A stretch of 64,000 nt of DNA from an uncultured delta proteobacterium (lineage in GTDB: Bacteria; Myxococcota_A; Polyangia; Palsa-1104): positions 448,001 through 512,000 of the forward strand of contig CAWAWS010000007.1 of assembly GCA_963785725.1 (NCBI GenBank), read 5' to 3'. A program made the position numbers and the translations under genes. Numbering within the stretch: position 1 is the stretch's first letter; every line of letters starts with the position of its first letter. Under the pieces are notes generated by a model. It saw only the letters and a program-made list of their open reading frames with translations. It had not been told where the DNA came from and made no database searches. Below, in pieces: positions 1 to 64,000 of this stretch.

Positions 1-1894
1 CTATGCGCTCGATGGTCAGCGGCGCCGTCGCCTGCTCGAGAAGATCGGCCACTTGCCGATGATTCAGCGCATGACGGCCTCGTCTTCTCCCGGTCGTCGT
101 CGCGCGCGCGCGATCTTGTCGGTGTTCGCGGTGGCGCTGCTGGTGCTGGCGATGGCGCGGCCGCAGATGCCGGGCCGCGCGAAATTGACCGAGAGCCGCG
201 GCCTCGACCTCGTCGTCGCGCTCGATTTCTCGAAGTCGATGCTGGCGCGCGACGTCTATCCGACGCGGCTCGATCGCGCCAAAGCCGAGCTGTCGCGCTT
301 CATCGACAGCTTGCACGGCGATCGCGTGGGCCTGGTCGCGTTCGCCGGCGAGACGATGTCGTATCCGCTCACCGTCGACTACGAAGCGGCCAAGCTCTTC
401 TGGCGCGACCTCACTCCCGACGACATGCCGGTCGGCGGCACCGACATCGGCCGCGCGCTGCGCGCGTCGATCGACCTCTTGACGCGCGTCCGCGAGCGCG
501 AAGGCAAGAAGCGGCCGGCGCAAGTCATCTTGCTCATGACCGACGGCGAGGACACCGAGGGCCTCGGCCTCGCCGCCGCCAAAAAGGCCGCCACGCTCGG
601 CATTCGCATCTACACGCTCGGCATCGGCTCGAACGAGAAGCCGCCGGTGCCGCTCTTCGACGAGGACGGCAAGCAGCACGGCTACGTCTCCGACGACAAC
701 GGCGATCCGGTGCGCGTCGGCCTCGACGAGTCGGCGCTGAAGCAGATGGCGGCCTTGACCGGCGGCGAATATACGCCGCTCGATCAGAGCCGCTTCGGCG
801 TCGAGCGCGTGCAGTCGGCGATCGCGCAGCTCGAGCGCACCGAAGAGGCGGCGCGCTTCGAGCGCGAGCCGGACGACGTCGGCCGCTGGTTCCTGTTGCC
901 GGCGTTCTTGATGCTGCTGTTGTCGAGCTGCCTGCGCGAGCGCCGCGCCAATACGCCGCCTTTGGCGACGGTGGCCGGCGACGAATCGACGCGCAAATTG
1001 GCCGCGGCCGCGACCGGGTTCGCCAGCGAGCCGTCGCAAAAAGCGCTGGCAGCCGCGGTTTTACTGTTGGCCTTGCCCATGCTGACCGGCTTCGATCTAC
1101 TGAAGCGCAAAGATCCCAACATCGAGGAGGGCAATCGCTTGCTGTCGGCCGGCAAAGCCGAGGACGCGCTGAAGTCGTTCGATCGCGCCGTGGAGCAGCT
1201 GCCGAACGAGCCGATCGCGCATTACGATCGCGGCGTGGCGCTCTATCAGCTCGGCAAATTCCCCGAAGCGCAGAAGGAGTTTTTGCGCGCGTCGGAAGAG
1301 GGTCACGACGCGGAGCTCAAAGCGGACGCCTATTACAACATGGGCAACGCGCTCTTGAAGCAGCAGCGGGGCAAAGACGCGCTCGACGCCTACAAGCACA
1401 CGCTCGGCTTGCGGCCGGACGATCGGCGCGCAAAGTGGAACTTGGAGCTGGCGCTGCGGCAGATGCAAGAGCAGCAGAAGCAGCAGCAACAGCAGCAGGA
1501 CAATAAAGACAACAAAGACAATAAAGACGACAAGCAACAGCAGCAACAGCAGCAGCAGCAGGCGCAAGATCAGCAGGACAAGAAGGACCAAAAGCAGGAC
1601 GACAAGCAGAAGCAGGCCGACGAGCAGAAGCAGCAAGAAGAACAGAAGTCGGACGAGCAGAAGCAGGCTGAGGAGCAAAAGAAGCAGCAAGAGCAGCAGC
1701 CGCAGCCGGGCGACAAGGACAAAGAGAAAGAGAAGCAGGCGCAGCGGGCGCAGAAGAAGGAGCAGCCGCGCGAGATCGACAAGCAGGACGCCGAGGCGGT
1801 GCTCGACGCGCTGGAGCGTTCGGAGCCGACGGTGCAAAAAGATCTGGCGCGGCGACGGGCCGAGAATCGCCGCCGGCCGGCGAAGGATTGGTAA
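1..1894 (+). CDS. BatB-like vWA domain protein fused to a BatC-like TPR region with Gln/Lys-rich linker (5' end probably outside window)
   Basis: Frame is open from the window start; LARPQ-type motif, MIDAS DFSKSM, LMTDGED; TPRs (YNMGNAL, AKWNLELA); Q/K-rich tract; C-terminal ...KDW typical of BatC. Confidence 0.85.
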   Translation, partial: YALDGQRRRRLLEKIGHLPMIQRMTASSSPGRRRARAILSVFAVALLVLAMARPQMPGRAKLTESRGLDLVVALDFSKSMLARDVYPTRLDRAKAELSRFIDSLHGDRVGLVAFAGETMSYPLTVDYEAAKLFWRDLTPDDMPVGGTDIGRALRASIDLLTRVREREGKKRPAQVILLMTDGEDTEGLGLAAAKKAATLGIRIYTLGIGSNEKPPVPLFDEDGKQHGYVSDDNGDPVRVGLDESALKQMAALTGGEYTPLDQSRFGVERVQSAIAQLERTEEAARFEREPDDVGRWFLLPAFLMLLLSSCLRERRANTPPLATVAGDESTRKLAAAATGFASEPSQKALAAAVLLLALPMLTGFDLLKRKDPNIEEGNRLLSAGKAEDALKSFDRAVEQLPNEPIAHYDRGVALYQLGKFPEAQKEFLRASEEGHDAELKADAYYNMGNALLKQQRGKDALDAYKHTLGLRPDDRRAKWNLELALRQMQEQQKQQQQQQDNKDNKDNKDDKQQQQQQQQQAQDQQDKKDQKQDDKQKQADEQKQQEEQKSDEQKQAEEQKKQQEQQPQPGDKDKEKEKQAQRAQKKEQPREIDKQDAEAVLDALERSEPTVQKDLARRRAENRRRPAKDW

Positions 1895-3762
1895 TGGCGA
1901 TGCGGAATGCACGGCTCGCGGTCTTGCCGCAGCGGCTCGCGAAACTCTTGGTCGCCGTGGCGGTTGCGCTGGCGGCGTCGCGCGCGGGCGCGGACGCGGC
2001 GGGCGTGCGCTTCGAGGCGACGGTGCCGTCGGAGAACGTGACCAGCGATCAGACGGTCGAGCTGACGGTGACGCTGCAGCGCGACGGCTCGCAGACGTTC
2101 GAGGCCTATCGTCCGCCGACGGCGCCCGACTTCGAGCTGCTGCACGCGTCGGACAACGAGTCGGTGCAGATGGGCATCGCCAACGGGCGGCAGTCGGTGC
2201 GCATGATCGAGCAGCACGTCTACGTCTATCGGCCGAAGAAGCGGGGCGCGCTCAAGATCGAGTCGGCGACGGTGCGCATCGCCGGGACGGAGCTGAAGAC
2301 GCGGCCGCTCGTCATTCACGTGGGCGCGCCGCTGAAGAACGCGGTGTCGACGCTGGGCGGGCGGCCGGGCGCGACGGTGAATCCGAGCGTCATCGTGCCC
2401 GACACGCTGCACGGCGACGAGGATCTGTTCGTCGACGCCGCCACCGACAAGCCGAGAGTCTACGTCGGGCAGCAGGTGACGGTGTCGTGGCGCCTGTTCA
2501 TTCAGAGCGAGATCTTGCGCTATCGCCCGCTGTCCGAGCCCAAGCACGAGGACTTTTGGGCGGAAGATCTGTTCGTGCCGACGACGCACTTGGCGTGGGA
2601 TCGCACGATGATCAAAGGGCACGACTTCGCGGTGGCGCTGCTGCTCAAGAAGGCGCTGTTTCCGCTCAAGTCGGGCAAGCTGTCGATTACGCCGCTCGAG
2701 GCCGAGGTGACGACGCTGCAGACGGCGTTCTCACCGACGGCGTCGGACTCGCGCAAGTCGCGCGCGCTGACGATCGACGTCATGCCGCTGCCGGTCGAGG
2801 GTCGGCCGGCGGGCTTCGAGTCTTCGAACGTCGGGCGCTTCGAGGTCGTGTCGTCGGTCGATCGCGCGCAGGTCAAAGCCGGCGAAGCGGTGACGTGGAA
2901 GGTGACGGTGCGCGGCGCGGGCAACATTCGCAACGTGCGGCTGCACAAGCTCGAGCACCTCGACGGCTTCCGCGTCTACGAGCCGACGACGAAGGAGACC
3001 ATCGAGCCCGGCGACGAGGTGCACGGCCAAAAGGTCTACACCTATCTGCTCCTTCCGCAGAAGGGCGGCGCGCTGACGCTGCCGTCGGTGGAGCTGCCCT
3101 ACTTCGATCCCGGGACCGGCAAATACGCGACGGCGAAGTCGCAGCCGATCGCGCTCACCGTCGAAGGTGATCCGAGCAAAGTGTCGAGCGGGCAGCCGAG
3201 CACGCACGAGGAGAACGTGCTCGGGCAGCAGGTGCGGCCGATTCGCAATCGCTCGAGCGTGGGCGCGAGCTTCGGCGATCGGCTGTTCCGCGGTCGCGTC
3301 GCCGTCGGCTTGTTGGCGGCGCCGCCGGGATTGTGGCTGCTCGTGCTCATCGGCGACGCCTTGCGCCGCCGGCTCGGTCGCGAGACGGCCGGCTCGAAGC
3401 GGCGACGCGCGCGGCGCTCGGCGCGACGGCGACTGCGCGTGGCCGAATACCACATCAAGGCGCAGCGGCCGTCGGCGTTCTTCGGCGAGTGCGCGCGCGT
3501 GTTGTACGAGCACCTCGAATATCGCCTGGGCGCCAAAGTGGAAGCGTTGACGCTGAGCGAGCTGCGCGAACATTTAGTGGCGCGCGGCTTTCAGCGCGAG
3601 ACCGCGGAGTCGGTCGTCAAGGAGCTGGAGAACTGCGACTTCGCGCGCTTCGCGCCGTCGGCGTCGGGACCGGGCGAGATGCGCGCGGCCATGCGGCGCG
3701 TGCGCATTCTGCTCGGCATGATCGAGAAGCAGCGCCCGCTCGATAAGGAAGTGGCGGCATGA
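1894..3762 (+). CDS. batD: BatD family protein
   Basis: Signal peptide, repeated beta-rich BatD-like domains (VYVGQQVTV, VGRFEV..VKAGEAVT), C-terminal TM and CDFARFAP motif; position in Bat operon. Confidence 0.85.
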   Translation: MAMRNARLAVLPQRLAKLLVAVAVALAASRAGADAAGVRFEATVPSENVTSDQTVELTVTLQRDGSQTFEAYRPPTAPDFELLHASDNESVQMGIANGRQSVRMIEQHVYVYRPKKRGALKIESATVRIAGTELKTRPLVIHVGAPLKNAVSTLGGRPGATVNPSVIVPDTLHGDEDLFVDAATDKPRVYVGQQVTVSWRLFIQSEILRYRPLSEPKHEDFWAEDLFVPTTHLAWDRTMIKGHDFAVALLLKKALFPLKSGKLSITPLEAEVTTLQTAFSPTASDSRKSRALTIDVMPLPVEGRPAGFESSNVGRFEVVSSVDRAQVKAGEAVTWKVTVRGAGNIRNVRLHKLEHLDGFRVYEPTTKETIEPGDEVHGQKVYTYLLLPQKGGALTLPSVELPYFDPGTGKYATAKSQPIALTVEGDPSKVSSGQPSTHEENVLGQQVRPIRNRSSVGASFGDRLFRGRVAVGLLAAPPGLWLLVLIGDALRRRLGRETAGSKRRRARRSARRRLRVAEYHIKAQRPSAFFGECARVLYEHLEYRLGAKVEALTLSELREHLVARGFQRETAESVVKELENCDFARFAPSASGPGEMRAAMRRVRILLGMIEKQRPLDKEVAA

Positions 3763-4535
3763 AACCCCTATTGTTTTGCATTTTACTAATGGGATTTTGT
3801 GGCATTGCCCGCGCCGCCGACACCGAGATCGCCGCCTCCAAAGACGCGACCTTCCGCCGCGGCAATGACGCCTATTTTCACGGTCGTTATGCGGAAGCGG
3901 TGGAGGCGTACGAGCAAGTGGCGGCGCTCGGCGCCGTCTCGCAAGACCTGTTTTACAACTTGGGAAACGCCTATTTGAAGGCGAACCAGCTGGGGCCGGC
4001 GATCTACAACTACGAGCGCGCGCTGGAGCTCGATCCGTCGTCGGAGGACGTGCGCTTCAACTTGACCGTCGCCCGCGATGCCGCGCGCAAGAAGGGCGAA
4101 GACCGCCTGGCCGGCGCCGAGGCGATTCCGTTTTGGATGCGCGTCGCCTCGCAAGTGACGGTCGATTGGGTGAGCTGGCTGTTCTTGGGGCTGTATGTGG
4201 CGCTGTTCGCCGGGCTGATCCTCGTGCACTTCGTGCAGCCGGGCTTCCTGCACGTGTCGCTCGTCGTGGGGCTGTCGTTCCTCGGCTTGGCGACGGTGGC
4301 GGCGGGCACGCTGTTGGGCGCGCGGCTGTACATGGCCGAGCGGGTCGAGCAGGCGATCGTGCTGCCCGATTCGGTGCAGGTCAAAGAGGGGCCCGATCCG
4401 AATTACCAATCGTCGTTCGGCGTGCACGCCGGGCTGCGCGTGCGCGTCACCGACAAAGAGCAGGATTGGGTGCGCGTGCGCTTGGCCAACGGTCTCGAAG
4501 GTTGGGTGCGCGAGCGCGACTTGGGCCGGCTGTGA
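3759..4535 (+). CDS. batE: BatE-like TPR + SH3 domain membrane protein
   Basis: TPR (YNLGNAY, AIYNYERAL), two TM helices, C-terminal SH3b (WVRVRLANGLEGWV); ATGA overlap with batD. Confidence 0.85.
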   Translation: MKPLLFCILLMGFCGIARAADTEIAASKDATFRRGNDAYFHGRYAEAVEAYEQVAALGAVSQDLFYNLGNAYLKANQLGPAIYNYERALELDPSSEDVRFNLTVARDAARKKGEDRLAGAEAIPFWMRVASQVTVDWVSWLFLGLYVALFAGLILVHFVQPGFLHVSLVVGLSFLGLATVAAGTLLGARLYMAERVEQAIVLPDSVQVKEGPDPNYQSSFGVHAGLRVRVTDKEQDWVRVRLANGLEGWVRERDLGRL

Positions 4536-5014
4536 GCGACGACGCGCTCGTCCTGCGTCGGGCGCGGCGCGAAGACTTGGCGGCGATCGTCGCGCTCTAT
4601 GCCGACGACTTCATGGGCGCGACGCGCGAGACGCCGCCGACGCCGGCGGGCGAGCTGGCGCCGCCCTATCTGACGGCTTTTGCGCATATCGAGGGCGACG
4701 CCGATAACGAGCTCATCGTCGCTGAGCTCGAAGGTCAAGTCGTCGGCAGCTGTCAGCTCACGTTCATCTGGCAGCTCAGCCACGGCGGCGCGCGCGTCAT
4801 GCAGATCGAGGCCGTGCGCATCGACGCGCGGCGACGCGGGCTCGGCCTCGGCGCGCGCATGCTGGAGTGGGCGATCGAGCGGGCGCGCGTGGGCGGCTGT
4901 CGCGTCGTGCAGCTGACGTCGAATGCGAAGCGCGTCGACGCGCGGCGCTTTTACGAGCGGCTCGGCTTCGTCGCCAGCCACGTCGGCATGAAGCTCACGC
5001 TGCCGCGGCCGTAA
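4532..5014 (+). CDS. GNAT family acetyltransferase
   Basis: GTG overlaps batE stop; RRGLGLG acetyl-CoA motif, ARRFYERLGF. Confidence 0.85.
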   Translation: MSDDALVLRRARREDLAAIVALYADDFMGATRETPPTPAGELAPPYLTAFAHIEGDADNELIVAELEGQVVGSCQLTFIWQLSHGGARVMQIEAVRIDARRRGLGLGARMLEWAIERARVGGCRVVQLTSNAKRVDARRFYERLGFVASHVGMKLTLPRP

Positions 5015-5015
5015 G

Positions 5016-5888
5016 TCACGCGCGGCGCCAGCGGTCGCCGGGCTCTTGCACGGCGCGACCTTCGCGCTCGAGCTTCACCAGATGCGCCAATAGCGAGCGC
5101 GCGGCGAGCGGGTAAATCGCCGGCGCGACGTCGGGATAGACGGCGGGCACGAGCGCTTCCGCCGTCGCCGCCGTCGCGCTCAGCGCCGCCGCCACGCGCG
5201 CCTCACGCTCCAGCCGATGCGCGATGTAAAAGTCGAGCCGCGCGCCGCCGTCGACGATGGGCGGGCCGTGCGCCGGCAGGAGGCGCGGCGTGCCGGCATC
5301 GACCGCGCCGCGCAGCCGCGCCAGCGACACCAGATATTGCGCCATGTCGCCGCCGTCGCTGGGCTCGATGATGATCGTGCCTACCGAGGCCACCATGTCG
5401 CCGGCCACGATCGCGCGCGCCGCCGCGTCGACGAAGCAGAGGTGGCCGGGCGCGTGCCCGGGCGTGTGCATCGCGACCAAGCTGCTCGGTCCGCCCGGCA
5501 AACGCGCGCCATCGTCGAGGAGCCGCGTGACCGCGACCCGACCTTCGAGCCGCGACGCCGTCTCCGCGTGCGCCGCGACGCCGATGCCGTGCCGCTCGGC
5601 CAGCGCCATCGCGCCCGAGACGTGGTCGACATGATGATGCGTCAGCACGATTTCGGACGGCTGCAAATTGTGCGTCTGCACAAAAGCGTCCAATTTCGCC
5701 TGCTCTTCGGCCCACGGGCTCGCCGGATCGACCACGATCACAGACGGCCCGTCGCCGATGAGGTAACAGTTGGTGTGCGTCGCCGGTGGCAGCGTCGGGG
5801 TGCGCAGCGGAACTACGCGAATCCAGGGCGCCGCCGGCAGAACGAAAGGGTCGTAGGGATTGACCGATCGCGTTACGTCTGGATCCAT
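5016..5888 (-). CDS. Metallo-beta-lactamase fold hydrolase (LACTB2-like)
   Basis: THHHVDH, HTPGHAPGH, GD, PAHGP motifs; TPTLPPATHTN N-terminus; winged-helix-like C-terminus. Confidence 0.85.
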   Translation of the reverse strand: MDPDVTRSVNPYDPFVLPAAPWIRVVPLRTPTLPPATHTNCYLIGDGPSVIVVDPASPWAEEQAKLDAFVQTHNLQPSEIVLTHHHVDHVSGAMALAERHGIGVAAHAETASRLEGRVAVTRLLDDGARLPGGPSSLVAMHTPGHAPGHLCFVDAAARAIVAGDMVASVGTIIIEPSDGGDMAQYLVSLARLRGAVDAGTPRLLPAHGPPIVDGGARLDFYIAHRLEREARVAAALSATAATAEALVPAVYPDVAPAIYPLAARSLLAHLVKLEREGRAVQEPGDRWRRA

Positions 5889-5959
5889 GCCCAATTTTAC
5901 AGTGACGATGGGGATCGGCGCGCGTAGAATTAGTTGGTGACTCGGCTGGACGGGTTGCG

Positions 5960-6235
5960 ATGACCAACGTTACCGCGCGCAAAATACGCGACCATGGCCG
6001 TGAGCGTGCGGCTGTCGGGGTGGGCCGTATCTACAACGGCTTCCTCGTCAGCTACCCCGTGGTCGGTCGTGGCATGGTCATTTTCCGCGATCCCAACGGC
6101 CATCGCATGATCACGACGCCGGTCCGCAGGGTGCTGGCGGATCCCGACGGCGAATCGGTGTACGTCGAGACCGAAAACAGCGTCTACCGCCTCACGTTTC
6201 ATCGGCCGATTCCGGTCGCTCCGCAAGCCGCTTAG
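5960..6235 (+). CDS. Small hypothetical beta-rich protein (91 aa)
   Basis: ATG-start ORF with host-like codon bias and non-random composition (ITTPVRRVL..VYVETENSVYRL); no family recognised. Confidence 0.7.
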   Translation: MTNVTARKIRDHGRERAAVGVGRIYNGFLVSYPVVGRGMVIFRDPNGHRMITTPVRRVLADPDGESVYVETENSVYRLTFHRPIPVAPQAA

Positions 6236-6258
6236 GCGATAGCGCTGCCCGCGCGGGG

Positions 6259-6478
6259 CCAAGTGACGCGGGCTGGACGATGGTACGGGTCCTGTCGCCG
6301 CATACCTTCTTGTCCGTGCTCGCTCCGCGCCCAGGGCGCAGGCGTTGGCGCTTTCGCTTCTAATTTCGTGGTGTAAGCGAGGTTGTGCGGGATCGCGACG
6401 CGCTCCGGCTGCGCGCGGACAAGAAGGTACGCGACGCCACCCGTACGAGGTTTCCGGAGGCACGCCCGCGTCGCTTGG
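6259..6478. ncRNA. Candidate structured RNA or palindromic element (nested inverted repeats)
   Basis: 6259-6273 pairs with 6464-6478; 6283-6290 with 6439-6446; 6300-6319 with 6413-6432; small hairpins inside the loop. Confidence 0.55.
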
Positions 6479-6542
6479 GGGGAATTTGGTGGCAGAGGGC
6501 GGGTTAACGCACGCCTCCTCGCCACAGACTTCGAAGCGGCGG

Positions 6543-7721
6543 TTAGACCACGCGACAGAGGACGAATTTTAGGTAGCGGCCTTCTGGGAAGGCGGGGGGG
6601 ACGGGGTGGTCCATGCCCTGTGAGGCGACCTCGAGGAGCTGGACGCGGCGGCCGGCGTCTTTGGCGGCGCCGGCGATGACGCGCTCGAAGGTCTCGCCGT
6701 CGACGAGCTGGGAGCAGCTGCACGTGGCCAAGAGCGCGCCTTCGGAGCAGGCGTTCATGCCGAGCGCGTTGAGGCGCTGGTAGCCCTTCATGGCGGCGTC
6801 CAAGTCCTTGCGCGCGCGGGCGAACTTGGGCGGATCGAGGACGACGATGTCGAAGCTGCGCGGGCGCGCGCTCTCGAGGAAGCGGAAGGCGTCGGCTTCG
6901 ATCGTCTCGATGGCGCTCATGCCGTTGAGCTCGGCGTGGGCGCGGACGCGCTCGAGCGCGCGGCCCGACGCGTCGACGCAGGTGGCCGATTTGGCGCCGC
7001 CTTTGAGCGCGTTGAGGGCGAAGCCGCCGGCGTAGGTGTAGACGTCGAGGACGCGCGCGTCTTTGGCGAGCGAGCCGAGCATGCGGCGGTTCTCGCGCTG
7101 ATCGAGGAACATGCCGGTCTTCTGGCCATGCAGCGGGTCGACCTCGAGCTGGATGCCGTTTTCGCGGCAGCGCACCGACGCGGCGGCGCCGTCGTCGCCG
7201 CGCACGGCGCGCGTGGCCGAGGCGAAGCCTTCGACCTGCGCGAACCCGCCCGCCGAAACCTCGACGATGGCGCGCGGCTTGAGCAGCTCCGACAGCGCGT
7301 CATAGACCTCGACTTCGCGCAGCTTCATGCCGAGCGCGGTGAACTGCACGGCGCAGACGTCGTTGTAGACGTCGACGACGAGGCCGGGCAGACCGTCGCC
7401 TTCCGAGTTGATGAGCCGGTAGGCGTTCGTCTCCGTCGACGGCATCAAGAGCCGCGCGCGCAGACTGATCGCTTCCTGCACGCGGCGCGCGATGAGGTGC
7501 TTGTCGACGGCTTCGTCGCGCGTCGTCACCATGCGCACGCGAATTTGCGAGCGCGGATTGATGAAGCCGCGCCCGATGAAGCGGCCCTCGGCGTCGGCGA
7601 CATCGATGACGTCGCCCGGTTGATAGGTGCCTTCTTCGCGTGCGACCGCACCCGAATAAACCCAAGGGTGGCCTTGCCAAAGCGGGTTTGCGCGCCCGCG
7701 CTTGAGGAACAGTGTTGCCAT
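6543..7721 (-). CDS. rlmI: RlmI-family SAM-dependent rRNA m5C methyltransferase
   Basis: PUA N-terminus GHPWVY, SEGDGLPGL, GQKTGMFLDQRENR, VLDPPKF, CSCS, FPEGRYLK. Confidence 0.9.
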   Translation of the reverse strand: MATLFLKRGRANPLWQGHPWVYSGAVAREEGTYQPGDVIDVADAEGRFIGRGFINPRSQIRVRMVTTRDEAVDKHLIARRVQEAISLRARLLMPSTETNAYRLINSEGDGLPGLVVDVYNDVCAVQFTALGMKLREVEVYDALSELLKPRAIVEVSAGGFAQVEGFASATRAVRGDDGAAASVRCRENGIQLEVDPLHGQKTGMFLDQRENRRMLGSLAKDARVLDVYTYAGGFALNALKGGAKSATCVDASGRALERVRAHAELNGMSAIETIEADAFRFLESARPRSFDIVVLDPPKFARARKDLDAAMKGYQRLNALGMNACSEGALLATCSCSQLVDGETFERVIAGAAKDAGRRVQLLEVASQGMDHPVPPAFPEGRYLKFVLCRVV

Positions 7722-7768
7722 GTGCGGCGCAACCTAGCATGGAAATGCGGAAATGATATGGTCGCGTC

Positions 7769-8599
7769 GTGCGCGCGCTCGGGTCGCTGGTGATTGTCGC
7801 CGCCGTCGCTTGGTCGGCGACGGCGGTCGCAGCTGTCGCGAGCGTCGGCGGCCTTGCCGATGACGGCGTAAATGCAGTGCCCGCTACGCGCGCAACGGCG
7901 ACGACGACGCATGATTCGGCGGCGCCTGTGTTGTTGGCGCAAGCCGAGCCGGCGCCCGAGGACTACGTGCCGCCCGGTCACAGTCGTCCCGACTCGGGCG
8001 AAGGTCCGCCGGTCAAGCCGTATCCGAAGCCGTGGCTCATCACCGTCGATGCCAGCTTGCCGTTCACGCTCGGCACGGTGTCGCCGACGCTGCCGCCGGT
8101 CGGTTGGGGCGCCGGGCTGTCGATCGCGCGGGCGCTGCTGAATTACGGCCATTTGCGGCTCGGTATCGGCGCGCAGTTCGCGTATCAGCGCGTGCAGCAC
8201 GAGAAGCATTCCGAGGTCGTCTTCGGCGATCTGACGCAGTCGCTGGCGAACACGACGTTCGCCGGCATGCTCTTCGTCGACGAGATCTTCGGCCGCGTTC
8301 GCCCTTGGTTCAATATCGGCGGCGGCTTCAGCGTCGCGCAATACTTCGATCCCGACACCAACGGCACGGCGCAGAACGTGACCGCCGTTGCCGTCGTGCC
8401 GCTCTTGCAGATCGCGGCCGGCGTCTCCGTCGAGATCACGCGCGGCATCGAGCTCGGCTTGGGCGGCCACTTCGATCTGACGTTCTCCGACATCGATCGC
8501 GGACCGCCGGTGCCGATTGGCCAGTCGTCGACGCCGGTGCACACGGTGTTCGCGCCTGGCCTCGTCTCCGTGCGGCTGCAGCTCGGCTTCCGCTTTTAG
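7769..8599 (+). CDS. Putative outer-membrane beta-barrel protein
   Basis: Signal peptide, Pro-rich linker, amphipathic strands, terminal LGFRF. Confidence 0.7.
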   Translation: MRALGSLVIVAAVAWSATAVAAVASVGGLADDGVNAVPATRATATTTHDSAAPVLLAQAEPAPEDYVPPGHSRPDSGEGPPVKPYPKPWLITVDASLPFTLGTVSPTLPPVGWGAGLSIARALLNYGHLRLGIGAQFAYQRVQHEKHSEVVFGDLTQSLANTTFAGMLFVDEIFGRVRPWFNIGGGFSVAQYFDPDTNGTAQNVTAVAVVPLLQIAAGVSVEITRGIELGLGGHFDLTFSDIDRGPPVPIGQSSTPVHTVFAPGLVSVRLQLGFRF

Positions 8600-8663
8600 A
8601 TCGCGTCGCTCCCCAGCCAAACGCGACGTTGACAGCGTCCGACGCGGTCGTTACGTTCCGTCG

Positions 8664-9488
8664 GTGTTGCTGCGCATCGTCGCCGAGCTGCTGGCGCTTG
8701 TCGTGAGCGGCGCCGTCCTGTTCGTCGCGCTCAGCTACTCGCACGCGTTCTGGCATCGGCGGCGGACGACTCGCGTCGCCAACCTCTTGCGTGCCGCGCT
8801 GTTCGAGCTCGGCGCCGTGCTCTTGCTGCTGCCGTTTTGGCCGCTGTGGTGGCTCGTCGGCGCCAGCTACGAAGTGGCGACGGAAGGCGAAGGGCAGGCC
8901 GGCGGCCGGCGCCACCCGGTGATTCTGCTGCACGGCTTCGCCATGAATCGCACCAACTGGATCTGGCTCGGCAGTCGCTTGGCGGCGCGCGGCATCGGTC
9001 CCTTGTACGGGACGAGCTACTTCTCGCTGCAACCGATCGCGCGCTCGGCCGCCAACTTGGCGCGCTTCGTCGACGAGGTGCGCGCCAAGGAGCAGTGCGA
9101 GCGCGTCGACATCGTCGCCCATTCGCTCGGCGGCGTCGTCGCGCGCTGGTACATCGATCGGCTCGACGGCGCGGGCAAGATCGGGCGCGTCGTCACCATC
9201 GGCTCGCCCCATCGCGGCACGCTGACGTCGCGCCTCGGGCCGCTCATTCCGTCGGCGCGCGAGACGCGCGTCGGCTCGCAGTTTTACGCCGCGCTGGGGC
9301 CGATTACGCCGCGCGACGGGCTTTCGTACACGTCGGTCTGGTCGCGGGCCGACGCTGTCATCGAGCCGCCGGAGTCGTCGTCGATCGCGCCTGCGGGCGC
9401 CGACTGCGTCTTCGACGATCTCGGCCACCTCTCGCTGCTCTTGTCGCCGCGCGTGCTCGACGCCGTCGCCGAGCGACTGTGCGCATGA
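8664..9488 (+). CDS. Membrane-anchored alpha/beta hydrolase (lipase/esterase)
   Basis: Two N-terminal TM segments, LLHGF oxyanion motif, AHSLGG nucleophile, GSPHRGT, GHLSLL. Confidence 0.85.
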   Translation: MLLRIVAELLALVVSGAVLFVALSYSHAFWHRRRTTRVANLLRAALFELGAVLLLLPFWPLWWLVGASYEVATEGEGQAGGRRHPVILLHGFAMNRTNWIWLGSRLAARGIGPLYGTSYFSLQPIARSAANLARFVDEVRAKEQCERVDIVAHSLGGVVARWYIDRLDGAGKIGRVVTIGSPHRGTLTSRLGPLIPSARETRVGSQFYAALGPITPRDGLSYTSVWSRADAVIEPPESSSIAPAGADCVFDDLGHLSLLLSPRVLDAVAERLCA

Positions 9489-10423
9489 CCTTATTCGACA
9501 AGCAGTTGGTGATCATCGGCGGCAAAGGCGGAGTCGGGCGCACGACGGTGTCGTCGGCGTTGGCGCTGGCGGCGGCCAAGCGCGGCAAGCGCGTCTTGTT
9601 GGCGCAGTCGAAGTCGAAGGAGCGGCTGTCGGCGCTGTTCGGCGTGCCGCCCGTCGGTCACGAGGTGACGCGCATTCGCGACAGCCTGTTCGCGGTCAAC
9701 ATGACGCCGCAAGCGGCGCTGCTCGAGTACGGCTCGATGGTGCTGCACTCCGAGTTCATCGCCAAGCAGGTGCTGGAAAACAAGGTGTCGCGACAGTTCT
9801 TGCACGCCATTCCCGGCCTCGACGACTACTCGATGCTGGGCAAGATTTGGTACCACACGACCGAGCTCGAGCACGGGCGGCGCAAGTGGGATCTGGTCGT
9901 GTTCGACGCGCCGGCGACGGGGCATCTGGTGACGATGCTGCAGATTCCGCAGGCGATCTTGGACTCGGTGCCGGAAGGGCCGTTGACGCGGCCGGCGCAG
10001 GCGGCGCGCGATCTGGTGCGCGACGGGCAGCGGACGGCGCTGTCGATCGTGACGCTGGCCGAGGATCTGCCGTCGAACGAGGCCATCGAGCTGGCAGCGA
10101 GCGCGCGGCAGAAGATCGCGGCGCCGCTCGGGCCGCTCGTCGTCAACGCGCTGTATCCGCCGCGGTTTTCGCAGGGCATTTCGGCGCGGGCGTTGGCGGC
10201 GCTGCCGGAGAACGTGGGCGACGGCGAGCTGCAGCCGCTGGTGCGCTCGGCGCGGACGGAGCAGCGGCGGCGGGCGCTGAACGATCATTATCTGGAGCGG
10301 CTGCGGACGGAGCTGCCGGTGCCGCAGGTGCATCTGCCGTATTTGTTCGCGGCCGAGTTCGGGCCGAAGTGCATCGAGGAGCTGGCGACGCGGCTGGATG
10401 CGCAGCTGACGGCGCTCGGCTGA
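9485..10423 (+). CDS. ArsA/Get3-family ATPase (deviant Walker A GKGGVGRTT)
   Basis: GKGGVGRTT, IPGLDD, VFDAPATGH switch II, VVN; ATGA overlap with hydrolase. Confidence 0.85.
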   Translation: MTLFDKQLVIIGGKGGVGRTTVSSALALAAAKRGKRVLLAQSKSKERLSALFGVPPVGHEVTRIRDSLFAVNMTPQAALLEYGSMVLHSEFIAKQVLENKVSRQFLHAIPGLDDYSMLGKIWYHTTELEHGRRKWDLVVFDAPATGHLVTMLQIPQAILDSVPEGPLTRPAQAARDLVRDGQRTALSIVTLAEDLPSNEAIELAASARQKIAAPLGPLVVNALYPPRFSQGISARALAALPENVGDGELQPLVRSARTEQRRRALNDHYLERLRTELPVPQVHLPYLFAAEFGPKCIEELATRLDAQLTALG

Positions 10424-10440
10424 CCGCGGGCGGATCCGTC

Positions 10441-10522
10441 GCGGCTGACGGCGCGCTCGCGGCTGACGGCGCGCTCGCGGCTGACGGCGCGCCCGCGGCT
10501 GACGGCGCGCCCGCGGCTGACG
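10441..10522. repeat. 18-bp tandem repeat GCGGCTGACGGCGCGC(T/C)C, about 4.5 copies
   Basis: Read directly; resembles the last codons of the upstream ATPase gene. Confidence 0.9.
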
Positions 10523-10596
10523 TGCGGTCTCACCGTGCGGCGCAGGAATCGTCCGTCGCGCGCCGATCGATGACGTAACCTACGCCGCACGGTGTT

Positions 10597-11454
10597 ATGC
10601 TGACCCCGATGCGCTCGCTGATCGTGGCGACGCTGCTGTTCCTAGCGACGGCCGCGCGTGCCACCGAGACGTATGCGCTCTTCCGCCTCGATCCCCTCGG
10701 GATCGCGCCCGACATCGTGGGGCAGCTGGAACGCGTGCTGCGCGGCGAGCTGGCGCGCGTCGTGGGCCACGAGCTGCCGTCGGCGCGCGCCGTCGACGAC
10801 CTAGTGCGGCAGTTCCCCAAGCTCGCCAACTGCACCGCCGATCCCGCCTGCCTCGTGCAGCTCGCCAAGTCGCTGCACGTCACGCGCGTCGTCTCCGGCA
10901 ACGTCGGCGGCCTGGCCGACAGCTACGTCGTCAACCTGAAGCTCGTCGACGACAACGGCCGCGAGCTGCGCCGCGTGACCGCCACGTTGCGCGGCTCGCC
11001 CGAGGAGCTCATCGACGAAATTCGCGTCGCCGCCTTCCGCCTCGTCGCGCCCGAGCGCCTCGTCGGCAGCATCGCGCTCCTGTCCGACGTGCCCGACGCC
11101 ACCGTCAGCCTCGACGGCGTCGACGTCGGCAAGACGCCGCTGGCGCAGCCGCTCGGCAATCTGTCGATGGGCGTGCACAAGCTCGCGGTCACGCGCGAAG
11201 GCTTCTCGCCCTACGCCGAAGACGTCCCCGTCCGCTTCGAAAAGACGACCCAAGTGGTCGTCCACCCGAGCGCCATGAGCGTCGCCGCGCGCAAAGCCGA
11301 GCGCCGACGACGCGCCGCCGCCGAGACGCCGCTGTACACACGCTGGTACTTTTGGGGCGGCGTCGCCGTGACCGCGATCGGCATCGGCATCGGCATCGGC
11401 TTCGGCGTCCCCAAGCAGTCGCCCGTCAGCTGCGCCAAAGGCGGCTGTCCGTGA
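10597..11454 (+). CDS. PEGA-domain protein with C-terminal membrane anchor
   Basis: Signal peptide, CxxxxxC, PEGA (ATVSLDGVDVGKTPL..GVHKLAVTREGF), RWYFW followed by TM. Confidence 0.8.
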   Translation: MLTPMRSLIVATLLFLATAARATETYALFRLDPLGIAPDIVGQLERVLRGELARVVGHELPSARAVDDLVRQFPKLANCTADPACLVQLAKSLHVTRVVSGNVGGLADSYVVNLKLVDDNGRELRRVTATLRGSPEELIDEIRVAAFRLVAPERLVGSIALLSDVPDATVSLDGVDVGKTPLAQPLGNLSMGVHKLAVTREGFSPYAEDVPVRFEKTTQVVVHPSAMSVAARKAERRRRAAAETPLYTRWYFWGGVAVTAIGIGIGIGFGVPKQSPVSCAKGGCP

Positions 11455-11509
11455 CGCCGGCGCGCCGCCGGTTCCGCGATCGCACAATAAACGTCAGCCG
11501 GCCCGGCTC

Positions 11510-11635
11510 ATTGTGCAAACGCGCCCTGAAATTGTGCGTTCGCATCATGGCGCCGCCGATCGGCAGCTCTTCATGGTGCGTTCGCACCATGCTGTTGTGC
11601 ATTTGCGTCATTTCGTTGTGCATCTGCACCACGGT
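11510..11635 (+). repeat. 21-bp-period palindromic repeat array (6 positions, 1 degenerate)
   Basis: Units at 11510, 11531, (11552), 11573, 11594, 11615, e.g. ATTGTGCGTTCGCATCATGGC and GTTGTGCATCTGCACCACGGT. Confidence 0.85.
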
Positions 11636-12464
11636 CGCCCACGCCGCCGGCGCGACGCGCGTGGCCGTCTTGCCGCTGCGCGAATCGGCGGCGGGCGCGG
11701 CCACGGCGCGCCTCGAAGCCGCGCTGGCCGAAGCCTTGCCGCTCATCCCCGGCGTCACCGCCGTCAACCTCACGAACGGCAAGTTTACGTCGCCGCGCAA
11801 AGGCGAAGGCCGCCTCGAGTCGCAGCCGTCGGCGCGCGCGTTGGCGCTCGGCCGCGAGCTGGGCGCGCAGCGCGCGGTCGCCGTCGAAGCGACGCCGCTC
11901 GGCGAAGGGCTCATCATCTACGTGCAAGCGCTGGAAGTGCCGGGCGGCCGCTCGCTCGGCTCGACGACGTTCGCGCTCACCGGCGGCGCCGCGCGCGAGC
12001 CCGGCGACCTCGACGCCGCCCGCGCCGCGCTCACCCGCGTCATCGATCCCGCGCGCTACGTCGGTCGCCTCGACATCAAGCTCGACGTTCAAGGCGCCGA
12101 GGTCCAAGTCGACGGCCGCCTCGCGCGCTCCGGCGTCGTCGAGTTACCGGTCGGCACGCACGCCCTGCGCGTCACCCATCCCGCCTATCACGACTTCTTG
12201 CGCTTCCTCGAGGTCGGCTTCGATCAAACGCTGCCCGTCGCCGTCAATATGGCCGCCTATCCGCTGGCCGAAGGTGAAATGACGGAAAGTCAGCGCCGCG
12301 GCTTGCCGATCAATACCCGCAAGCTGCCTTGGTACCGCCGTTGGTATTCGGTAGTCGGCGCGGGAATCGTCCTGACGGGTGTCACTTTGGGCGTCGTTTG
12401 GCTGGCGCGCCCCGGCGTCCACGATGATTCTTCGGCGAGCTTCAAGCCAGTGACGACGCCTTAA
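11589..12464 (+). CDS. PEGA-domain protein with C-terminal membrane anchor
   Basis: Signal peptide ending VAHA, PEGA (GAEVQVDG..GTHALRVTHPAY), PWYRRWY followed by TM; start codon uncertain. Confidence 0.75.
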   Translation: MLLCICVISLCICTTVAHAAGATRVAVLPLRESAAGAATARLEAALAEALPLIPGVTAVNLTNGKFTSPRKGEGRLESQPSARALALGRELGAQRAVAVEATPLGEGLIIYVQALEVPGGRSLGSTTFALTGGAAREPGDLDAARAALTRVIDPARYVGRLDIKLDVQGAEVQVDGRLARSGVVELPVGTHALRVTHPAYHDFLRFLEVGFDQTLPVAVNMAAYPLAEGEMTESQRRGLPINTRKLPWYRRWYSVVGAGIVLTGVTLGVVWLARPGVHDDSSASFKPVTTP

Positions 12465-12564
12465 AATCAGCGCTCGATTCATCCGTATTTCTTAAGCGGG
12501 TTCTTTTAAGACGACTGTCGCCAATCTAACGGGTCAATCGTGCATTTGCGATACGCGCCGAATC

Positions 12565-12628
12565 ATTTTGTCAGACAAAATCTATTGTGAAAACAATATC
12601 TTGACGGCATTTGTCGCTTAAATACAGT
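12565..12628 (+). promoter_or_regulatory. Putative sigma70 promoter with two adjacent operator-like palindromes
   Basis: TTGACG (12601)-16 bp-TACAGT (12623); palindromes ATTTTGTC-A-GACAAAAT (12565-12581) and TATTGT-GAAA-ACAATA (12583-12598). Confidence 0.5.
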
Positions 12629-12685
12629 ATCTCGCAGAAAGGCTCTCTCCGGCCTTTAGCAAAAAAACCGGGGGTGTGTGAATCG

Positions 12686-12856
12686 ATGGTCGGAAAAAGC
12701 AAAGATCCAAAGGGAACGCGAATCACGGTCCGCATCTCCGATAAGGACCTCAAAGATCTGCAGGTGGAAGCCAAGCGGCGCAACACCACGATCGGTGGCG
12801 TCGTACGCGTGCTCATCCGCGACGGAATCCGCCTTTTGGAGCCGGCCAAGCGCTAA
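12686..12856 (+). CDS. Ribbon-helix-helix (CopG/Arc-like) DNA-binding protein, 56 aa
   Basis: Alternating strand RITVRIS, helix DKDLKDLQVEAKRR, turn, helix TIGGVVRVLIRDGI. Confidence 0.75.
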   Translation: MVGKSKDPKGTRITVRISDKDLKDLQVEAKRRNTTIGGVVRVLIRDGIRLLEPAKR

Positions 12857-12946
12857 TTTTTCGTTATTGTTTCGTCGAGAAATGAATCGAGTTTCGCCGG
12901 AGCAATATTCACTTACTCGTCAGCGACTGCTCAATCGCGCGCTCGT

Positions 12947-13921
12947 TCAACCCGCTTTGAGCATGGCGAAGAGGCGATTGATCTTGATGTTCGCCTGCGG
13001 AAATTTGCCGTCGCCGTAGTTGGCCGTCGCTTCCTGAAAGAGATCCTCGACCGACTTGCGATCGCCGCCGTCGAGCTTGCGGCCGTGCATGGCCGCCGAG
13101 AGCCGCGCCATCTTGGCCGAGATGAACGAGCGATCGATCTTGATCTCCTCGACGGTGGCGAGCAGCTGATCGGCGTCGTATTTGGCGCGCACGTAGTCGG
13201 CCTTCTTCATGGCGTCGCGGGTCTCGTCGACGAGCTTCGACGTCCCCGGCGGCAAATCGGACGTCAAGAGCCCGCGCTCCTGCATCAGCTTGAGCGCCTT
13301 CTTGTAGACGGGCTCGACGTCGTGCGCCGTGTAATGCAACCCCTTGGGCAGCTCGATCTTCGCCGGCACCGCCGCCATCGCGCCGCAGGTGTCGCGCTCG
13401 CGCCGCGCCAACGTCGCCTCGCGCGACGCCAGGTCCTTCTCGCGCTGCCCGACGTCGCGCTCGCGCTCGGCCAGCTCCTTCTCGCGCGACGCCACCGTCT
13501 GCTCGCGCCGCGCCGCGCGCTCGAGCGGGTCGGCGCCGGGCGACGTCGCGACCACCTGCGTCGCCTTTTGCACCAGCTGATCGCGCGCTTTCAACAGCAG
13601 ATCGAGCTTGTCATTGACCTGCTGCTCTTGCTGCGACAACTCGCCCTCTTTGGTCAGCAGCGACTTCTCGGCCTCGTCGATCGCCGCCTGCCCGGTCGAG
13701 TCGTGCCCCAGCTGCGAGCGGCGCTCGACGAGCTCGGCGCGCGCGTCCGACAGCTTCTTGCGCTCGCGCTGCAGCATTCCGCGCTGGCCCAGCAGATCGG
13801 TCTCGCTCTTCTTGAGGGACTCGTCTTCGGCGGTGATGGGCGCGACGTCGGCGGGCGGCGGTGGGCGATGGCAGCCGCCAGCCGCAGCGACGAGCAGTAA
13901 GGCTAAGGTTAGGCGCAGCAC
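12947..13921 (-). CDS. Hypothetical coiled-coil lipoprotein
   Basis: Lipobox-like LLVAAAGGC; long heptad region (REKELAERERDV). Confidence 0.75.
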   Translation of the reverse strand: MLRLTLALLLVAAAGGCHRPPPPADVAPITAEDESLKKSETDLLGQRGMLQRERKKLSDARAELVERRSQLGHDSTGQAAIDEAEKSLLTKEGELSQQEQQVNDKLDLLLKARDQLVQKATQVVATSPGADPLERAARREQTVASREKELAERERDVGQREKDLASREATLARRERDTCGAMAAVPAKIELPKGLHYTAHDVEPVYKKALKLMQERGLLTSDLPPGTSKLVDETRDAMKKADYVRAKYDADQLLATVEEIKIDRSFISAKMARLSAAMHGRKLDGGDRKSVEDLFQEATANYGDGKFPQANIKINRLFAMLKAG

Positions 13922-13997
13922 GCCCGCATGATAGCAGCACGGCGGCGGAACCTCTAGAAACGCGCGGTTAGGTCAGGGCCGAGCGGAGCGGCGGGCG

Positions 13998-14088
13998 CGG
14001 CGACGATCGATTCCGGAGGATGGTGGGCCCGGAAGGTTTCCCCCGACCTCCCGCCCCAATTATCGGCGCGCCGTCGCAAAAGTTGCGT
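13998..14088. repeat. Dispersed intergenic element, copy 1
   Basis: 31-nt CGGCGACGATCGATTCCGGAGGATGGTGGGC identical to 60064-60094; patchy similarity continues (TTTCCCCC, TTATCG, AAGTTGCG). Confidence 0.8.
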
Positions 14089-14128
14089 GCCGAATCCACT
14101 CGCCGCCGCAACGTCGCGCGACGACGAG

Positions 14129-14653
14129 CTACTCGAACGTGACGAGCGCCTGCCCGGCCTCGACCGGCTGCCCCTCTTTGACGCCGACCGCCTTGATCTT
14201 GCCGTCGCGCGGCGACTTCAGCTCGTTCTCCATCTTCATCGCCTCGACGACGACGACGCCTTGCCCCGACTTGACCTCGTCCCCGACCGCGACGAGCAGC
14301 TTGACCACCTTGCCCGGCATCGGCGACTGCACCGACGCGGCCGCCGCTTTCGGCGGCGCCGCGGCGCGTCCCGCGACCTTCGCGCGCGCCGACTGCAGCT
14401 TCAACGGCACGCTGATGTTGTCGACGGTGACCGTCAGATCGGGCGCCGCGCCATCGACGTCGACGAGCGCCGTCACGCCGCCGCCTTCGGGCAACAGCGA
14501 CCAGCTCGACGCGCGTCCCGTGCCGGCGACCTTGACCGCTTCGTAGATGCGCACGCGGCCGGCATGACCGACGCGCACGCGGTTGCCTTCGAGCTTCTCG
14601 ACGGTGATGTCGCGCTCTTGCCCGCCGACTTCGACGCTATAGCGATGGATCAT
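14129..14653 (-). CDS. Biotin carboxyl carrier subunit of an acyl-CoA carboxylase
   Basis: SPMPGKVV and EAMKMENEL biotinylation motif. Confidence 0.9.
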   Translation of the reverse strand: MIHRYSVEVGGQERDITVEKLEGNRVRVGHAGRVRIYEAVKVAGTGRASSWSLLPEGGGVTALVDVDGAAPDLTVTVDNISVPLKLQSARAKVAGRAAAPPKAAAASVQSPMPGKVVKLLVAVGDEVKSGQGVVVVEAMKMENELKSPRDGKIKAVGVKEGQPVEAGQALVTFE

Positions 14654-14982
14654 GACGAGGCGGAAGCGGTCGCCGAAGCGGGAAGCGGGAGCTCGATGCC
14701 GAACAGGTCGGCCCATTCTTTAGCCGCCCACAACACGCCCACGAGCGTATTGGTCAGGTCACCAAAGAGCAGCGGCTCGTTCTTCTCGAAATAGTAGTGA
14801 CCGATGAACTGCAGCGCCCAGCCGGCAGCGAACATTCCGCCGCCGAGCAGCGGGTTGAACGGCAGCACGGGCAGCGAAGCCACGATCATCGGAATCCCGA
14901 CCATGTGCGTCACGCGCGTGCCGAGCTGGCGATGGCCCTCGGCATATTCTTCCAAATACTCGCGAAGCGACTTTGTTGCCAT
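14650..14982 (-). CDS. DUF962/Mpo1-like membrane protein
   Basis: Y..GH, THMVGIP, GWALQFIGHYYFEKNEP. Confidence 0.85.
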   Translation of the reverse strand: MATKSLREYLEEYAEGHRQLGTRVTHMVGIPMIVASLPVLPFNPLLGGGMFAAGWALQFIGHYYFEKNEPLLFGDLTNTLVGVLWAAKEWADLFGIELPLPASATASASS

Positions 14983-15011
14983 GCGCGGAGCATACTATAT
15001 TCCGCGCCCGC

Positions 15012-16178
15012 ATGTCGCTCGCCAACCTAGTAGCGCAAAGACGCATCCTCGTCTGCGTAGGGTCCGGCGGCGTCGGCAAGACGACCACCGCCGCATCATT
15101 GGGTTTGGCGGGCGCCCGCGCCGGTCGTCGCACCCTCGTCCTCACCATCGATCCCGCCAAGCGGCTCGCCAACGCGCTCGGTTTGTCGTCGCTGGGCCAC
15201 GATCTGCAAAGCGTCCCGGCGGAGAAAGTCGCGCTCGGCGGCGCGCCCGTCTCCGGCTCGCTCGACGCCATGATGCTCGATCAAAAGCGCGCCTTCGACG
15301 AGATCGTCGTCAAGTACGCCAAAGATCCGGCGGCGCGAAAGCGCATCTTCGAGAACCGCATCTACCAGCAGATCTCGTCGACGCTGGCGGGCTCGCACGA
15401 ATACGCGGCCATGGCCAAGCTGCACGAAATTGTGCAAACGCAAAAATACGATCTCATCATCCTCGACACGCCGCCGACGGCCAACGCGCTCGACTTCTTG
15501 GACGCGCCCGAGCGGCTCACCGCGGCCATCGACTCCTCGGCGATTCAGTGGTTCACCAAGCCTTATCTGGCGGCCGGTCGCTTCTCGCTCAAGGCGCTCG
15601 GCCTCGGCGCCAGCTTCGTCTTGAAGCGGCTGGCGCGCTTCGTCGGCTCGGCGTTTCTCGAGGACATGGCGCAGTTCTTCGTCGAGTTCAACGCCATCTT
15701 GGGCGGCTTTCGCGAGCGCGCCAAAGAGGTGTTCGACCTCCTGCGCGGCGCCGACGTCGGCTTCGTCCTCGTGTCGTCGGCGGAGCCGCTCTCGATCGAC
15801 GAGGCCATCTACTTCCACGATCGCCTGGTCTCGTCGCACATGCCGCTCGGCGCCTTCGTCGTCAACCGCGTCCACTCGGCGGCGGCGGCGACGCTCGACC
15901 GCGAGGCGCTCATCGCCAAGCTGCAGGCGCGGCCCGAGCTCGTCGGCTACAGCGGCGACGACATGGTGCAGATCGCGTCCGACTTCGATCGCACGCACCG
16001 CGAGTTTCAGCAGCTGGCCGACACCGACGCGCGCCAAGTGCAGCGACTGCGCGATCGCTCACGCGGCCAGATCGACGTCATCACCATCCCGTTCTTCGAT
16101 CAGGACATCTACGACGTCAGCGGGCTCTCGCAGATGATCCGCTATCTCGTCGGCGAAGACGCCAAGTCCGCCGCCTGA
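15012..16178 (+). CDS. ArsA/Get3-family ATPase (Walker A GSGGVGKTT)
   Basis: GSGGVGKTT, TIDPAKRLA, LDTPPT, ALDFLDAP, VVNRVH. Confidence 0.9.
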   Translation: MSLANLVAQRRILVCVGSGGVGKTTTAASLGLAGARAGRRTLVLTIDPAKRLANALGLSSLGHDLQSVPAEKVALGGAPVSGSLDAMMLDQKRAFDEIVVKYAKDPAARKRIFENRIYQQISSTLAGSHEYAAMAKLHEIVQTQKYDLIILDTPPTANALDFLDAPERLTAAIDSSAIQWFTKPYLAAGRFSLKALGLGASFVLKRLARFVGSAFLEDMAQFFVEFNAILGGFRERAKEVFDLLRGADVGFVLVSSAEPLSIDEAIYFHDRLVSSHMPLGAFVVNRVHSAAAATLDREALIAKLQARPELVGYSGDDMVQIASDFDRTHREFQQLADTDARQVQRLRDRSRGQIDVITIPFFDQDIYDVSGLSQMIRYLVGEDAKSAA

Positions 16179-16198
16179 AATCGTAGTCCGCTAAGGCT

Positions 16199-17541
16199 TC
16201 AGCGCGCGATCTTCCAGCTCTTCAAGACCTCGGCGGCGACGGCAGCGCCCGTGCCTTTGGGCGCGCCGAACACGAGGACGAGCTTGTCGCCGTCGCGCTG
16301 CACCAGCCAATCGTCGTGCGCGCCGTCGGCCGCCGCCAGCTTCGCCAGCAGTCGCTGCGCGGCCGGCTCCGCCTCCTTCGCTTCGCTCTCGGAATCCCAC
16401 ACCGAGAGGTCGACGATGGTCAACGCGCCGTCGGGCGTGCCGTCGCTGTACGCGACCTGACGATCGCCGCCCCAACCGGCCGCCGCCTTCTCGGCGATGG
16501 CGTCCGCCGGCTGCTCGGGCGGCGCGCCCGGCGTCGCCTTTTTCGCCGGTGCCGGCGCCGGCGGCGGCGCCGAGTCGAACAAGATCTTGAACACCAGCTC
16601 GCCAAACACGTCGCGGCGAATCTCTTTGCGCGCGCCGAGCTGCTTGAGCGGCACCGGCGTGATCTGGATCGGATGCTCTTTGTTCAGGTATTTCTCGGGA
16701 TGGATGATCTGCTCGGTCGACTCCGGCGGCGACTTGAAGGCGTCGTCGATGCGCGACCAGGGCGCGCCTTTGCGCAGCGCCTCGACGAACGTCAACCCCT
16801 GCAAATAGGGGAAAATCAGCGTCTCCTTCACGAACTGCGGCGCCTTGGCGAACTCCGGCGTCGAGCCGAAGCTGCCCTGCAACATCTGCTTGCCGACCTG
16901 CTCGATCAGATCGGCAGCTGATCGACGGGCAATCCCATCGCCTGCGCCTGAAACTCCATCATGACCGCCGTGCCGTCGCCTTCGACGAGCGCCGACTGCG
17001 CCATCTGCTTGTCGTCGTTGTCCTTGATCGGCGTCGCGTACTTCTTGAGGTCGAAGTGCTGATCTTGCAGCGCGTGCTCGATCTCGTGCGCCATCGCCGG
17101 TCGCTGCAGCTCGAGCGGCAGCCAATCGGAGACGTAGAGCTTGCCCGCGAACGGATCGTAGAAGCCCGCCACCTGCTCCATCAGCAGATCGATCGTCATC
17201 TTCTCGTAGTCGAGATCGGGCGGAAACAGCCCCAAGCGCTTGAGCACGCGGCCTTCGTTGCGAAATTCCTCGGGCGTGAACTCGATCCGAATGCGCTCTT
17301 TGAGCTTGGCGCCGATCTGATCGCGCGACAGCACGTCGCGCTGCAGCGGCTTCAGGATCGCCAGGCCGCGAATGGCCGACACTTGGTGGGCGATCTCGTC
17401 GGCGGCCGCGAGCAGCGCGTCTTTCGGGGCCTTGGCGGGCGCTTTGGCGGTGGTGGCGGGCGTGGCCGGCTTCTTTTTTGCGTTCGCACCAAAAGGCAGG
17501 AGCAGGACCAGCGCCGCGGCCAGAAATCTCATGCGCGGCAT
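16199..17541 (-). CDS. Secreted putative zinc metallopeptidase (HEIEH), split by an indel near 16910
   Basis: Signal peptide, [26 protein letters not shown] in ORF 16906..17598; continues [24 protein letters not shown] in ORF 16199..17125. Confidence 0.75.
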
Positions 17542-17591
17542 CCTAGCACCTTGCGCGCGCCGCCGGTCCGCCATAGGTTTCAGGCGCTCCC

Positions 17592-21161
<3,570 letters not shown>

Positions 21162-21167
21162 ACCCGT

Positions 21168-22796
21168 CTACGATGTCGGGCGGCGCGCGTGCTGTGCGAC
21201 CTCGGCCAACAGCTGCTCGAGTCGCGGCTGCCACGTCGGCAACACCTGCAGCAGCAGCGTCACATCCGCGCGCGTCCATCGGCCCGCGTCCTGTGGCCGT
21301 CCCAAGCGGTGCGCGCTCGCGAAGCGCACGACGCGCATGACGGACGCGTGGTCGCGGTCGCGATATTCGTCCTGCAAGAGCCGCGTGCTCAGCGCCAGCG
21401 CTTCGGCGAATTGACCGCGCCAGCACTGCAGCAGCGCCTGATAGACGTCGCCGACGTCGCGTTCCGCCTCATGCTCGCTCGCGCGCATCGTTGCGATTTC
21501 GGCTTCGAGCAGGTCCCAGCGCTCCAAGATGAGCCACGCCTGCGCGCGATGCTCGCGTGCCTGCGCCGGCCAGTCGTCCTCGGCGATGCGCACGGCCAGC
21601 TCGTCGGTCGCCGCCGCCGCCATGTCTTGCCAGCGTCGCTGCGAGTGATAGACGAGCAGCAGCGTCTCCCACGCGTCCATCTGTTGCACCTCACGCGCCA
21701 AGACCGCCCGTAGCGTCGTCTCCGCGCGTTGGTAGCGCCCTTGCCGACAATCGATCCCCGCCCGCACCACCAGCGCCTCGCTGTGATCGGGCTGTAACGC
21801 GAGCACTCCGTCGAGCACGTGACAGGCATCGCGCGTCGAGTCGAGCGTCTCGTGCAGGGCTCGCGCCCAAGTCACCTTTGTCGTCGCGGCGTCGCGACCG
21901 GCGATGACGTCGTCCACCAGCTCGTCGAACGCGTCGGCGAGCGGGCTCGATTGTCCCGCTCGCTCGTCGGCGAACAGCGCGAGCCGCATCGGCGCGCCGC
22001 CGTGCTCGCTGACCCACGCCTGCAGCGCCGCGCATTCCGTCGGATATTTCTCCTGGAGCCACGGCACCACGAAGGCGCAGACATAGTTGTACGCGCGGCT
22101 CGTCGCGTACAACTCATCGCGCGGATGATCCATGAGCCAGCGATCGCCGCGCGTGCGAAACATGAAGTCGTAGTGGTGCGACGCCTCGTGCGCGAACGTG
22201 TGCAGCGTGCGCAGCTTGATGAGCGCCGTCGCCGCCGCCGAGATCCCGGGCGCATGAATGTGCGTGTAGACGTCGATCGAGCGAGCGTGCTCGCCATAGC
22301 GGCCGCGCAGCATCGGTCCCCAAACGCCGGGGAAAACTTCGCGGCTCCGCGTGTTCGTGTGCGGATCGTAGCTGCCGAAGCGCGCGCGATATTCGTACGG
22401 CGACGCCGGCCGCAAGCGAACGACGCCCAGCCCATCGAGCGCGCTCGGCGGAAAGCGGCGCATCAGATCGCGCAGCTCGTCGGCCGTGAACGCCGGCTGC
22501 CGATAGGCGCCGCCGTCGACGATCTCGATCGGCAGCGCGTCCTCGACGAGCGCGGGAATCGTCAGCTGCGCTTCGCGCCGGGTGTTGCGCACGCGCCGCT
22601 TCACCCGATCTTGCAGCTGAATGCGCCGTCGCGTCTCATGGAGCAGCTCGTCGTGAACGCGCTCGTCCGCGTAGTGCTGAGTCTCCAGTTTCTCTAGACG
22701 CTTGTGCGTCCCTCGAATCGATCGCGACAAGCGGACAGTATGCCTCGCCGCGCGAAAATCCGCCGTGCGCTGCCGCACGACGCCGCGCGGACACAC
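21168..22796 (-). CDS. Hypothetical protein with HExxH motif and C-terminal TPR-like helices (start uncertain)
   Basis: Long ORF; TFAHEASHH; TPR-like LALQPDHSEAL..GRYQRAE; the ORF-track start overlaps the adjacent gene, so trimmed to an in-frame GTG. Confidence 0.6.
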   Translation of the reverse strand: MCPRGVVRQRTADFRAARHTVRLSRSIRGTHKRLEKLETQHYADERVHDELLHETRRRIQLQDRVKRRVRNTRREAQLTIPALVEDALPIEIVDGGAYRQPAFTADELRDLMRRFPPSALDGLGVVRLRPASPYEYRARFGSYDPHTNTRSREVFPGVWGPMLRGRYGEHARSIDVYTHIHAPGISAAATALIKLRTLHTFAHEASHHYDFMFRTRGDRWLMDHPRDELYATSRAYNYVCAFVVPWLQEKYPTECAALQAWVSEHGGAPMRLALFADERAGQSSPLADAFDELVDDVIAGRDAATTKVTWARALHETLDSTRDACHVLDGVLALQPDHSEALVVRAGIDCRQGRYQRAETTLRAVLAREVQQMDAWETLLLVYHSQRRWQDMAAAATDELAVRIAEDDWPAQAREHRAQAWLILERWDLLEAEIATMRASEHEAERDVGDVYQALLQCWRGQFAEALALSTRLLQDEYRDRDHASVMRVVRFASAHRLGRPQDAGRWTRADVTLLLQVLPTWQPRLEQLLAEVAQHARRPTS

Positions 22797-22924
22797 GAGG
22801 AGCGTGCGCTTTGCGAGCGGTCGTTTTGCTGGAGCGATCGCGGCGCGATCGCGGATGGCTGCTGCGCGAGGCGAGAGGACGCGCGCGCCACGGTCAGCGA
22901 CGCGCGCGTTCGACCGTTCGGCGA

Positions 22925-23470
22925 CTACTCTTCGTCGTCGCTGGGAACGATGACGGCGTCTTCGTCGTCTTCGCTCGCCGCCACCGGCTCGTCCTCGTCG
23001 TCGTCGGCCGCCGCGTGCTGGCCGTTGTTGCCGAAGCCGCGCACCGGCTCCGGGCTCGGCGGCGTCGCGTGCACGTGCTCGTCGTCGTGCTCGTGCTCGC
23101 TCGACGACGTCGCCCAACCGGCCTCGATCTCGCGATCTTCAGCGGCGTGCGTCGTCTCCGGCTCGGGCGCGCGCACGCTCGGCTTCTTCGGCGCGGCCTT
23201 TTTTACCGGCTTTTTCGCGGGCGCTGCCGCTTTCTTGACCGGCTTGGCCGCCGCTTTAGCCGCCGCCTTTTTTGCTTTTGGCGCGGGCTTTTTCGCGGGC
23301 GTCGCCTTCTTGACGGGCTTGGCCGCCTTCTTCACCGGCTTGGCCTTGCCGCTCGCTTTTTTCGCGGGCGCCTTCTTTTTCGCGCTCGTCTTGCCCTTCG
23401 CCTTCGAAGGAGCCGCACTCTTCTTCTTGCCCTGCGCCTTGGTGCTCTTCTTGGACTTTGGCTTGGCCAT
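22925..23470 (-). CDS. Histone H1-like Lys/Ala/Pro-rich protein with acidic C-terminal tail
   Basis: Repeated AKKPA/KPVKKAA motifs over ~100 aa, then D/E-rich region. Confidence 0.8.
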   Translation of the reverse strand: MAKPKSKKSTKAQGKKKSAAPSKAKGKTSAKKKAPAKKASGKAKPVKKAAKPVKKATPAKKPAPKAKKAAAKAAAKPVKKAAAPAKKPVKKAAPKKPSVRAPEPETTHAAEDREIEAGWATSSSEHEHDDEHVHATPPSPEPVRGFGNNGQHAAADDDEDEPVAASEDDEDAVIVPSDDEE

Positions 23471-23652
23471 GAGCCCGCATTATAGGGCCGCGCGAAAAAG
23501 GTCTAGACACGAATTTTTAATCCAGATATTGTGTAGTTGAAAATACTTAATTTTTATATAAAAACATAGGCTACCGAGGGCTTCGTCGCGCCCGATGGCG
23601 AGGTTTCGCCGGGGAGCGGCGCGGCCGGTTTGGACGCTCGAGCGGAGGATGA

Positions 23653-24156
23653 ATGACCCACGCGCTGCGCGCCCCTTCGGTTCCCATGGGCTTGTCGGAG
23701 CTGGCCGAGGAATTCCGCCAGCTCGACCGCCAGCGACGAGAGCGCGGGCTGTCGTTGAGTGATGCCGGCCGCTATCACACGCTGTTCGAGCGGCTGTCGG
23801 AGGTGTTGGCCTCGGGCGAGCGCCACCGCAAGCTCGACGCGCGGCAGTTCCTGCGCGTGCCGTTCGTCGTCGAGCTGACGCTGATGCGCGGCCACGGCCC
23901 GGTCACCGCGCGCTGTCGCGACTTCGGCGGCGGTGGCTGCGCGTTGACGACCGACGAGCCGCTCGCCGTCGGTCACGACGTCTGGCTCGACGGCGCCAAC
24001 GTCGCCGGCGAGCCGCAGCCGCTGCGTGGCCGCGCCATCGTCGCCTGGGCCGAAGCCGGCAGCTACGGCCTGCGCTTCTGCCTCGACGTCCCCGCCGAGC
24101 GCGACCAGATCGATCGCCTCTTTTACCGCCTGCTGGACCGCTTTTTGCGCGAGTGA
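23653..24156 (+). CDS. PilZ domain protein
   Basis: RQFLR and RDFGGGG c-di-GMP-binding-like motifs; GGAGGA RBS. Confidence 0.8.
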   Translation: MTHALRAPSVPMGLSELAEEFRQLDRQRRERGLSLSDAGRYHTLFERLSEVLASGERHRKLDARQFLRVPFVVELTLMRGHGPVTARCRDFGGGGCALTTDEPLAVGHDVWLDGANVAGEPQPLRGRAIVAWAEAGSYGLRFCLDVPAERDQIDRLFYRLLDRFLRE

Positions 24157-24216
24157 CGATCAGGGCGCGGCAAGGTGGCGGTTGATGTAGCCGTCGCCGC
24201 GTGCTACCTCCACGAC

Positions 24217-25329
24217 ATGCGGAAGCAGCAGCTGACGTGGTGGCGCAAGTCGGGCTTCGTGCTCGGCTCGGGCGCATTGATGCTGATGGGCGCGCTCATG
24301 CACGCCGCCTGCGAGGACTCGAAAGGCGCGCGCGCCTCGACGCAGAAGCCGGAAGACCTGGCCGAAGTCCTGGCCAAGGTCGACGACGTCACCATCACCG
24401 TCGGCGAGTTCCAAGAGCGCATCAACCAGCAGTCGCCTTACGTGCGGGCGCGCTACACGTCGCTGGAGCGCAAGAAGGAGTTCCTCGACAACCTGGTGCG
24501 CTTCGAGGTGCTGGCCAAAGAGGCGCAGCGGCGCGGGCTCGATAAAGATCCCGAAGTCGTCCGCACGATGAAGCAGGTCATGATCCAGAAGCTGATGAAG
24601 GACGAGGTCGAGCAGCAGAAGGTCGAGGACATCAGCGACGCCGAGTGCCGCAAATACTTCGAGGCGCATCCCGAGGAGTTCAACAAGGCCGAGGAGGTGC
24701 GCGTGGCCTCGATCTTGGTCAAGGATTCGTCGACGGCGAAGAAGGTGCTGGCCGACGCGCGCATCAAAGGCGTCGACAATCAGCAGTTCCGCAACCTCGT
24801 GGCCGAGTATTCGCAAGACTTGGCGACCAAGGATCGCGGCGGCGATCTGCGCTACTTCGACGCCAAGACGAAGGACGTGCCCAAAGAGATCGTCGACGCG
24901 GCGTTCAAGCTGCAGAACATCGGCGACGTGTCCGAGCCGCTGCGGACGTCGCAAGGCATCGTCATCTTGAAGCTGACCGGGCGGCGCAAGGCGATCACGC
25001 GCCGCTTCGAAGAGGTCGTGCAGCAGATTCGCAACAAGATCTATCGCGATAAGCGCCAGGACGCGATGGAGACGTTCACCAAGACGGTGCGCGACAAGTC
25101 GAACGTCAAGATCGACGAGGCCAAGCTGGCCAAAGTGCAGATCGAAGGGCTGGGCGCCGGGCAGTTTCCGGGGCCGGGCGTGCCGCCGCCGGGGCCGGGG
25201 CAGTTCCATCCGGGCGCGCCGGGCGCGCCGCAGGCCACGCCGGTCGCGCCCGGCAATCCCGCGGGCGCGTCGACGATCGCGCTGCCACCGCCGGGATCGC
25301 CCAAAGCGCCCGAGCCGGCGAACAAGTAA
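24217..25329 (+). CDS. Parvulin (PpiC-type) peptidyl-prolyl isomerase/foldase lipoprotein
   Basis: VLAKV, YSQD..TKDRGGDLRYF, VSEPLRTSQG; Pro-rich tail. Confidence 0.9.
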   Translation: MRKQQLTWWRKSGFVLGSGALMLMGALMHAACEDSKGARASTQKPEDLAEVLAKVDDVTITVGEFQERINQQSPYVRARYTSLERKKEFLDNLVRFEVLAKEAQRRGLDKDPEVVRTMKQVMIQKLMKDEVEQQKVEDISDAECRKYFEAHPEEFNKAEEVRVASILVKDSSTAKKVLADARIKGVDNQQFRNLVAEYSQDLATKDRGGDLRYFDAKTKDVPKEIVDAAFKLQNIGDVSEPLRTSQGIVILKLTGRRKAITRRFEEVVQQIRNKIYRDKRQDAMETFTKTVRDKSNVKIDEAKLAKVQIEGLGAGQFPGPGVPPPGPGQFHPGAPGAPQATPVAPGNPAGASTIALPPPGSPKAPEPANK

Positions 25330-25352
25330 CGGCCTAGCTGAGTCATAACCCC

Positions 25353-26336
25353 GTGAAGCTCGATTTTCGTCGCCTGTCGTTCGCGCTCGCTGTCGTGGTC
25401 GCGTCGGTCGTTTTGGGCTCCACGGCGCGCGCCGCGCGCGTCGTCGAGCGCGTCGTCGCCGTCGTCAATGACGACGTCATCCTCGAGACGGAGCTCGATC
25501 AGTTCGCGGCGCCGCAATATCGCGGGCCCGATCCAGAGACGCCGGAAGGCAAGAAGGCGTGGGACGACACGAAGCGCAAGGCGCTCGAGCTGATGATCGA
25601 CTCGAAGCTGATTCAGGAGCAGGCGACCGAGCTCAAGCTGGCGGTGACGTCGGAAGAGATCGATCGCGCCATCGAGCAGGTCAAGCAGCAGAACAAGCTC
25701 GATGATTCGACGTTCGTCGAGGCGCTCAAGACGCAGGGCTACACGATGGACGGCTATCGCAAGAGCCTGCGCAAGCAGATCCTGGAGCTCAAGGTCGTGT
25801 CGCAGGCGGTGCGCTCGCGCGTCTCGGTCGGCGACGAAGAGGTGCGCACCTATTACAAGCAGAACGAGAAGGCGATGTCGGGCGCCGATCGTCAGGTGCG
25901 CTTGCGGCAGATCTTGATCACGATGTCGGACAAGATGGGCGACGACGAGGTCGAGCGGAAGAAGAAGGTGGCGCTCAAGGTCGTCGAGCTGGCGCGCGAA
26001 GGCCATTCGTTCGGCGAGCTGGCCAAGCAGTACAGCGACGACGAAGGCACGAAAGAGAGCGGCGGCGACCTCGGCTTCCTATCGAAGGGCACGCTCGTCG
26101 ACGAGCTCGACGAAGCGGTGCAGGCGATGGAGCCGGGCGACGTGCGCGGCCCGATTCGCACGGCGCGCGGCTGGGTCGTGCTGCAGCTGGTCGAGCGCAA
26201 AGCGGCGGATATCCGGCCGTTCGAAGAGGTCAAAGAGGCGCTGCGCAAACAGCTCTACGATCAGCAAGTGGAGAAGGCGCAGCAGTCGTGGCTCAAGGAG
26301 CTGCGCAAGAAGGCGCACGTCGACATTCGCTACTGA
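25353..26336 (+). CDS. surA: SurA-like chaperone/peptidyl-prolyl isomerase
   Basis: RVVAVVNDDVILETEL N-domain, FGELAKQYSDD..GGDLG, WLKELRKKAHV. Confidence 0.85.
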   Translation: MKLDFRRLSFALAVVVASVVLGSTARAARVVERVVAVVNDDVILETELDQFAAPQYRGPDPETPEGKKAWDDTKRKALELMIDSKLIQEQATELKLAVTSEEIDRAIEQVKQQNKLDDSTFVEALKTQGYTMDGYRKSLRKQILELKVVSQAVRSRVSVGDEEVRTYYKQNEKAMSGADRQVRLRQILITMSDKMGDDEVERKKKVALKVVELAREGHSFGELAKQYSDDEGTKESGGDLGFLSKGTLVDELDEAVQAMEPGDVRGPIRTARGWVVLQLVERKAADIRPFEEVKEALRKQLYDQQVEKAQQSWLKELRKKAHVDIRY

Positions 26337-26419
26337 TTGTGCATTTGCACCACGAAATTGTGCATTCGCAACACGATATTACGCAGCTGCACAATGTAAT
26401 TGTGCGTTCGCATCAGGCG
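26336..26419 (+). repeat. 21-bp-period palindromic repeat array (4 units)
   Basis: ATTGTGCATTTGCACCACGAA / ATTGTGCATTCGCAACACGAT / ATTACGCAGCTGCACAATGTA / ATTGTGCGTTCGCATCAGGCG. Confidence 0.9.
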
Positions 26420-26440
26420 ACGGCGCGGCCCGAGACGACG

Positions 26441-26779
26441 TCAGAACTCCCAGGTGAGCGGGCGGCCGCCGACGACGTGCAGGTGGATGTGGAACACGGT
26501 CTGACCGGCGTGCGGGCCGGTGTTGATGACGGTGCGGTAGCCGTCGGCGAGGCCTTCGGCGGCGGCCAGCTGCTTGGCCAGCACGTGCAAGTGGCCGACG
26601 AGCGCTTCGTCCGCCTCCGTCAGCTCGTTCAGCGACGCGATGTGCTGGCGCGGAATGACGAGCAGATGCGTCGGCGCCTTGGGACGAATGTCGCGGAAGG
26701 CGACGGCGCGGTCGTCTTGCAGCAGCAGCTCGGTCTTGATCGTGCCGTCGGCGATCTTGCAGAATAGGCAGTCGCTCAT
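26441..26779 (-). CDS. hinT: Histidine triad nucleotide-binding protein
   Basis: CLFCKI, GQTVFHIHLHVVGGR. Confidence 0.95.
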   Translation of the reverse strand: MSDCLFCKIADGTIKTELLLQDDRAVAFRDIRPKAPTHLLVIPRQHIASLNELTEADEALVGHLHVLAKQLAAAEGLADGYRTVINTGPHAGQTVFHIHLHVVGGRPLTWEF

Positions 26780-26828
26780 GCGCGGTTCTCCTGTCGTCGA
26801 GCCTGTTGTCGGGCAGAAACGCTAACAC

Positions 26829-27575
26829 ATGCGCCGCCGCCTGCGGGTCGTCAGCTGGAACGTGGGGCGCCTCTATTCGCCGACGCACAACAATCGGCTC
26901 GACGACGCCGACGTGCCGGCGGTGGCGGCGGTGCTCGCCGAGCTGCATCCCGACGTCGTGCTGCTGCAGGAGCTGATCGACGAGCGGCAGCTGACGGCGC
27001 TGCAGTCGCGAATGTTCCCGCGCCTCGGGGAATTTCGCGCGGCGCTCGCGACGAAGTGCGGCTACGACCGGCGCGTGGCGGCGTTGGCGCGCGTCGAGCT
27101 GCAGCCCGTGTTCGACGAGGCGCTGCTCGGCCAGACCACGCGCGGCGTCGTCGGCGTGCGCTTCGTTCTCGACGGCGACGGCGGCGGCGACGTCGTGGGC
27201 GCGGCGTTGTCGGCGCACTTCGACGTCTTCGGCGCCGATCGCCGCGCCGAGCAGGGCAATGCGCTGGCGGAGCTGGCCGAAGCGCGCGCCGAGCCGCTCG
27301 TCATCTTTGGCGGCGACCTGAACATCGATCCGAGGATTGCCGCGGCCTCCGCCGCCGGCACGCACAACCTGCTCGACGTACGCACCTTCGCCCGCCTGAC
27401 GCGCAACTTCGTCGATGCCGGGCGCGATTCCGGGGCAACCCTGCTCGGTATCTTTCGCGTCGATCACCTGTTCGTAAGAGGCGCGACTCGTGCAGTTTTG
27501 TGCGTGTCTCCGCGACGGCTTCCGCTCGGAGATCATCACCCGCTGGTGCTAGACGTAGACGTGGATCCGACGTAG
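26829..27575 (+). CDS. Endonuclease/exonuclease/phosphatase family protein
   Basis: VSWNV, DVVLLQE, GGDLN, VDHLF, GDHHP. Confidence 0.85.
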   Translation: MRRRLRVVSWNVGRLYSPTHNNRLDDADVPAVAAVLAELHPDVVLLQELIDERQLTALQSRMFPRLGEFRAALATKCGYDRRVAALARVELQPVFDEALLGQTTRGVVGVRFVLDGDGGGDVVGAALSAHFDVFGADRRAEQGNALAELAEARAEPLVIFGGDLNIDPRIAAASAAGTHNLLDVRTFARLTRNFVDAGRDSGATLLGIFRVDHLFVRGATRAVLCVSPRRLPLGDHHPLVLDVDVDPT

Positions 27576-27602
27576 CATCCACGAGCTGAAGGAGGCTCAC
27601 CG

Positions 27603-27932
27603 GTGGAGCACCGCAGGTCGGATCGACGGTATGAACGAAGTGTCGCCATCGACTTCAAGCACGAGTCGACGACGTACACGGCGCGTACCCGCAACATCAG
27701 TTTAGGTGGCGTGTTCATCGAGACCGAGCAGTCGTTGCCGTTTGGTACGCGCTTGGTGCTGAAGTTCCCGGTGCCGACGCAGGCCGAGCCGATCGAAGTC
27801 GAAGGCCAAGTGCGTTGGTTGGAGCTGGAAGACGGTCGACTTCGCGGCCTGGGCGTGCGCTTCGAGGGGCTGCGCGCGCGTGATGTCTGGGCGCTCAACA
27901 AATTTTTCGAGAAGCCGCTCGAAGAAAAATGA
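27603..27932 (+). CDS. Stand-alone PilZ domain protein (myxobacterial type)
   Basis: RRSDRR and NISLGGVFI motifs, GQVRW, GLGVRF; GGAGG RBS. Confidence 0.9.
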   Translation: MEHRRSDRRYERSVAIDFKHESTTYTARTRNISLGGVFIETEQSLPFGTRLVLKFPVPTQAEPIEVEGQVRWLELEDGRLRGLGVRFEGLRARDVWALNKFFEKPLEEK

Positions 27933-27972
27933 AATGATGCGATCGCACAATTATCTTATGCATATGCACAAT
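27931..27972 (-). repeat. 21-bp-period palindromic repeat array (2 units, reverse orientation)
   Basis: Reverse strand reads ATTGTGCATATGCATAAGATA / ATTGTGCGATCGCATCATTTC. Confidence 0.85.
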
Positions 27973-29148
27973 TTGGCGGCCGCGGCCGCCGTTTCATTGT
28001 TGACGCTGTCCACGGCGCACGCCGCCGATCCGACGCCCGTGCCGGCGCACGCGCCCGATCGCCAGCCGATCGCCGTCGTCTGGATGGGCGACGCGTCGAG
28101 CCTGGAGCTGGGCGCGGCGCGCACCGTCGCCGAAGTGAACGCGGCCTTGGCGCGCACGGCCACGGCTCGTCCCGTCGACGGCATCGAAGATCGGCGCCTG
28201 CTCGTCGAAGGCGGCCCGTCGACGAAGGTGCAGCTCCTCTTGCACAGCGCCGAAGCCAGCTTCGTGAAGCTCAAATATGCCGACGCGGCGCGCGATTACG
28301 AAGCGGCCGAGACGGTGCTGCTCAACGAAGTGCCCTTGACGGTGTTGCGGCAGCTGTTGGGCGACGTCGAGCGCAGCCTGCTCGCTTGCTACGATCAGCT
28401 CGGCCGTCCCGTCGACGCCGCGCGCGCCGCCGAGCGCCTCAGCTGGGCCGCCGGCAGCAACGACGACATGAAGCGGCTGGTCGAGAAGTATCCGTTGGCG
28501 CGCACGTGGGAGCCGGCGTTGGCGCCGGTCACCGTCGACAGCGAGCCGGCGGGTGCCATCGTCTTCCGCAATCTGCGCGAGCTGGGCGCGGCGCCGCAGA
28601 CGTTCCCGGGCGGCGATCCGACGATCGACGTCATCGATGTGGAAGCGCCGGGATTTCGCCGCGGCCATCGCGAGCTGCGCGCGGGCGAGTCGGTGAAAGT
28701 GGCGCTGGTGAAGGAAGATCGGCTGGGCGTGCTCGTCGACGCCATCCGCGCGCAGTCGCCCGACGCCAAGCCGATCGACGTCGCCGCCGTCGGCCGTCGC
28801 GTCGGTGCCAAGCGCGTGCTCGTGCTGTTGCCCGATGGGCCGAAGAAGCTGCTCGGCCGCTGGCTGGACGTCGCCAAAGCGCAGTGGGCGCCCGAGACGA
28901 CGCGCGTCGACGCCACGGGCGCGCCGGCGATGGAGAAGCTGGCGCTGTACGCCGCGCCGCCCGAGCAAGCGGGTCCGCCGCCCGAGCTCGTCGCCACCAC
29001 GGCGCCGCCGCCGAAGAGGAAGTCGGTCGGCCCGTGGGGCAAGTGGTACACGTGGACGGCCGCGGGCGCCGTCGTCGCGCTCGTCGCCGGCCTGCTCATC
29101 GCCGAGCACGTCGGCAGCGATCAGCTGACCGTGACCGCGTCGCATTAG
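27934..29148 (+). CDS. Secreted hypothetical protein with PEGA-like domain and C-terminal TM
   Basis: Signal peptide ending TAHA, VTVDSEPAGAIVF, PWGKWYTW followed by TM; exact start uncertain (27934/27958). Confidence 0.7.
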   Translation: MMRSHNYLMHMHNLAAAAAVSLLTLSTAHAADPTPVPAHAPDRQPIAVVWMGDASSLELGAARTVAEVNAALARTATARPVDGIEDRRLLVEGGPSTKVQLLLHSAEASFVKLKYADAARDYEAAETVLLNEVPLTVLRQLLGDVERSLLACYDQLGRPVDAARAAERLSWAAGSNDDMKRLVEKYPLARTWEPALAPVTVDSEPAGAIVFRNLRELGAAPQTFPGGDPTIDVIDVEAPGFRRGHRELRAGESVKVALVKEDRLGVLVDAIRAQSPDAKPIDVAAVGRRVGAKRVLVLLPDGPKKLLGRWLDVAKAQWAPETTRVDATGAPAMEKLALYAAPPEQAGPPPELVATTAPPPKRKSVGPWGKWYTWTAAGAVVALVAGLLIAEHVGSDQLTVTASH

Positions 29149-29218
29149 CCAGCCGCAACCCGCACGGCCGCAACACATTCGCTTCAACTTCCACGCGCTC
29201 TTGAGTTACAAGCTTCCG

Positions 29219-29971
29219 ATGAACCGTTGGGGACTGCGCGTCTTCGCGCTGGCGCTCGTCATATCGCCTGTGGCCGGCTGCAAGAAGAGGCAACAGCAAC
29301 AGCCGGAGGTCCATAAGCTCTCGGGCGCGCTGCAGCTGCAGCTGACGCCCGGTCGCACCGGCGAGGCGCGGATTCGCTACGAGCTCATCGAGGACGGCAC
29401 CGCGCAGCCGGTCATCGACATGCACCTGCCGTGGAAGATCTTGCGGACGATGGCCGACGGCACGACGCAAGTGGGCCTCGGGCCGCCGACGTTCCCGGGC
29501 GCGACGACGCCGGCCTGGCCGGCCGGCAGCACCGTGACCTTGCAGCTCGACGCGCTCGATCGTGACTCGCACTGGATGCCGCGCGCGGACTTCCACGCGC
29601 CGGTCGAGGCGCAGCTGGCGCTCGAGAACGCGCTGCGCGTGCGCTACGCGACCGGCGCCGGCATCATCGCCTTTCCGACGACGCCGATTCACGCCGGCGA
29701 CACGTGGAGCGCCGACGATCCGCCGGCCGGCGGCGTGCACACGCATCGCCAGTCGAAGCTGCTGTCGTTGGACGGCGACGGCAAGCGCGCGCGCATCGCC
29801 ATCACCGAAGACTCGACCGTCGACGATTCGACCGCCAGCGAGCACGTCAAAGGCGAGATTGTGTACGCGCTCGACGAGCCGCTTCCCGTCGGTGGCTGGC
29901 TGCGCATCGAGAGCCGCCTCGCCGACGGCCACCAGCGCACCATCGCCTATTTGTACGGCAACAAGAAGTAG
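29219..29971 (+). CDS. Hypothetical lipoprotein
   Basis: Lipobox VAGC after hydrophobic stretch. Confidence 0.7.
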   Translation: MNRWGLRVFALALVISPVAGCKKRQQQQPEVHKLSGALQLQLTPGRTGEARIRYELIEDGTAQPVIDMHLPWKILRTMADGTTQVGLGPPTFPGATTPAWPAGSTVTLQLDALDRDSHWMPRADFHAPVEAQLALENALRVRYATGAGIIAFPTTPIHAGDTWSADDPPAGGVHTHRQSKLLSLDGDGKRARIAITEDSTVDDSTASEHVKGEIVYALDEPLPVGGWLRIESRLADGHQRTIAYLYGNKK

Positions 29972-29994
29972 ATCGGCGCTAAGTAAACAGCTGT

Positions 29995-31761
29995 TTACTT
30001 CTTGTCGGACCACGGCGGCGGCAACACCGGCGGACGCTCGGCCGCTTTCTGCGTGCGCTGCAGCTCGATCTCGCTCATCAGCAGCGCCGGCGCCACCGTC
30101 GACACCGGGACGAAGCCGCTCTCGGCGCCGCAGAAGCCGTTGAAGACGCCTTCGGTGTCGGAGGTGGCGATGATGCGCGAGACCGTCGTCAGCGGCGTGC
30201 CCACCATCTCGACGCCGCGCACGAGCGTCTCGGCGCCGGTCTTGGCGTCGACGCGATAGACGAGGCGCGGCTCGCCTTTGAACGCTTGGTAGCCGTAGTT
30301 GGACGTGTTCGTCGAGCCGCCGGTGATGTCGCGGATGATGAGCCCGAAGGGCTTGCCTTGGCGGCGCACTTCGTCGAGCAACAGCTCCTTCAGCTTCGAG
30401 ACCGGCACCTTCTTCGTCGAGCGTAAGAATAAGTTGGCCATGCGGCCCATCGGGTTGGCGCTGCCTTCGGCGCGGCCGTGGCCGTTGGAGTGCAGCGAGC
30501 CGGCGATGGGCGTGCGCGACTTCAAGTAGTCGCGCAAGACGCCGTTGTCGATGAGCGTGACCTTGCGCGCGACGACGCCCTCGTCGTCGTAGCTGTACCA
30601 GCCGTTGAGCGACACCGGGCGATGGGCGATGGCCGGGCCGCCGCCTTCGGCCGGCGCGTCGATGCCGCCGCCGGTTCGCACCGTCGGGTCGTCGATGACG
30701 CTCAAGAACGTCGGCAACACTTTGTGCCCGACCTGGCCTTTGAACGTGCGGCCCTCTTTTTCGTCGTTCTGGCGCTCGCCTTCGAGGCGATGGCCGACGG
30801 TCTCGTGGAAGAACACGCCCGCCGCCTCTTCCATCAAAATTGCTGGACCGGTATAGGGATCGATGAGCGGCGCCTCGCGTAACGCGCGCAGCTCGCTGGC
30901 CAAGAGCGCGATGGCGTCGGCGAGCTGTTTGTCGTCGGGCAATTCGTCGGGCGTGCGGCCGTAGAAGTCCTTTTCGTGCTCGAGCAGCATGCCGTCTTTG
31001 GCGCGCGTCGAGGCGTTGACGTGCAGCGCGAAGATCGTCCGCTCGGTGACGATGGTGCTGCCCTCGGAGTTGACGAACCAGCGCGTCACGCGGTCGCCGG
31101 AGATCTTGATGGCGCCTTCGAAGAGGTCGGGATAGGCGCGAAAGAGCGCGCTGGCTTTGGTCGCGCGCGCCGCGAACAGCGGCTCGTTCCAGGAGAACGG
31201 CGAGGTCTCGTCGACGTGATGCGCCGCCGGCTCGCGCGAAAAGCTGGGCAGATTCTCGTCTTCGCTGATCGTCGTCGCCCGCTTGCCGCGCTTCTTCGCG
31301 TAGGCCGCCAGCGCGCGCTTGTATTTCGCGTCCGTCAACAGCCACAGCGTGCCGCGCAAGGCCTGCGGATCGTCGTCGAGCGGCGCTTCCGTCGGCGCCT
31401 CCCACTGATCGGAGTCGCCCATGTCGAACGCCAGCTCGCGATCGGACGACGTGTTGTCGAACTGATAATCGCCGACGCGTACCTCGGCCCAAGCCTGCCG
31501 CGCGTGATTGTCGGTCACGTCGGTGGGCGCGCCGAAGCGGGCCGACACCGAGTGCTGCTGATAGTCGCGCACCGCATAACCGATGAAGTAGGGCGCCTCG
31601 AAATGTTTCAGGCGCAGCTTGGCCATCGAGCGCGACAGCTCGGCCTGCATCGCGGCCAACACCGGCGAATCCTGCATCGCGCCCGGCGCCGACTGCGCCG
31701 CCTGCGCCGGAAACGCGCCGAAACTCGTTATCAATAACGCGATCGATATATGTTTTTTCAT
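29995..31761 (-). CDS. TldD/PmbA-family metalloprotease with signal peptide
   Basis: FFHETVGHRLEG, YDDEGV, SNGHGR, GFCGAESG; start overlaps sctN stop (ATGA). Confidence 0.9.
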   Translation of the reverse strand: MKKHISIALLITSFGAFPAQAAQSAPGAMQDSPVLAAMQAELSRSMAKLRLKHFEAPYFIGYAVRDYQQHSVSARFGAPTDVTDNHARQAWAEVRVGDYQFDNTSSDRELAFDMGDSDQWEAPTEAPLDDDPQALRGTLWLLTDAKYKRALAAYAKKRGKRATTISEDENLPSFSREPAAHHVDETSPFSWNEPLFAARATKASALFRAYPDLFEGAIKISGDRVTRWFVNSEGSTIVTERTIFALHVNASTRAKDGMLLEHEKDFYGRTPDELPDDKQLADAIALLASELRALREAPLIDPYTGPAILMEEAAGVFFHETVGHRLEGERQNDEKEGRTFKGQVGHKVLPTFLSVIDDPTVRTGGGIDAPAEGGGPAIAHRPVSLNGWYSYDDEGVVARKVTLIDNGVLRDYLKSRTPIAGSLHSNGHGRAEGSANPMGRMANLFLRSTKKVPVSKLKELLLDEVRRQGKPFGLIIRDITGGSTNTSNYGYQAFKGEPRLVYRVDAKTGAETLVRGVEMVGTPLTTVSRIIATSDTEGVFNGFCGAESGFVPVSTVAPALLMSEIELQRTQKAAERPPVLPPPWSDKK

Positions 31762-33131
31762 TTTGCGAATAGGTTGATGAGGCGCTGGCGCGAGTCGGCG
31801 AAGTGGGCCTCTTCGTCGCGTCCTTGGCGCAGGAAGGCGTCGACGGCGGCGACGCGCGCCAACGCATCGTCGGTGGCCGGGTCCGCGCCTTTGCGGTAGG
31901 CGCCGAGCAGCACGAGGTCGCGCTGGCGCTCGTAGGTCGCCAGGACCTCGCGCAGCCGCGCCGCCGCGCGCCGATGGCCGTCGTCGACCAGCTCGTCCAT
32001 GACGCGCGACAAGGAGCGCACCGGATCGAGCGCCGGCCACTGATTGCGCGCGGCGCGCTCGGCCGAGAGCACGATGTGACCGTCCAAGATCGCGCGCACC
32101 TCTTCGGCGATCGGATCGTCGCCGTCGTCGCCCGAGGTCAAGACGGCGTAAACGGCGGTGATCGAGCCTTTGTCCGACTGGCCCGAGCGCTCGAGCAGGC
32201 GCGGCAAGAGCGCGAACACCGACGGCGGATAACCTTGGCGCGCCGGCGGCTCGCCCGCGGCCAGGCCGACCTCGCGCTGCGCTCGCGCCACGCGCGTCAA
32301 CGAGTCCACGAGCAGGAGCACGCGCTTGCCCTGCTCGCGGAAATATTCGGCGACGGCGGTGGCGGTCAGCGCCGACTTCAAGCGCAGGAGCGGCGCCGCG
32401 TCCGACGTGGCCACGACGCAGACGGCGCGGCGGCGGCTCTCGTCGTCGAGCTGCGTCTCCAAGAAGTCGCGCACCTCGCGGCCGCGCTCGCCGACGAGGC
32501 CGATGACGATGACGTCGGCTTCGGTGTGGCGCGCGATGTGGCCGAGCAGCGTCGACTTGCCGAGACCGGGGCCGGCGAAGAGGCCGATGCGCTGGCCCTC
32601 ACCGACGGTGGCGACGGCGTCGATGGCGCGCACGCCGACCGACAAGGCGCGCGTGACGCGGCGGCGCTGCAGCGGATCGGGCGCGGCGCGCTCGACCGGC
32701 CACCAGTCGAGATGGGTCGCGCTGCCGGCGCTGCCGGCGTTTGCCGCGGTGGCGTCGAGCGGCGGGCCGCCGTCGATGGGCTCGCCGAGGCCGTCGATGA
32801 CGCGGCCGAGCAGCGGCGCGCCGCAGCGGATGGAGAACGGTCGGCCGGTCGGGCGCACGACGCTGTCGGGACCGACGCCGGCGGCGTTGCCGAGCGGCAA
32901 GAGGATGACCTGCTCGCCGTGGAAGCCGACGACCTCGGCGCGCAGCGGGCCGCCGCGGGCGCGCTCGACGATGACCAGCTCGCCGGTGCGCGCGCCGGGC
33001 GCGGTCGCGCGCAAGACGAGCCCGACGAGCTCGGTGACGCGGCCGGCGACGCGCGGCGCGGTCACGCCGTCGACGACGCTGAGCGCGGCTTCGAGCCGCA
33101 GCTTGTCGCCGCTCACGCCGCGGCCTCGCAC
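31758..33131 (-). CDS. sctN: Type III secretion/flagellar-type ATPase (SctN/FliI family)
   Basis: GEGQRIGLFAGPGLGKST, GERGREVRDF, DSLTR..AQREVGLAAGEPP..GYPPSVF, LDGHIVLS. Confidence 0.9.
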   Translation of the reverse strand: MRGRGVSGDKLRLEAALSVVDGVTAPRVAGRVTELVGLVLRATAPGARTGELVIVERARGGPLRAEVVGFHGEQVILLPLGNAAGVGPDSVVRPTGRPFSIRCGAPLLGRVIDGLGEPIDGGPPLDATAANAGSAGSATHLDWWPVERAAPDPLQRRRVTRALSVGVRAIDAVATVGEGQRIGLFAGPGLGKSTLLGHIARHTEADVIVIGLVGERGREVRDFLETQLDDESRRRAVCVVATSDAAPLLRLKSALTATAVAEYFREQGKRVLLLVDSLTRVARAQREVGLAAGEPPARQGYPPSVFALLPRLLERSGQSDKGSITAVYAVLTSGDDGDDPIAEEVRAILDGHIVLSAERAARNQWPALDPVRSLSRVMDELVDDGHRRAAARLREVLATYERQRDLVLLGAYRKGADPATDDALARVAAVDAFLRQGRDEEAHFADSRQRLINLFAK

Positions 33132-33215
33132 GGGCGCGACGGACGAAACGCGGGCGGCTGTAGGCGTACGAGCGGCATCGACGATGGCGGCGTCCTCACG
33201 ATCGACACCGCGCGC

Positions 33216-33827
33216 CTACTCCGGTTCCCCGCGCAGCGCGCGTTCGATCGCGTCGAGCTGCGTCGACAGTCGCGCGTCGATGACGCCGAGCTCGGTCTCG
33301 ACGATGCACCCGCCGCGGCTGACGCCCGGATCCGCACGAAAGACAACCACTTGCGCCGCGCGACAGCGTTCGACGAGGCGCGGCTTGCCGCGTTCGAGCG
33401 CCTCCAGGTCTTCGGCCGCGCAGCGCAAGACGAGCTCGCGTGGCTCGCCCGCGTGCTTGAGCGCCGCGCGCGCCACGTCGACCACGGCGCCGGCGTCGAC
33501 TTGCAGCTCGCGGCCCAAGATCTTCTCGGCGATTCGCACCGCCAGCGTCCGCAGCTCGCTCTCGGCGTTCGCCCGCGCCCGCGCCGCCGCTGCCCGCGCG
33601 CCGACGAGCAGCTCGGTCACCGCCGCCAGGCCGCGCTCGCGCCCTTCGGTCTCGGCGCGCCGGCGCAGCCGCTCGATCTCGTCGTGCGCCGCCTGCAGCT
33701 CGCGCTCGGCCTGCTCGCGCGCCTCGGCGATCAGCCGCTCGGCCTCCAGCTTGGCGTCGAACACGTCGGCCTGCACGATGGCGCGCTTGACCTGCCCGCT
33801 CGCCCCCGACTTGATGACCTTGCTCAT
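33216..33827 (-). CDS. sctL: Type III secretion stator (SctL/FliH family)
   Basis: MSKVIK start, A/E/R-rich helix with GxxxG, AEKILGREL, GGCIVETELGVIDARLSTQL. Confidence 0.9.
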   Translation of the reverse strand: MSKVIKSGASGQVKRAIVQADVFDAKLEAERLIAEAREQAERELQAAHDEIERLRRRAETEGRERGLAAVTELLVGARAAAARARANAESELRTLAVRIAEKILGRELQVDAGAVVDVARAALKHAGEPRELVLRCAAEDLEALERGKPRLVERCRAAQVVVFRADPGVSRGGCIVETELGVIDARLSTQLDAIERALRGEPE

Positions 33828-33841
33828 GCCGCGTCGCCAAT

Positions 33842-33904
33842 ATTGTGCATTCGCATCATGTCATTATGCATTTGCACTACGTTATTATGCATTTGCATCA
33901 TGAG
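33842..33904 (+). repeat. 21-bp-period palindromic repeat array (3 units)
   Basis: ATTGTGCATTCGCATCATGTC / ATTATGCATTTGCACTACGTT / ATTATGCATTTGCATCATGAG. Confidence 0.9.
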
Positions 33905-33926
33905 CGGCCGAACGATCATGGCCCGA

Positions 33927-34388
33927 TCACTTCTTGCCTTCGGTGTCGGCGGTGGTGATCTCGTTGTCGATCTCGTTCACGTCGTCGGCGCGGCGCGGGA
34001 ACTTCTTGGCCATGCGCGAGCCGACCGATTGGATGGCGCCGCTGATGCCTTCGCCGAAGGCGCCGCGCGCGAACGCCACCTTCATGCGCTGCACGGCGTC
34101 GGCCCAGAAGCCGGAGCCGACCTCTTCGTGGATGCCGACGTCACCGAGGATGCTGAACATGCGATCGCGCGTCGCGACATAGATGAGCACGGCGTTGCGC
34201 TCTTTGGTCTTCGTCAGGCCGAGCCGCGTGAACAGCTCGGTGCCGCGATGATAGGCGTCGCCGCCCGGGCAGCGCGCTTCGACGTGAACCTTGATCTCGC
34301 CCGAAGTGACCCGCTCGGCGGCGCGAATGGCGTCGACGATCTTCTGCTGGTCGGTCGGATGCAGCACCTTGTCGAGCATTCCCGGCAT
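33927..34388 (-). CDS. TPM-domain protein (short type)
   Basis: AIRAAERVTSGEIKVHVE, RNAVLIY, GDVGIH, DDVNEI. Confidence 0.9.
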   Translation of the reverse strand: MPGMLDKVLHPTDQQKIVDAIRAAERVTSGEIKVHVEARCPGGDAYHRGTELFTRLGLTKTKERNAVLIYVATRDRMFSILGDVGIHEEVGSGFWADAVQRMKVAFARGAFGEGISGAIQSVGSRMAKKFPRRADDVNEIDNEITTADTEGKK

Positions 34389-34589
34389 TCGTTCCTCGAA
34401 GCCCCCAAAGATGACGCAAATCCTGACGAACGCTCGCTGCCGCCGTCGAAACGAGGCTAGGCGGACGACGTCGCGACGACCGAACTCCAACGTGACGCAG
34501 GCGCGGCAGGCCGTGCCGAGCCAGCGCTCGCGACGGGCGTTGGCGCGCGGCCGGCGCCGGCGAAGACGCGCGCGGCGAAGACGACGTGA

Positions 34590-35345
34590 CTACCAGCTGC
34601 CGCCACTGCCGCCGCCGCCGAACGAGCCGCCGCCGCCGCCCCAGCTGCTGCCGCCGCCGCTGCCGCCGCTCGACCAGCCGCCACCGCCGCCGGTGCCGAT
34701 GAACCAGCCGCCACCGCCGCCACCGCCGCCGCGACGACGGAGGATCTGCACGATCACGAAGATGGCGATGAAGATGAGGATCGGATAGGGGAAGCCGCCG
34801 CCGTTGCCGGAGCCTTGGCTGCGCGGCGCCGCCAGCGGCAGCTTGCCTTCTTCGTGCTGGTGGCCGCCCGTCGCCGTGTCGATCGCGGCCAAGCCGGCGC
34901 GCAGCCCGCCTTCGTAGTCGCCGGCCTTGAAGCGTGGCTCCATCAGCTCGGTGCGAATGCGGCCGGTGAGCGCGTCGGTGAGCTGCCCTTCGAGCCCGTA
35001 GCCGACGGCCATGAAGTCCTTGTGATCCTGAATGAACAGCGTGATGAGGACGCCGTCGCTGTTCTTCTTGGAGCCGATCTTCCAGGCCTCGGCGACCTGC
35101 ATGGTGAAGTCGAACAGCTCCTCGCCGTCGAGCGCCGGGAAGATGGCGACGGCGATCTGTCGCGTCGTGCCCAGCTCATACGACAACAGCTGCTGGTTGA
35201 GCCGCGCCACCGCGTCCGGCGTCAGCGCGTGCGCATAGTCGTTGACCGGCTGGGTCGGTCGCGGCGGCACCGTCAGCGCATGCGCCGCCGGCGACGCCGA
35301 CAGCCCAACGACCGCCACGCACGCCGCGACCACGAGCGCGCGCAT
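34590..35345 (-). CDS. TPM-domain (YgcG-like) membrane protein
   Basis: VNDYA, WKIG, VGYGLEG, Gly-rich tail GGGSFGGGGSGGSW. Confidence 0.9.
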   Translation of the reverse strand: MRALVVAACVAVVGLSASPAAHALTVPPRPTQPVNDYAHALTPDAVARLNQQLLSYELGTTRQIAVAIFPALDGEELFDFTMQVAEAWKIGSKKNSDGVLITLFIQDHKDFMAVGYGLEGQLTDALTGRIRTELMEPRFKAGDYEGGLRAGLAAIDTATGGHQHEEGKLPLAAPRSQGSGNGGGFPYPILIFIAIFVIVQILRRRGGGGGGGGWFIGTGGGGGWSSGGSGGGSSWGGGGGSFGGGGSGGSW

Positions 35346-35434
35346 CTACGCCGCTCCCGTGGACGACGGCTGACGCGGCGACGGCGGCCGTGAGCCGCGC
35401 GCGCCGCGCGTCGCCGTCCGTCGCAGAAGCTGCT

Positions 35435-36013
35435 TCAGAATTGCACCGCCGGCGCCGTCTCGGCGTTGGGGCTGGTGGCGCGGAACGGCTCCTTCGCCTT
35501 GAAGCCCCAGATCTTGGCCGCGATCATCGTCGGGAATTCGCGGCACTTGACGTTGTAGTCGCGCACCGCGTCGTTGTAGCGCTTGCGCTCGACGGAGATG
35601 CGGTTCTCGGTACCTTCCAGCTGCGACATCAGATCGCGGAAGGCCGCGTTCGCCTTCAGGTCGGGATAGGCCTCCGACGTCGCGATGAGCCGGCCCAGCG
35701 ACGAGGACAGCTTGGCCTGCGCGTCCTCGAACTGCTTGACCTTCTCCGGGTTCGACAGATCGTCGACGCTGAGCTTGATCTGCGTCGCCGAGGCGCGCGC
35801 CGCCGTCACCTCTTGCAGCGTCGTCTCCTCGTGTTTCGCCGAGCCTTTGACGGTGTTGACGAGGTTGGGAATGAGATCGGCGCGACGCTGATAGACGTTC
35901 TCTACCTGCGCCCAGGCCGCTTTGACGCTCTCGTCACCGGACACGAGCGAGTTGTAGCCACAGCCCGACAGCGGCAGGACGAGCGCGAGGACGAGCATGA
36001 CGGATCGCTTCAT
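35435..36013 (-). CDS. lemA: LemA family lipoprotein
   Basis: SGCGYN, YQRRADLIPNLV, YPDLKA, LEGTENRI. Confidence 0.95.
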   Translation of the reverse strand: MKRSVMLVLALVLPLSGCGYNSLVSGDESVKAAWAQVENVYQRRADLIPNLVNTVKGSAKHEETTLQEVTAARASATQIKLSVDDLSNPEKVKQFEDAQAKLSSSLGRLIATSEAYPDLKANAAFRDLMSQLEGTENRISVERKRYNDAVRDYNVKCREFPTMIAAKIWGFKAKEPFRATSPNAETAPAVQF

Positions 36014-36020
36014 GCCTTGA

Positions 36021-36875
36021 TTATAGGTCCCGATCGACGACGTTGGCCAGCCGCGCCAGGGCGGCGCCGCGCTCGCCGTCACTGCTGGGCGCCGCCGCCG
36101 CGTCGACGAGCGCCTGCCCGAGCGCGCGCGGCAGCCGTTGCGCGACGCGGCGCAGCTCGTCGCCGTCGCGCGCCAACGCCGGCCCGAGCCAGGCCGCGCC
36201 GACGCGAAAGAACAGCGCCGACGCGCGATCGCGACCGCCGTCGCCGCCGAGCTCGCCGTCGTCACCGGCGCCGCCGACGCCGCCGCCGGCAAAGAACACC
36301 GCGTGCTGGGCCGCCTTGATGTCGTCGGGCGTGGCCGTTTTTTGCACGCGCAGCTCGGTCACTTCGGCGACGAGCGCGCTGGCCGCCGGCTCGCCGAGCC
36401 GCGCGCACAGCTGCGCCAGTCCCGCCCGCGGCGCGCCGATGAACGCCAGCGCCACGCGGCGCCGACCGAGCGCCGCCAACGCCAGCTCCAAGCGCTCGGC
36501 CGTATGGCGTGACAGCGACGGCACCGGCGGGTCGTCTTCCATCGCCACCAAGTGCGCGTAGGCCGCGCGGCCCATGTGCGCGCTCGCGGCCGGCCGCGTC
36601 GACTGGGCCGGCGCCACGTACCAGCTGCGATCGATGCGCGCGAGGCCCGCCGGCTCGACGCGATCGAAGGCCGCCGCCGCGCGCGCTCGCGCCGCCGGGT
36701 CGACGAGCGTTGCCGCCAAGCGGCCCAGCGCCGCGGCGTCGGCATGCGCGCCTTTGCCGCGCTCGCTGCAGAATGTCGCCGCCGCCTCACCGAGCGCGCG
36801 CGCCGCCGCCAGCGCAAAGCCGCGCGCCCGCGTCGATGGCGCCGGCGCCGATGGTGTCGATGAAGCCGGGTTCAC
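36021..36875 (-). CDS. Ala-rich hypothetical protein (possible SctK-position gene)
   Basis: GTG overlaps the ligase stop; fills the gap to lemA; helical composition (LARIDRSWY, AQRLPRALG); no recognised motif. Confidence 0.55.
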   Translation of the reverse strand: MNPASSTPSAPAPSTRARGFALAAARALGEAAATFCSERGKGAHADAAALGRLAATLVDPAARARAAAAFDRVEPAGLARIDRSWYVAPAQSTRPAASAHMGRAAYAHLVAMEDDPPVPSLSRHTAERLELALAALGRRRVALAFIGAPRAGLAQLCARLGEPAASALVAEVTELRVQKTATPDDIKAAQHAVFFAGGGVGGAGDDGELGGDGGRDRASALFFRVGAAWLGPALARDGDELRRVAQRLPRALGQALVDAAAAPSSDGERGAALARLANVVDRDL

Positions 36876-38371
36876 GAGGCGTTGCCGCGCAGCCGCCAGC
36901 GCTGCACTTTGCCGTCGGGCGCGCGCGGCAGCGCATCGACGAACGACACTTGCCGCGGGTATTTGTAGGGCGCGATCTCGTCCTTCACGAACTGCATGAG
37001 CCCTTGCGCCAGCGCGTCCGACGGCGTCTGCCCGACGTTCACGACGACGTACGCATGCGGCTGCGGCAGCCCATCGGCGTCGCGATCTTCGACGACCGCA
37101 CACTCCCAGACCGCCGGATGCAGCAGCAGCGCGCGCTCGACCTCGCCCGGCGCGACCCAGCGGCCGCCGACCTTGAACAGATCGTCGGCGCGCCCGCAGT
37201 GATAGAAGTAGCCGTCGCTGTCGACGAGGAAGCGATCGCCCGAGCGCAGCTTGCCGGTCACGGTCGGCGCCTCCAGCTCGAGCGCGCCGATCTCTTGCGC
37301 CGGGCAGGCCTTGCCCTCGTCGTCGACGACGCGCGCCGTGATGCCGGGCAGCGGCTTGCCGACCGAGAGCGCGCGGCGATCGCCGGGACGATTGGAGAGC
37401 ACGAACGACAGCGCGTCCGACAGCCCGAAGCCATGCAAGAGCTCGACGCCGAACAGCTCGTGCACGCGCTTGTCGACGGCCAGCGGCAACGTCTCGCCGC
37501 CCGACACCGCGTGCCGCACCGCCGCCATCAGCTGTGGTCGCGGCACGCTCAGGAGCGCGTAGTCGTTCGCCAGCTGCGCCCACAGCGACGGCGTCGCCGC
37601 CAGCACCGTCGGCTGGAACGCGGCCAGCACGTCGAAGAGCGCGCGCGGCCGCGCCCGCTGCGGCATGAGGAACGTCACCGCGCCCGCGGCCAGCGGGAAC
37701 AAGAGGCCGAGCCCGAGGCCGTACGCCGTCGACAGCTTGGCCGTCGCCAGCACGCGGTCGGTCTCCGCCAAATGCAGCACTTCGCGCGCGTAACAGCTGA
37801 ACGCCAGCGCCGCCGCGTCGTGGCCGTGCGTCGACGCGTGCGGCTCGTCGGTGACGCTGCCGGAATAGAGCCGGAACGCCGGCACGTCCTCGTCCGACTC
37901 GTGCGCGGCATAAGACGGCTCGACGTCGCGCGCCAGCGCCGAGAAGTCGACCTGGCCCGGATGCGCGCCACCCACGGTGCACAAGTGGCGCAAGGTCGGC
38001 AGCTCGCCGCGAATCTGATCGACGCCGCTCGCCAAATCGCCGGCCGCGATCACTTCCACCGCTTGCGAATGGTTGATGAGCGTCCGCAGCTCGAGCGGCC
38101 GCAAGAGCGCGTTGAGCGGCACGGCCACGGCCCCGATGCGCGCGCAGGCCAAGAAGATCGACGCCAGCTCCGCCGAGTCGTGCATGACGAGCGCGACGCG
38201 TTCGCCGGGCTTGACGCCCAGCTCCTTCAGCGCCGACGCTGCGCGCGCGGATTCGTCGCACAGGCGTGAATAGGTCCACACCCGCTTCGGCTCACGAATC
38301 GCCGCCTGTTCCCCCCGGCCTGCCTCGACGTGGTCGTCGATGAGGGCGCGGGAGAGGTTCCTCTGCGCCAC
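36872..38371 (-). CDS. Benzoate-CoA-ligase-like AMP-binding enzyme with degenerate motifs
   Basis: AYGLG, SGGETL, SGD..DSDGYFYHCGRADDLFKVGGRWV, YKYPR, GKVQR. Confidence 0.85.
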   Translation of the reverse strand: MAQRNLSRALIDDHVEAGRGEQAAIREPKRVWTYSRLCDESARAASALKELGVKPGERVALVMHDSAELASIFLACARIGAVAVPLNALLRPLELRTLINHSQAVEVIAAGDLASGVDQIRGELPTLRHLCTVGGAHPGQVDFSALARDVEPSYAAHESDEDVPAFRLYSGSVTDEPHASTHGHDAAALAFSCYAREVLHLAETDRVLATAKLSTAYGLGLGLLFPLAAGAVTFLMPQRARPRALFDVLAAFQPTVLAATPSLWAQLANDYALLSVPRPQLMAAVRHAVSGGETLPLAVDKRVHELFGVELLHGFGLSDALSFVLSNRPGDRRALSVGKPLPGITARVVDDEGKACPAQEIGALELEAPTVTGKLRSGDRFLVDSDGYFYHCGRADDLFKVGGRWVAPGEVERALLLHPAVWECAVVEDRDADGLPQPHAYVVVNVGQTPSDALAQGLMQFVKDEIAPYKYPRQVSFVDALPRAPDGKVQRWRLRGNAS

Positions 38372-38415
38372 TTGAGATCAGTGTACACCATGCCGCGGCG
38401 TGTTATAAGCGCGAC

Positions 38416-38994
38416 ATGCGCATCATTGGTGGCCGCGCCGGTGGCCGCACGCTGCGAGCGCCCAAAGGCGATGGCACCCGTCCGACGTCGGACAAGGTGC
38501 GCGAGGCGATCTTCAACATCCTCGACTCCAACTTCGAGACGCCCGCGCGTGTCCTCGATCTCTACGCCGGCTCGGGCGGTTTGGGCCTGGAAGCGCTGTC
38601 GCGCGGCGCCACCTCCGCGCTCTTCGTCGACGCCGACGAGGACGCCTGCGAGGTCATCCAGGCCAACATCGACACGCTGAGCTGTAGTGGCGCTGCGGTA
38701 ATCTGTAGCCCGGTCGTACGCTGGCTCACGAAGCAGGCGGGCGCAGATTTCGGTTGGGTCTTCCTCGATCCGCCGTACGATTCCCATAAGACGGGCGAGC
38801 TCGACAAAGCGCTGGGCCTCATCGTGCGCAAAGAGGTGCTGGCGCCCGACGGGCTCGTCATCGCCGAGCACGAGTGGCGCAACGCGCCCGAAGACAAGAT
38901 CGGCGACGACGAGAACGCCTTGGCGCTCTTCGATCGCCGACGTTACGGACAAACGGCGGTGTCGTTCTACCGACGGAGTGAAGCAAATGGCTGA
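38416..38994 (+). CDS. rsmD: 16S rRNA m2G966 methyltransferase
   Basis: [36 protein letters not shown]. Confidence 0.95.
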
Positions 38995-39479
38995 GCGCAT
39001 CGCGATCTACCCCGGCTCGTTCGATCCCATCACCAACGGGCACGTCGACATCCTGCAGCGCGCGCTCGCCATGTTCGATCGCGTCGTCGTCGCCATCGCC
39101 AACAACGTCCGCAAGGCGCCGCTCTTCACCGTCGACGAGCGCCGCCAGCACATCCTGACCGCCGTCGGCCACGACACGCGCGTCGAAGTGGACGCGTTCG
39201 AGGGCTTGCTCGTCGAGTACGTCGAAAAACGCGGCGCCCGCATCGTCGTGCGCGGCCTGCGCGCGCTCGCCGACTTCGAGTACGAGTTCCAGCTCGCGCA
39301 CATGAATCGGCGCCTCGGCCACGACATCGACACCATCTTCCTCATGACCTCGGAGAAGGACTTTTACGTCTCCTCGTCGCTGGTCAAAGAGGTCGCGCAG
39401 TTCGGCGGTCGACGTCACCGGTCTCGTGCCGGCGACGGTGGAGACCGCGTTGTACGAACGACTAGGAAAGGGAAAATGA
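38987..39479 (+). CDS. coaD: Phosphopantetheine adenylyltransferase (+1 indel near 39410)
   Basis: [30 protein letters not shown]; removing one base gives GGDVTGLVP..LGKGK and a stop at 39477-39479. Confidence 0.92.
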
Positions 39480-40654
39480 AGATCGCCGCACGCGTCACCC
39501 GCATTCAGCCGTCGCTCACCCTCGCTGTCAGCGCCAAAGCCGCCAAGCTGAAGGCGCAAGGCGTCGATGTCATCGCCTTCGGCGTCGGCGAGCCCGACTT
39601 CGACACGCCCGATTACGTCAAAGACGCGGCCATCGCCGCGATCCAGAAGGGCGGCGTCGCCAAATACACCGCCGTATCGGGCACGCCCGCGTTGCGCGCC
39701 GCCGTCGCTGCCGAGCTCAACGGTGCGCACGGCACGAAGCACACGGCCGACGACGTCATCGTCTCGGTCGGCGCCAAGCACTCGCTCTTCAACCTGTTCA
39801 TGGCGATGCTCGACGACGGCGACGAGGTGATCATTCCGTCGCCGTGCTGGGTCAGCTATCCCGAGCTCGTGCAGATGGCGGGCGGCAAAGCGGTCCTCTT
39901 GCCGTCGAAGGCCGAGGACGGCTACCAGCTCGACGGTGACGCGCTGGCCAAGCTGGTGACGCCGAAGACGCGCGCCATCATGCTCAACTCGCCGTCGAAT
40001 CCGACCGGCGCCGTTTACAACAAGCAGTCGATGGAAGCGGTCGCCAGCGTGCTGCGCGCGAACCCCGAGGTTTACGCGATCACCGACGACATCTATCGCA
40101 AGCTCGTCTACGGCGTCGAGTGGCTGTCGCTGCCGCGGCTGGCGCCCGACATCGCCGACCGCGTGCTGCTCGTCGACGGCGTGTCCAAGACGTACGCCAT
40201 GACCGGCTGGCGCATCGGCTACTTGGCCGGCCCGCGCGCGCTCGTCAAGGCGATGGACACGCTGCAAGGCCAGTCGACGACGAACGCCTCGGCCGTCGCG
40301 CAAGCCGCGGCGCTGGCCGCGTTGACCGGCCCGCAGGACTCGATCTCCACGATGCACACCGAGTTCGATCGCCGTCGCCGCGCCATGACCGCCGGCCTGC
40401 GCGCAATCCCGCAGGTCGTGCTGCACGAGCCGCTGGGCGCGTTCTACTGCTTCCCCGACTTCTCCGCCTATTGCGGCGGGCAGTTCAAAGACGACGTCGC
40501 GCTCGCCGAGTACATCCTCGAGCAAGGCCGCGTCGCCGTCGTTCCCGGCACTGGCTTCAGCGCGCCCGGCTTCTTGCGCCTGTCCTACGCCACGTCGATG
40601 AAGAACGTCGAAGAGGGCGTTCGCCGCATCGCCGAAGCCCTCGCCAAGCTCTAA
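39476..40654 (+). CDS. PLP-dependent aspartate aminotransferase (class I/II)
   Basis: [39 protein letters not shown]. Confidence 0.92.
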
Positions 40655-40673
40655 TCGGCCGTAGGCGTTCGCG

Positions 40674-41462
40674 TCAGCGTGCGCGCAGCGTGAAGATCGC
40701 GCACTCGGCCGGCGCGCCCGCGCGAATCGGCACCGACGACGAGCCAATCCCGCAGTTCACATACAACAGCGCGTCCTGAACGTCGTAGAAGCCGGCGAGA
40801 TAGCGGTTGCCGAAGCGGGCCGCGATCTTCTCGGTCAAGGAGCCGATCTTGACGTGCCCGCCATGCGTGTGGCCGGCGAGGATGAGCCCCTTGCCGTTGT
40901 CCGCCGCGCGATCGGCCAAGTTCGGCACGTGCGTCAGCACGATGCGGCTGCCCTCTTTGCGCACGCCGGTGAACGCCTTTTTGACGTCGGCGTGGCCGGT
41001 GATGGCGTCGTCGATGCCGACGATCGTCAAGGGCGCGTGGTTCAGCTGCACCTCCGAGTGCCCGTTGCGCAGGACGCTCATGCCGTTGCGCTCGAGCGCG
41101 CGACGCACGCCGGCGCCGTCGGTCCAATAGTCGTGATTGCCGAGCACGGCGTAGGTGGGCACGCGAATCCCGCGCGTCAGCTCCGCCAGCCGACCGACGA
41201 ACTTCGGCGCGTAGCAGACGAAATCGCCGGTCAAGAGCAGCAGATCGGGCTTGGCATCCTGCGCCATCTCGAGCGCGCGCAAGATCTTGCGGGCCGGCGT
41301 CAACAGGCCGACGTGCAGGTCGGTCAGGTGCGCGATGCGAACGCCGTCGTGCGCTTCGTCGAGCCCAGGTACGACGACGTCGCGCTCGACGAGCCGTGGC
41401 CCATCGGGGCGCCGCTTGTGAAACCGCGAGCGAACCAGCGCCGGTCCCGCGTGGCTGTGCAT
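40674..41462 (-). CDS. Metallophosphoesterase (YkuE/YaeI-like)
   Basis: TDLH, TGDF, GNHD, LTH, GHTHGG. Confidence 0.9.
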   Translation of the reverse strand: MHSHAGPALVRSRFHKRRPDGPRLVERDVVVPGLDEAHDGVRIAHLTDLHVGLLTPARKILRALEMAQDAKPDLLLLTGDFVCYAPKFVGRLAELTRGIRVPTYAVLGNHDYWTDGAGVRRALERNGMSVLRNGHSEVQLNHAPLTIVGIDDAITGHADVKKAFTGVRKEGSRIVLTHVPNLADRAADNGKGLILAGHTHGGHVKIGSLTEKIAARFGNRYLAGFYDVQDALLYVNCGIGSSSVPIRAGAPAECAIFTLRAR

Positions 41463-41558
41463 TGACCTAAGTATAGGTCGGTCACGCGAGGGCGCCCGAA
41501 CTAAAGTTGCACGCGGAAACGCCGGAAATGTAGGGGAGTGGGCGAAGAAAACGACGAG

Positions 41559-42482
41559 TTACGCGTTCTTGAAGACGTTCATCACGTCGCCGAGCAGCTT
41601 CAGCGCGTCCTTGTGCGGGCGCTGGAACGCGTTGCGACCCATGATGCTGCCGAAGCCGCCGCCGGCCGCGATCTGCTTGACGTCCTCGAGCACGCCCGCG
41701 TCGTCCTTGGTCTCGCCGCCCGAGAAGATGACGATGCGCTTGCCGTTGAAGCACGACTGCACGACGTGACGCACGCGATCGGCCAGCGTCTTGGTCGGGA
41801 TGTTGTACTTCTCGAAGACCTTCTTGGCCTCCTCCTGGTACACGACATCTTTCGGCGGCTTGACCTTCACGATGTGCGCGCCGAGCTGGCACGACACCTG
41901 CGCCGCGTAGGCCGTGACATCCGCCGCCTGCTCGCCCTCTTTCGCCAAGCCCGCGCCGCGCGGATAGGCCCACAGAACGGTCGGCAAGCCGACGTCTTTG
42001 GCCTCGAGGATGAGCTCGCGAATCTCCTGATACATCGTGTTGCGCGCGGAAGATCCCGGGTAAATCGTGAAGCCGATGGCCGAACAGCCGAGGCGCAGCG
42101 CGTCCTTCACCGAGCCCGTCACCGCCGAGCACGGCTCCTGCTTCGACAGCGTGTCCGAGTTGTTCAGCTTCAGGATCAGCGGCACCTGGCCGGCGAACTT
42201 GAGCACGCTCGCTTCGAGCTGCCCGAGCGGCGCCGCGTAGGCGTTGCAGCCGGCGTCGATGGCGAGCTGGAAGTGATAGTCGGGATCGTACGCCGCCGGA
42301 TTGGGCGCGAACGAGCGCGCCGGACCGTGCTCGAAGCCCTGGTCGACGGGCAGAATCACCATCTTGCCGGTGCCGGCGAGCGTGCCGTGGTTGAGCAGGC
42401 GCGCCAAGTTGGTGACGACGCCCGGGTTCTCCGAAGCGTACCAAGACAGGATGTGACGGACTTTATCGGTCGTCTGCGACAT
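41559..42482 (-). CDS. fbaB: Class I fructose-bisphosphate aldolase (DhnA type)
   Basis: ILPVDQGFEHGP, AIGFTIYPGS, WAYPRG, IVKVK, FSGG, MGRNAFQR. Confidence 0.92.
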   Translation of the reverse strand: MSQTTDKVRHILSWYASENPGVVTNLARLLNHGTLAGTGKMVILPVDQGFEHGPARSFAPNPAAYDPDYHFQLAIDAGCNAYAAPLGQLEASVLKFAGQVPLILKLNNSDTLSKQEPCSAVTGSVKDALRLGCSAIGFTIYPGSSARNTMYQEIRELILEAKDVGLPTVLWAYPRGAGLAKEGEQAADVTAYAAQVSCQLGAHIVKVKPPKDVVYQEEAKKVFEKYNIPTKTLADRVRHVVQSCFNGKRIVIFSGGETKDDAGVLEDVKQIAAGGGFGSIMGRNAFQRPHKDALKLLGDVMNVFKNA

Positions 42483-42567
42483 GTTCAGCCTCGCTGGGAT
42501 TTTGCTGCGCGCATCGTATGACTAGGCACGCGCAATTGCAATCATAGCGTAACTCAGATTAGAGTCA

Positions 42568-42813
42568 CTAAATATCGGACAGCTTCCGCAGCTGCGCACG
42601 CACGGCTGCCTGCGCCGCTTGATAGCCGGCGAGCAAACCGTCTTCGTAGTTCCACTCGGGGCTGCCCGACAGCTCGGGAAAATCTTGCGGCTGCTGCACG
42701 TCGTCTTCGGTGAGCCGGCCGTTGATGCGGCGTGCATGCGTCAGCACGCGCTTGCGCTGCATGACCACCATCTCCTCCAAGAGCTGCTCGATCGCGGCGG
42801 CGACGTCGGCCAT
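42568..42813 (-). CDS. Small hypothetical protein
   Basis: ATG ORF co-oriented with the CDF gene; folded-looking motif QPQDFPEL..WNYEDGLLAG. Confidence 0.75.
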   Translation of the reverse strand: MADVAAAIEQLLEEMVVMQRKRVLTHARRINGRLTEDDVQQPQDFPELSGSPEWNYEDGLLAGYQAAQAAVRAQLRKLSDI

Positions 42814-42822
42814 GCGGCGGTT

Positions 42823-43767
42823 CTAGCACACGTGGCAGTCGTGTTCGAACGCTTCGGACTCGAGCTGAATGGTCGTGTGCGTGATCTTGAACTGCCCGGC
42901 CAGCGTCTGCTTCAGCTTCTCGATCAGCCGATCGCGCTCGGCCGCGTCACAGCCGCGCACGACGATGTGCGCCGACAGCGCGTGCAAGCCGCTCGTGATC
43001 GTCCAAACGTGCAGATCGTGGACCGCCACGACGTGCGTCATGTTGTCGATCGCGTGCGTCACGCCGGCGAGATCGATGTCGCGCGGCACCGCTTCGAGCA
43101 GCACGTCGACGGCGGTGCGAATGAGCGAATACGAGCCGTAGATGATGAAGAGGCCGATGCCGATCGACAGCGCCGGATCGAGCCAATACAGCCCGTGCGC
43201 GAAGTACATGACACAGCCGCCGACGAGCACCGCCAGCGACGACAGCGTATCGCCGAGCACGTGCAAGTAGGCGCCTTTGACGTTGAGCGAGTGCGAGCCG
43301 TGCAACAGCTTGGCGCCGATCAGGTTGGCGACGAGGCCGATGGCCGCGATCGGCATCATCACGCGCGTGTCGACGGGAACCGCGGACTGCAGCCGCTGAA
43401 CGCCTTCGTAGATGATGAGGATCGACAGCGCCACCAGCGTCACGCCGTTGCCTAGCGCCGCCAAGATCTCGACGCGGTGCCAGCCGTAGGTGCGGCGGGC
43501 GTCCGACGGCCGGGAGGCGATGACCAGCGCCGCCAGCGACAAGGCCATGCCGACGGCGTCCGACAACATGTGACCGGCGTCGGAGAGCAGCGCCAGCGAG
43601 TGGGCGATGAAGCCGCCGACCACTTCGGCGACCAAGATCACCGCCGTGACGACGAGCGCGCCGATCAGCCGTCTGCGATCGCCGAGCCGGGCCGCGCCAG
43701 GGGCGTGATCGTGATCGTGACCGGACGCGCCATGGTCGTGATCATGATGATGATGATGTGCGCCCAC
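42823..43767 (-). CDS. Cation diffusion facilitator (CzcD/ZitB-like) Zn/Co/Cd efflux transporter
   Basis: His-rich N-terminus, SLALLSDAGHMLSD, AYLHVLGD, VHDLHVW, HTTIQLE. Confidence 0.92.
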   Translation of the reverse strand: MGAHHHHHDHDHGASGHDHDHAPGAARLGDRRRLIGALVVTAVILVAEVVGGFIAHSLALLSDAGHMLSDAVGMALSLAALVIASRPSDARRTYGWHRVEILAALGNGVTLVALSILIIYEGVQRLQSAVPVDTRVMMPIAAIGLVANLIGAKLLHGSHSLNVKGAYLHVLGDTLSSLAVLVGGCVMYFAHGLYWLDPALSIGIGLFIIYGSYSLIRTAVDVLLEAVPRDIDLAGVTHAIDNMTHVVAVHDLHVWTITSGLHALSAHIVVRGCDAAERDRLIEKLKQTLAGQFKITHTTIQLESEAFEHDCHVC

Positions 43768-43823
43768 CGGATCTCACTCTAACCGTAATGGTAATGCCGT
43801 AGCGCGGGCCGATCAACGAAGGA

Positions 43824-45117
43824 TCAGCGGCCGAGCAGATATCGTCGCGTCGGATGCACGCGCGCGTCGGCGGTCAACGCGGTGCGGCCGACGAGCATGG
43901 AGAAGCGCATGTCGCCGCGATCGGTCAAGGTCACGCGCACGCGGCCGACGCGATCGCCCAGCGCCAGTAACGTTTCGATGACGGGGCGGCGCTCGGTGTG
44001 GCCGCCCGAGTCCTTGACCTGCGCGTATTCGACGACGCTGACGCGGGTCGAGCGATCGCGGCCGGCCTCGTCGGGGATGGTCACGTCCATGAGGATGTTG
44101 CCGTCGTCGTCGAAGGCCACTTCGCGCATCGACGTCACGTGCAAGGCCGAGCTGCGCGCGCCGGTGTCGATCTTGGCGCGCAGCTGCAGGCCGAGCTCGG
44201 GCAGGGCGACGTGCTCGCACCAGCCGAGATCGAACGCCTCGCCGTCGCTCGGGCGGCGCGACTGTTTGACGCGATGGAGCGTGCGCGACAAGCGGCCGAT
44301 GTGGATTTCGCCGGCGAGACCGATGCGCTGCTCGGCCGAAATCGACAACACGACGCCGCTGACCGGCGCGCGCAGGCTCTTGCGTGTGCGCGTTCCGGGC
44401 GGCCCGACGTAGGCGATCGCTTGCCCTTTGTCGACGATGTCGCCGACGTGAACGACGGCCTCCATCAGCTCTTCGCCCCAAGCGTCTACTGTGGCAACGC
44501 TCTTGAGGACGACGCGCACGTCGGGTTTCAGCGGTGGATCGCCGGTCATTCCCAGCGTGCCCAAGAGCGAGCCGAGCGCGACCGCGGCGCGATCGATCAC
44601 CGGGCGCGACAAGCGCCCTTGCTCGCCGTCGATGAACACGACCGCGGGCGCGGTGACGATGGTGCGGTTGATCGGCGCCGGCAGCGGCCGGGCGAAGCGG
44701 GCGCCGAGCGCGCGCGCCACTTTGCGGGCGGCGTCGTCGTCGACGTCGAGCTCGAGGTGCGGCGTCGTGATGAAGCCGGGCGTCGCCGTCTGCAGAATGA
44801 CGAGCGCGGCGGCGTCGTGGCAGACGGCGCGCAGCGCGGCGGCGTCGCGATAGGCCTCGCGCGCCGGCGGAATCGCCGGGCCGGCCAGCAGAATGCCCGA
44901 CGGCGCCGTGCAATTCGCCGGGCACCAGGCGATCGCGCAGCTCACCGAGCGCCTGCACCTGCGACGGATCGCTCACGCCCGACGGCACCCACGCCCACAC
45001 GATCGGCCCGGCGTGCGCGCCGCGCACGACGTGCGCCGTCACGCCACCGCCGAGCTCGACGACGCCGCTTCCGCCCGGCGCCACGAGCAGCGCTGGATTC
45101 CGCGGCGCGCTCGTCAC
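43824..45117 (-). CDS. Degenerate AstE/AspA-like region fused to RimB-like retropepsin protease (indel near 44900)
   Basis: HVVRGAHAGP..L.P.EL.G N-terminus, hybrid-barrel GDIVDKGQ, C-terminal GWCE..AKIDTGARSSALH..ERRPVI..DRGDMRFSMLVGR. Confidence 0.7.
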
Positions 45118-45174
45118 GGCCGCACCTTCGATCGATTCGCGGGTGCGATTGGCCGGCCGCTCACGTTCCCGCGC

Positions 45175-46065
45175 TCACGTCTGCCGCTTGCGCACGGCCA
45201 ATTTCTCGGCGTGCTCGACGATGCGGCGCGCGACGTCGATGCCGGTGGCGCGCTCGACGCCCTTCAACCCCGGCGAGCTGTTGACCTCGATGACGCGCGG
45301 CCCGTCTTTCGATTCCAGCATGTCGACGCCGGCGACGCCGAGCCCCATGATGCGCGCGGCGTCGAGCGCGGCGCGCGCGTAGTCGGGCGGCAGCTCGATG
45401 CGCTCGCCGAGGCCGCCGCGATGCAGATTGCTGCGGAATTCGCCCTTCTTGGCCGTGCGCCGCATCGCCGCCACCAGCTCGCCGCCGACGACGAGCGCGC
45501 GAATGTCGCGCCCTTTGGACTCGGCGATGAACTCCTGCAGAATGATGTTCTGCCCGAGGCCCCACAGCGTATCGATCGTCGACTCCACCGCCGCCGACGA
45601 CTCCGCGATCATGACGCCGACGCCCTGCGTGCCTTGCAAGAGCTTGATGATGACCGGCGTGCCACCGACGGCATCGACGGCCGCGCGAATGGCCTCCGGC
45701 GTGCGCGCCATCGCCGTGCGCGGAATGCCGACGTCGTGCGCCGACAGATACTGCAGCGCCCGCAGCTTGTCGCGCGAACGCGCGATGGCGAGCCCCGAGT
45801 TGACCGACGGCACGCCGGCGCGCTCGAAGTAGGTGACGACGGCCAAGCCATAGTCGGTGATGCTGGCGCCGATGCGCGGGATGACGACGTCGTAGCCGCG
45901 CATTTCCCGGCCGCGCGCGTACATTTTGTGGGTGTAACGCGAGATGACCAAGACGCAGCCAATCGGATCGATGACGTCGATCTCGTGGCCGAGCGCGCGC
46001 GCAGCTTCGACCAGGCGCGCGGTCGAATGCAGCTTGGCGTTGCGCGACAAGAGCGCGATGCGCAC
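45175..46065 (-). CDS. rimK: RimK-family alpha-L-glutamate ligase
   Basis: VIPRIGASIT, SRDKLR, GTQGVGV, QEFI, EFRSNLHRGG, EVNSSPG. Confidence 0.95.
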   Translation of the reverse strand: MRIALLSRNAKLHSTARLVEAARALGHEIDVIDPIGCVLVISRYTHKMYARGREMRGYDVVIPRIGASITDYGLAVVTYFERAGVPSVNSGLAIARSRDKLRALQYLSAHDVGIPRTAMARTPEAIRAAVDAVGGTPVIIKLLQGTQGVGVMIAESSAAVESTIDTLWGLGQNIILQEFIAESKGRDIRALVVGGELVAAMRRTAKKGEFRSNLHRGGLGERIELPPDYARAALDAARIMGLGVAGVDMLESKDGPRVIEVNSSPGLKGVERATGIDVARRIVEHAEKLAVRKRQT

Positions 46066-46108
46066 GGCGCGTTGCTACCACGGCCGGCGCGCGTGTACCA
46101 TCGAGAAG

Positions 46109-47320
46109 ATGTACCGCAGTGTTCTGGCAACGCTCGTGATGCTCATCGTTTGCACGGCTGTCCCGGCGCGCGCCCAGTCGTGCTTGGCCGGCGACGGCGT
46201 GACGCTGTGGCTCGACTTCGAAGGCGCGGGCGTCGTCGAGGCGGCGAGCGACGATTCCTCGGCGATGCCGGTGCAGTCGCGGCTGGCGCCGACGAGCGCG
46301 GTGGTGCCGCCGTTCGACTCGGCGCCGAGCGCGCCGCAGGTGACGCGCGATCAGGCCATCGCCTCGGTCGTCGACCGCGTGCGCACGCTCTTGCAGCCGT
46401 ACGCGGTCTCGGTCGTGACGACGCGGCCGGCTTACGCGCCCTACACGCGCATCCTCATCGGCGGCACGCAGACGACGATCGGCCTCTCCAGCATCGAAGC
46501 CGGCCTGGCCGAGATCGACTGCGGCAACGCCATCGACAACGACGTCGCGTTCGACTTCGCCGCCGAGCAGACGCCCGATTTCGGCGGCGTCGTCGGCATC
46601 GCCAACGTCGCCGCGCACGAAGCCGGCCACACGTTCGGCCTCGAGCACGTGACGACGCCGACCGACGTCATGTACGCTGCGGCCTCGCCCGATCTGACGC
46701 TGCCGCAGCTGTTCACGCTCTCGTTTTCCGGCGGCGCCTACACCAGCTACGGCGGCGCGGCCTCGTCGGTGTGCGGCAACGATCCGGCCGACGAGGTGGC
46801 GCTGCTCGACTGCAACGTCGGCGCGGCCGACGACGGCGGCGACACGACGCCGCCGACGCTCAATTGGCCCGACGCCGCCGCCGAAGTGCCGACCAGCTTC
46901 CTCGTCAGCGTCGGCGCCAGCGACGATGTCGGCGTCACGCGCGTCGAGTTCTACAAGAACCTGGAGCTGGTGGCTTCGGTCTCGACCCCGCCGTACACGG
47001 CCACGATCACGGCCGCGTCGAGTGAGCAGTTCTACGTCACCGTCGAGGCGATCGACGACGCCGCCAACCGCGCCACGATCACGCGCGCCTTCGCCGCCGC
47101 CGCCACGTCGTCGACGCCCATCGACGCCGGCGTCACCGTCGGCGGCACGGTCCCGCCGATCATGGAAGCGCCCGCCGTGACGTCGAGCGGCTGCTCCATG
47201 TCCGGCCACGCCGCTGCCGACTCCGCCGCTCCGTTCGCGATCGGCTTGGCCCTGTGTGCGTTGCGCGCGCTACGGAATCGTCGCCGGCAGCGACGTGTCG
47301 CTTTCGGACGAGCCTTGTAA
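46109..47320 (+). CDS. Surface metzincin metalloprotease with Ig-like domain and MYXO-CTERM tail
   Basis: Signal peptide, HEAGHTFGLEH and Met-turn DVM, Ig-like ASDDVGVTRVEFY, SSGCSM followed by TM and RRR. Confidence 0.85.
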   Translation: MYRSVLATLVMLIVCTAVPARAQSCLAGDGVTLWLDFEGAGVVEAASDDSSAMPVQSRLAPTSAVVPPFDSAPSAPQVTRDQAIASVVDRVRTLLQPYAVSVVTTRPAYAPYTRILIGGTQTTIGLSSIEAGLAEIDCGNAIDNDVAFDFAAEQTPDFGGVVGIANVAAHEAGHTFGLEHVTTPTDVMYAAASPDLTLPQLFTLSFSGGAYTSYGGAASSVCGNDPADEVALLDCNVGAADDGGDTTPPTLNWPDAAAEVPTSFLVSVGASDDVGVTRVEFYKNLELVASVSTPPYTATITAASSEQFYVTVEAIDDAANRATITRAFAAAATSSTPIDAGVTVGGTVPPIMEAPAVTSSGCSMSGHAAADSAAPFAIGLALCALRALRNRRRQRRVAFGRAL

Positions 47321-48661
47321 GCCGGGCAGCGACGGGTTGGCCGTCGTGCGCACGTAGAGCCGGCCGTACGCGCCGCCACCGCCGCCGCCACCGGCCAAGA
47401 GCTGCCCGCCCGCGCCGCCGACCGTGCCCGCCTGGTCGCTGGAGCCGTCGCCGCCGGAGTTGCCGCCGCCCGGCTGCGAGCCCGTGCCGCCGGTCGAAGG
47501 TGTCGCCGGATCGTCGCCGTCGAAGCCGTCGCCACCTTTCTTGTTCGTGGCGATGCCGGTGCCGCCGCCGCCACCGCCGCCTCCGCCCGACGTCAAGATG
47601 CCACCGCCGGACACGACGGGCGACTCCGCCAACAGCGATCCGCCCGCGCCGCCGCCGGCGCCGCCACCGCTCGTCGTCGTCGCCGGGCAGCCGCCTTTGC
47701 CGCCGCCGCCGCCAACGGTGACGACGCCGTCGACGTTGATGCTGGTGCGCGCGGTGAGCTGCAGCGCGCCGCCGCCGGCGCCGCCGCCGGCCGCCGCCGT
47801 GCAGCCGGCGAGACCGCCGACCGGCGTGTTGCCGGCGCCGCCGCCCGATCCGCCGAGCAGCGACGTCAACGTGGCGCTGCCGTAAGTCGTGCCGGCCGCG
47901 CCGCCCGCCGGCGCCGTCTGGCCAAGGCCGACGACCGCCGTGCCGCCAGCCTTGCCCACTGCGCCATAGCCGCCGCCACCGCCGCCGCTGCCGTCGGTCG
48001 CGGCCGTGGTGCTGACGCCGCCTTTGCCGGGACCGGCGCCCGCCGCTTGTCCGGCCGGCCCGGGCGTCGCGCCGTGCGCGCCGGCGTCGAGCGTGCCGTT
48101 GGTGTCGACCTCGATGGTGGCGCCGGCGACGATGACGAGCGGCTTGCCGCCGACGACGCGCACCGTGACGTTGGCGTTGATGGTCAAGCTGTGCAGCGCC
48201 AACACGACGAGCCCGCTGTCGCTCACCAGCGTCACGCCCGTTGTCGCCGGCGTCACCGTGAGCGCGCTCGTGTCGATCGTCGTCTGATCGGCCGGCACCC
48301 AGTCGACCGCCGAGTCGTTCAAGTAGTGGTAGGCCACGTGCGACGGAAAGCCGGCGATCGGCGGCGTCATGTCGGCCGGCGGCGGCGGTGGTGGCGGCGG
48401 CGTCATCGTCATGTCGGCCGGCTTCGTCGGGTCCGACATCGTCATATCGACCGACGGCTTCGTCGGCCCGCTCATGTCGGTGGAAGGCGGTCCAGCCGGC
48501 GCCGACAGGTCGCTGCCGCCGTCGCCGATGGGTCCGCCCGGCTGTGCGAGATCGGCGGTCATGGTAGGTGGCAGCGCGTCGCCGTCGCCACCGGTGCCTT
48601 CGAGCTGGAAGTGACAGCCGGTTGCGAGCGCGCAAAAGAGCAAGAAATACGAATATCGCAC
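47270..48661 (-). CDS. Gly-rich surface lipoprotein
   Basis: Lipobox ATGC, DM/DL low-complexity stalk, GGSGGG/GGGAGG repeats. Confidence 0.8.
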   Translation of the reverse strand: MRYSYFLLFCALATGCHFQLEGTGGDGDALPPTMTADLAQPGGPIGDGGSDLSAPAGPPSTDMSGPTKPSVDMTMSDPTKPADMTMTPPPPPPPPADMTPPIAGFPSHVAYHYLNDSAVDWVPADQTTIDTSALTVTPATTGVTLVSDSGLVVLALHSLTINANVTVRVVGGKPLVIVAGATIEVDTNGTLDAGAHGATPGPAGQAAGAGPGKGGVSTTAATDGSGGGGGGYGAVGKAGGTAVVGLGQTAPAGGAAGTTYGSATLTSLLGGSGGGAGNTPVGGLAGCTAAAGGGAGGGALQLTARTSINVDGVVTVGGGGGKGGCPATTTSGGGAGGGAGGSLLAESPVVSGGGILTSGGGGGGGGGTGIATNKKGGDGFDGDDPATPSTGGTGSQPGGGNSGGDGSSDQAGTVGGAGGQLLAGGGGGGGAYGRLYVRTTANPSLPGLQGSSESDTSLPATIP

Positions 48662-48763
48662 GGCTGGAAGGTAACACAGCCTACACACGCGGTCGACCGT
48701 CGCGAATGACGACAGCGTCTGGTTCGAGGACAGTGGCTGTGCTACTTTACGACAGCGGGATCG

Positions 48764-50351
<1,588 letters not shown>

Positions 50352-50354
50352 ACG

Positions 50355-50552
50355 ATGACGACGCCCAAACCCGTTAATTGTCCGCAGTGCAAGAAGCCGG
50401 TCGCCGCCGACGCTAAGTCCTTCCCGTTCTGCAGCGAGCGCTGCCGGCTGGTCGATCTCGGCAACTGGCTCGACGGCCGTTACCGCATTGCCTCCACCGA
50501 CGAGCGCAAGGCCGACGTGGACGGCGAGGGCGAGGATCCCGACGTCAACTGA
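50355..50552 (+). CDS. yacG: DNA gyrase inhibitor YacG
   Basis: CPQC..FPFCSERCRLVDLGNW. Confidence 0.95.
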   Translation: MTTPKPVNCPQCKKPVAADAKSFPFCSERCRLVDLGNWLDGRYRIASTDERKADVDGEGEDPDVN

Positions 50553-50606
50553 GCGTGTGATCGCGATCGCGAGCCGCGGCTGAGCCGCGTGTTATGAGCG
50601 GCGGTC

Positions 50607-51590
50607 ATGATCGCGCCCTTTCTCGCCGCCGTCGTCGCCGCGCTGCCCGCCAGCGGCGAGCCGGTGCGCTTCGACGTCAGCGCGGCCGCGCAGTTCGACG
50701 GACGCACCATCATCGCGGCGCACAATGCCGACGAAGGCGCATGGCTCGCCGGCGGCGGCAGCGCCGGTGCCACGCTCTACAGCCGCCGCCTCGTCGATGA
50801 CGACGCCGCGCCGGCGCTGCAGCCGTTTTTGCAGCGCGCGTGGAGCCTGCACGTGGACGGCGGCGGTGCTGGCGGCGCGACGCGCTACCCGTTCCGGGTG
50901 ATCGAGGCGACGCAGCCGAGCGTCAAGCTCACGGACTATCGCGGCCGAATCGGCGAGGAATATGGCGCGCTCGCGGTCGAGAGTTACTTCGGTCGCTGGC
51001 TCTACGGCGCCGCGTCTTTCGGCGTATCGCATCGAACCTGGCAGCCCGTCGTTCCCTTTACGCCGGGCACATTCGACGCGCTGAACGACAACGAGCTGCT
51101 GCTGCCGGCGTCGCTCTCGCTCGGCGTTCGGGTTCGCGAGCTCCTCGTCACCGCCGGCTGGTCGGTCACGCCGTACCACTTTCGCGACATCGACTTCCGC
51201 GTGCGCTTTTGGGGCGGCGCGTTCGTCGCCGGTCGCGCGGTCGTCGCGCGCCGGCTCGAGCTGTCGGCGCGCGTCGACGTCATCGACCGCGGCGCGCTCG
51301 TGTCCGCGGCGGCGACGGTGTGGCTGCGCCGGCGCATCGGCGTCACCGTCGGCGTTCACGGCGGCCACGGCGGCTTCGCCGACTACAGCGCGCTCTACGA
51401 CACCGTCGGCGGGCAGCTCGGCGTCAGCTATTGGCTCTCGCCCGCGTTGAACGCGTCGCTGGCCTATTCGCCGGTGTGGCAAAGCCCGATGTCGCTCACC
51501 GGTCTCGGCTCCTTCGCGCCATCGCTCTCGACGGCCGCGCACACGCTGACGCTGACGTTGACCGCGCGTCCGCTGCTCGTGCGCCGCTGA
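50607..51590 (+). CDS. Hypothetical beta-barrel-like exported protein
   Basis: Signal-like N-terminus, aromatic/Gly-rich alternating strands. Confidence 0.6.
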   Translation: MIAPFLAAVVAALPASGEPVRFDVSAAAQFDGRTIIAAHNADEGAWLAGGGSAGATLYSRRLVDDDAAPALQPFLQRAWSLHVDGGGAGGATRYPFRVIEATQPSVKLTDYRGRIGEEYGALAVESYFGRWLYGAASFGVSHRTWQPVVPFTPGTFDALNDNELLLPASLSLGVRVRELLVTAGWSVTPYHFRDIDFRVRFWGGAFVAGRAVVARRLELSARVDVIDRGALVSAAATVWLRRRIGVTVGVHGGHGGFADYSALYDTVGGQLGVSYWLSPALNASLAYSPVWQSPMSLTGLGSFAPSLSTAAHTLTLTLTARPLLVRR

Positions 51591-51628
51591 ATCAGCGAGC
51601 ACGTCGACTTGCGCAAGAGCGCGCGGTG

Positions 51629-52072
51629 CTAGGAGTTGCCGACGGTCTGCCCGTCGTCGTCGTCGTTCAAGTACGCGAAGGTGCGGACCATGCGCATGAC
51701 CAATTCGCGCTGCGTCTGCGTCAAGTCGATGAATTGGATGCCCATTCCCGGCTGTCGCGCCGGCTCGTTGGGGCGGAACGGGTTGATCCAGATGACCTCG
51801 CCCTCGACCTCGATCATGTGACCGCCGAGCTCCGGCGGCACGCGGAAGCAGAGGTTGAGCTTGGTGCCTTCGGGATCGGGATTGTTGGTGCGGACGAAGA
51901 TTCCCATCGCGCTGATATCGGTGATGTACGCGAACAGGAAGGTGTCGTCGGCCCGATAGTCGACCTCGATGTCGACCAGCACCCGCTCGTGGATACGGCG
52001 GTCGGCACCGGTACGAGTGTCCGTCGACACGGGAGTCAAGGTACGTCGTCGGTCGCGCACGCGCTTCGGCAT
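51629..52072 (-). CDS. PilZ domain protein (Myxococcus TIGR02266-like)
   Basis: DRRIHER, DISAMGIFV, GEVIW, PGMGIQF. Confidence 0.9.
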   Translation of the reverse strand: MPKRVRDRRRTLTPVSTDTRTGADRRIHERVLVDIEVDYRADDTFLFAYITDISAMGIFVRTNNPDPEGTKLNLCFRVPPELGGHMIEVEGEVIWINPFRPNEPARQPGMGIQFIDLTQTQRELVMRMVRTFAYLNDDDDGQTVGNS

Positions 52073-52169
52073 CGCCTCCACCCCGGCCCTCACTCGCGGC
52101 ATACCGCGTCCCGAGGCTCCGAGACAAGCAAAAAGCGAATTCCCGTCGAGGGTTAGCGCGGCGGGTGCG

Positions 52170-54291
52170 TTACCGCACGGTCAGCGTGCCCAGCTTTGCG
52201 CGGTTATCCCCGTCGCTGGGACCCGCTAGCACCTTCATGCGCTCGGCGCCTTGATAGAGGCCGATGAAGATGTTGTAGAAGCCGGAGTTCTCGGTGCCGC
52301 GGTCGGGACGAATCATGTGCTCGTCGGTGATGAAGAAGCCGGGCACCCAATAGTTCGTCGCGAAACGGCCCTCGAGCGGCGCGTGATCGCCGTTGATGCG
52401 CGTGCCGGCGCCGTCGATATGCGCGAAGACTTTGTAGTTGCCGGTGATGGGCGCGAGCACCTTGAAATAGAGCCGGAACTTGATGTCTTGGCCCTTCTCG
52501 ACGACGGCGGGCGCGTCCCAGCCGATGAGCTCGATCTTGTGATCGAAGTCGATGCTGACAGGATGGGCCGGCGTCGGTGCCTTGTCGGACACGTAGAGCT
52601 TGAGCGGGTTGAGATCGTGCTCGTTCGGGCCGAGACGATTCGACAGCGTCAGATAGCGCGAGCTCGAGTCGTCGACGACGTAGTAGCCGAGCGACTTCTG
52701 CTTGGCGTGCTGATCGAATCGACGGCAGCTCGTCGACGCCGGCCATGACGAACACGCGCTCGGGCTTGCCGAGGAAGCGGAAGAGATCGTCGAGCGTCGG
52801 CAGGTTCGTCGGCGCTTTGCCGTTGCTGTAGTAGGCCGAGCCGGTGGCGTTGAAGCGGTATTGACCGAGCGGCGCGTTGGGATCGAGCGCCTTCGTCTTG
52901 CCGTACAAGTCGCGCGACGACAGGTGCTTCGACACGTGCGGAACGATGTAGTGCGCCGTGCCGAGCGCGAGCACGAGCGATGCGCCGAGCGCGCCGGCGA
53001 CGAGGATGAAGCGACCGCGCAGCCGCGCCTCGACCGGCGACGACGCGCGCGCCAAGGGAACGCCGATGGCGAGGCCGATGACGCCGGCGAAGAAGCAGGC
53101 GAAGCCGACGATGACGTAGGGAATCGCCGTCAGCGGCCCGGGCCAGCGGATCGTCTCCAGCATGTGCACGCCCACGTACTGCTCGGGGAACACGAAGAAG
53201 TCGCGTCCGATGATGATCGCGCCCAGCGCCGCCGTCAGCGCAGCGAACGGCTGCGCGTCGGGCACATCGAGCAGGTCATCGAGCCAGGCGCCGACGAGCA
53301 GCAGCGCCGCCGGCGCCGCCGGCACCAGCAGCTCTTGCGCGCCCGCGGCCTGCAGCGTCGCCGCGATGTAGAGCATGACGAACCAGGCGACGAGCACGAG
53401 CCGCCCGAACTGGTCGCGCTCGCCGGGCTCGGCGTCGGTCGTCGTCGACTGCAGCGCGTGGATGCCCGCCATCGGCAAGAGCGCGATCCACGGGAACAGC
53501 CCGAAGCCGAGCTGCTTCAATGGGTTCGTGAAGACGACGGTGCTGAGGAACGGATGCGGCGTGCCGCCGAGCAGCGCCGAGTAGCCGGCCGGATGCGCCC
53601 AGGCCAAGCCGTCCCACGCGAACAGCGCCAGCGCGACGACTGCGAGGGCGTAGCCGACGCGACGACGCGCGCCCGGCGCGCCCAAGACGAGCGCAGCCGC
53701 GACGGCGGCGAGCGGCGCGACGATGCCGACGAGCAGGCCGGCCGACAGCTGTCCGAGGACGAGCCCGACCGACGCGATGATGGCGTCGCCAATCGGCCGC
53801 GACGACGACGCGCCCGCGAGCGGCCACAGCGCGCGCGCCAAGCCGCCGACGGCGAGCGCGGTGGCGAGGATGAGCGGCGCGTTCGTCGTCAGCTGGCGCG
53901 CGCCGAGCAGGAACGCCGGGGTGGTCGCCAAGATGAAGCTGCCGAGCAGCGCGCCGCGACGACGAATGAGCCCGCCGCCGGCGTAGAAGCAGGCGAGCAC
54001 GGCCAACAGCGCGACGAGCGCGATCGGCAGTCGCCCGCCGAATTCGCCGGTGCCGACCGCGCGAAAGCCGCTCGCAGCCAGCGCGACGGCAATCGCCGGA
54101 CGGCCCAGCTGCGTCGCCGCTTGGGCCAACGGCGCGCCGTTGGCGTGCGCGCGGGCCGCGTCGGCGATGCGGATTTCGTACGGATCCCAAAAGCCGTAAG
54201 AGCCCAGCCCGGGGACGAAAAGCGCCAGCGCCAGCGCCGCGAGCAGGGCGTAGGTGGCCGGCAGCGAAGGCGTACGCGCGGTCTCGTTCAC
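52170..54291 (-). CDS. ArnT/PMT-family (GT-C) membrane glycosyltransferase (indel near 52720)
   Basis: GLGSYGFWDPYE, EFGGRLP, many TM helices, GLFPW; periplasmic C-terminal domain in the second frame (KVFAHID, NGDH.P). Confidence 0.8.
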
Positions 54292-55268
54292 TTCGCTTGC
54301 ATATCCGACGACGAGGGCGATTGCAATGGCGGGCGGCGCGCGACACAGGAGTCACCCGGCTCCAGCCACGCGATCTTGTCCTCGATCCGCCTCGCCGCGG
54401 CCAGCGAATTCAGCCACACCAGCGGCTCGGCCGGCGGCTCGTAGCCGAGCGCGAACGCGCCGTGGTGGATCGGCAGCATCAGCTGCGCGCCCAAGTCTTC
54501 GAGCGCATAGAGCGCGTCGAGCGGCGACAGATGATCGCGCCGGAGCGCCAGCGGACGATAGCCGCTGATCGGCAGCAGCGCCACGTCGGGACGAAAGCGC
54601 GCGCCGACCTCGAGGAAGCCGTCGAAGTAGCCGGTGTCGCCGGCGAAGTAGACGGTCGGGCCGTCGCCGCGCACGACGTAACCGAAGGCGCGCCCACCGC
54701 CGAACAGGCCGACGCGATGCTGCGCCGGCACCGCCGTGACCTCGAGCCCGGCGACGCGCGTGACGTCGCCGGCGCGCACTTCGACGATGTTGCCGAAGCC
54801 GAGCGCCGCCAGCGACTTCGCCGGTCCGCCCGCCGGCAGCAGCAGCGTCGCCGAGCGATCGATGCGCTCGAGCGACGGCCGATGCAGATGATCGGCGTGC
54901 GCATGCGACAATAGGACGCAGTCGACGCCTTCGAGCGCGCCCGGCGGCAGCTGCGCCGGCCGTAAACGCTTGAGCGAGTAGAGCGAGCGCGCCAGACAGG
55001 GATCGGTCACGACGCGCGCGTGCGCATAGCGAATGACCGTCGTCGCGTGGCCGATGAACGTCAGCGCGCACTCGTTGGCCGCCGGCAGCGGAATCGGCGG
55101 CGGCGGCTTGCGCGGCAACAGCGGCGGTCCGCCCATGGCCGGCGGCATGCGCGCGCGCAGCCACTGCAGAAGCCAGCTCGGCACGCCCGAATGCGCCACG
55201 CGCCGCCGGTGCGCGTCGTCGAGCTCGCGGACGCGCGCGCGAAAGTCGGCGGCGACGGCGGTGGACAT
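54288..55268 (-). CDS. MBL-fold hydrolase (RomA/NAPE-PLD-like)
   Basis: FIGHAT, TDP, SHAHADHL, PAQH, YFAGDTGY, LLPI, PIHHG. Confidence 0.88.
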   Translation of the reverse strand: MSTAVAADFRARVRELDDAHRRRVAHSGVPSWLLQWLRARMPPAMGGPPLLPRKPPPPIPLPAANECALTFIGHATTVIRYAHARVVTDPCLARSLYSLKRLRPAQLPPGALEGVDCVLLSHAHADHLHRPSLERIDRSATLLLPAGGPAKSLAALGFGNIVEVRAGDVTRVAGLEVTAVPAQHRVGLFGGGRAFGYVVRGDGPTVYFAGDTGYFDGFLEVGARFRPDVALLPISGYRPLALRRDHLSPLDALYALEDLGAQLMLPIHHGAFALGYEPPAEPLVWLNSLAAARRIEDKIAWLEPGDSCVARRPPLQSPSSSDMQAK

Positions 55269-55372
55269 CGACGGCGGCGGACGCAGCGGCACCGGGGGAC
55301 TTTGCCTGCGCCGCGTCGTCACTGCAAATACCTCTTTTGATCTCGACCCCTCGTTCGTGTTATCGACCCTCG

Positions 55373-56677
55373 ATGCCCACGGAGTCAGCGGCCAGCCGCG
55401 TCGTCATCCTCGGCGGTGGCCTGACCGGCATTTCGGCGGCCTACCACCTGCGTCGCCCGTGGCTGCTCTTGGAGAAAGAGGCGCGCCTCGGCGGTCACGC
55501 GCGCACCGACCAGACGCAAGGCTTCCACTTCGACAAGACCGGCCACTGGCTGCATCTGCGCGATCCCTATACGAAGCAGCTGGTGCAAGAGCTGTTGCCG
55601 GGCGAGCTCGTGCCGGTCGCGCGGAAGGCCCGCATTTTCTCGAACGGCGTGCTGACGCGCTTCCCGTTCCAGGCGAATCTCTACGGTTTACCGCCGGCGG
55701 TCGTGTCCGAGTGTCTGCTCGAGTTCATTCGCGCCGCCAACAATCCGAAGTCCAAAGAGCCGCCGCGTAACTTCGAAGACTTCTGCTTGAAGCAGTTCGG
55801 CGAAGGCATCTCGCGCCACTTCATGATTCCGTACAACCAGAAGCTGTGGGGCGTGCATCCGCGCGAGATCACGGCGGAGTGGTGCTCGCGCTTCGTCCCC
55901 ATTCCGAAGCTCGAGGACGTCGTGCGCGGCGCGGTCGGCGACGTGCCGCCCGAGCTCGGTTACAACGTCTCGTTTTTGTACCCGCGCACGGGCGGGATCG
56001 AGACGCTGACGCGCGCCTTCGTGGCGCGCATGACCGGCGGCGACGTGCATTTGTCGACGCCCATCGACGAAATCAACCTGAAGACGCGCACCGTCAAATA
56101 CGGCGACGAGACGGTCCCTTATCACGCGGTCATCGCGAGCATTCCGCTGCCGGAGCTGGTGGCGCGGGTGGTCGATTGTCCGCGGCATATCGAAGAGGCG
56201 GCCGCGAAACTTCGGTGTACCCCCGTTCGTTATCTAAACGTGGCCACCAAGTCGTCGCCCAACGCCGATTTTCATTGGATCTACGTCCCCGAAGAGAAAT
56301 ATCCGTTTTATCGCGTCGGGATTTATACGAATGCCGTGCCGGCGATGGCGCCGCCCGGTCGCGGCTCGCTTTATGTCGAGCTGTCCGATCGCGGGCCGAT
56401 GCCGCGCGTCGACGACATCATGCCCGACGTCGCGCAGGCGTTGGCCGCGGCCGGCGCCATCAACTCCGCCGACGACGTCCTGTTCGCGGAACTCAAAGAG
56501 CTGAAATACGCCTACGTCGTGTTCGACGATAATTATTATTCGGCAGTCGATACCATCATCAAATATTTCGAATCGAATGATGTTTTCCCGCGCGGACGAT
56601 ACGGCTCCTGGATTTACAACGCCATGGAGGACTCGATATTGGCCGGTCGCGAAATAGCGCTGAGGCTCAATTCGTGA
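55373..56677 (+). CDS. FAD-dependent oxidoreductase (UDP-galactopyranose-mutase/PPO-like)
   Basis: ILGGGLTG..LEK..GG, FDKTGH, PYNQKLW, F.YP..GGI, GRYGSW.Y. Confidence 0.85.
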   Translation: MPTESAASRVVILGGGLTGISAAYHLRRPWLLLEKEARLGGHARTDQTQGFHFDKTGHWLHLRDPYTKQLVQELLPGELVPVARKARIFSNGVLTRFPFQANLYGLPPAVVSECLLEFIRAANNPKSKEPPRNFEDFCLKQFGEGISRHFMIPYNQKLWGVHPREITAEWCSRFVPIPKLEDVVRGAVGDVPPELGYNVSFLYPRTGGIETLTRAFVARMTGGDVHLSTPIDEINLKTRTVKYGDETVPYHAVIASIPLPELVARVVDCPRHIEEAAAKLRCTPVRYLNVATKSSPNADFHWIYVPEEKYPFYRVGIYTNAVPAMAPPGRGSLYVELSDRGPMPRVDDIMPDVAQALAAAGAINSADDVLFAELKELKYAYVVFDDNYYSAVDTIIKYFESNDVFPRGRYGSWIYNAMEDSILAGREIALRLNS

Positions 56678-57381
56678 ATCCGAATATCTCGATCGTCATT
56701 CCCGTTTATAACGAAGAAGGAATCCTGCACTCGTCGGTGGTCGATTTGCTGACCAGCCTCGACGAATTGAAGTGGGATTACGAGATCCTCTTGGCCGAGA
56801 ACGGCTCGAGCGATCGCACCGTCGCCATCGGCGAAGAGTTGTCGCGCAAATATCCGCGCGTGCAGATTCATTCGTTGGGCCAGCCCAACTATGGTCGCGC
56901 GTTGAAAGAGGGTATTTTGCGCGCCAAAGGCAAGTTCGTCATTTGCGACGAGATCGACCTTTGCGATACCGAGTTTCATCAGCGCGCATTGGCGATCTTG
57001 GAGGCCGATCGCGCCGATATGGTCGTCGGCTCGAAAGTGATGGAAGGCGCCGAAGATCGTCGCGGAATGCTGCGTCACGGCGCCACGTTGATCATCAACG
57101 GCATGCTGCGCGTGCTCGTCGGTTTTCACGGCACCGATACGCACGGATTGAAGGCATTTCGCCGCGATCGATTGCAATCGACGGTCGATAAATGCCTTTT
57201 GGAGCGCGATCTATTCGCGTCGGAATTGGTCATTCGCGCCGAGCGTGACGGCAAGCGCGTGCAGGAAATCCCGATCCACATCGTCGAGAAGCGGCCGCCG
57301 TCGATTAACTTGTTCAAGCGCGTGCCTAAAGTTTTGCGCGACATTACGCGGCTGACCTATATCATCCGCGTCAAAGGCTAG
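56674..57381 (+). CDS. GT2 glycosyltransferase (polyprenyl-phosphate sugar synthase-like)
   Basis: SIVIPVYNE, ENGSSD, YGRAL, VVGS, DTHGLKAF. Confidence 0.9.
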   Translation: MNPNISIVIPVYNEEGILHSSVVDLLTSLDELKWDYEILLAENGSSDRTVAIGEELSRKYPRVQIHSLGQPNYGRALKEGILRAKGKFVICDEIDLCDTEFHQRALAILEADRADMVVGSKVMEGAEDRRGMLRHGATLIINGMLRVLVGFHGTDTHGLKAFRRDRLQSTVDKCLLERDLFASELVIRAERDGKRVQEIPIHIVEKRPPSINLFKRVPKVLRDITRLTYIIRVKG

Positions 57382-57540
57382 GGGGCGTCCCTAATTCCCG
57401 GACCGAGTCGAACCGCCGCGAGGAGCCCGAAATGCTAGGAACGATGAGGGAGCTGGCCCGTAGGCCAGCGACCGAAGAGTGACGACGCAGTTCGGGCCCG
57501 CAGCAGGTTCGCCGACGGGAGGGAATTAGGGACGCCCCCT
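57380..57540. mobile_element. MITE-like element with perfect 20-bp terminal inverted repeats
   Basis: AGGGGGCGTCCCTAATTCCC (57380-57399) and GGGAATTAGGGACGCCCCCT (57521-57540); nested internal stems; no transposase. Confidence 0.75.
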
Positions 57541-57557
57541 CTAAAGGAGACGCCACA

Positions 57558-58142
57558 ATGAACACGAATAAGCTCGGTGCATTCGGGTTGGCGCTTTTGC
57601 TGGTGGGTGCGGGTGGTGCGGCGTTCGCGCAGAAGACGACGGGCGCCGACAAGAAGGAGAACAAGACCGAGCTCGGCTTGAAGGGCAAGAAGGTCGCCAA
57701 GTCCGACGTCGCGGCCAAGAGCGGCTCGAAGCTCAAGGGCGACGTCACCTTCTCCGACGACGGCAAGGGCGGAATCGTGTTCCGCATCGAGGTCAAAGAC
57801 GCGCCGCCGGGATTGCACGCCGTGCACATCCACGAGAAGGGCGACTGCAGCTCACCCGACGGCAAGTCGGCCGGCGATCACTGGAATCCGACGCACATGG
57901 AGCACGGCAAGTGGGGCGCGCCCGCCGACCACTTCCACTTGGGCGACATCGGCAACCTCGAGGTCAAGCCCGACGGCACCGGCACGCTGACGCTGGAGAC
58001 GACCAAGTGGACGGCCGGCGGTGGCGGCGTCAACGACGTCATCGGCCACGCCGTCGTCGTGCACGGCGGCGTCGACGACTTCAAGACGCAGCCCACCGGC
58101 AACGCCGGCCCGCGCATCGGCTGCGGCGTCATCGTCAAGTAA
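57558..58142 (+). CDS. sodC: Periplasmic Cu/Zn superoxide dismutase
   Basis: HAVHIHEKGDC, SAGDHWNP, H.GDIGNL, VVVH..DD, GNAGPRIGCGVI; AAGGAG RBS. Confidence 0.93.
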   Translation: MNTNKLGAFGLALLLVGAGGAAFAQKTTGADKKENKTELGLKGKKVAKSDVAAKSGSKLKGDVTFSDDGKGGIVFRIEVKDAPPGLHAVHIHEKGDCSSPDGKSAGDHWNPTHMEHGKWGAPADHFHLGDIGNLEVKPDGTGTLTLETTKWTAGGGGVNDVIGHAVVVHGGVDDFKTQPTGNAGPRIGCGVIVK

Positions 58143-58193
58143 CACTTACGGCGGCGCGGCTCTCGGTTCGCGCTGTGCTATCGTAACGCCCGC

Positions 58194-59153
58194 TTGCGCA
58201 CCTGCTCCGTCAGCATCGACCTCGATCCCCTGAGCTGCTACTACGGCATCCACGGCCTGGGCGCGCCGCCGCGCGAGCTCGCCAACGTCGTCTTGCGCCG
58301 CGCGCTGCCGCGTTTCGCCGAGCTGTTCGCGCGCCGCAAGATCCACGCGACCTTTTTCGTCGTCGGCAGCGACGCCGCCAACGACGCCGCGGGCGCGAAA
58401 ATGCTCGGCCAATTGGCGCGCGACGGCCACGAGCTCGGCAATCACAGCCATACGCATCCGTACGATTTGGCGCGGCTGCATCGCGCGCAGATCGACGAGG
58501 AAGTCGGCAACGCGCACGAGGTCATCGGCCACATCGCCGGCAAAGCGCCGACCGGTTTTCGCGCGCCCGGCTACGATCTGTCGGCGAAGGTGCTGCAGGT
58601 CTTGGAGGCGCGCGGCTATCGCTACGACTCGTCGGTGTTTCCGTCGTGGCCGTATTACGTGGCGAAGGCGGGCGTCATGACGCTGATGTCGCTCGTCGGC
58701 CGCCGCTCGCGCTCGGTGCTCGGCGATCCGCGCGCGTTGGTAGCGCCGGTCGAGCCGTATCGGCCGGGCAATTCGCCGTTTTCGCGCGGCCAGTCGTCGC
58801 TCGTCGAGCTGCCGGTGTCGGTGACGCCCGGCCTGCGCTTGCCGGCGATCGGAAGCTGGGCGCCGTACGTCTCGCTGCTGCTGGCGCCGACGGCGGTGCG
58901 CGCGCGAATCCTGGAGTCGATGCGCGCGCGTCGCTTCTTCAACCTCGAGCTGCACGGCATCGATCTCATCGGCGCCGACGAGGACGGAATCCCGGCGCAG
59001 CTCGTCGCCAAGCAGCCCGATTTGCGCGCGTCGCTGACGCAGAAACAGCGCGCGCTCGAAGCCACGCTCGATCGCCTCGCGCTCGACGATTACCGCTTTC
59101 TGCCGCTCGCCGACGTCGCCGCCGAGGTCCAGCGCGAAGGCGTCGTCGGCTAG
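58194..59153 (+). CDS. Polysaccharide deacetylase family protein
   Basis: SIDLD, ATFFVVG, GHELGNHSHTH, GFRAPG, YDSS. Confidence 0.88.
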   Translation: MRTCSVSIDLDPLSCYYGIHGLGAPPRELANVVLRRALPRFAELFARRKIHATFFVVGSDAANDAAGAKMLGQLARDGHELGNHSHTHPYDLARLHRAQIDEEVGNAHEVIGHIAGKAPTGFRAPGYDLSAKVLQVLEARGYRYDSSVFPSWPYYVAKAGVMTLMSLVGRRSRSVLGDPRALVAPVEPYRPGNSPFSRGQSSLVELPVSVTPGLRLPAIGSWAPYVSLLLAPTAVRARILESMRARRFFNLELHGIDLIGADEDGIPAQLVAKQPDLRASLTQKQRALEATLDRLALDDYRFLPLADVAAEVQREGVVG

Positions 59154-59162
59154 GCGACGCGG

Positions 59163-60062
59163 ATGCCCGAGCTTCCCGAGGTCGAAGTCGCGCGCCGCAA
59201 TTTGGAGAAGTGGCTGCGCAAGCAGAAGCTGACGCATGTCGAGCTCTCGCCGCGCGTGTTCGAAGGCAACGCGCCGGCGTTCGCCAAGCAGCTCGTCGCG
59301 CATACGGTCGAGAAGGTCGAGCGGCGCGGCAAATGGCTGCGTCTGCAGTGCGATCACGGGCTCGTGCTGTTCTCGCATTTGGGCATGACGGGAAAGTGGG
59401 TGCTGCGCAAGCACGACGATCCGCCGCAGCCGTACGAACGCGCGCGGCTCGACAGCGCGCGGCGCTCGGTGCGCTATGTCGACCCGCGGCTGTTCGGCAC
59501 GCTCGTCGGCATGCGCGGCGACGACGCGCCGAACGCGTGGCGCGCGCTCGGACCCGACGCGCTCGTCGACGGCGTCGATGCCGCGCAGCTGCAAGCGAAG
59601 CTGGCCAGGCGCAAGAAGAGCATCAAAGAGGCGCTGCTCGATCAGACGGTGTTGGCGGGTGTCGGCAATATTCAGGCGGCGGAGGCATTGTGGCGCGCCA
59701 AGATCCATCCCGAGCGGCCGGCCGACTCGCTGACGAAGGCGGAGGTCGGCGCGCTCGCCGACGGCATCGTGGGCTCGATTCGCGACACGTTGGCGCGCGA
59801 AGACGGGCCGGAAATTACCTATGTCGAAGAGGCGGGCGCGGACAATCCGTTCGATGTCTACGGCAAGCAGGGCGAGGCGTGTCCGCGCTGTGGAACGACG
59901 CTCGTGCGCATCGTGCAGGGCGGTCGGTCGACGGTGTATTGTCCGACGTGCCAGAAGCTGAAGGCGGCGGTGCGCTCGGAGGAGACGTCGCGGCCGAAGG
60001 CGCCGCTCAGGTCGAATGGGGCGCGCGGGGCGAAGTTGGCGCGGAAGTCTCGCAAAGCGTAG
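59163..60062 (+). CDS. mutM: Formamidopyrimidine-DNA glycosylase (Fpg/Nei)
   Basis: MPELPEVE, RRGK, HLGMTG, DPRLFG, GVGNI, CPRC..CPTCQ zinc finger. Confidence 0.95.
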   Translation: MPELPEVEVARRNLEKWLRKQKLTHVELSPRVFEGNAPAFAKQLVAHTVEKVERRGKWLRLQCDHGLVLFSHLGMTGKWVLRKHDDPPQPYERARLDSARRSVRYVDPRLFGTLVGMRGDDAPNAWRALGPDALVDGVDAAQLQAKLARRKKSIKEALLDQTVLAGVGNIQAAEALWRAKIHPERPADSLTKAEVGALADGIVGSIRDTLAREDGPEITYVEEAGADNPFDVYGKQGEACPRCGTTLVRIVQGGRSTVYCPTCQKLKAAVRSEETSRPKAPLRSNGARGAKLARKSRKA

Positions 60063-60063
60063 C

Positions 60064-60152
60064 CGGCGACGATCGATTCCGGAGGATGGTGGGCTCGGCG
60101 TAATTTCCCCCATCCGCCCTCCCTTTATCGCCATTTTCGAAAAGAAGTTGCG
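60064..60152. repeat. Dispersed intergenic element, copy 2
   Basis: Shares the 31-nt core and downstream motifs with 13998-14088; GGAGGATGG can pair with CCATCC..CCTCC. Confidence 0.8.
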
Positions 60153-60156
60153 CGGC

Positions 60157-61083
60157 TCAGCTCGCTGCCACCGCCGCCGCCCGTCGCCGCGGCACTTCGC
60201 TGGCGGCCACGGCGAGCATGATGAGGCACGCGCCCGCGACGCCGCGTCCATTCGGCCACTCCGCCGATCCGGCGACCCCGACCGCGATCGCCGTCGCAAA
60301 CACCGGCTCGAGCGCAAACACGATCGCCGCATGCGTCGCGCTCATGCGCGCCATCGCCCACGTCTGCAGCGCGAACGTGACCACCGTGCACGCGATCGCC
60401 ATGTACACGAGCTCGCCCACCAGCCGCGTCGACCACACGAGCGGTCGCGCCTCCAGCTGCGCGAAGTCGGGCAGCCGCTCCGTCGCCGTCGTCGCGATCA
60501 ACAGCTTCGCCGCCCCCAACGCGACGACGAACGTCAACGCCGCGAAGGCGATCTGCACCGCCGTCAGCGCGCCCGCGTCATGCCCCCGCGAGCGCCGCGC
60601 GATCTGCACGATCGTGAACGCATAGATCGTCGCGCACCCAGCGGTGTACAGATCGCCCGCGTTCCAATGGCCGCCGCCGGTCGGATACGTCAGCAGCATG
60701 AGCCCGAGCGTCGCCAGCGCGATCCCGACGAGCTGCGGCAGTGACGGCCGCGTCCGATACATCGCCAGCGCCACCAGCGGCACGAGCGGCGTATTGAGCG
60801 ACGTGATGAACGCCGACTTCGACGCCGTCGTGTGCGCCTGCCCGATCACCTGCAGAATCAGCCCCAGCGAGTTCATGACGCCGAGCACCGCGCCGTCGAC
60901 AATCAGCCGCCGATCGCGCAGCCGCCGCAGATACGGCGGCACGAACACGAGCGCCGCCAAGCCGAAACGCAGGACCAAATAGAGCAGCGGCGGAGCATCG
61001 CGAACGATGTCCTTGGTGACGATGAACGTCGATCCCCACAGAATCGTCACGCCGACGAGGACGAGCTCGGGGCGCGGCTTCAT
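60157..61083 (-). CDS. DMT/EamA family transporter
   Basis: LWGSTF, LRF, SAFIT, GD, LEPVFA; about 10 TM helices. Confidence 0.9.
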   Translation of the reverse strand: MKPRPELVLVGVTILWGSTFIVTKDIVRDAPPLLYLVLRFGLAALVFVPPYLRRLRDRRLIVDGAVLGVMNSLGLILQVIGQAHTTASKSAFITSLNTPLVPLVALAMYRTRPSLPQLVGIALATLGLMLLTYPTGGGHWNAGDLYTAGCATIYAFTIVQIARRSRGHDAGALTAVQIAFAALTFVVALGAAKLLIATTATERLPDFAQLEARPLVWSTRLVGELVYMAIACTVVTFALQTWAMARMSATHAAIVFALEPVFATAIAVGVAGSAEWPNGRGVAGACLIMLAVAASEVPRRRAAAVAAS

Positions 61084-61085
61084 CG

Positions 61086-61793
61086 TCAGGCGCGCTTGTT
61101 GACGGCCATGCGCGCCAGCTCGTCGGCGCGCTCGTTCTCGGGCACGCCGGCATGCCCCGCGACCTTGACCAGCCGAAGATCCTTGAATGGACGCGCCAGC
61201 TTACGCATACGCTCCACGATCTCTTGGTTCGCCTTCGCCTTCCAATTCTTGCCGAGGAGGCCGAGCGCGTACGACGAATCGGCGTGGATGACGACCGTTC
61301 GCTCCGCCGGCGTCTCCTCGAGGGCGCGCACAATCGCCATGAGCTCCGCGATGTTGTTGGTGCCGATGCCGAGATATTCGCTCAGCTCGCGGCGCTCTTT
61401 GCCGTCGATGATGACGACGCCGAGCCCGGCCGGGCCCGGATTTCCGGTGCACGCTCCGTCGGTATAAACGATGATGGCGTCCTTCGGCAACGGTCCGGCC
61501 GGCGCCGCCGCGGCTTTGCCGCCGGCCGATTTCCCCTTTGAACCGCTAGACTTACCCTTGGCGTCCTTGGCCTCTTTCGTCTCCGGCGCGCGCTCGCCGG
61601 CTTCGGCGGCGTCGTCGGCGATCGTCTTGGGATCGGGATCGGCGCTCAAATTTCGCGCGCCGGCGCGGTAAATCTTGCCGCCCGGCTTATAAACGATGTC
61701 GACGCGACCGTCGCTTTCGGCTACAGGCTCACCGGAAGCATCGACCCGCACGTAAACTCGCTCGCCACGGAGTAATCGTGATTGCCAGGACAC
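61086..61793 (-). CDS. rnhA: Ribonuclease HI with N-terminal extension
   Basis: YTDGACTGNPGPAG, TNNIAEL, DSSY, KVAGHAG..NERADELA. Confidence 0.93.
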   Translation of the reverse strand: MSWQSRLLRGERVYVRVDASGEPVAESDGRVDIVYKPGGKIYRAGARNLSADPDPKTIADDAAEAGERAPETKEAKDAKGKSSGSKGKSAGGKAAAAPAGPLPKDAIIVYTDGACTGNPGPAGLGVVIIDGKERRELSEYLGIGTNNIAELMAIVRALEETPAERTVVIHADSSYALGLLGKNWKAKANQEIVERMRKLARPFKDLRLVKVAGHAGVPENERADELARMAVNKRA

Positions 61794-61891
61794 GGCGGGG
61801 GAACCTATCACAGCGTCGGACCGTATTCTTCCTTGACTATGTGTAAGTCAACCTCTATAAACCCGGAATTCTATTGATGGGGGCCATCTCC

Positions 61892-62893
61892 ATGCGCGCG
61901 TCTCGACTGCTCCTTTTCGTCGCCTTCACTGCCTCGGCTTGCCACCGCAGCTCGGGCACGGGCGCGGCGAAAGAGGATCTTTCGCTGGTGCCTAAAGAGG
62001 CCGACATCATCCTCATGGCCAACGTGTCGCGCGTGCGCAACACGGCCATGTGGCGCAAAGTGCTGGAAGTTCGCGACGGCGACGCGCAGCAGAAGAAGGA
62101 CTACGCCGACTTCGTCGCCAAGTGCCAGCTCGATCCGTTCACGCAGATCGACTCCGTCTTCGTCGCGTTCCCGCAAGGTCGCGAGCAGAAGGAGTTCGCG
62201 GCCATTCTGCGCGGCACGTTCAACGAGGCCAAGCTGGTCGACTGCGCGCGCGAGCAGGCCAAGAAGGACGGCCGCGACGTCACGATCAGCGAATACGGCG
62301 GCAAGAAGCTCTACACCGACACGCAGAAGGGCGAGGCGTTCGCCACGTTCCTCGACAACAAGACGGCGGTCGTCGGCGGCAAAGAGTGGATCAAGAAGGT
62401 CGTCGATCTGGCCGCCGGCAAGGGCGAGAGCGCGAAGCAGAACCTCGAGCTGGCCGCGCTGCTGAAGCGCTCGAAGACGTCGGACGCCTTGTGGGGCGCC
62501 GGTGTCGTGCCGCAGTCGACGCGCGACAGCTTCAAGAACGATCCGCGCCTGTCGTCGGCGGGCTCGATGAAGGACATCTTCGGCAACGTCGACTTCGCGG
62601 GCGGCGTCTCGGCGGACCTCAACGTCGACACCGGCAGCGAAGCGGACGCGAAGGATCTGTCGGAGAAGGCCACGGCGCAGGTCGCGGACATTCGCAAGAG
62701 CCCGCAGTTCATGGTGATGGGCCTGGCGCAGTACCTCGACGGCGTGAAGATCGACAACAAGGGCGCGATGTTCCACCTGGCGCTCAACTATAATCAGCAG
62801 CAGGTCGAAGATCTGACGAACCGGATCAAAGGCCTGCTCAAGAGCTTTGGCGGCGCAATGGGTGGAGTGCCCGCGCCGTCTGCAACTCCGTAA
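61892..62893 (+). CDS. Hypothetical lipoprotein
   Basis: Lipobox ASAC; strong host codon bias. Confidence 0.75.
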   Translation: MRASRLLLFVAFTASACHRSSGTGAAKEDLSLVPKEADIILMANVSRVRNTAMWRKVLEVRDGDAQQKKDYADFVAKCQLDPFTQIDSVFVAFPQGREQKEFAAILRGTFNEAKLVDCAREQAKKDGRDVTISEYGGKKLYTDTQKGEAFATFLDNKTAVVGGKEWIKKVVDLAAGKGESAKQNLELAALLKRSKTSDALWGAGVVPQSTRDSFKNDPRLSSAGSMKDIFGNVDFAGGVSADLNVDTGSEADAKDLSEKATAQVADIRKSPQFMVMGLAQYLDGVKIDNKGAMFHLALNYNQQQVEDLTNRIKGLLKSFGGAMGGVPAPSATP

Positions 62894-62938
62894 AGTTCCC
62901 CCGTAGCCACCGTAGAAGAAAAGTAGGAGCGAACGACC

Positions 62939-63295
62939 ATGGCCACGAAGAAATCACCTCTCGCCCGGCAGAAGGACGAGCACGAGAGCAAGGAGAAGCT
63001 GGTCGACCGCGTGATCTCCGTGCTGGGATCGATCGCGAAGTCGGACGAGGAGCAGGACACCTTGAAGGCGCGCTTGTTGGCGGCGTCGAACAAGAAGTTG
63101 CTGCGGCTCCACGACGTTGGCGCGGAGATCAAGTCGAAGTACGGCTCGATCGAGAAGCTGGCGGAGCAGCTGGGCACGTCGCTGGGCCGCGCGAAGGATG
63201 CGCCGTTCGTGACGAAGCTGAAGACGTACTCGCCGGCGCGCCTGCTCGACCTGGTGAAGACCGCCGAGAAGCGCGCCAAGACGAAGGCCGCGTAA
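62939..63295 (+). CDS. Small basic hypothetical protein
   Basis: AGGAG RBS, strong codon bias, helical with internal KEKLV/IEKLA duplication. Confidence 0.8.
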   Translation: MATKKSPLARQKDEHESKEKLVDRVISVLGSIAKSDEEQDTLKARLLAASNKKLLRLHDVGAEIKSKYGSIEKLAEQLGTSLGRAKDAPFVTKLKTYSPARLLDLVKTAEKRAKTKAA

Positions 63296-63398
63296 CCTTC
63301 CGAACTGCGTTTGTCGCGACCGCTCGGCTGGTACGGCGGGCGGCGCGAAGGCTCGTTCAACCCACATTCGAATGTAAACGCCGGCTGATTCAGCCGAC

Positions 63399-63499
63399 GT
63401 GACGGCCGTTCGCGGATGCCGTGACGGCTGTTGTGGCCGGGCGGACAGCCTGTGACGGCTGTTGTGGCCGTGCGGACAGCCTGTGACGGCTGTTCGCGG
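63399..63499. repeat. Tandem 31-bp hairpin repeats with shorter flanking variants
   Basis: GTGACGGCTGTTGTGGCCG(G/T)GCGGACAGCCT at 63421 and 63452; GTGACGGC(C/T)GTTCGCGG at 63399 and 63483. Confidence 0.85.
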
Positions 63500-63854
63500 G
63501 TCCCGGTGACGTGCCCGGGCCTGCCCGGATAGCCGGGACGCTGTTCGCGACGACTCGGTGCCGGCTTGCGTCGCGACTCGATCGGCGCTGGTGCGCGTAG
63601 GTTTGCGGGCGGCTTCGCCGCGGCGGGCGCGCGGTGCGCGCGCGCGGCGAAGCTCCGTCGAGCCTGCCATCGGCGGATCGAGCAACAGTATTCGAGGTTT
63701 ATAGCGGGCTTAGTCTCGCAGTGCCGACGTTCGCCCCCAAGTCCAAGCGCGACCGACGTTTATGCCGGCAGTGCGACGAGCGTCCGCTGCGGCTCGGACG
63801 CGGCCTGCTAGACTGCGACGGAATATGGCTGCGACGCCGTCGGTTAAGCCTCCC

Positions 63855-64000
63855 GTGAGCCCATCGCCTTCACCAAGCGAGCGCTGGGCGCCGCACAAGC
63901 TCGCCGCGGAGTCGCTCGCGGCGCCGACCGCGCCGCCGAGCGCGCATGCCGATCGCGTGGTCTACGGCTTCATGCAGCCGCTGTTGGGCGCGCGGCTGCT
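63855..64000 (+). CDS. Partial CDS running off the window (possibly a membrane protein)
   Basis: GTG-start frame open to the window end (..DRVVYGFMQPLLGARL). Confidence 0.45.
   Translation, partial: MSPSPSPSERWAPHKLAAESLAAPTAPPSAHADRVVYGFMQPLLGARL

Follow-up and report, generated by a model that had tools for sequence, protein, structure and literature searches.

A regional cloud of phased palindromes, predicted to bind a divergent PhaR protein, in a Polyangia genome

About 70 copies of an 18-bp palindrome, many of them strung together at 21-bp intervals, are concentrated within 87 kb of one contig around the gene for PhaR-B, a divergent paralogue of the carbon-storage regulator PhaR, and the arrays are very probably PhaR-B binding sites. 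The leading explanation, which is held tentatively, is that these sites load PhaR-B into a structural, protein-coated and probably bridged domain of the chromosome, instead of acting on individual genes alone. Sequence analysis provided the motif, its regional clustering, the whole-turn spacing, the linkage of a four-nucleotide spacer (N4) to one PhaR clade, the occurrence of sites in coding sequence and the loss of the flanking PHA-like genes.

The palindrome and its distribution

The window, i.e., the whole stretch of 64,000 nt that was analysed, lies on contig C7 of the genome under study (G000; relatives are labelled G001 onward), and the repeated unit is a palindrome of 18 bp, RTKRTGC-RNNY-GCAYMAY. 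In the window, with both strands scanned, 33 matches to TTRTGC-N4-GCAYMA were counted at no more than one mismatch, as against a mean of 0.95 and a maximum of 5 in 100 shuffles, and genome-wide the strict pattern gave 57 matches at a spacer of 4 and 0 to 7 at every other spacer from 0 to 10. The four arrays described in the initial annotation are all present in their exact 21-bp register, including the degenerate slot in the first of them (Table 1); three lie where they had been placed, while the reverse pair begins at 27934 and not at 27931. Among the four single matches that had been called weaker, the one at 12537 is indeed weak, but those at 5667 and 15429 are strong, and the one placed at 18931 really starts at 18927 and reaches 17 bits. 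The central four bases of the unit are constrained and read R-N-N-Y.

Table 1. Positions of the palindromic sites and associated features
Feature	Coordinates	Strand	Description
Single site	window 5667..5684		24 bits; within coding sequence; left edge of cloud; same-place site in G003
Single site	window 11471..11488		16 bits; 39 bp before the 11510 array
Array	window 11510..11635		6 slots of 21 bp, 5 of them occupied; units at 11510/11531/11573/11594/11615; slot 11552 degenerate, score -29 bits
Weak single match	window 12537..12554		11 bits; under the 15-bit count cut
Single site	window 15429..15446		24 bits; within coding sequence
Single site	window 17475..17492		17 bits; close to 5' end of coding sequence
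Single site	window 18927..18944		17 bits; within mfd; same-place sites in G001 and G004
Array	window 26336..26419		4 sites (26336/26357/26378/26399); between convergent surA-like and HIT genes
Array	window 27934..27975		2 sites (27934/27955); array start coincides with the start codon of a PEGA-like gene, which follows a PilZ gene
Array	window 33842..33904		3 sites (33842/33863/33884); between a TPM-domain gene and a FliH/SctL-like gene
Window's share of cloud	window 5667..64000		cloud continues past window end
Dense core	G000 C7:514,706-539,498		54 sites >15 bits
phaR-B gene	C7:518,924-519,535 (L001:8924-9535)	+	203 aa; KRKRGRPPR motif; PF07879 domain

Matrix and pattern scans of the genome found both the enrichment and the spacing peak at 21/42 bp that had been proposed as a check: among sites above 10 bits that are at most 130 bp apart, 32 spacings measure 21 bp, 14 measure 42, 8 measure 63, 5 measure 84 and 3 measure 105, with no more than 3 at any other distance. 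The spacings in relatives (21-23, 31-33 and 42-45 bp) correspond to whole helical turns, which favours the earlier suggestion that the dyads would be bound by protein on one face of the DNA.

The sites had been regarded as a dispersed family, but they form one regional cloud. With 15 bits as the cut for site counts, 73 of the 115 sites in the genome fall within C7:453-540 kb (87 kb), where 1.1 would be expected; above 20 bits the share is 64 of 72 in a region amounting to 1% of the genome, and 17 of the 20 arrays lie in C7:459-540 kb. A matrix built from 78 sites of relatives only placed 45 of 56 G000 sites in the same 87 kb. The cloud is lopsided (65 kb to the left, 20 kb to the right) and its stretch from 482 to 514 kb is empty; the G+C content of the genome is 68%. 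The dense core holds a 7-slot array lying in frame within a metallophosphoesterase gene, and metF and argC each have sites in front of them; argC and argB are also separated by a site.

The position of the cloud relative to origin and terminus was examined as had been proposed, and it is far from dnaA and dif. Both ends of C7 are some 400 kb or more away from it, and the landmark loci are on other contigs: C19 has dnaA and three canonical parS-like sites, C6 has parB, and C26 has a dif-like site at 217 kb. The parS-like and dif-like sites were called with their consensus sequences. GC skew was too noisy for placing the cloud on a replichore. A ParB/parS centromere was rejected, with parS-like sites near dnaA and none in the cloud, as was a MatP/matS-like terminus, C26, the contig of the dif-like site, carrying one weak array. 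ArgR boxes are 18 bp long and 3 bp apart, and this geometry, together with the sites around argC, would fit ArgR; however, no ArgR domain was found in G000, and the 4 of 21 genomes in which ArgR was found have 0 strict sites each. A different binder is very improbable, be it ArgR or a segregation factor of the ParB or MatP kind that marks the origin or terminus.

As the initial annotation had argued, the sites are not restricted to promoters: of 31 site clusters, 14 fall within coding sequence, 4 sit at convergent junctions and 13 occupy tandem or divergent junctions, where ordinary repression is possible. A known operator confined to promoters had been named as the outcome that would make the family ordinary; the operator is of a known type (PhaR), but the confinement is absent. 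The codons beneath the sites end in A or T in 50% of 155 cases versus 12% of 27,406 elsewhere. The final units of the 11510 array extend into the hydrophobic N-terminus of the next gene, the 27934 array replaces N-terminal residues of the PEGA-like gene, and one site-linked protein change is a 64-residue in-frame insertion relative to G004. Both the surA-like/HIT junction and the PEGA-like gene locus are without a site in 5 of 5 relatives. In other organisms many intragenic regulator sites are described as inert (PMC9934606).

Such gains of arrays at junctions empty in relatives, their in-frame entry into genes (because 21 is a multiple of 3) and the variation of units in a related soil strain might be explained by a selfish or mutation-driven small repeat of the REP or RPE kind, hopping locally without benefit. 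The mobile repeat suggested earlier is nevertheless hard to credit, as no Y1/RAYT transposase was found in G000 (88% complete), the argB site arose through point substitutions in a conserved reading frame, and units within an array are barely more alike than units of different arrays (0.69 vs 0.62). Many site positions, moreover, persist between species with flanks 67-89% identical, and the two arms do not co-vary. Arm pairing is at or below the shuffled level at 4 of 5 variable positions, at position 3, for example, in 25 of the 73 sites versus 35 after shuffling, and perfect arms occur in 1 of 73, a pattern that identifies the site as a duplex element and not a hairpin. An RNA hairpin or cruciform was rejected on the same ground and with no Rfam match in 40 kb of the dense core; a REP/BIME repeat was also rejected. 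The exclusion of CRISPR in the annotation stands, the variable parts being 2-4 and 3 bp long.

PhaR-B and the spacer of its probable sites

The phaR-B gene sits in the densest part of the cloud, 7 kb past the window end, with two sites 30-70 bp upstream. The PhaR family match had been missed in the first reading, the paralogue gene lying beyond the window. The protein carries an N-terminal AT-hook-like motif (KRKRGRPPR) and a PHB_acc_N domain (PF07879) that scores 61.7 bits against a cut-off of 25; the TIGR01848 equivalog cut-off of 109.45 bits is missed by PhaR-B (69.8), by its G004 orthologue (76.4) and by the canonical paralogue (90.9). In the PhaR tree, from which the clades were assigned, clade B as a single clade has a support of 93/74, and the branch leading to the G000 row is long.

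The N4 palindrome is linked to this clade. Within 450 bp of the gene, all 11 PhaR-B genes have a best N4 score (TGC-N4-GCA) of 13-28 bits; the best score does not exceed 7 bits at the 14 genes of the sister clade C or 10 bits at the 36 canonical ones. Clade C has N3 sites of 11-25 bits at 10 of its 14 genes, and neither spacing is strong beside the 36 canonical genes; in the cloud, no N3 site exceeds 15 bits, versus 71 N4 sites. The published PhaR sites have the TGC-N3-GCA form and are TGCRNYGCASMA (PMC6201568), TG[N]TGC[N]3GCAA (PMC3206438) and YGCRNYGCR with AT-rich arms (PMC12542648). Across 41 genomes, the 28 in which PhaR-B was not found have 0-1 strict sites and 9 of the 11 with PhaR-B have 3-41, two half-complete genomes having 10 and 33; G006 and G013 encode PhaR-B and have 0 strict matches, with only looser sites near the gene. 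A wider PhaR search gave 80 loci, of which 9 were PhaR-B genes already in the set and the other 71 had 0-3 N4 sites; one of these 71, L149, a Polyangia protein with an AT-hook-like motif, had 0 N4 sites. The motif is likely to represent the docking-site class of this type of regulator.

Structure prediction was applied to the G004 orthologue. The single-chain model has a mean pLDDT of 69 and a pTM of 0.46 and gave no match in the PDB at E <= 0.001. The two-copy model scored 0.59 versus 0.02 for the best control, with a contact agreement of at least 48% and pLDDT of at least 60, and the mark for self-association was passed by 20 of 30 solved pairs, compared with 1 of 23 single chains. Self-association of this orthologue is supported by the modelling; the confident interface joins two copies only, so the model is silent on bridging by tetramers. 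PhaR proteins are reported as tetramers (PMC3206438).

Relatives and the PHA-like cluster

In relatives, the gene for PhaR-B has a class III-like PhaC gene on either side. PhaC-like genes flank it in 9 of 10 relatives and score 268 bits with TIGR01836, under the cut-off of 365; a phasin-sized gene in the cluster has no Pfam match. At the G000 locus both flanks are lost without a contig gap and the regulator alone remains. No PhaC or PHA-like orthologue was found in G000, which is 88% complete, so that PHA genes could lie in unassembled DNA. Among 10 loci compared for shared genes, only PhaR-B is common to all, a circular result since the loci were chosen by that gene.

Sites inside the phaR-B neighbourhood number 28 of 57 in G004, 23 of 31 in G003, 13 of 25 in G002 and 36 of 45 in G000, and relatives thus keep many sites outside it. 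In G010 there are 0 sites in the 40 kb flanking the PhaR-B locus. In G007, G012, G017 and G021 the sites are spread over numerous contigs whose counterparts in G000 are scattered regions, these assemblies being too fragmented to separate a cloud from dispersal.

An enlarged ordinary regulon, in which each site represses or road-blocks its own gene and the targets (the PHA-like cluster, argC/argB, metF, nucleoside and base catabolism) are neighbours by chance, with distant ones such as polysaccharide clusters, would account for the site pairs overlapping the starts of almost all genes in the PHA-like cluster of relatives and for the site upstream of argC in G000, G004 and G010. Outlying G000 sites are found in glycosyltransferase clusters, which have sites in G012 as well, PhaR is described as tying PHB to exopolysaccharide in S. 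meliloti (PMC12542648), and ArgR was not found in site-rich genomes. Nevertheless, no common pathway links the sites that lie within mfd, in protein linkers, at the 3' ends of convergent genes and, in one species only, at conserved junctions, and the strong sites are packed into 1% of the genome, far more closely than in the dispersed PhaR regulons of the cited papers (PMC6201568, PMC12542648), which leaves this explanation improbable.

Somewhat less improbable, though still unlikely, is a decoy sink or local reservoir, whereby the sites titrate PhaR-B and hold it near its gene and a few real promoters, the G000 arrays having grown to replace a lost storage granule. Site density is highest near phaR-B, any tolerant position would do, sequestration on the granule is a known off-switch of PhaR (PMC9049629, PMC12542648), and G000, in which no PhaC-like genes were found, has the longest 21-bp arrays. 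Yet the cloud is already present in G001, G003 and G004, which all keep their PHA-like genes; deletion of phaR-B would have been the simpler fix, and it alone survived between two lost blocks; and a sink has no obvious need for the right edge that three species have in common.

PhaR is reported to bind both DNA and PHB (PMC3570403), and PhaM and PhaF to tether granules to the nucleoid and control how they are inherited (PMC9049629). PhaR-B might likewise bind DNA and storage polymer together, the cloud tying PHA-like granules to one locus and carrying them to both daughters as a sequence-specific counterpart of PhaM/PhaF, a role that the gene's place between two PhaC-like genes in relatives would suit. 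This is rather doubtful still, and more so than a sink or a regulon: the tightest cloud is that of G000, where no PhaC orthologue was found, PHB is described as releasing PhaR from DNA and not as forming a stable three-part complex (PMC3570403), and the second cloud of the same genome has an unrelated motif.

A proposed coated domain and comparable systems

The coated-domain explanation, tentatively preferred, would work as follows. A PhaR-B dimer would read TGC-N4-GCA and its AT-hook-like motif the A/T-rich flanks; where dimers lie 21, 32 or 43 bp apart, neighbours would touch on the same helix face, and cooperative loading across the cloud would produce the coated, probably bridged domain. 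The sites would have begun as operators of the PHA-like cluster and of nearby promoters (argC, metF and phaR-B itself) and then spread into tolerant places by point mutation and 21-bp tandem expansion.

With the PhaR/AniA/PhbF repressors the system shares the PF07879 domain and a TGC...GCA palindrome with A/T-rich arms (PMC6201568, PMC12542648, PMC3206438, PMC3570403, PMC9049629), sites upstream of the regulator's own gene and, in relatives, an apparent linkage to PHA-synthase-like and phasin-sized genes. It differs in the spacer of 4 instead of 3, the AT-hook-like N-terminus, the score below the TIGR01848 cut-off, the number and density of sites, with nearly half of the clusters intragenic and arrays of up to 7 slots, and the G000 locus devoid of PHA-like genes. 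Rok of B. subtilis is likewise a repressor that clusters at specific loci, and it has been proposed to act both in regulation and in genome architecture, but its preference is for A/T-rich DNA and its clusters form long-range loops (PMC11841835), whereas here a strict 18-bp palindrome in a G+C-rich genome forms one main cloud around the phaR-B gene; homology between the two proteins is not expected. The metabolic repressor GalR of E. coli has extra sites without local regulation and a proposed part in chromosome restructuring, its sites being genome-wide (PMC5110547), unlike the regional, phased and protein-altering sites predicted for PhaR-B. PhaM of Cupriavidus and PhaF of Pseudomonas are PHA-linked proteins with a basic DNA-binding tail, but belong to other families, and the cited parts of PMC9049629 describe no defined site cloud for them. 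Within G000 itself, de novo dyad scans recovered, besides the PhaR-B motif, a GntR/FadR-type palindrome (TGGT-N3-ACCA) that is similarly multiplied in short stretches, four as against one for PhaR-B; of four further candidates inspected, three were protein repeats and one was weak. A literature search of mostly open-access main texts found no description of PhaR as a chromosome organiser or of a site cloud around a regulator gene.

The analysis adds a PhaR specificity variant (N4 vs N3) and a PHA-synthase-like cluster of Polyangia, of which the literature search found no prior description. It also gives a named protein and a named site to a seemingly selected chromosome feature without promoter logic, which can therefore be tested directly. 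If the cloud is structural, it would be a snapshot of a specific repressor turning into a nucleoid organiser, with the stages visible in relatives: few operators, a cloud with its operon, and a cloud without it. More speculatively, metabolic repressors of this myxobacterial lineage may become locus-specific chromosome organisers, an operator spreading in cis around the regulator gene, being selected despite the rewriting of proteins, outliving its target operon and marking a domain; a single genome would then show this for two unrelated regulator motifs, and the origin of the PhaR-B cloud may have been a centromere-like anchor of storage granules.

Regional clustering of a phased palindrome

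The four arrays described in the initial annotation are present in the window with their exact 21-bp register, and the array pattern matches there 33 times against 0.95 expected. Across the source genome, G000 (8.89 Mb in 47 contigs, 68% G+C, 88% complete), the strict pattern gave 57 matches with a spacer of four bases (N4) and 0–7 for each other spacer, and an iterated weight matrix resolved the site as an 18-bp palindrome, RTKRTGC-RNNY-GCAYMAY, followed by three free bases. The 21-bp spacing held up genome-wide, with maxima at 21, 42, 63, 84 and 105 bp; 21 bp predominates in G000, and the spacings among relatives (21–23, 31–33 and 42–45 bp) are whole helical turns. Site pairs in the relative G007 are mostly 32–33 bp apart (three turns), not 21 (contigs C182, C227, C297, C325, C335; loci L241–L248). 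Since, at four of the five variable positions, the arms pair no better than shuffled ones, and since they are perfect in 1 of 73 sites, the sites fit a protein site in duplex DNA, not a hairpin.

The family had been called dispersed and proved to be regional: 17 of 20 arrays lie within C7:459–540 kb, and C7:453–540 kb holds 73 of the 115 sites above 15 bits, where 1.1 would be expected, as well as 64 of the 72 above 20 bits. This clustering is not circular, since a matrix built only from 78 relatives' sites recovers the same region (45 of 56 strong G000 sites). Counts per 10 kb from 450 kb on (7, 3, 6, 3, 0, 0, 13, 21, 20, then 0) place the window, which spans C7:448,001–512,000, in the thin left part of the cloud. 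Outlying strong sites or arrays occur in glycosyltransferase and cytochrome-like clusters (C4:42,511; C14:197,465; C16:197,508), and the relative G012 has sites in orthologues of the first two. Within the limits of the assembly, the cloud marks neither origin nor terminus, since dnaA and three parS-like sites (C19), parB (C6) and a dif-like site (C26), located with consensus patterns for parS and dif, all lie on other contigs. Dyad scans of G000 also revealed a second palindrome, TGGT-N3-ACCA, in four dense stretches, one adjoining a canonical phaR gene at C7:384.5 kb, and CAAC-N3-GTTG, with 8 of 35 genome-wide matches inside 21 kb (C26:151,579–172,086), 45–65 kb away from the dif-like site; these may form a third, weaker cloud.

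Locations of the markers, genes and palindrome stretches discussed in the text
Feature	Location	Remarks
parS-like sites (three)	C19:114 kb and 123.7 kb, with dnaA	9 kb between parS-like sites and dnaA
Sole parB match in G000	C6:333 kb	Other contig than parS-like sites
PF07879 gene (PhaR-B)	C7:518,924–519,535	Dense core of cloud; two sites directly upstream
PHA-synthase-like cluster	L049:16820–L050:7579 (G004:C145)	Two class III-like PhaC genes around phaR-B, two small genes, acyl-CoA synthetase, short-chain reductase, several exported proteins
TGGT-N3-ACCA stretches	C7:340–400 kb, C7:420–440 kb, C33:40–80 kb, C39:300–320 kb	

A PhaR paralogue as the probable binder

ArgR was first suggested as the binder by the 18+3 geometry, which resembles that of ARG boxes, and by the sites before argC; a search of G000 yielded no ArgR domain, and of 21 genomes examined just 4 have ArgR, all four site-poor. 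In a tree, the PhaR-like proteins of the order form three clades, with the G000 PhaR-B on a long branch. Clade B proteins combine an N-terminal G-R-P motif, AT-hook-like and set in a basic stretch, with a long tail, and all 11 of the clade's genes have an N4 site of 13–28 bits within 450 bp. In clade C, 10 of 14 genes have TGC-N3-GCA sites nearby and N4 scores never exceed 7; the 36 canonical PhaR rows never exceed 10 for N4 or 11 for N3. The clade C protein (L060–L073) is short, carries a PhaR domain and an RRRGRPP or RRR motif, and its sites form no cloud.

The strict single-site pattern was counted in 41 genomes, descriptively, as kin are not independent: 9 of 11 clade-B genomes have 3–41 matches, the other two (G006, G013) none, with looser sites close to the gene; 28 genomes in which clade B was not found have 0–1 each, and two half-complete genomes have 10 and 33. 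In G002 the cloud reaches a contig end at the expected place of the PhaR-B gene, and G007 has part of the linked PHA-like cluster, with 8 sites. The closest PhaR-B records are titled Polyangia or Myxococcales, and 71 more distant PhaR loci have 0–3 N4 sites each. The sites are real, and PhaR-B is their probable protein.

PhaR-B would work like a PhaR operator system; the published PhaR sites share the TGC and GCA triplets, set three bases apart (PMC6201568, PMC12542648, PMC3206438). A score below the TIGR01848 cut-off and a spacer of N4, not N3, make the system a variant rather than a standard member. PhaR-B dimers would read the palindrome, contact one another when phased, and coat the 87-kb region. 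PhaR proteins are reported to be tetramers (PMC3206438). When the G004 orthologue was modelled in four copies, the score was 0.59 (best control 0.02), with contact agreement of at least 48% and pLDDT of at least 60, a mark that 20 of 30 solved pairs and 1 of 23 single chains attained. The confident interface joins two copies only, and the model lends support to a putative self-binding of this orthologue.

Site placement and the history of the locus

PhaC-like genes neighbour PhaR-B in 9 of 10 relatives, together with a phasin-sized gene, an acyl-CoA synthetase and a short-chain reductase, and site pairs overlap most gene starts of this cluster; the G004 PHA-synthase-like cluster has equivalents in G001, G003, G007, G008, G010, G012, G017 and G021. 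G000 shares synteny of the flanking genes with G003 and G004 but has lost the blocks to either side of phaR-B, and the contig has no N there; no PhaC orthologue was found in this 88%-complete genome, the best match (24–29% identity) being to a hydrolase. That the cloud anchors granules of the storage polymer PHA seems improbable.

Presence or absence at orthologous loci, a check named in the initial annotation, varies: many site positions are common within genus g1 (G000 and close relatives), others are private, and none of five relatives has the arrays at the surA/HIT and PilZ junctions. G000, G002 and G003 have the right edge, near 539.5 kb, in common. More outlying sites are kept by relatives than by G000, the share inside the neighbourhood being 28/57 in G004, 23/31 in G003, 13/25 in G002 and 36/45 in G000; in a single case, G000 lacks a site that G001, G002 and G004 have, 57 kb from the cloud in G002, and the corresponding region of G000 is on another contig. 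A tight cloud is established for genus g1 only, since sites of other genera are spread over many small contigs and G010 has none in 40 kb of flanks of its PhaR-B locus.

By our own gene caller, with approximate starts, 31 site clusters fall in coding sequence (14) and in tandem (8), divergent (5) and convergent (4) positions. An enlarged regulon around PhaR-B is an unlikely explanation of the cloud. The third codon position is A or T in 50% of 155 codons under sites and in 12% of 27,406 codons elsewhere. Point changes, some of them altering amino acids, gave rise to the argB site; of 19 loci examined, it is present in 4 of 5 genus members and 0 of 4 other genomes with aligned codons. Some arrays encode N-terminal residues, and one lies inside a 64-residue in-frame insertion, relative to G004, in a metallophosphoesterase. 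Contigs from another soil run, possibly not independent of the source campaign, extend into the latter array and show other units there. An assembly artefact is therefore unlikely, and the array seems to differ from strain to strain. Elsewhere in the window, the mfd reading frame looks split (17598–21161), possibly by frameshifts or assembly errors, and genes for a type III secretion/flagellar-type ATPase and a FliH/SctL stator lie on the minus strand (31758–33827), with no other export genes recognised nearby.

Possible meaning of the cloud

The favoured, still tentative, reading is that the cloud forms a structural chromosome domain, since sites away from any promoter are maintained despite their cost and the regulator has outlived its operon. 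The nearest functional analogues are the Rok clusters (PMC11841835) and the architectural sites of GalR (PMC5110547); intragenic PhoB sites, which are inert, call for caution, although these are described as unconserved (PMC9934606). No account of PhaR site clouds was found in the part of the literature that was searched, and text on Myxococcota mentions PHA genes and not PhaR (PMC11821767). The sites might instead serve as a decoy sink for PhaR-B, which we consider rather unlikely. Whether the cloud is a structural domain or not, some sites, at phaR-B, argC and metF, probably still regulate.
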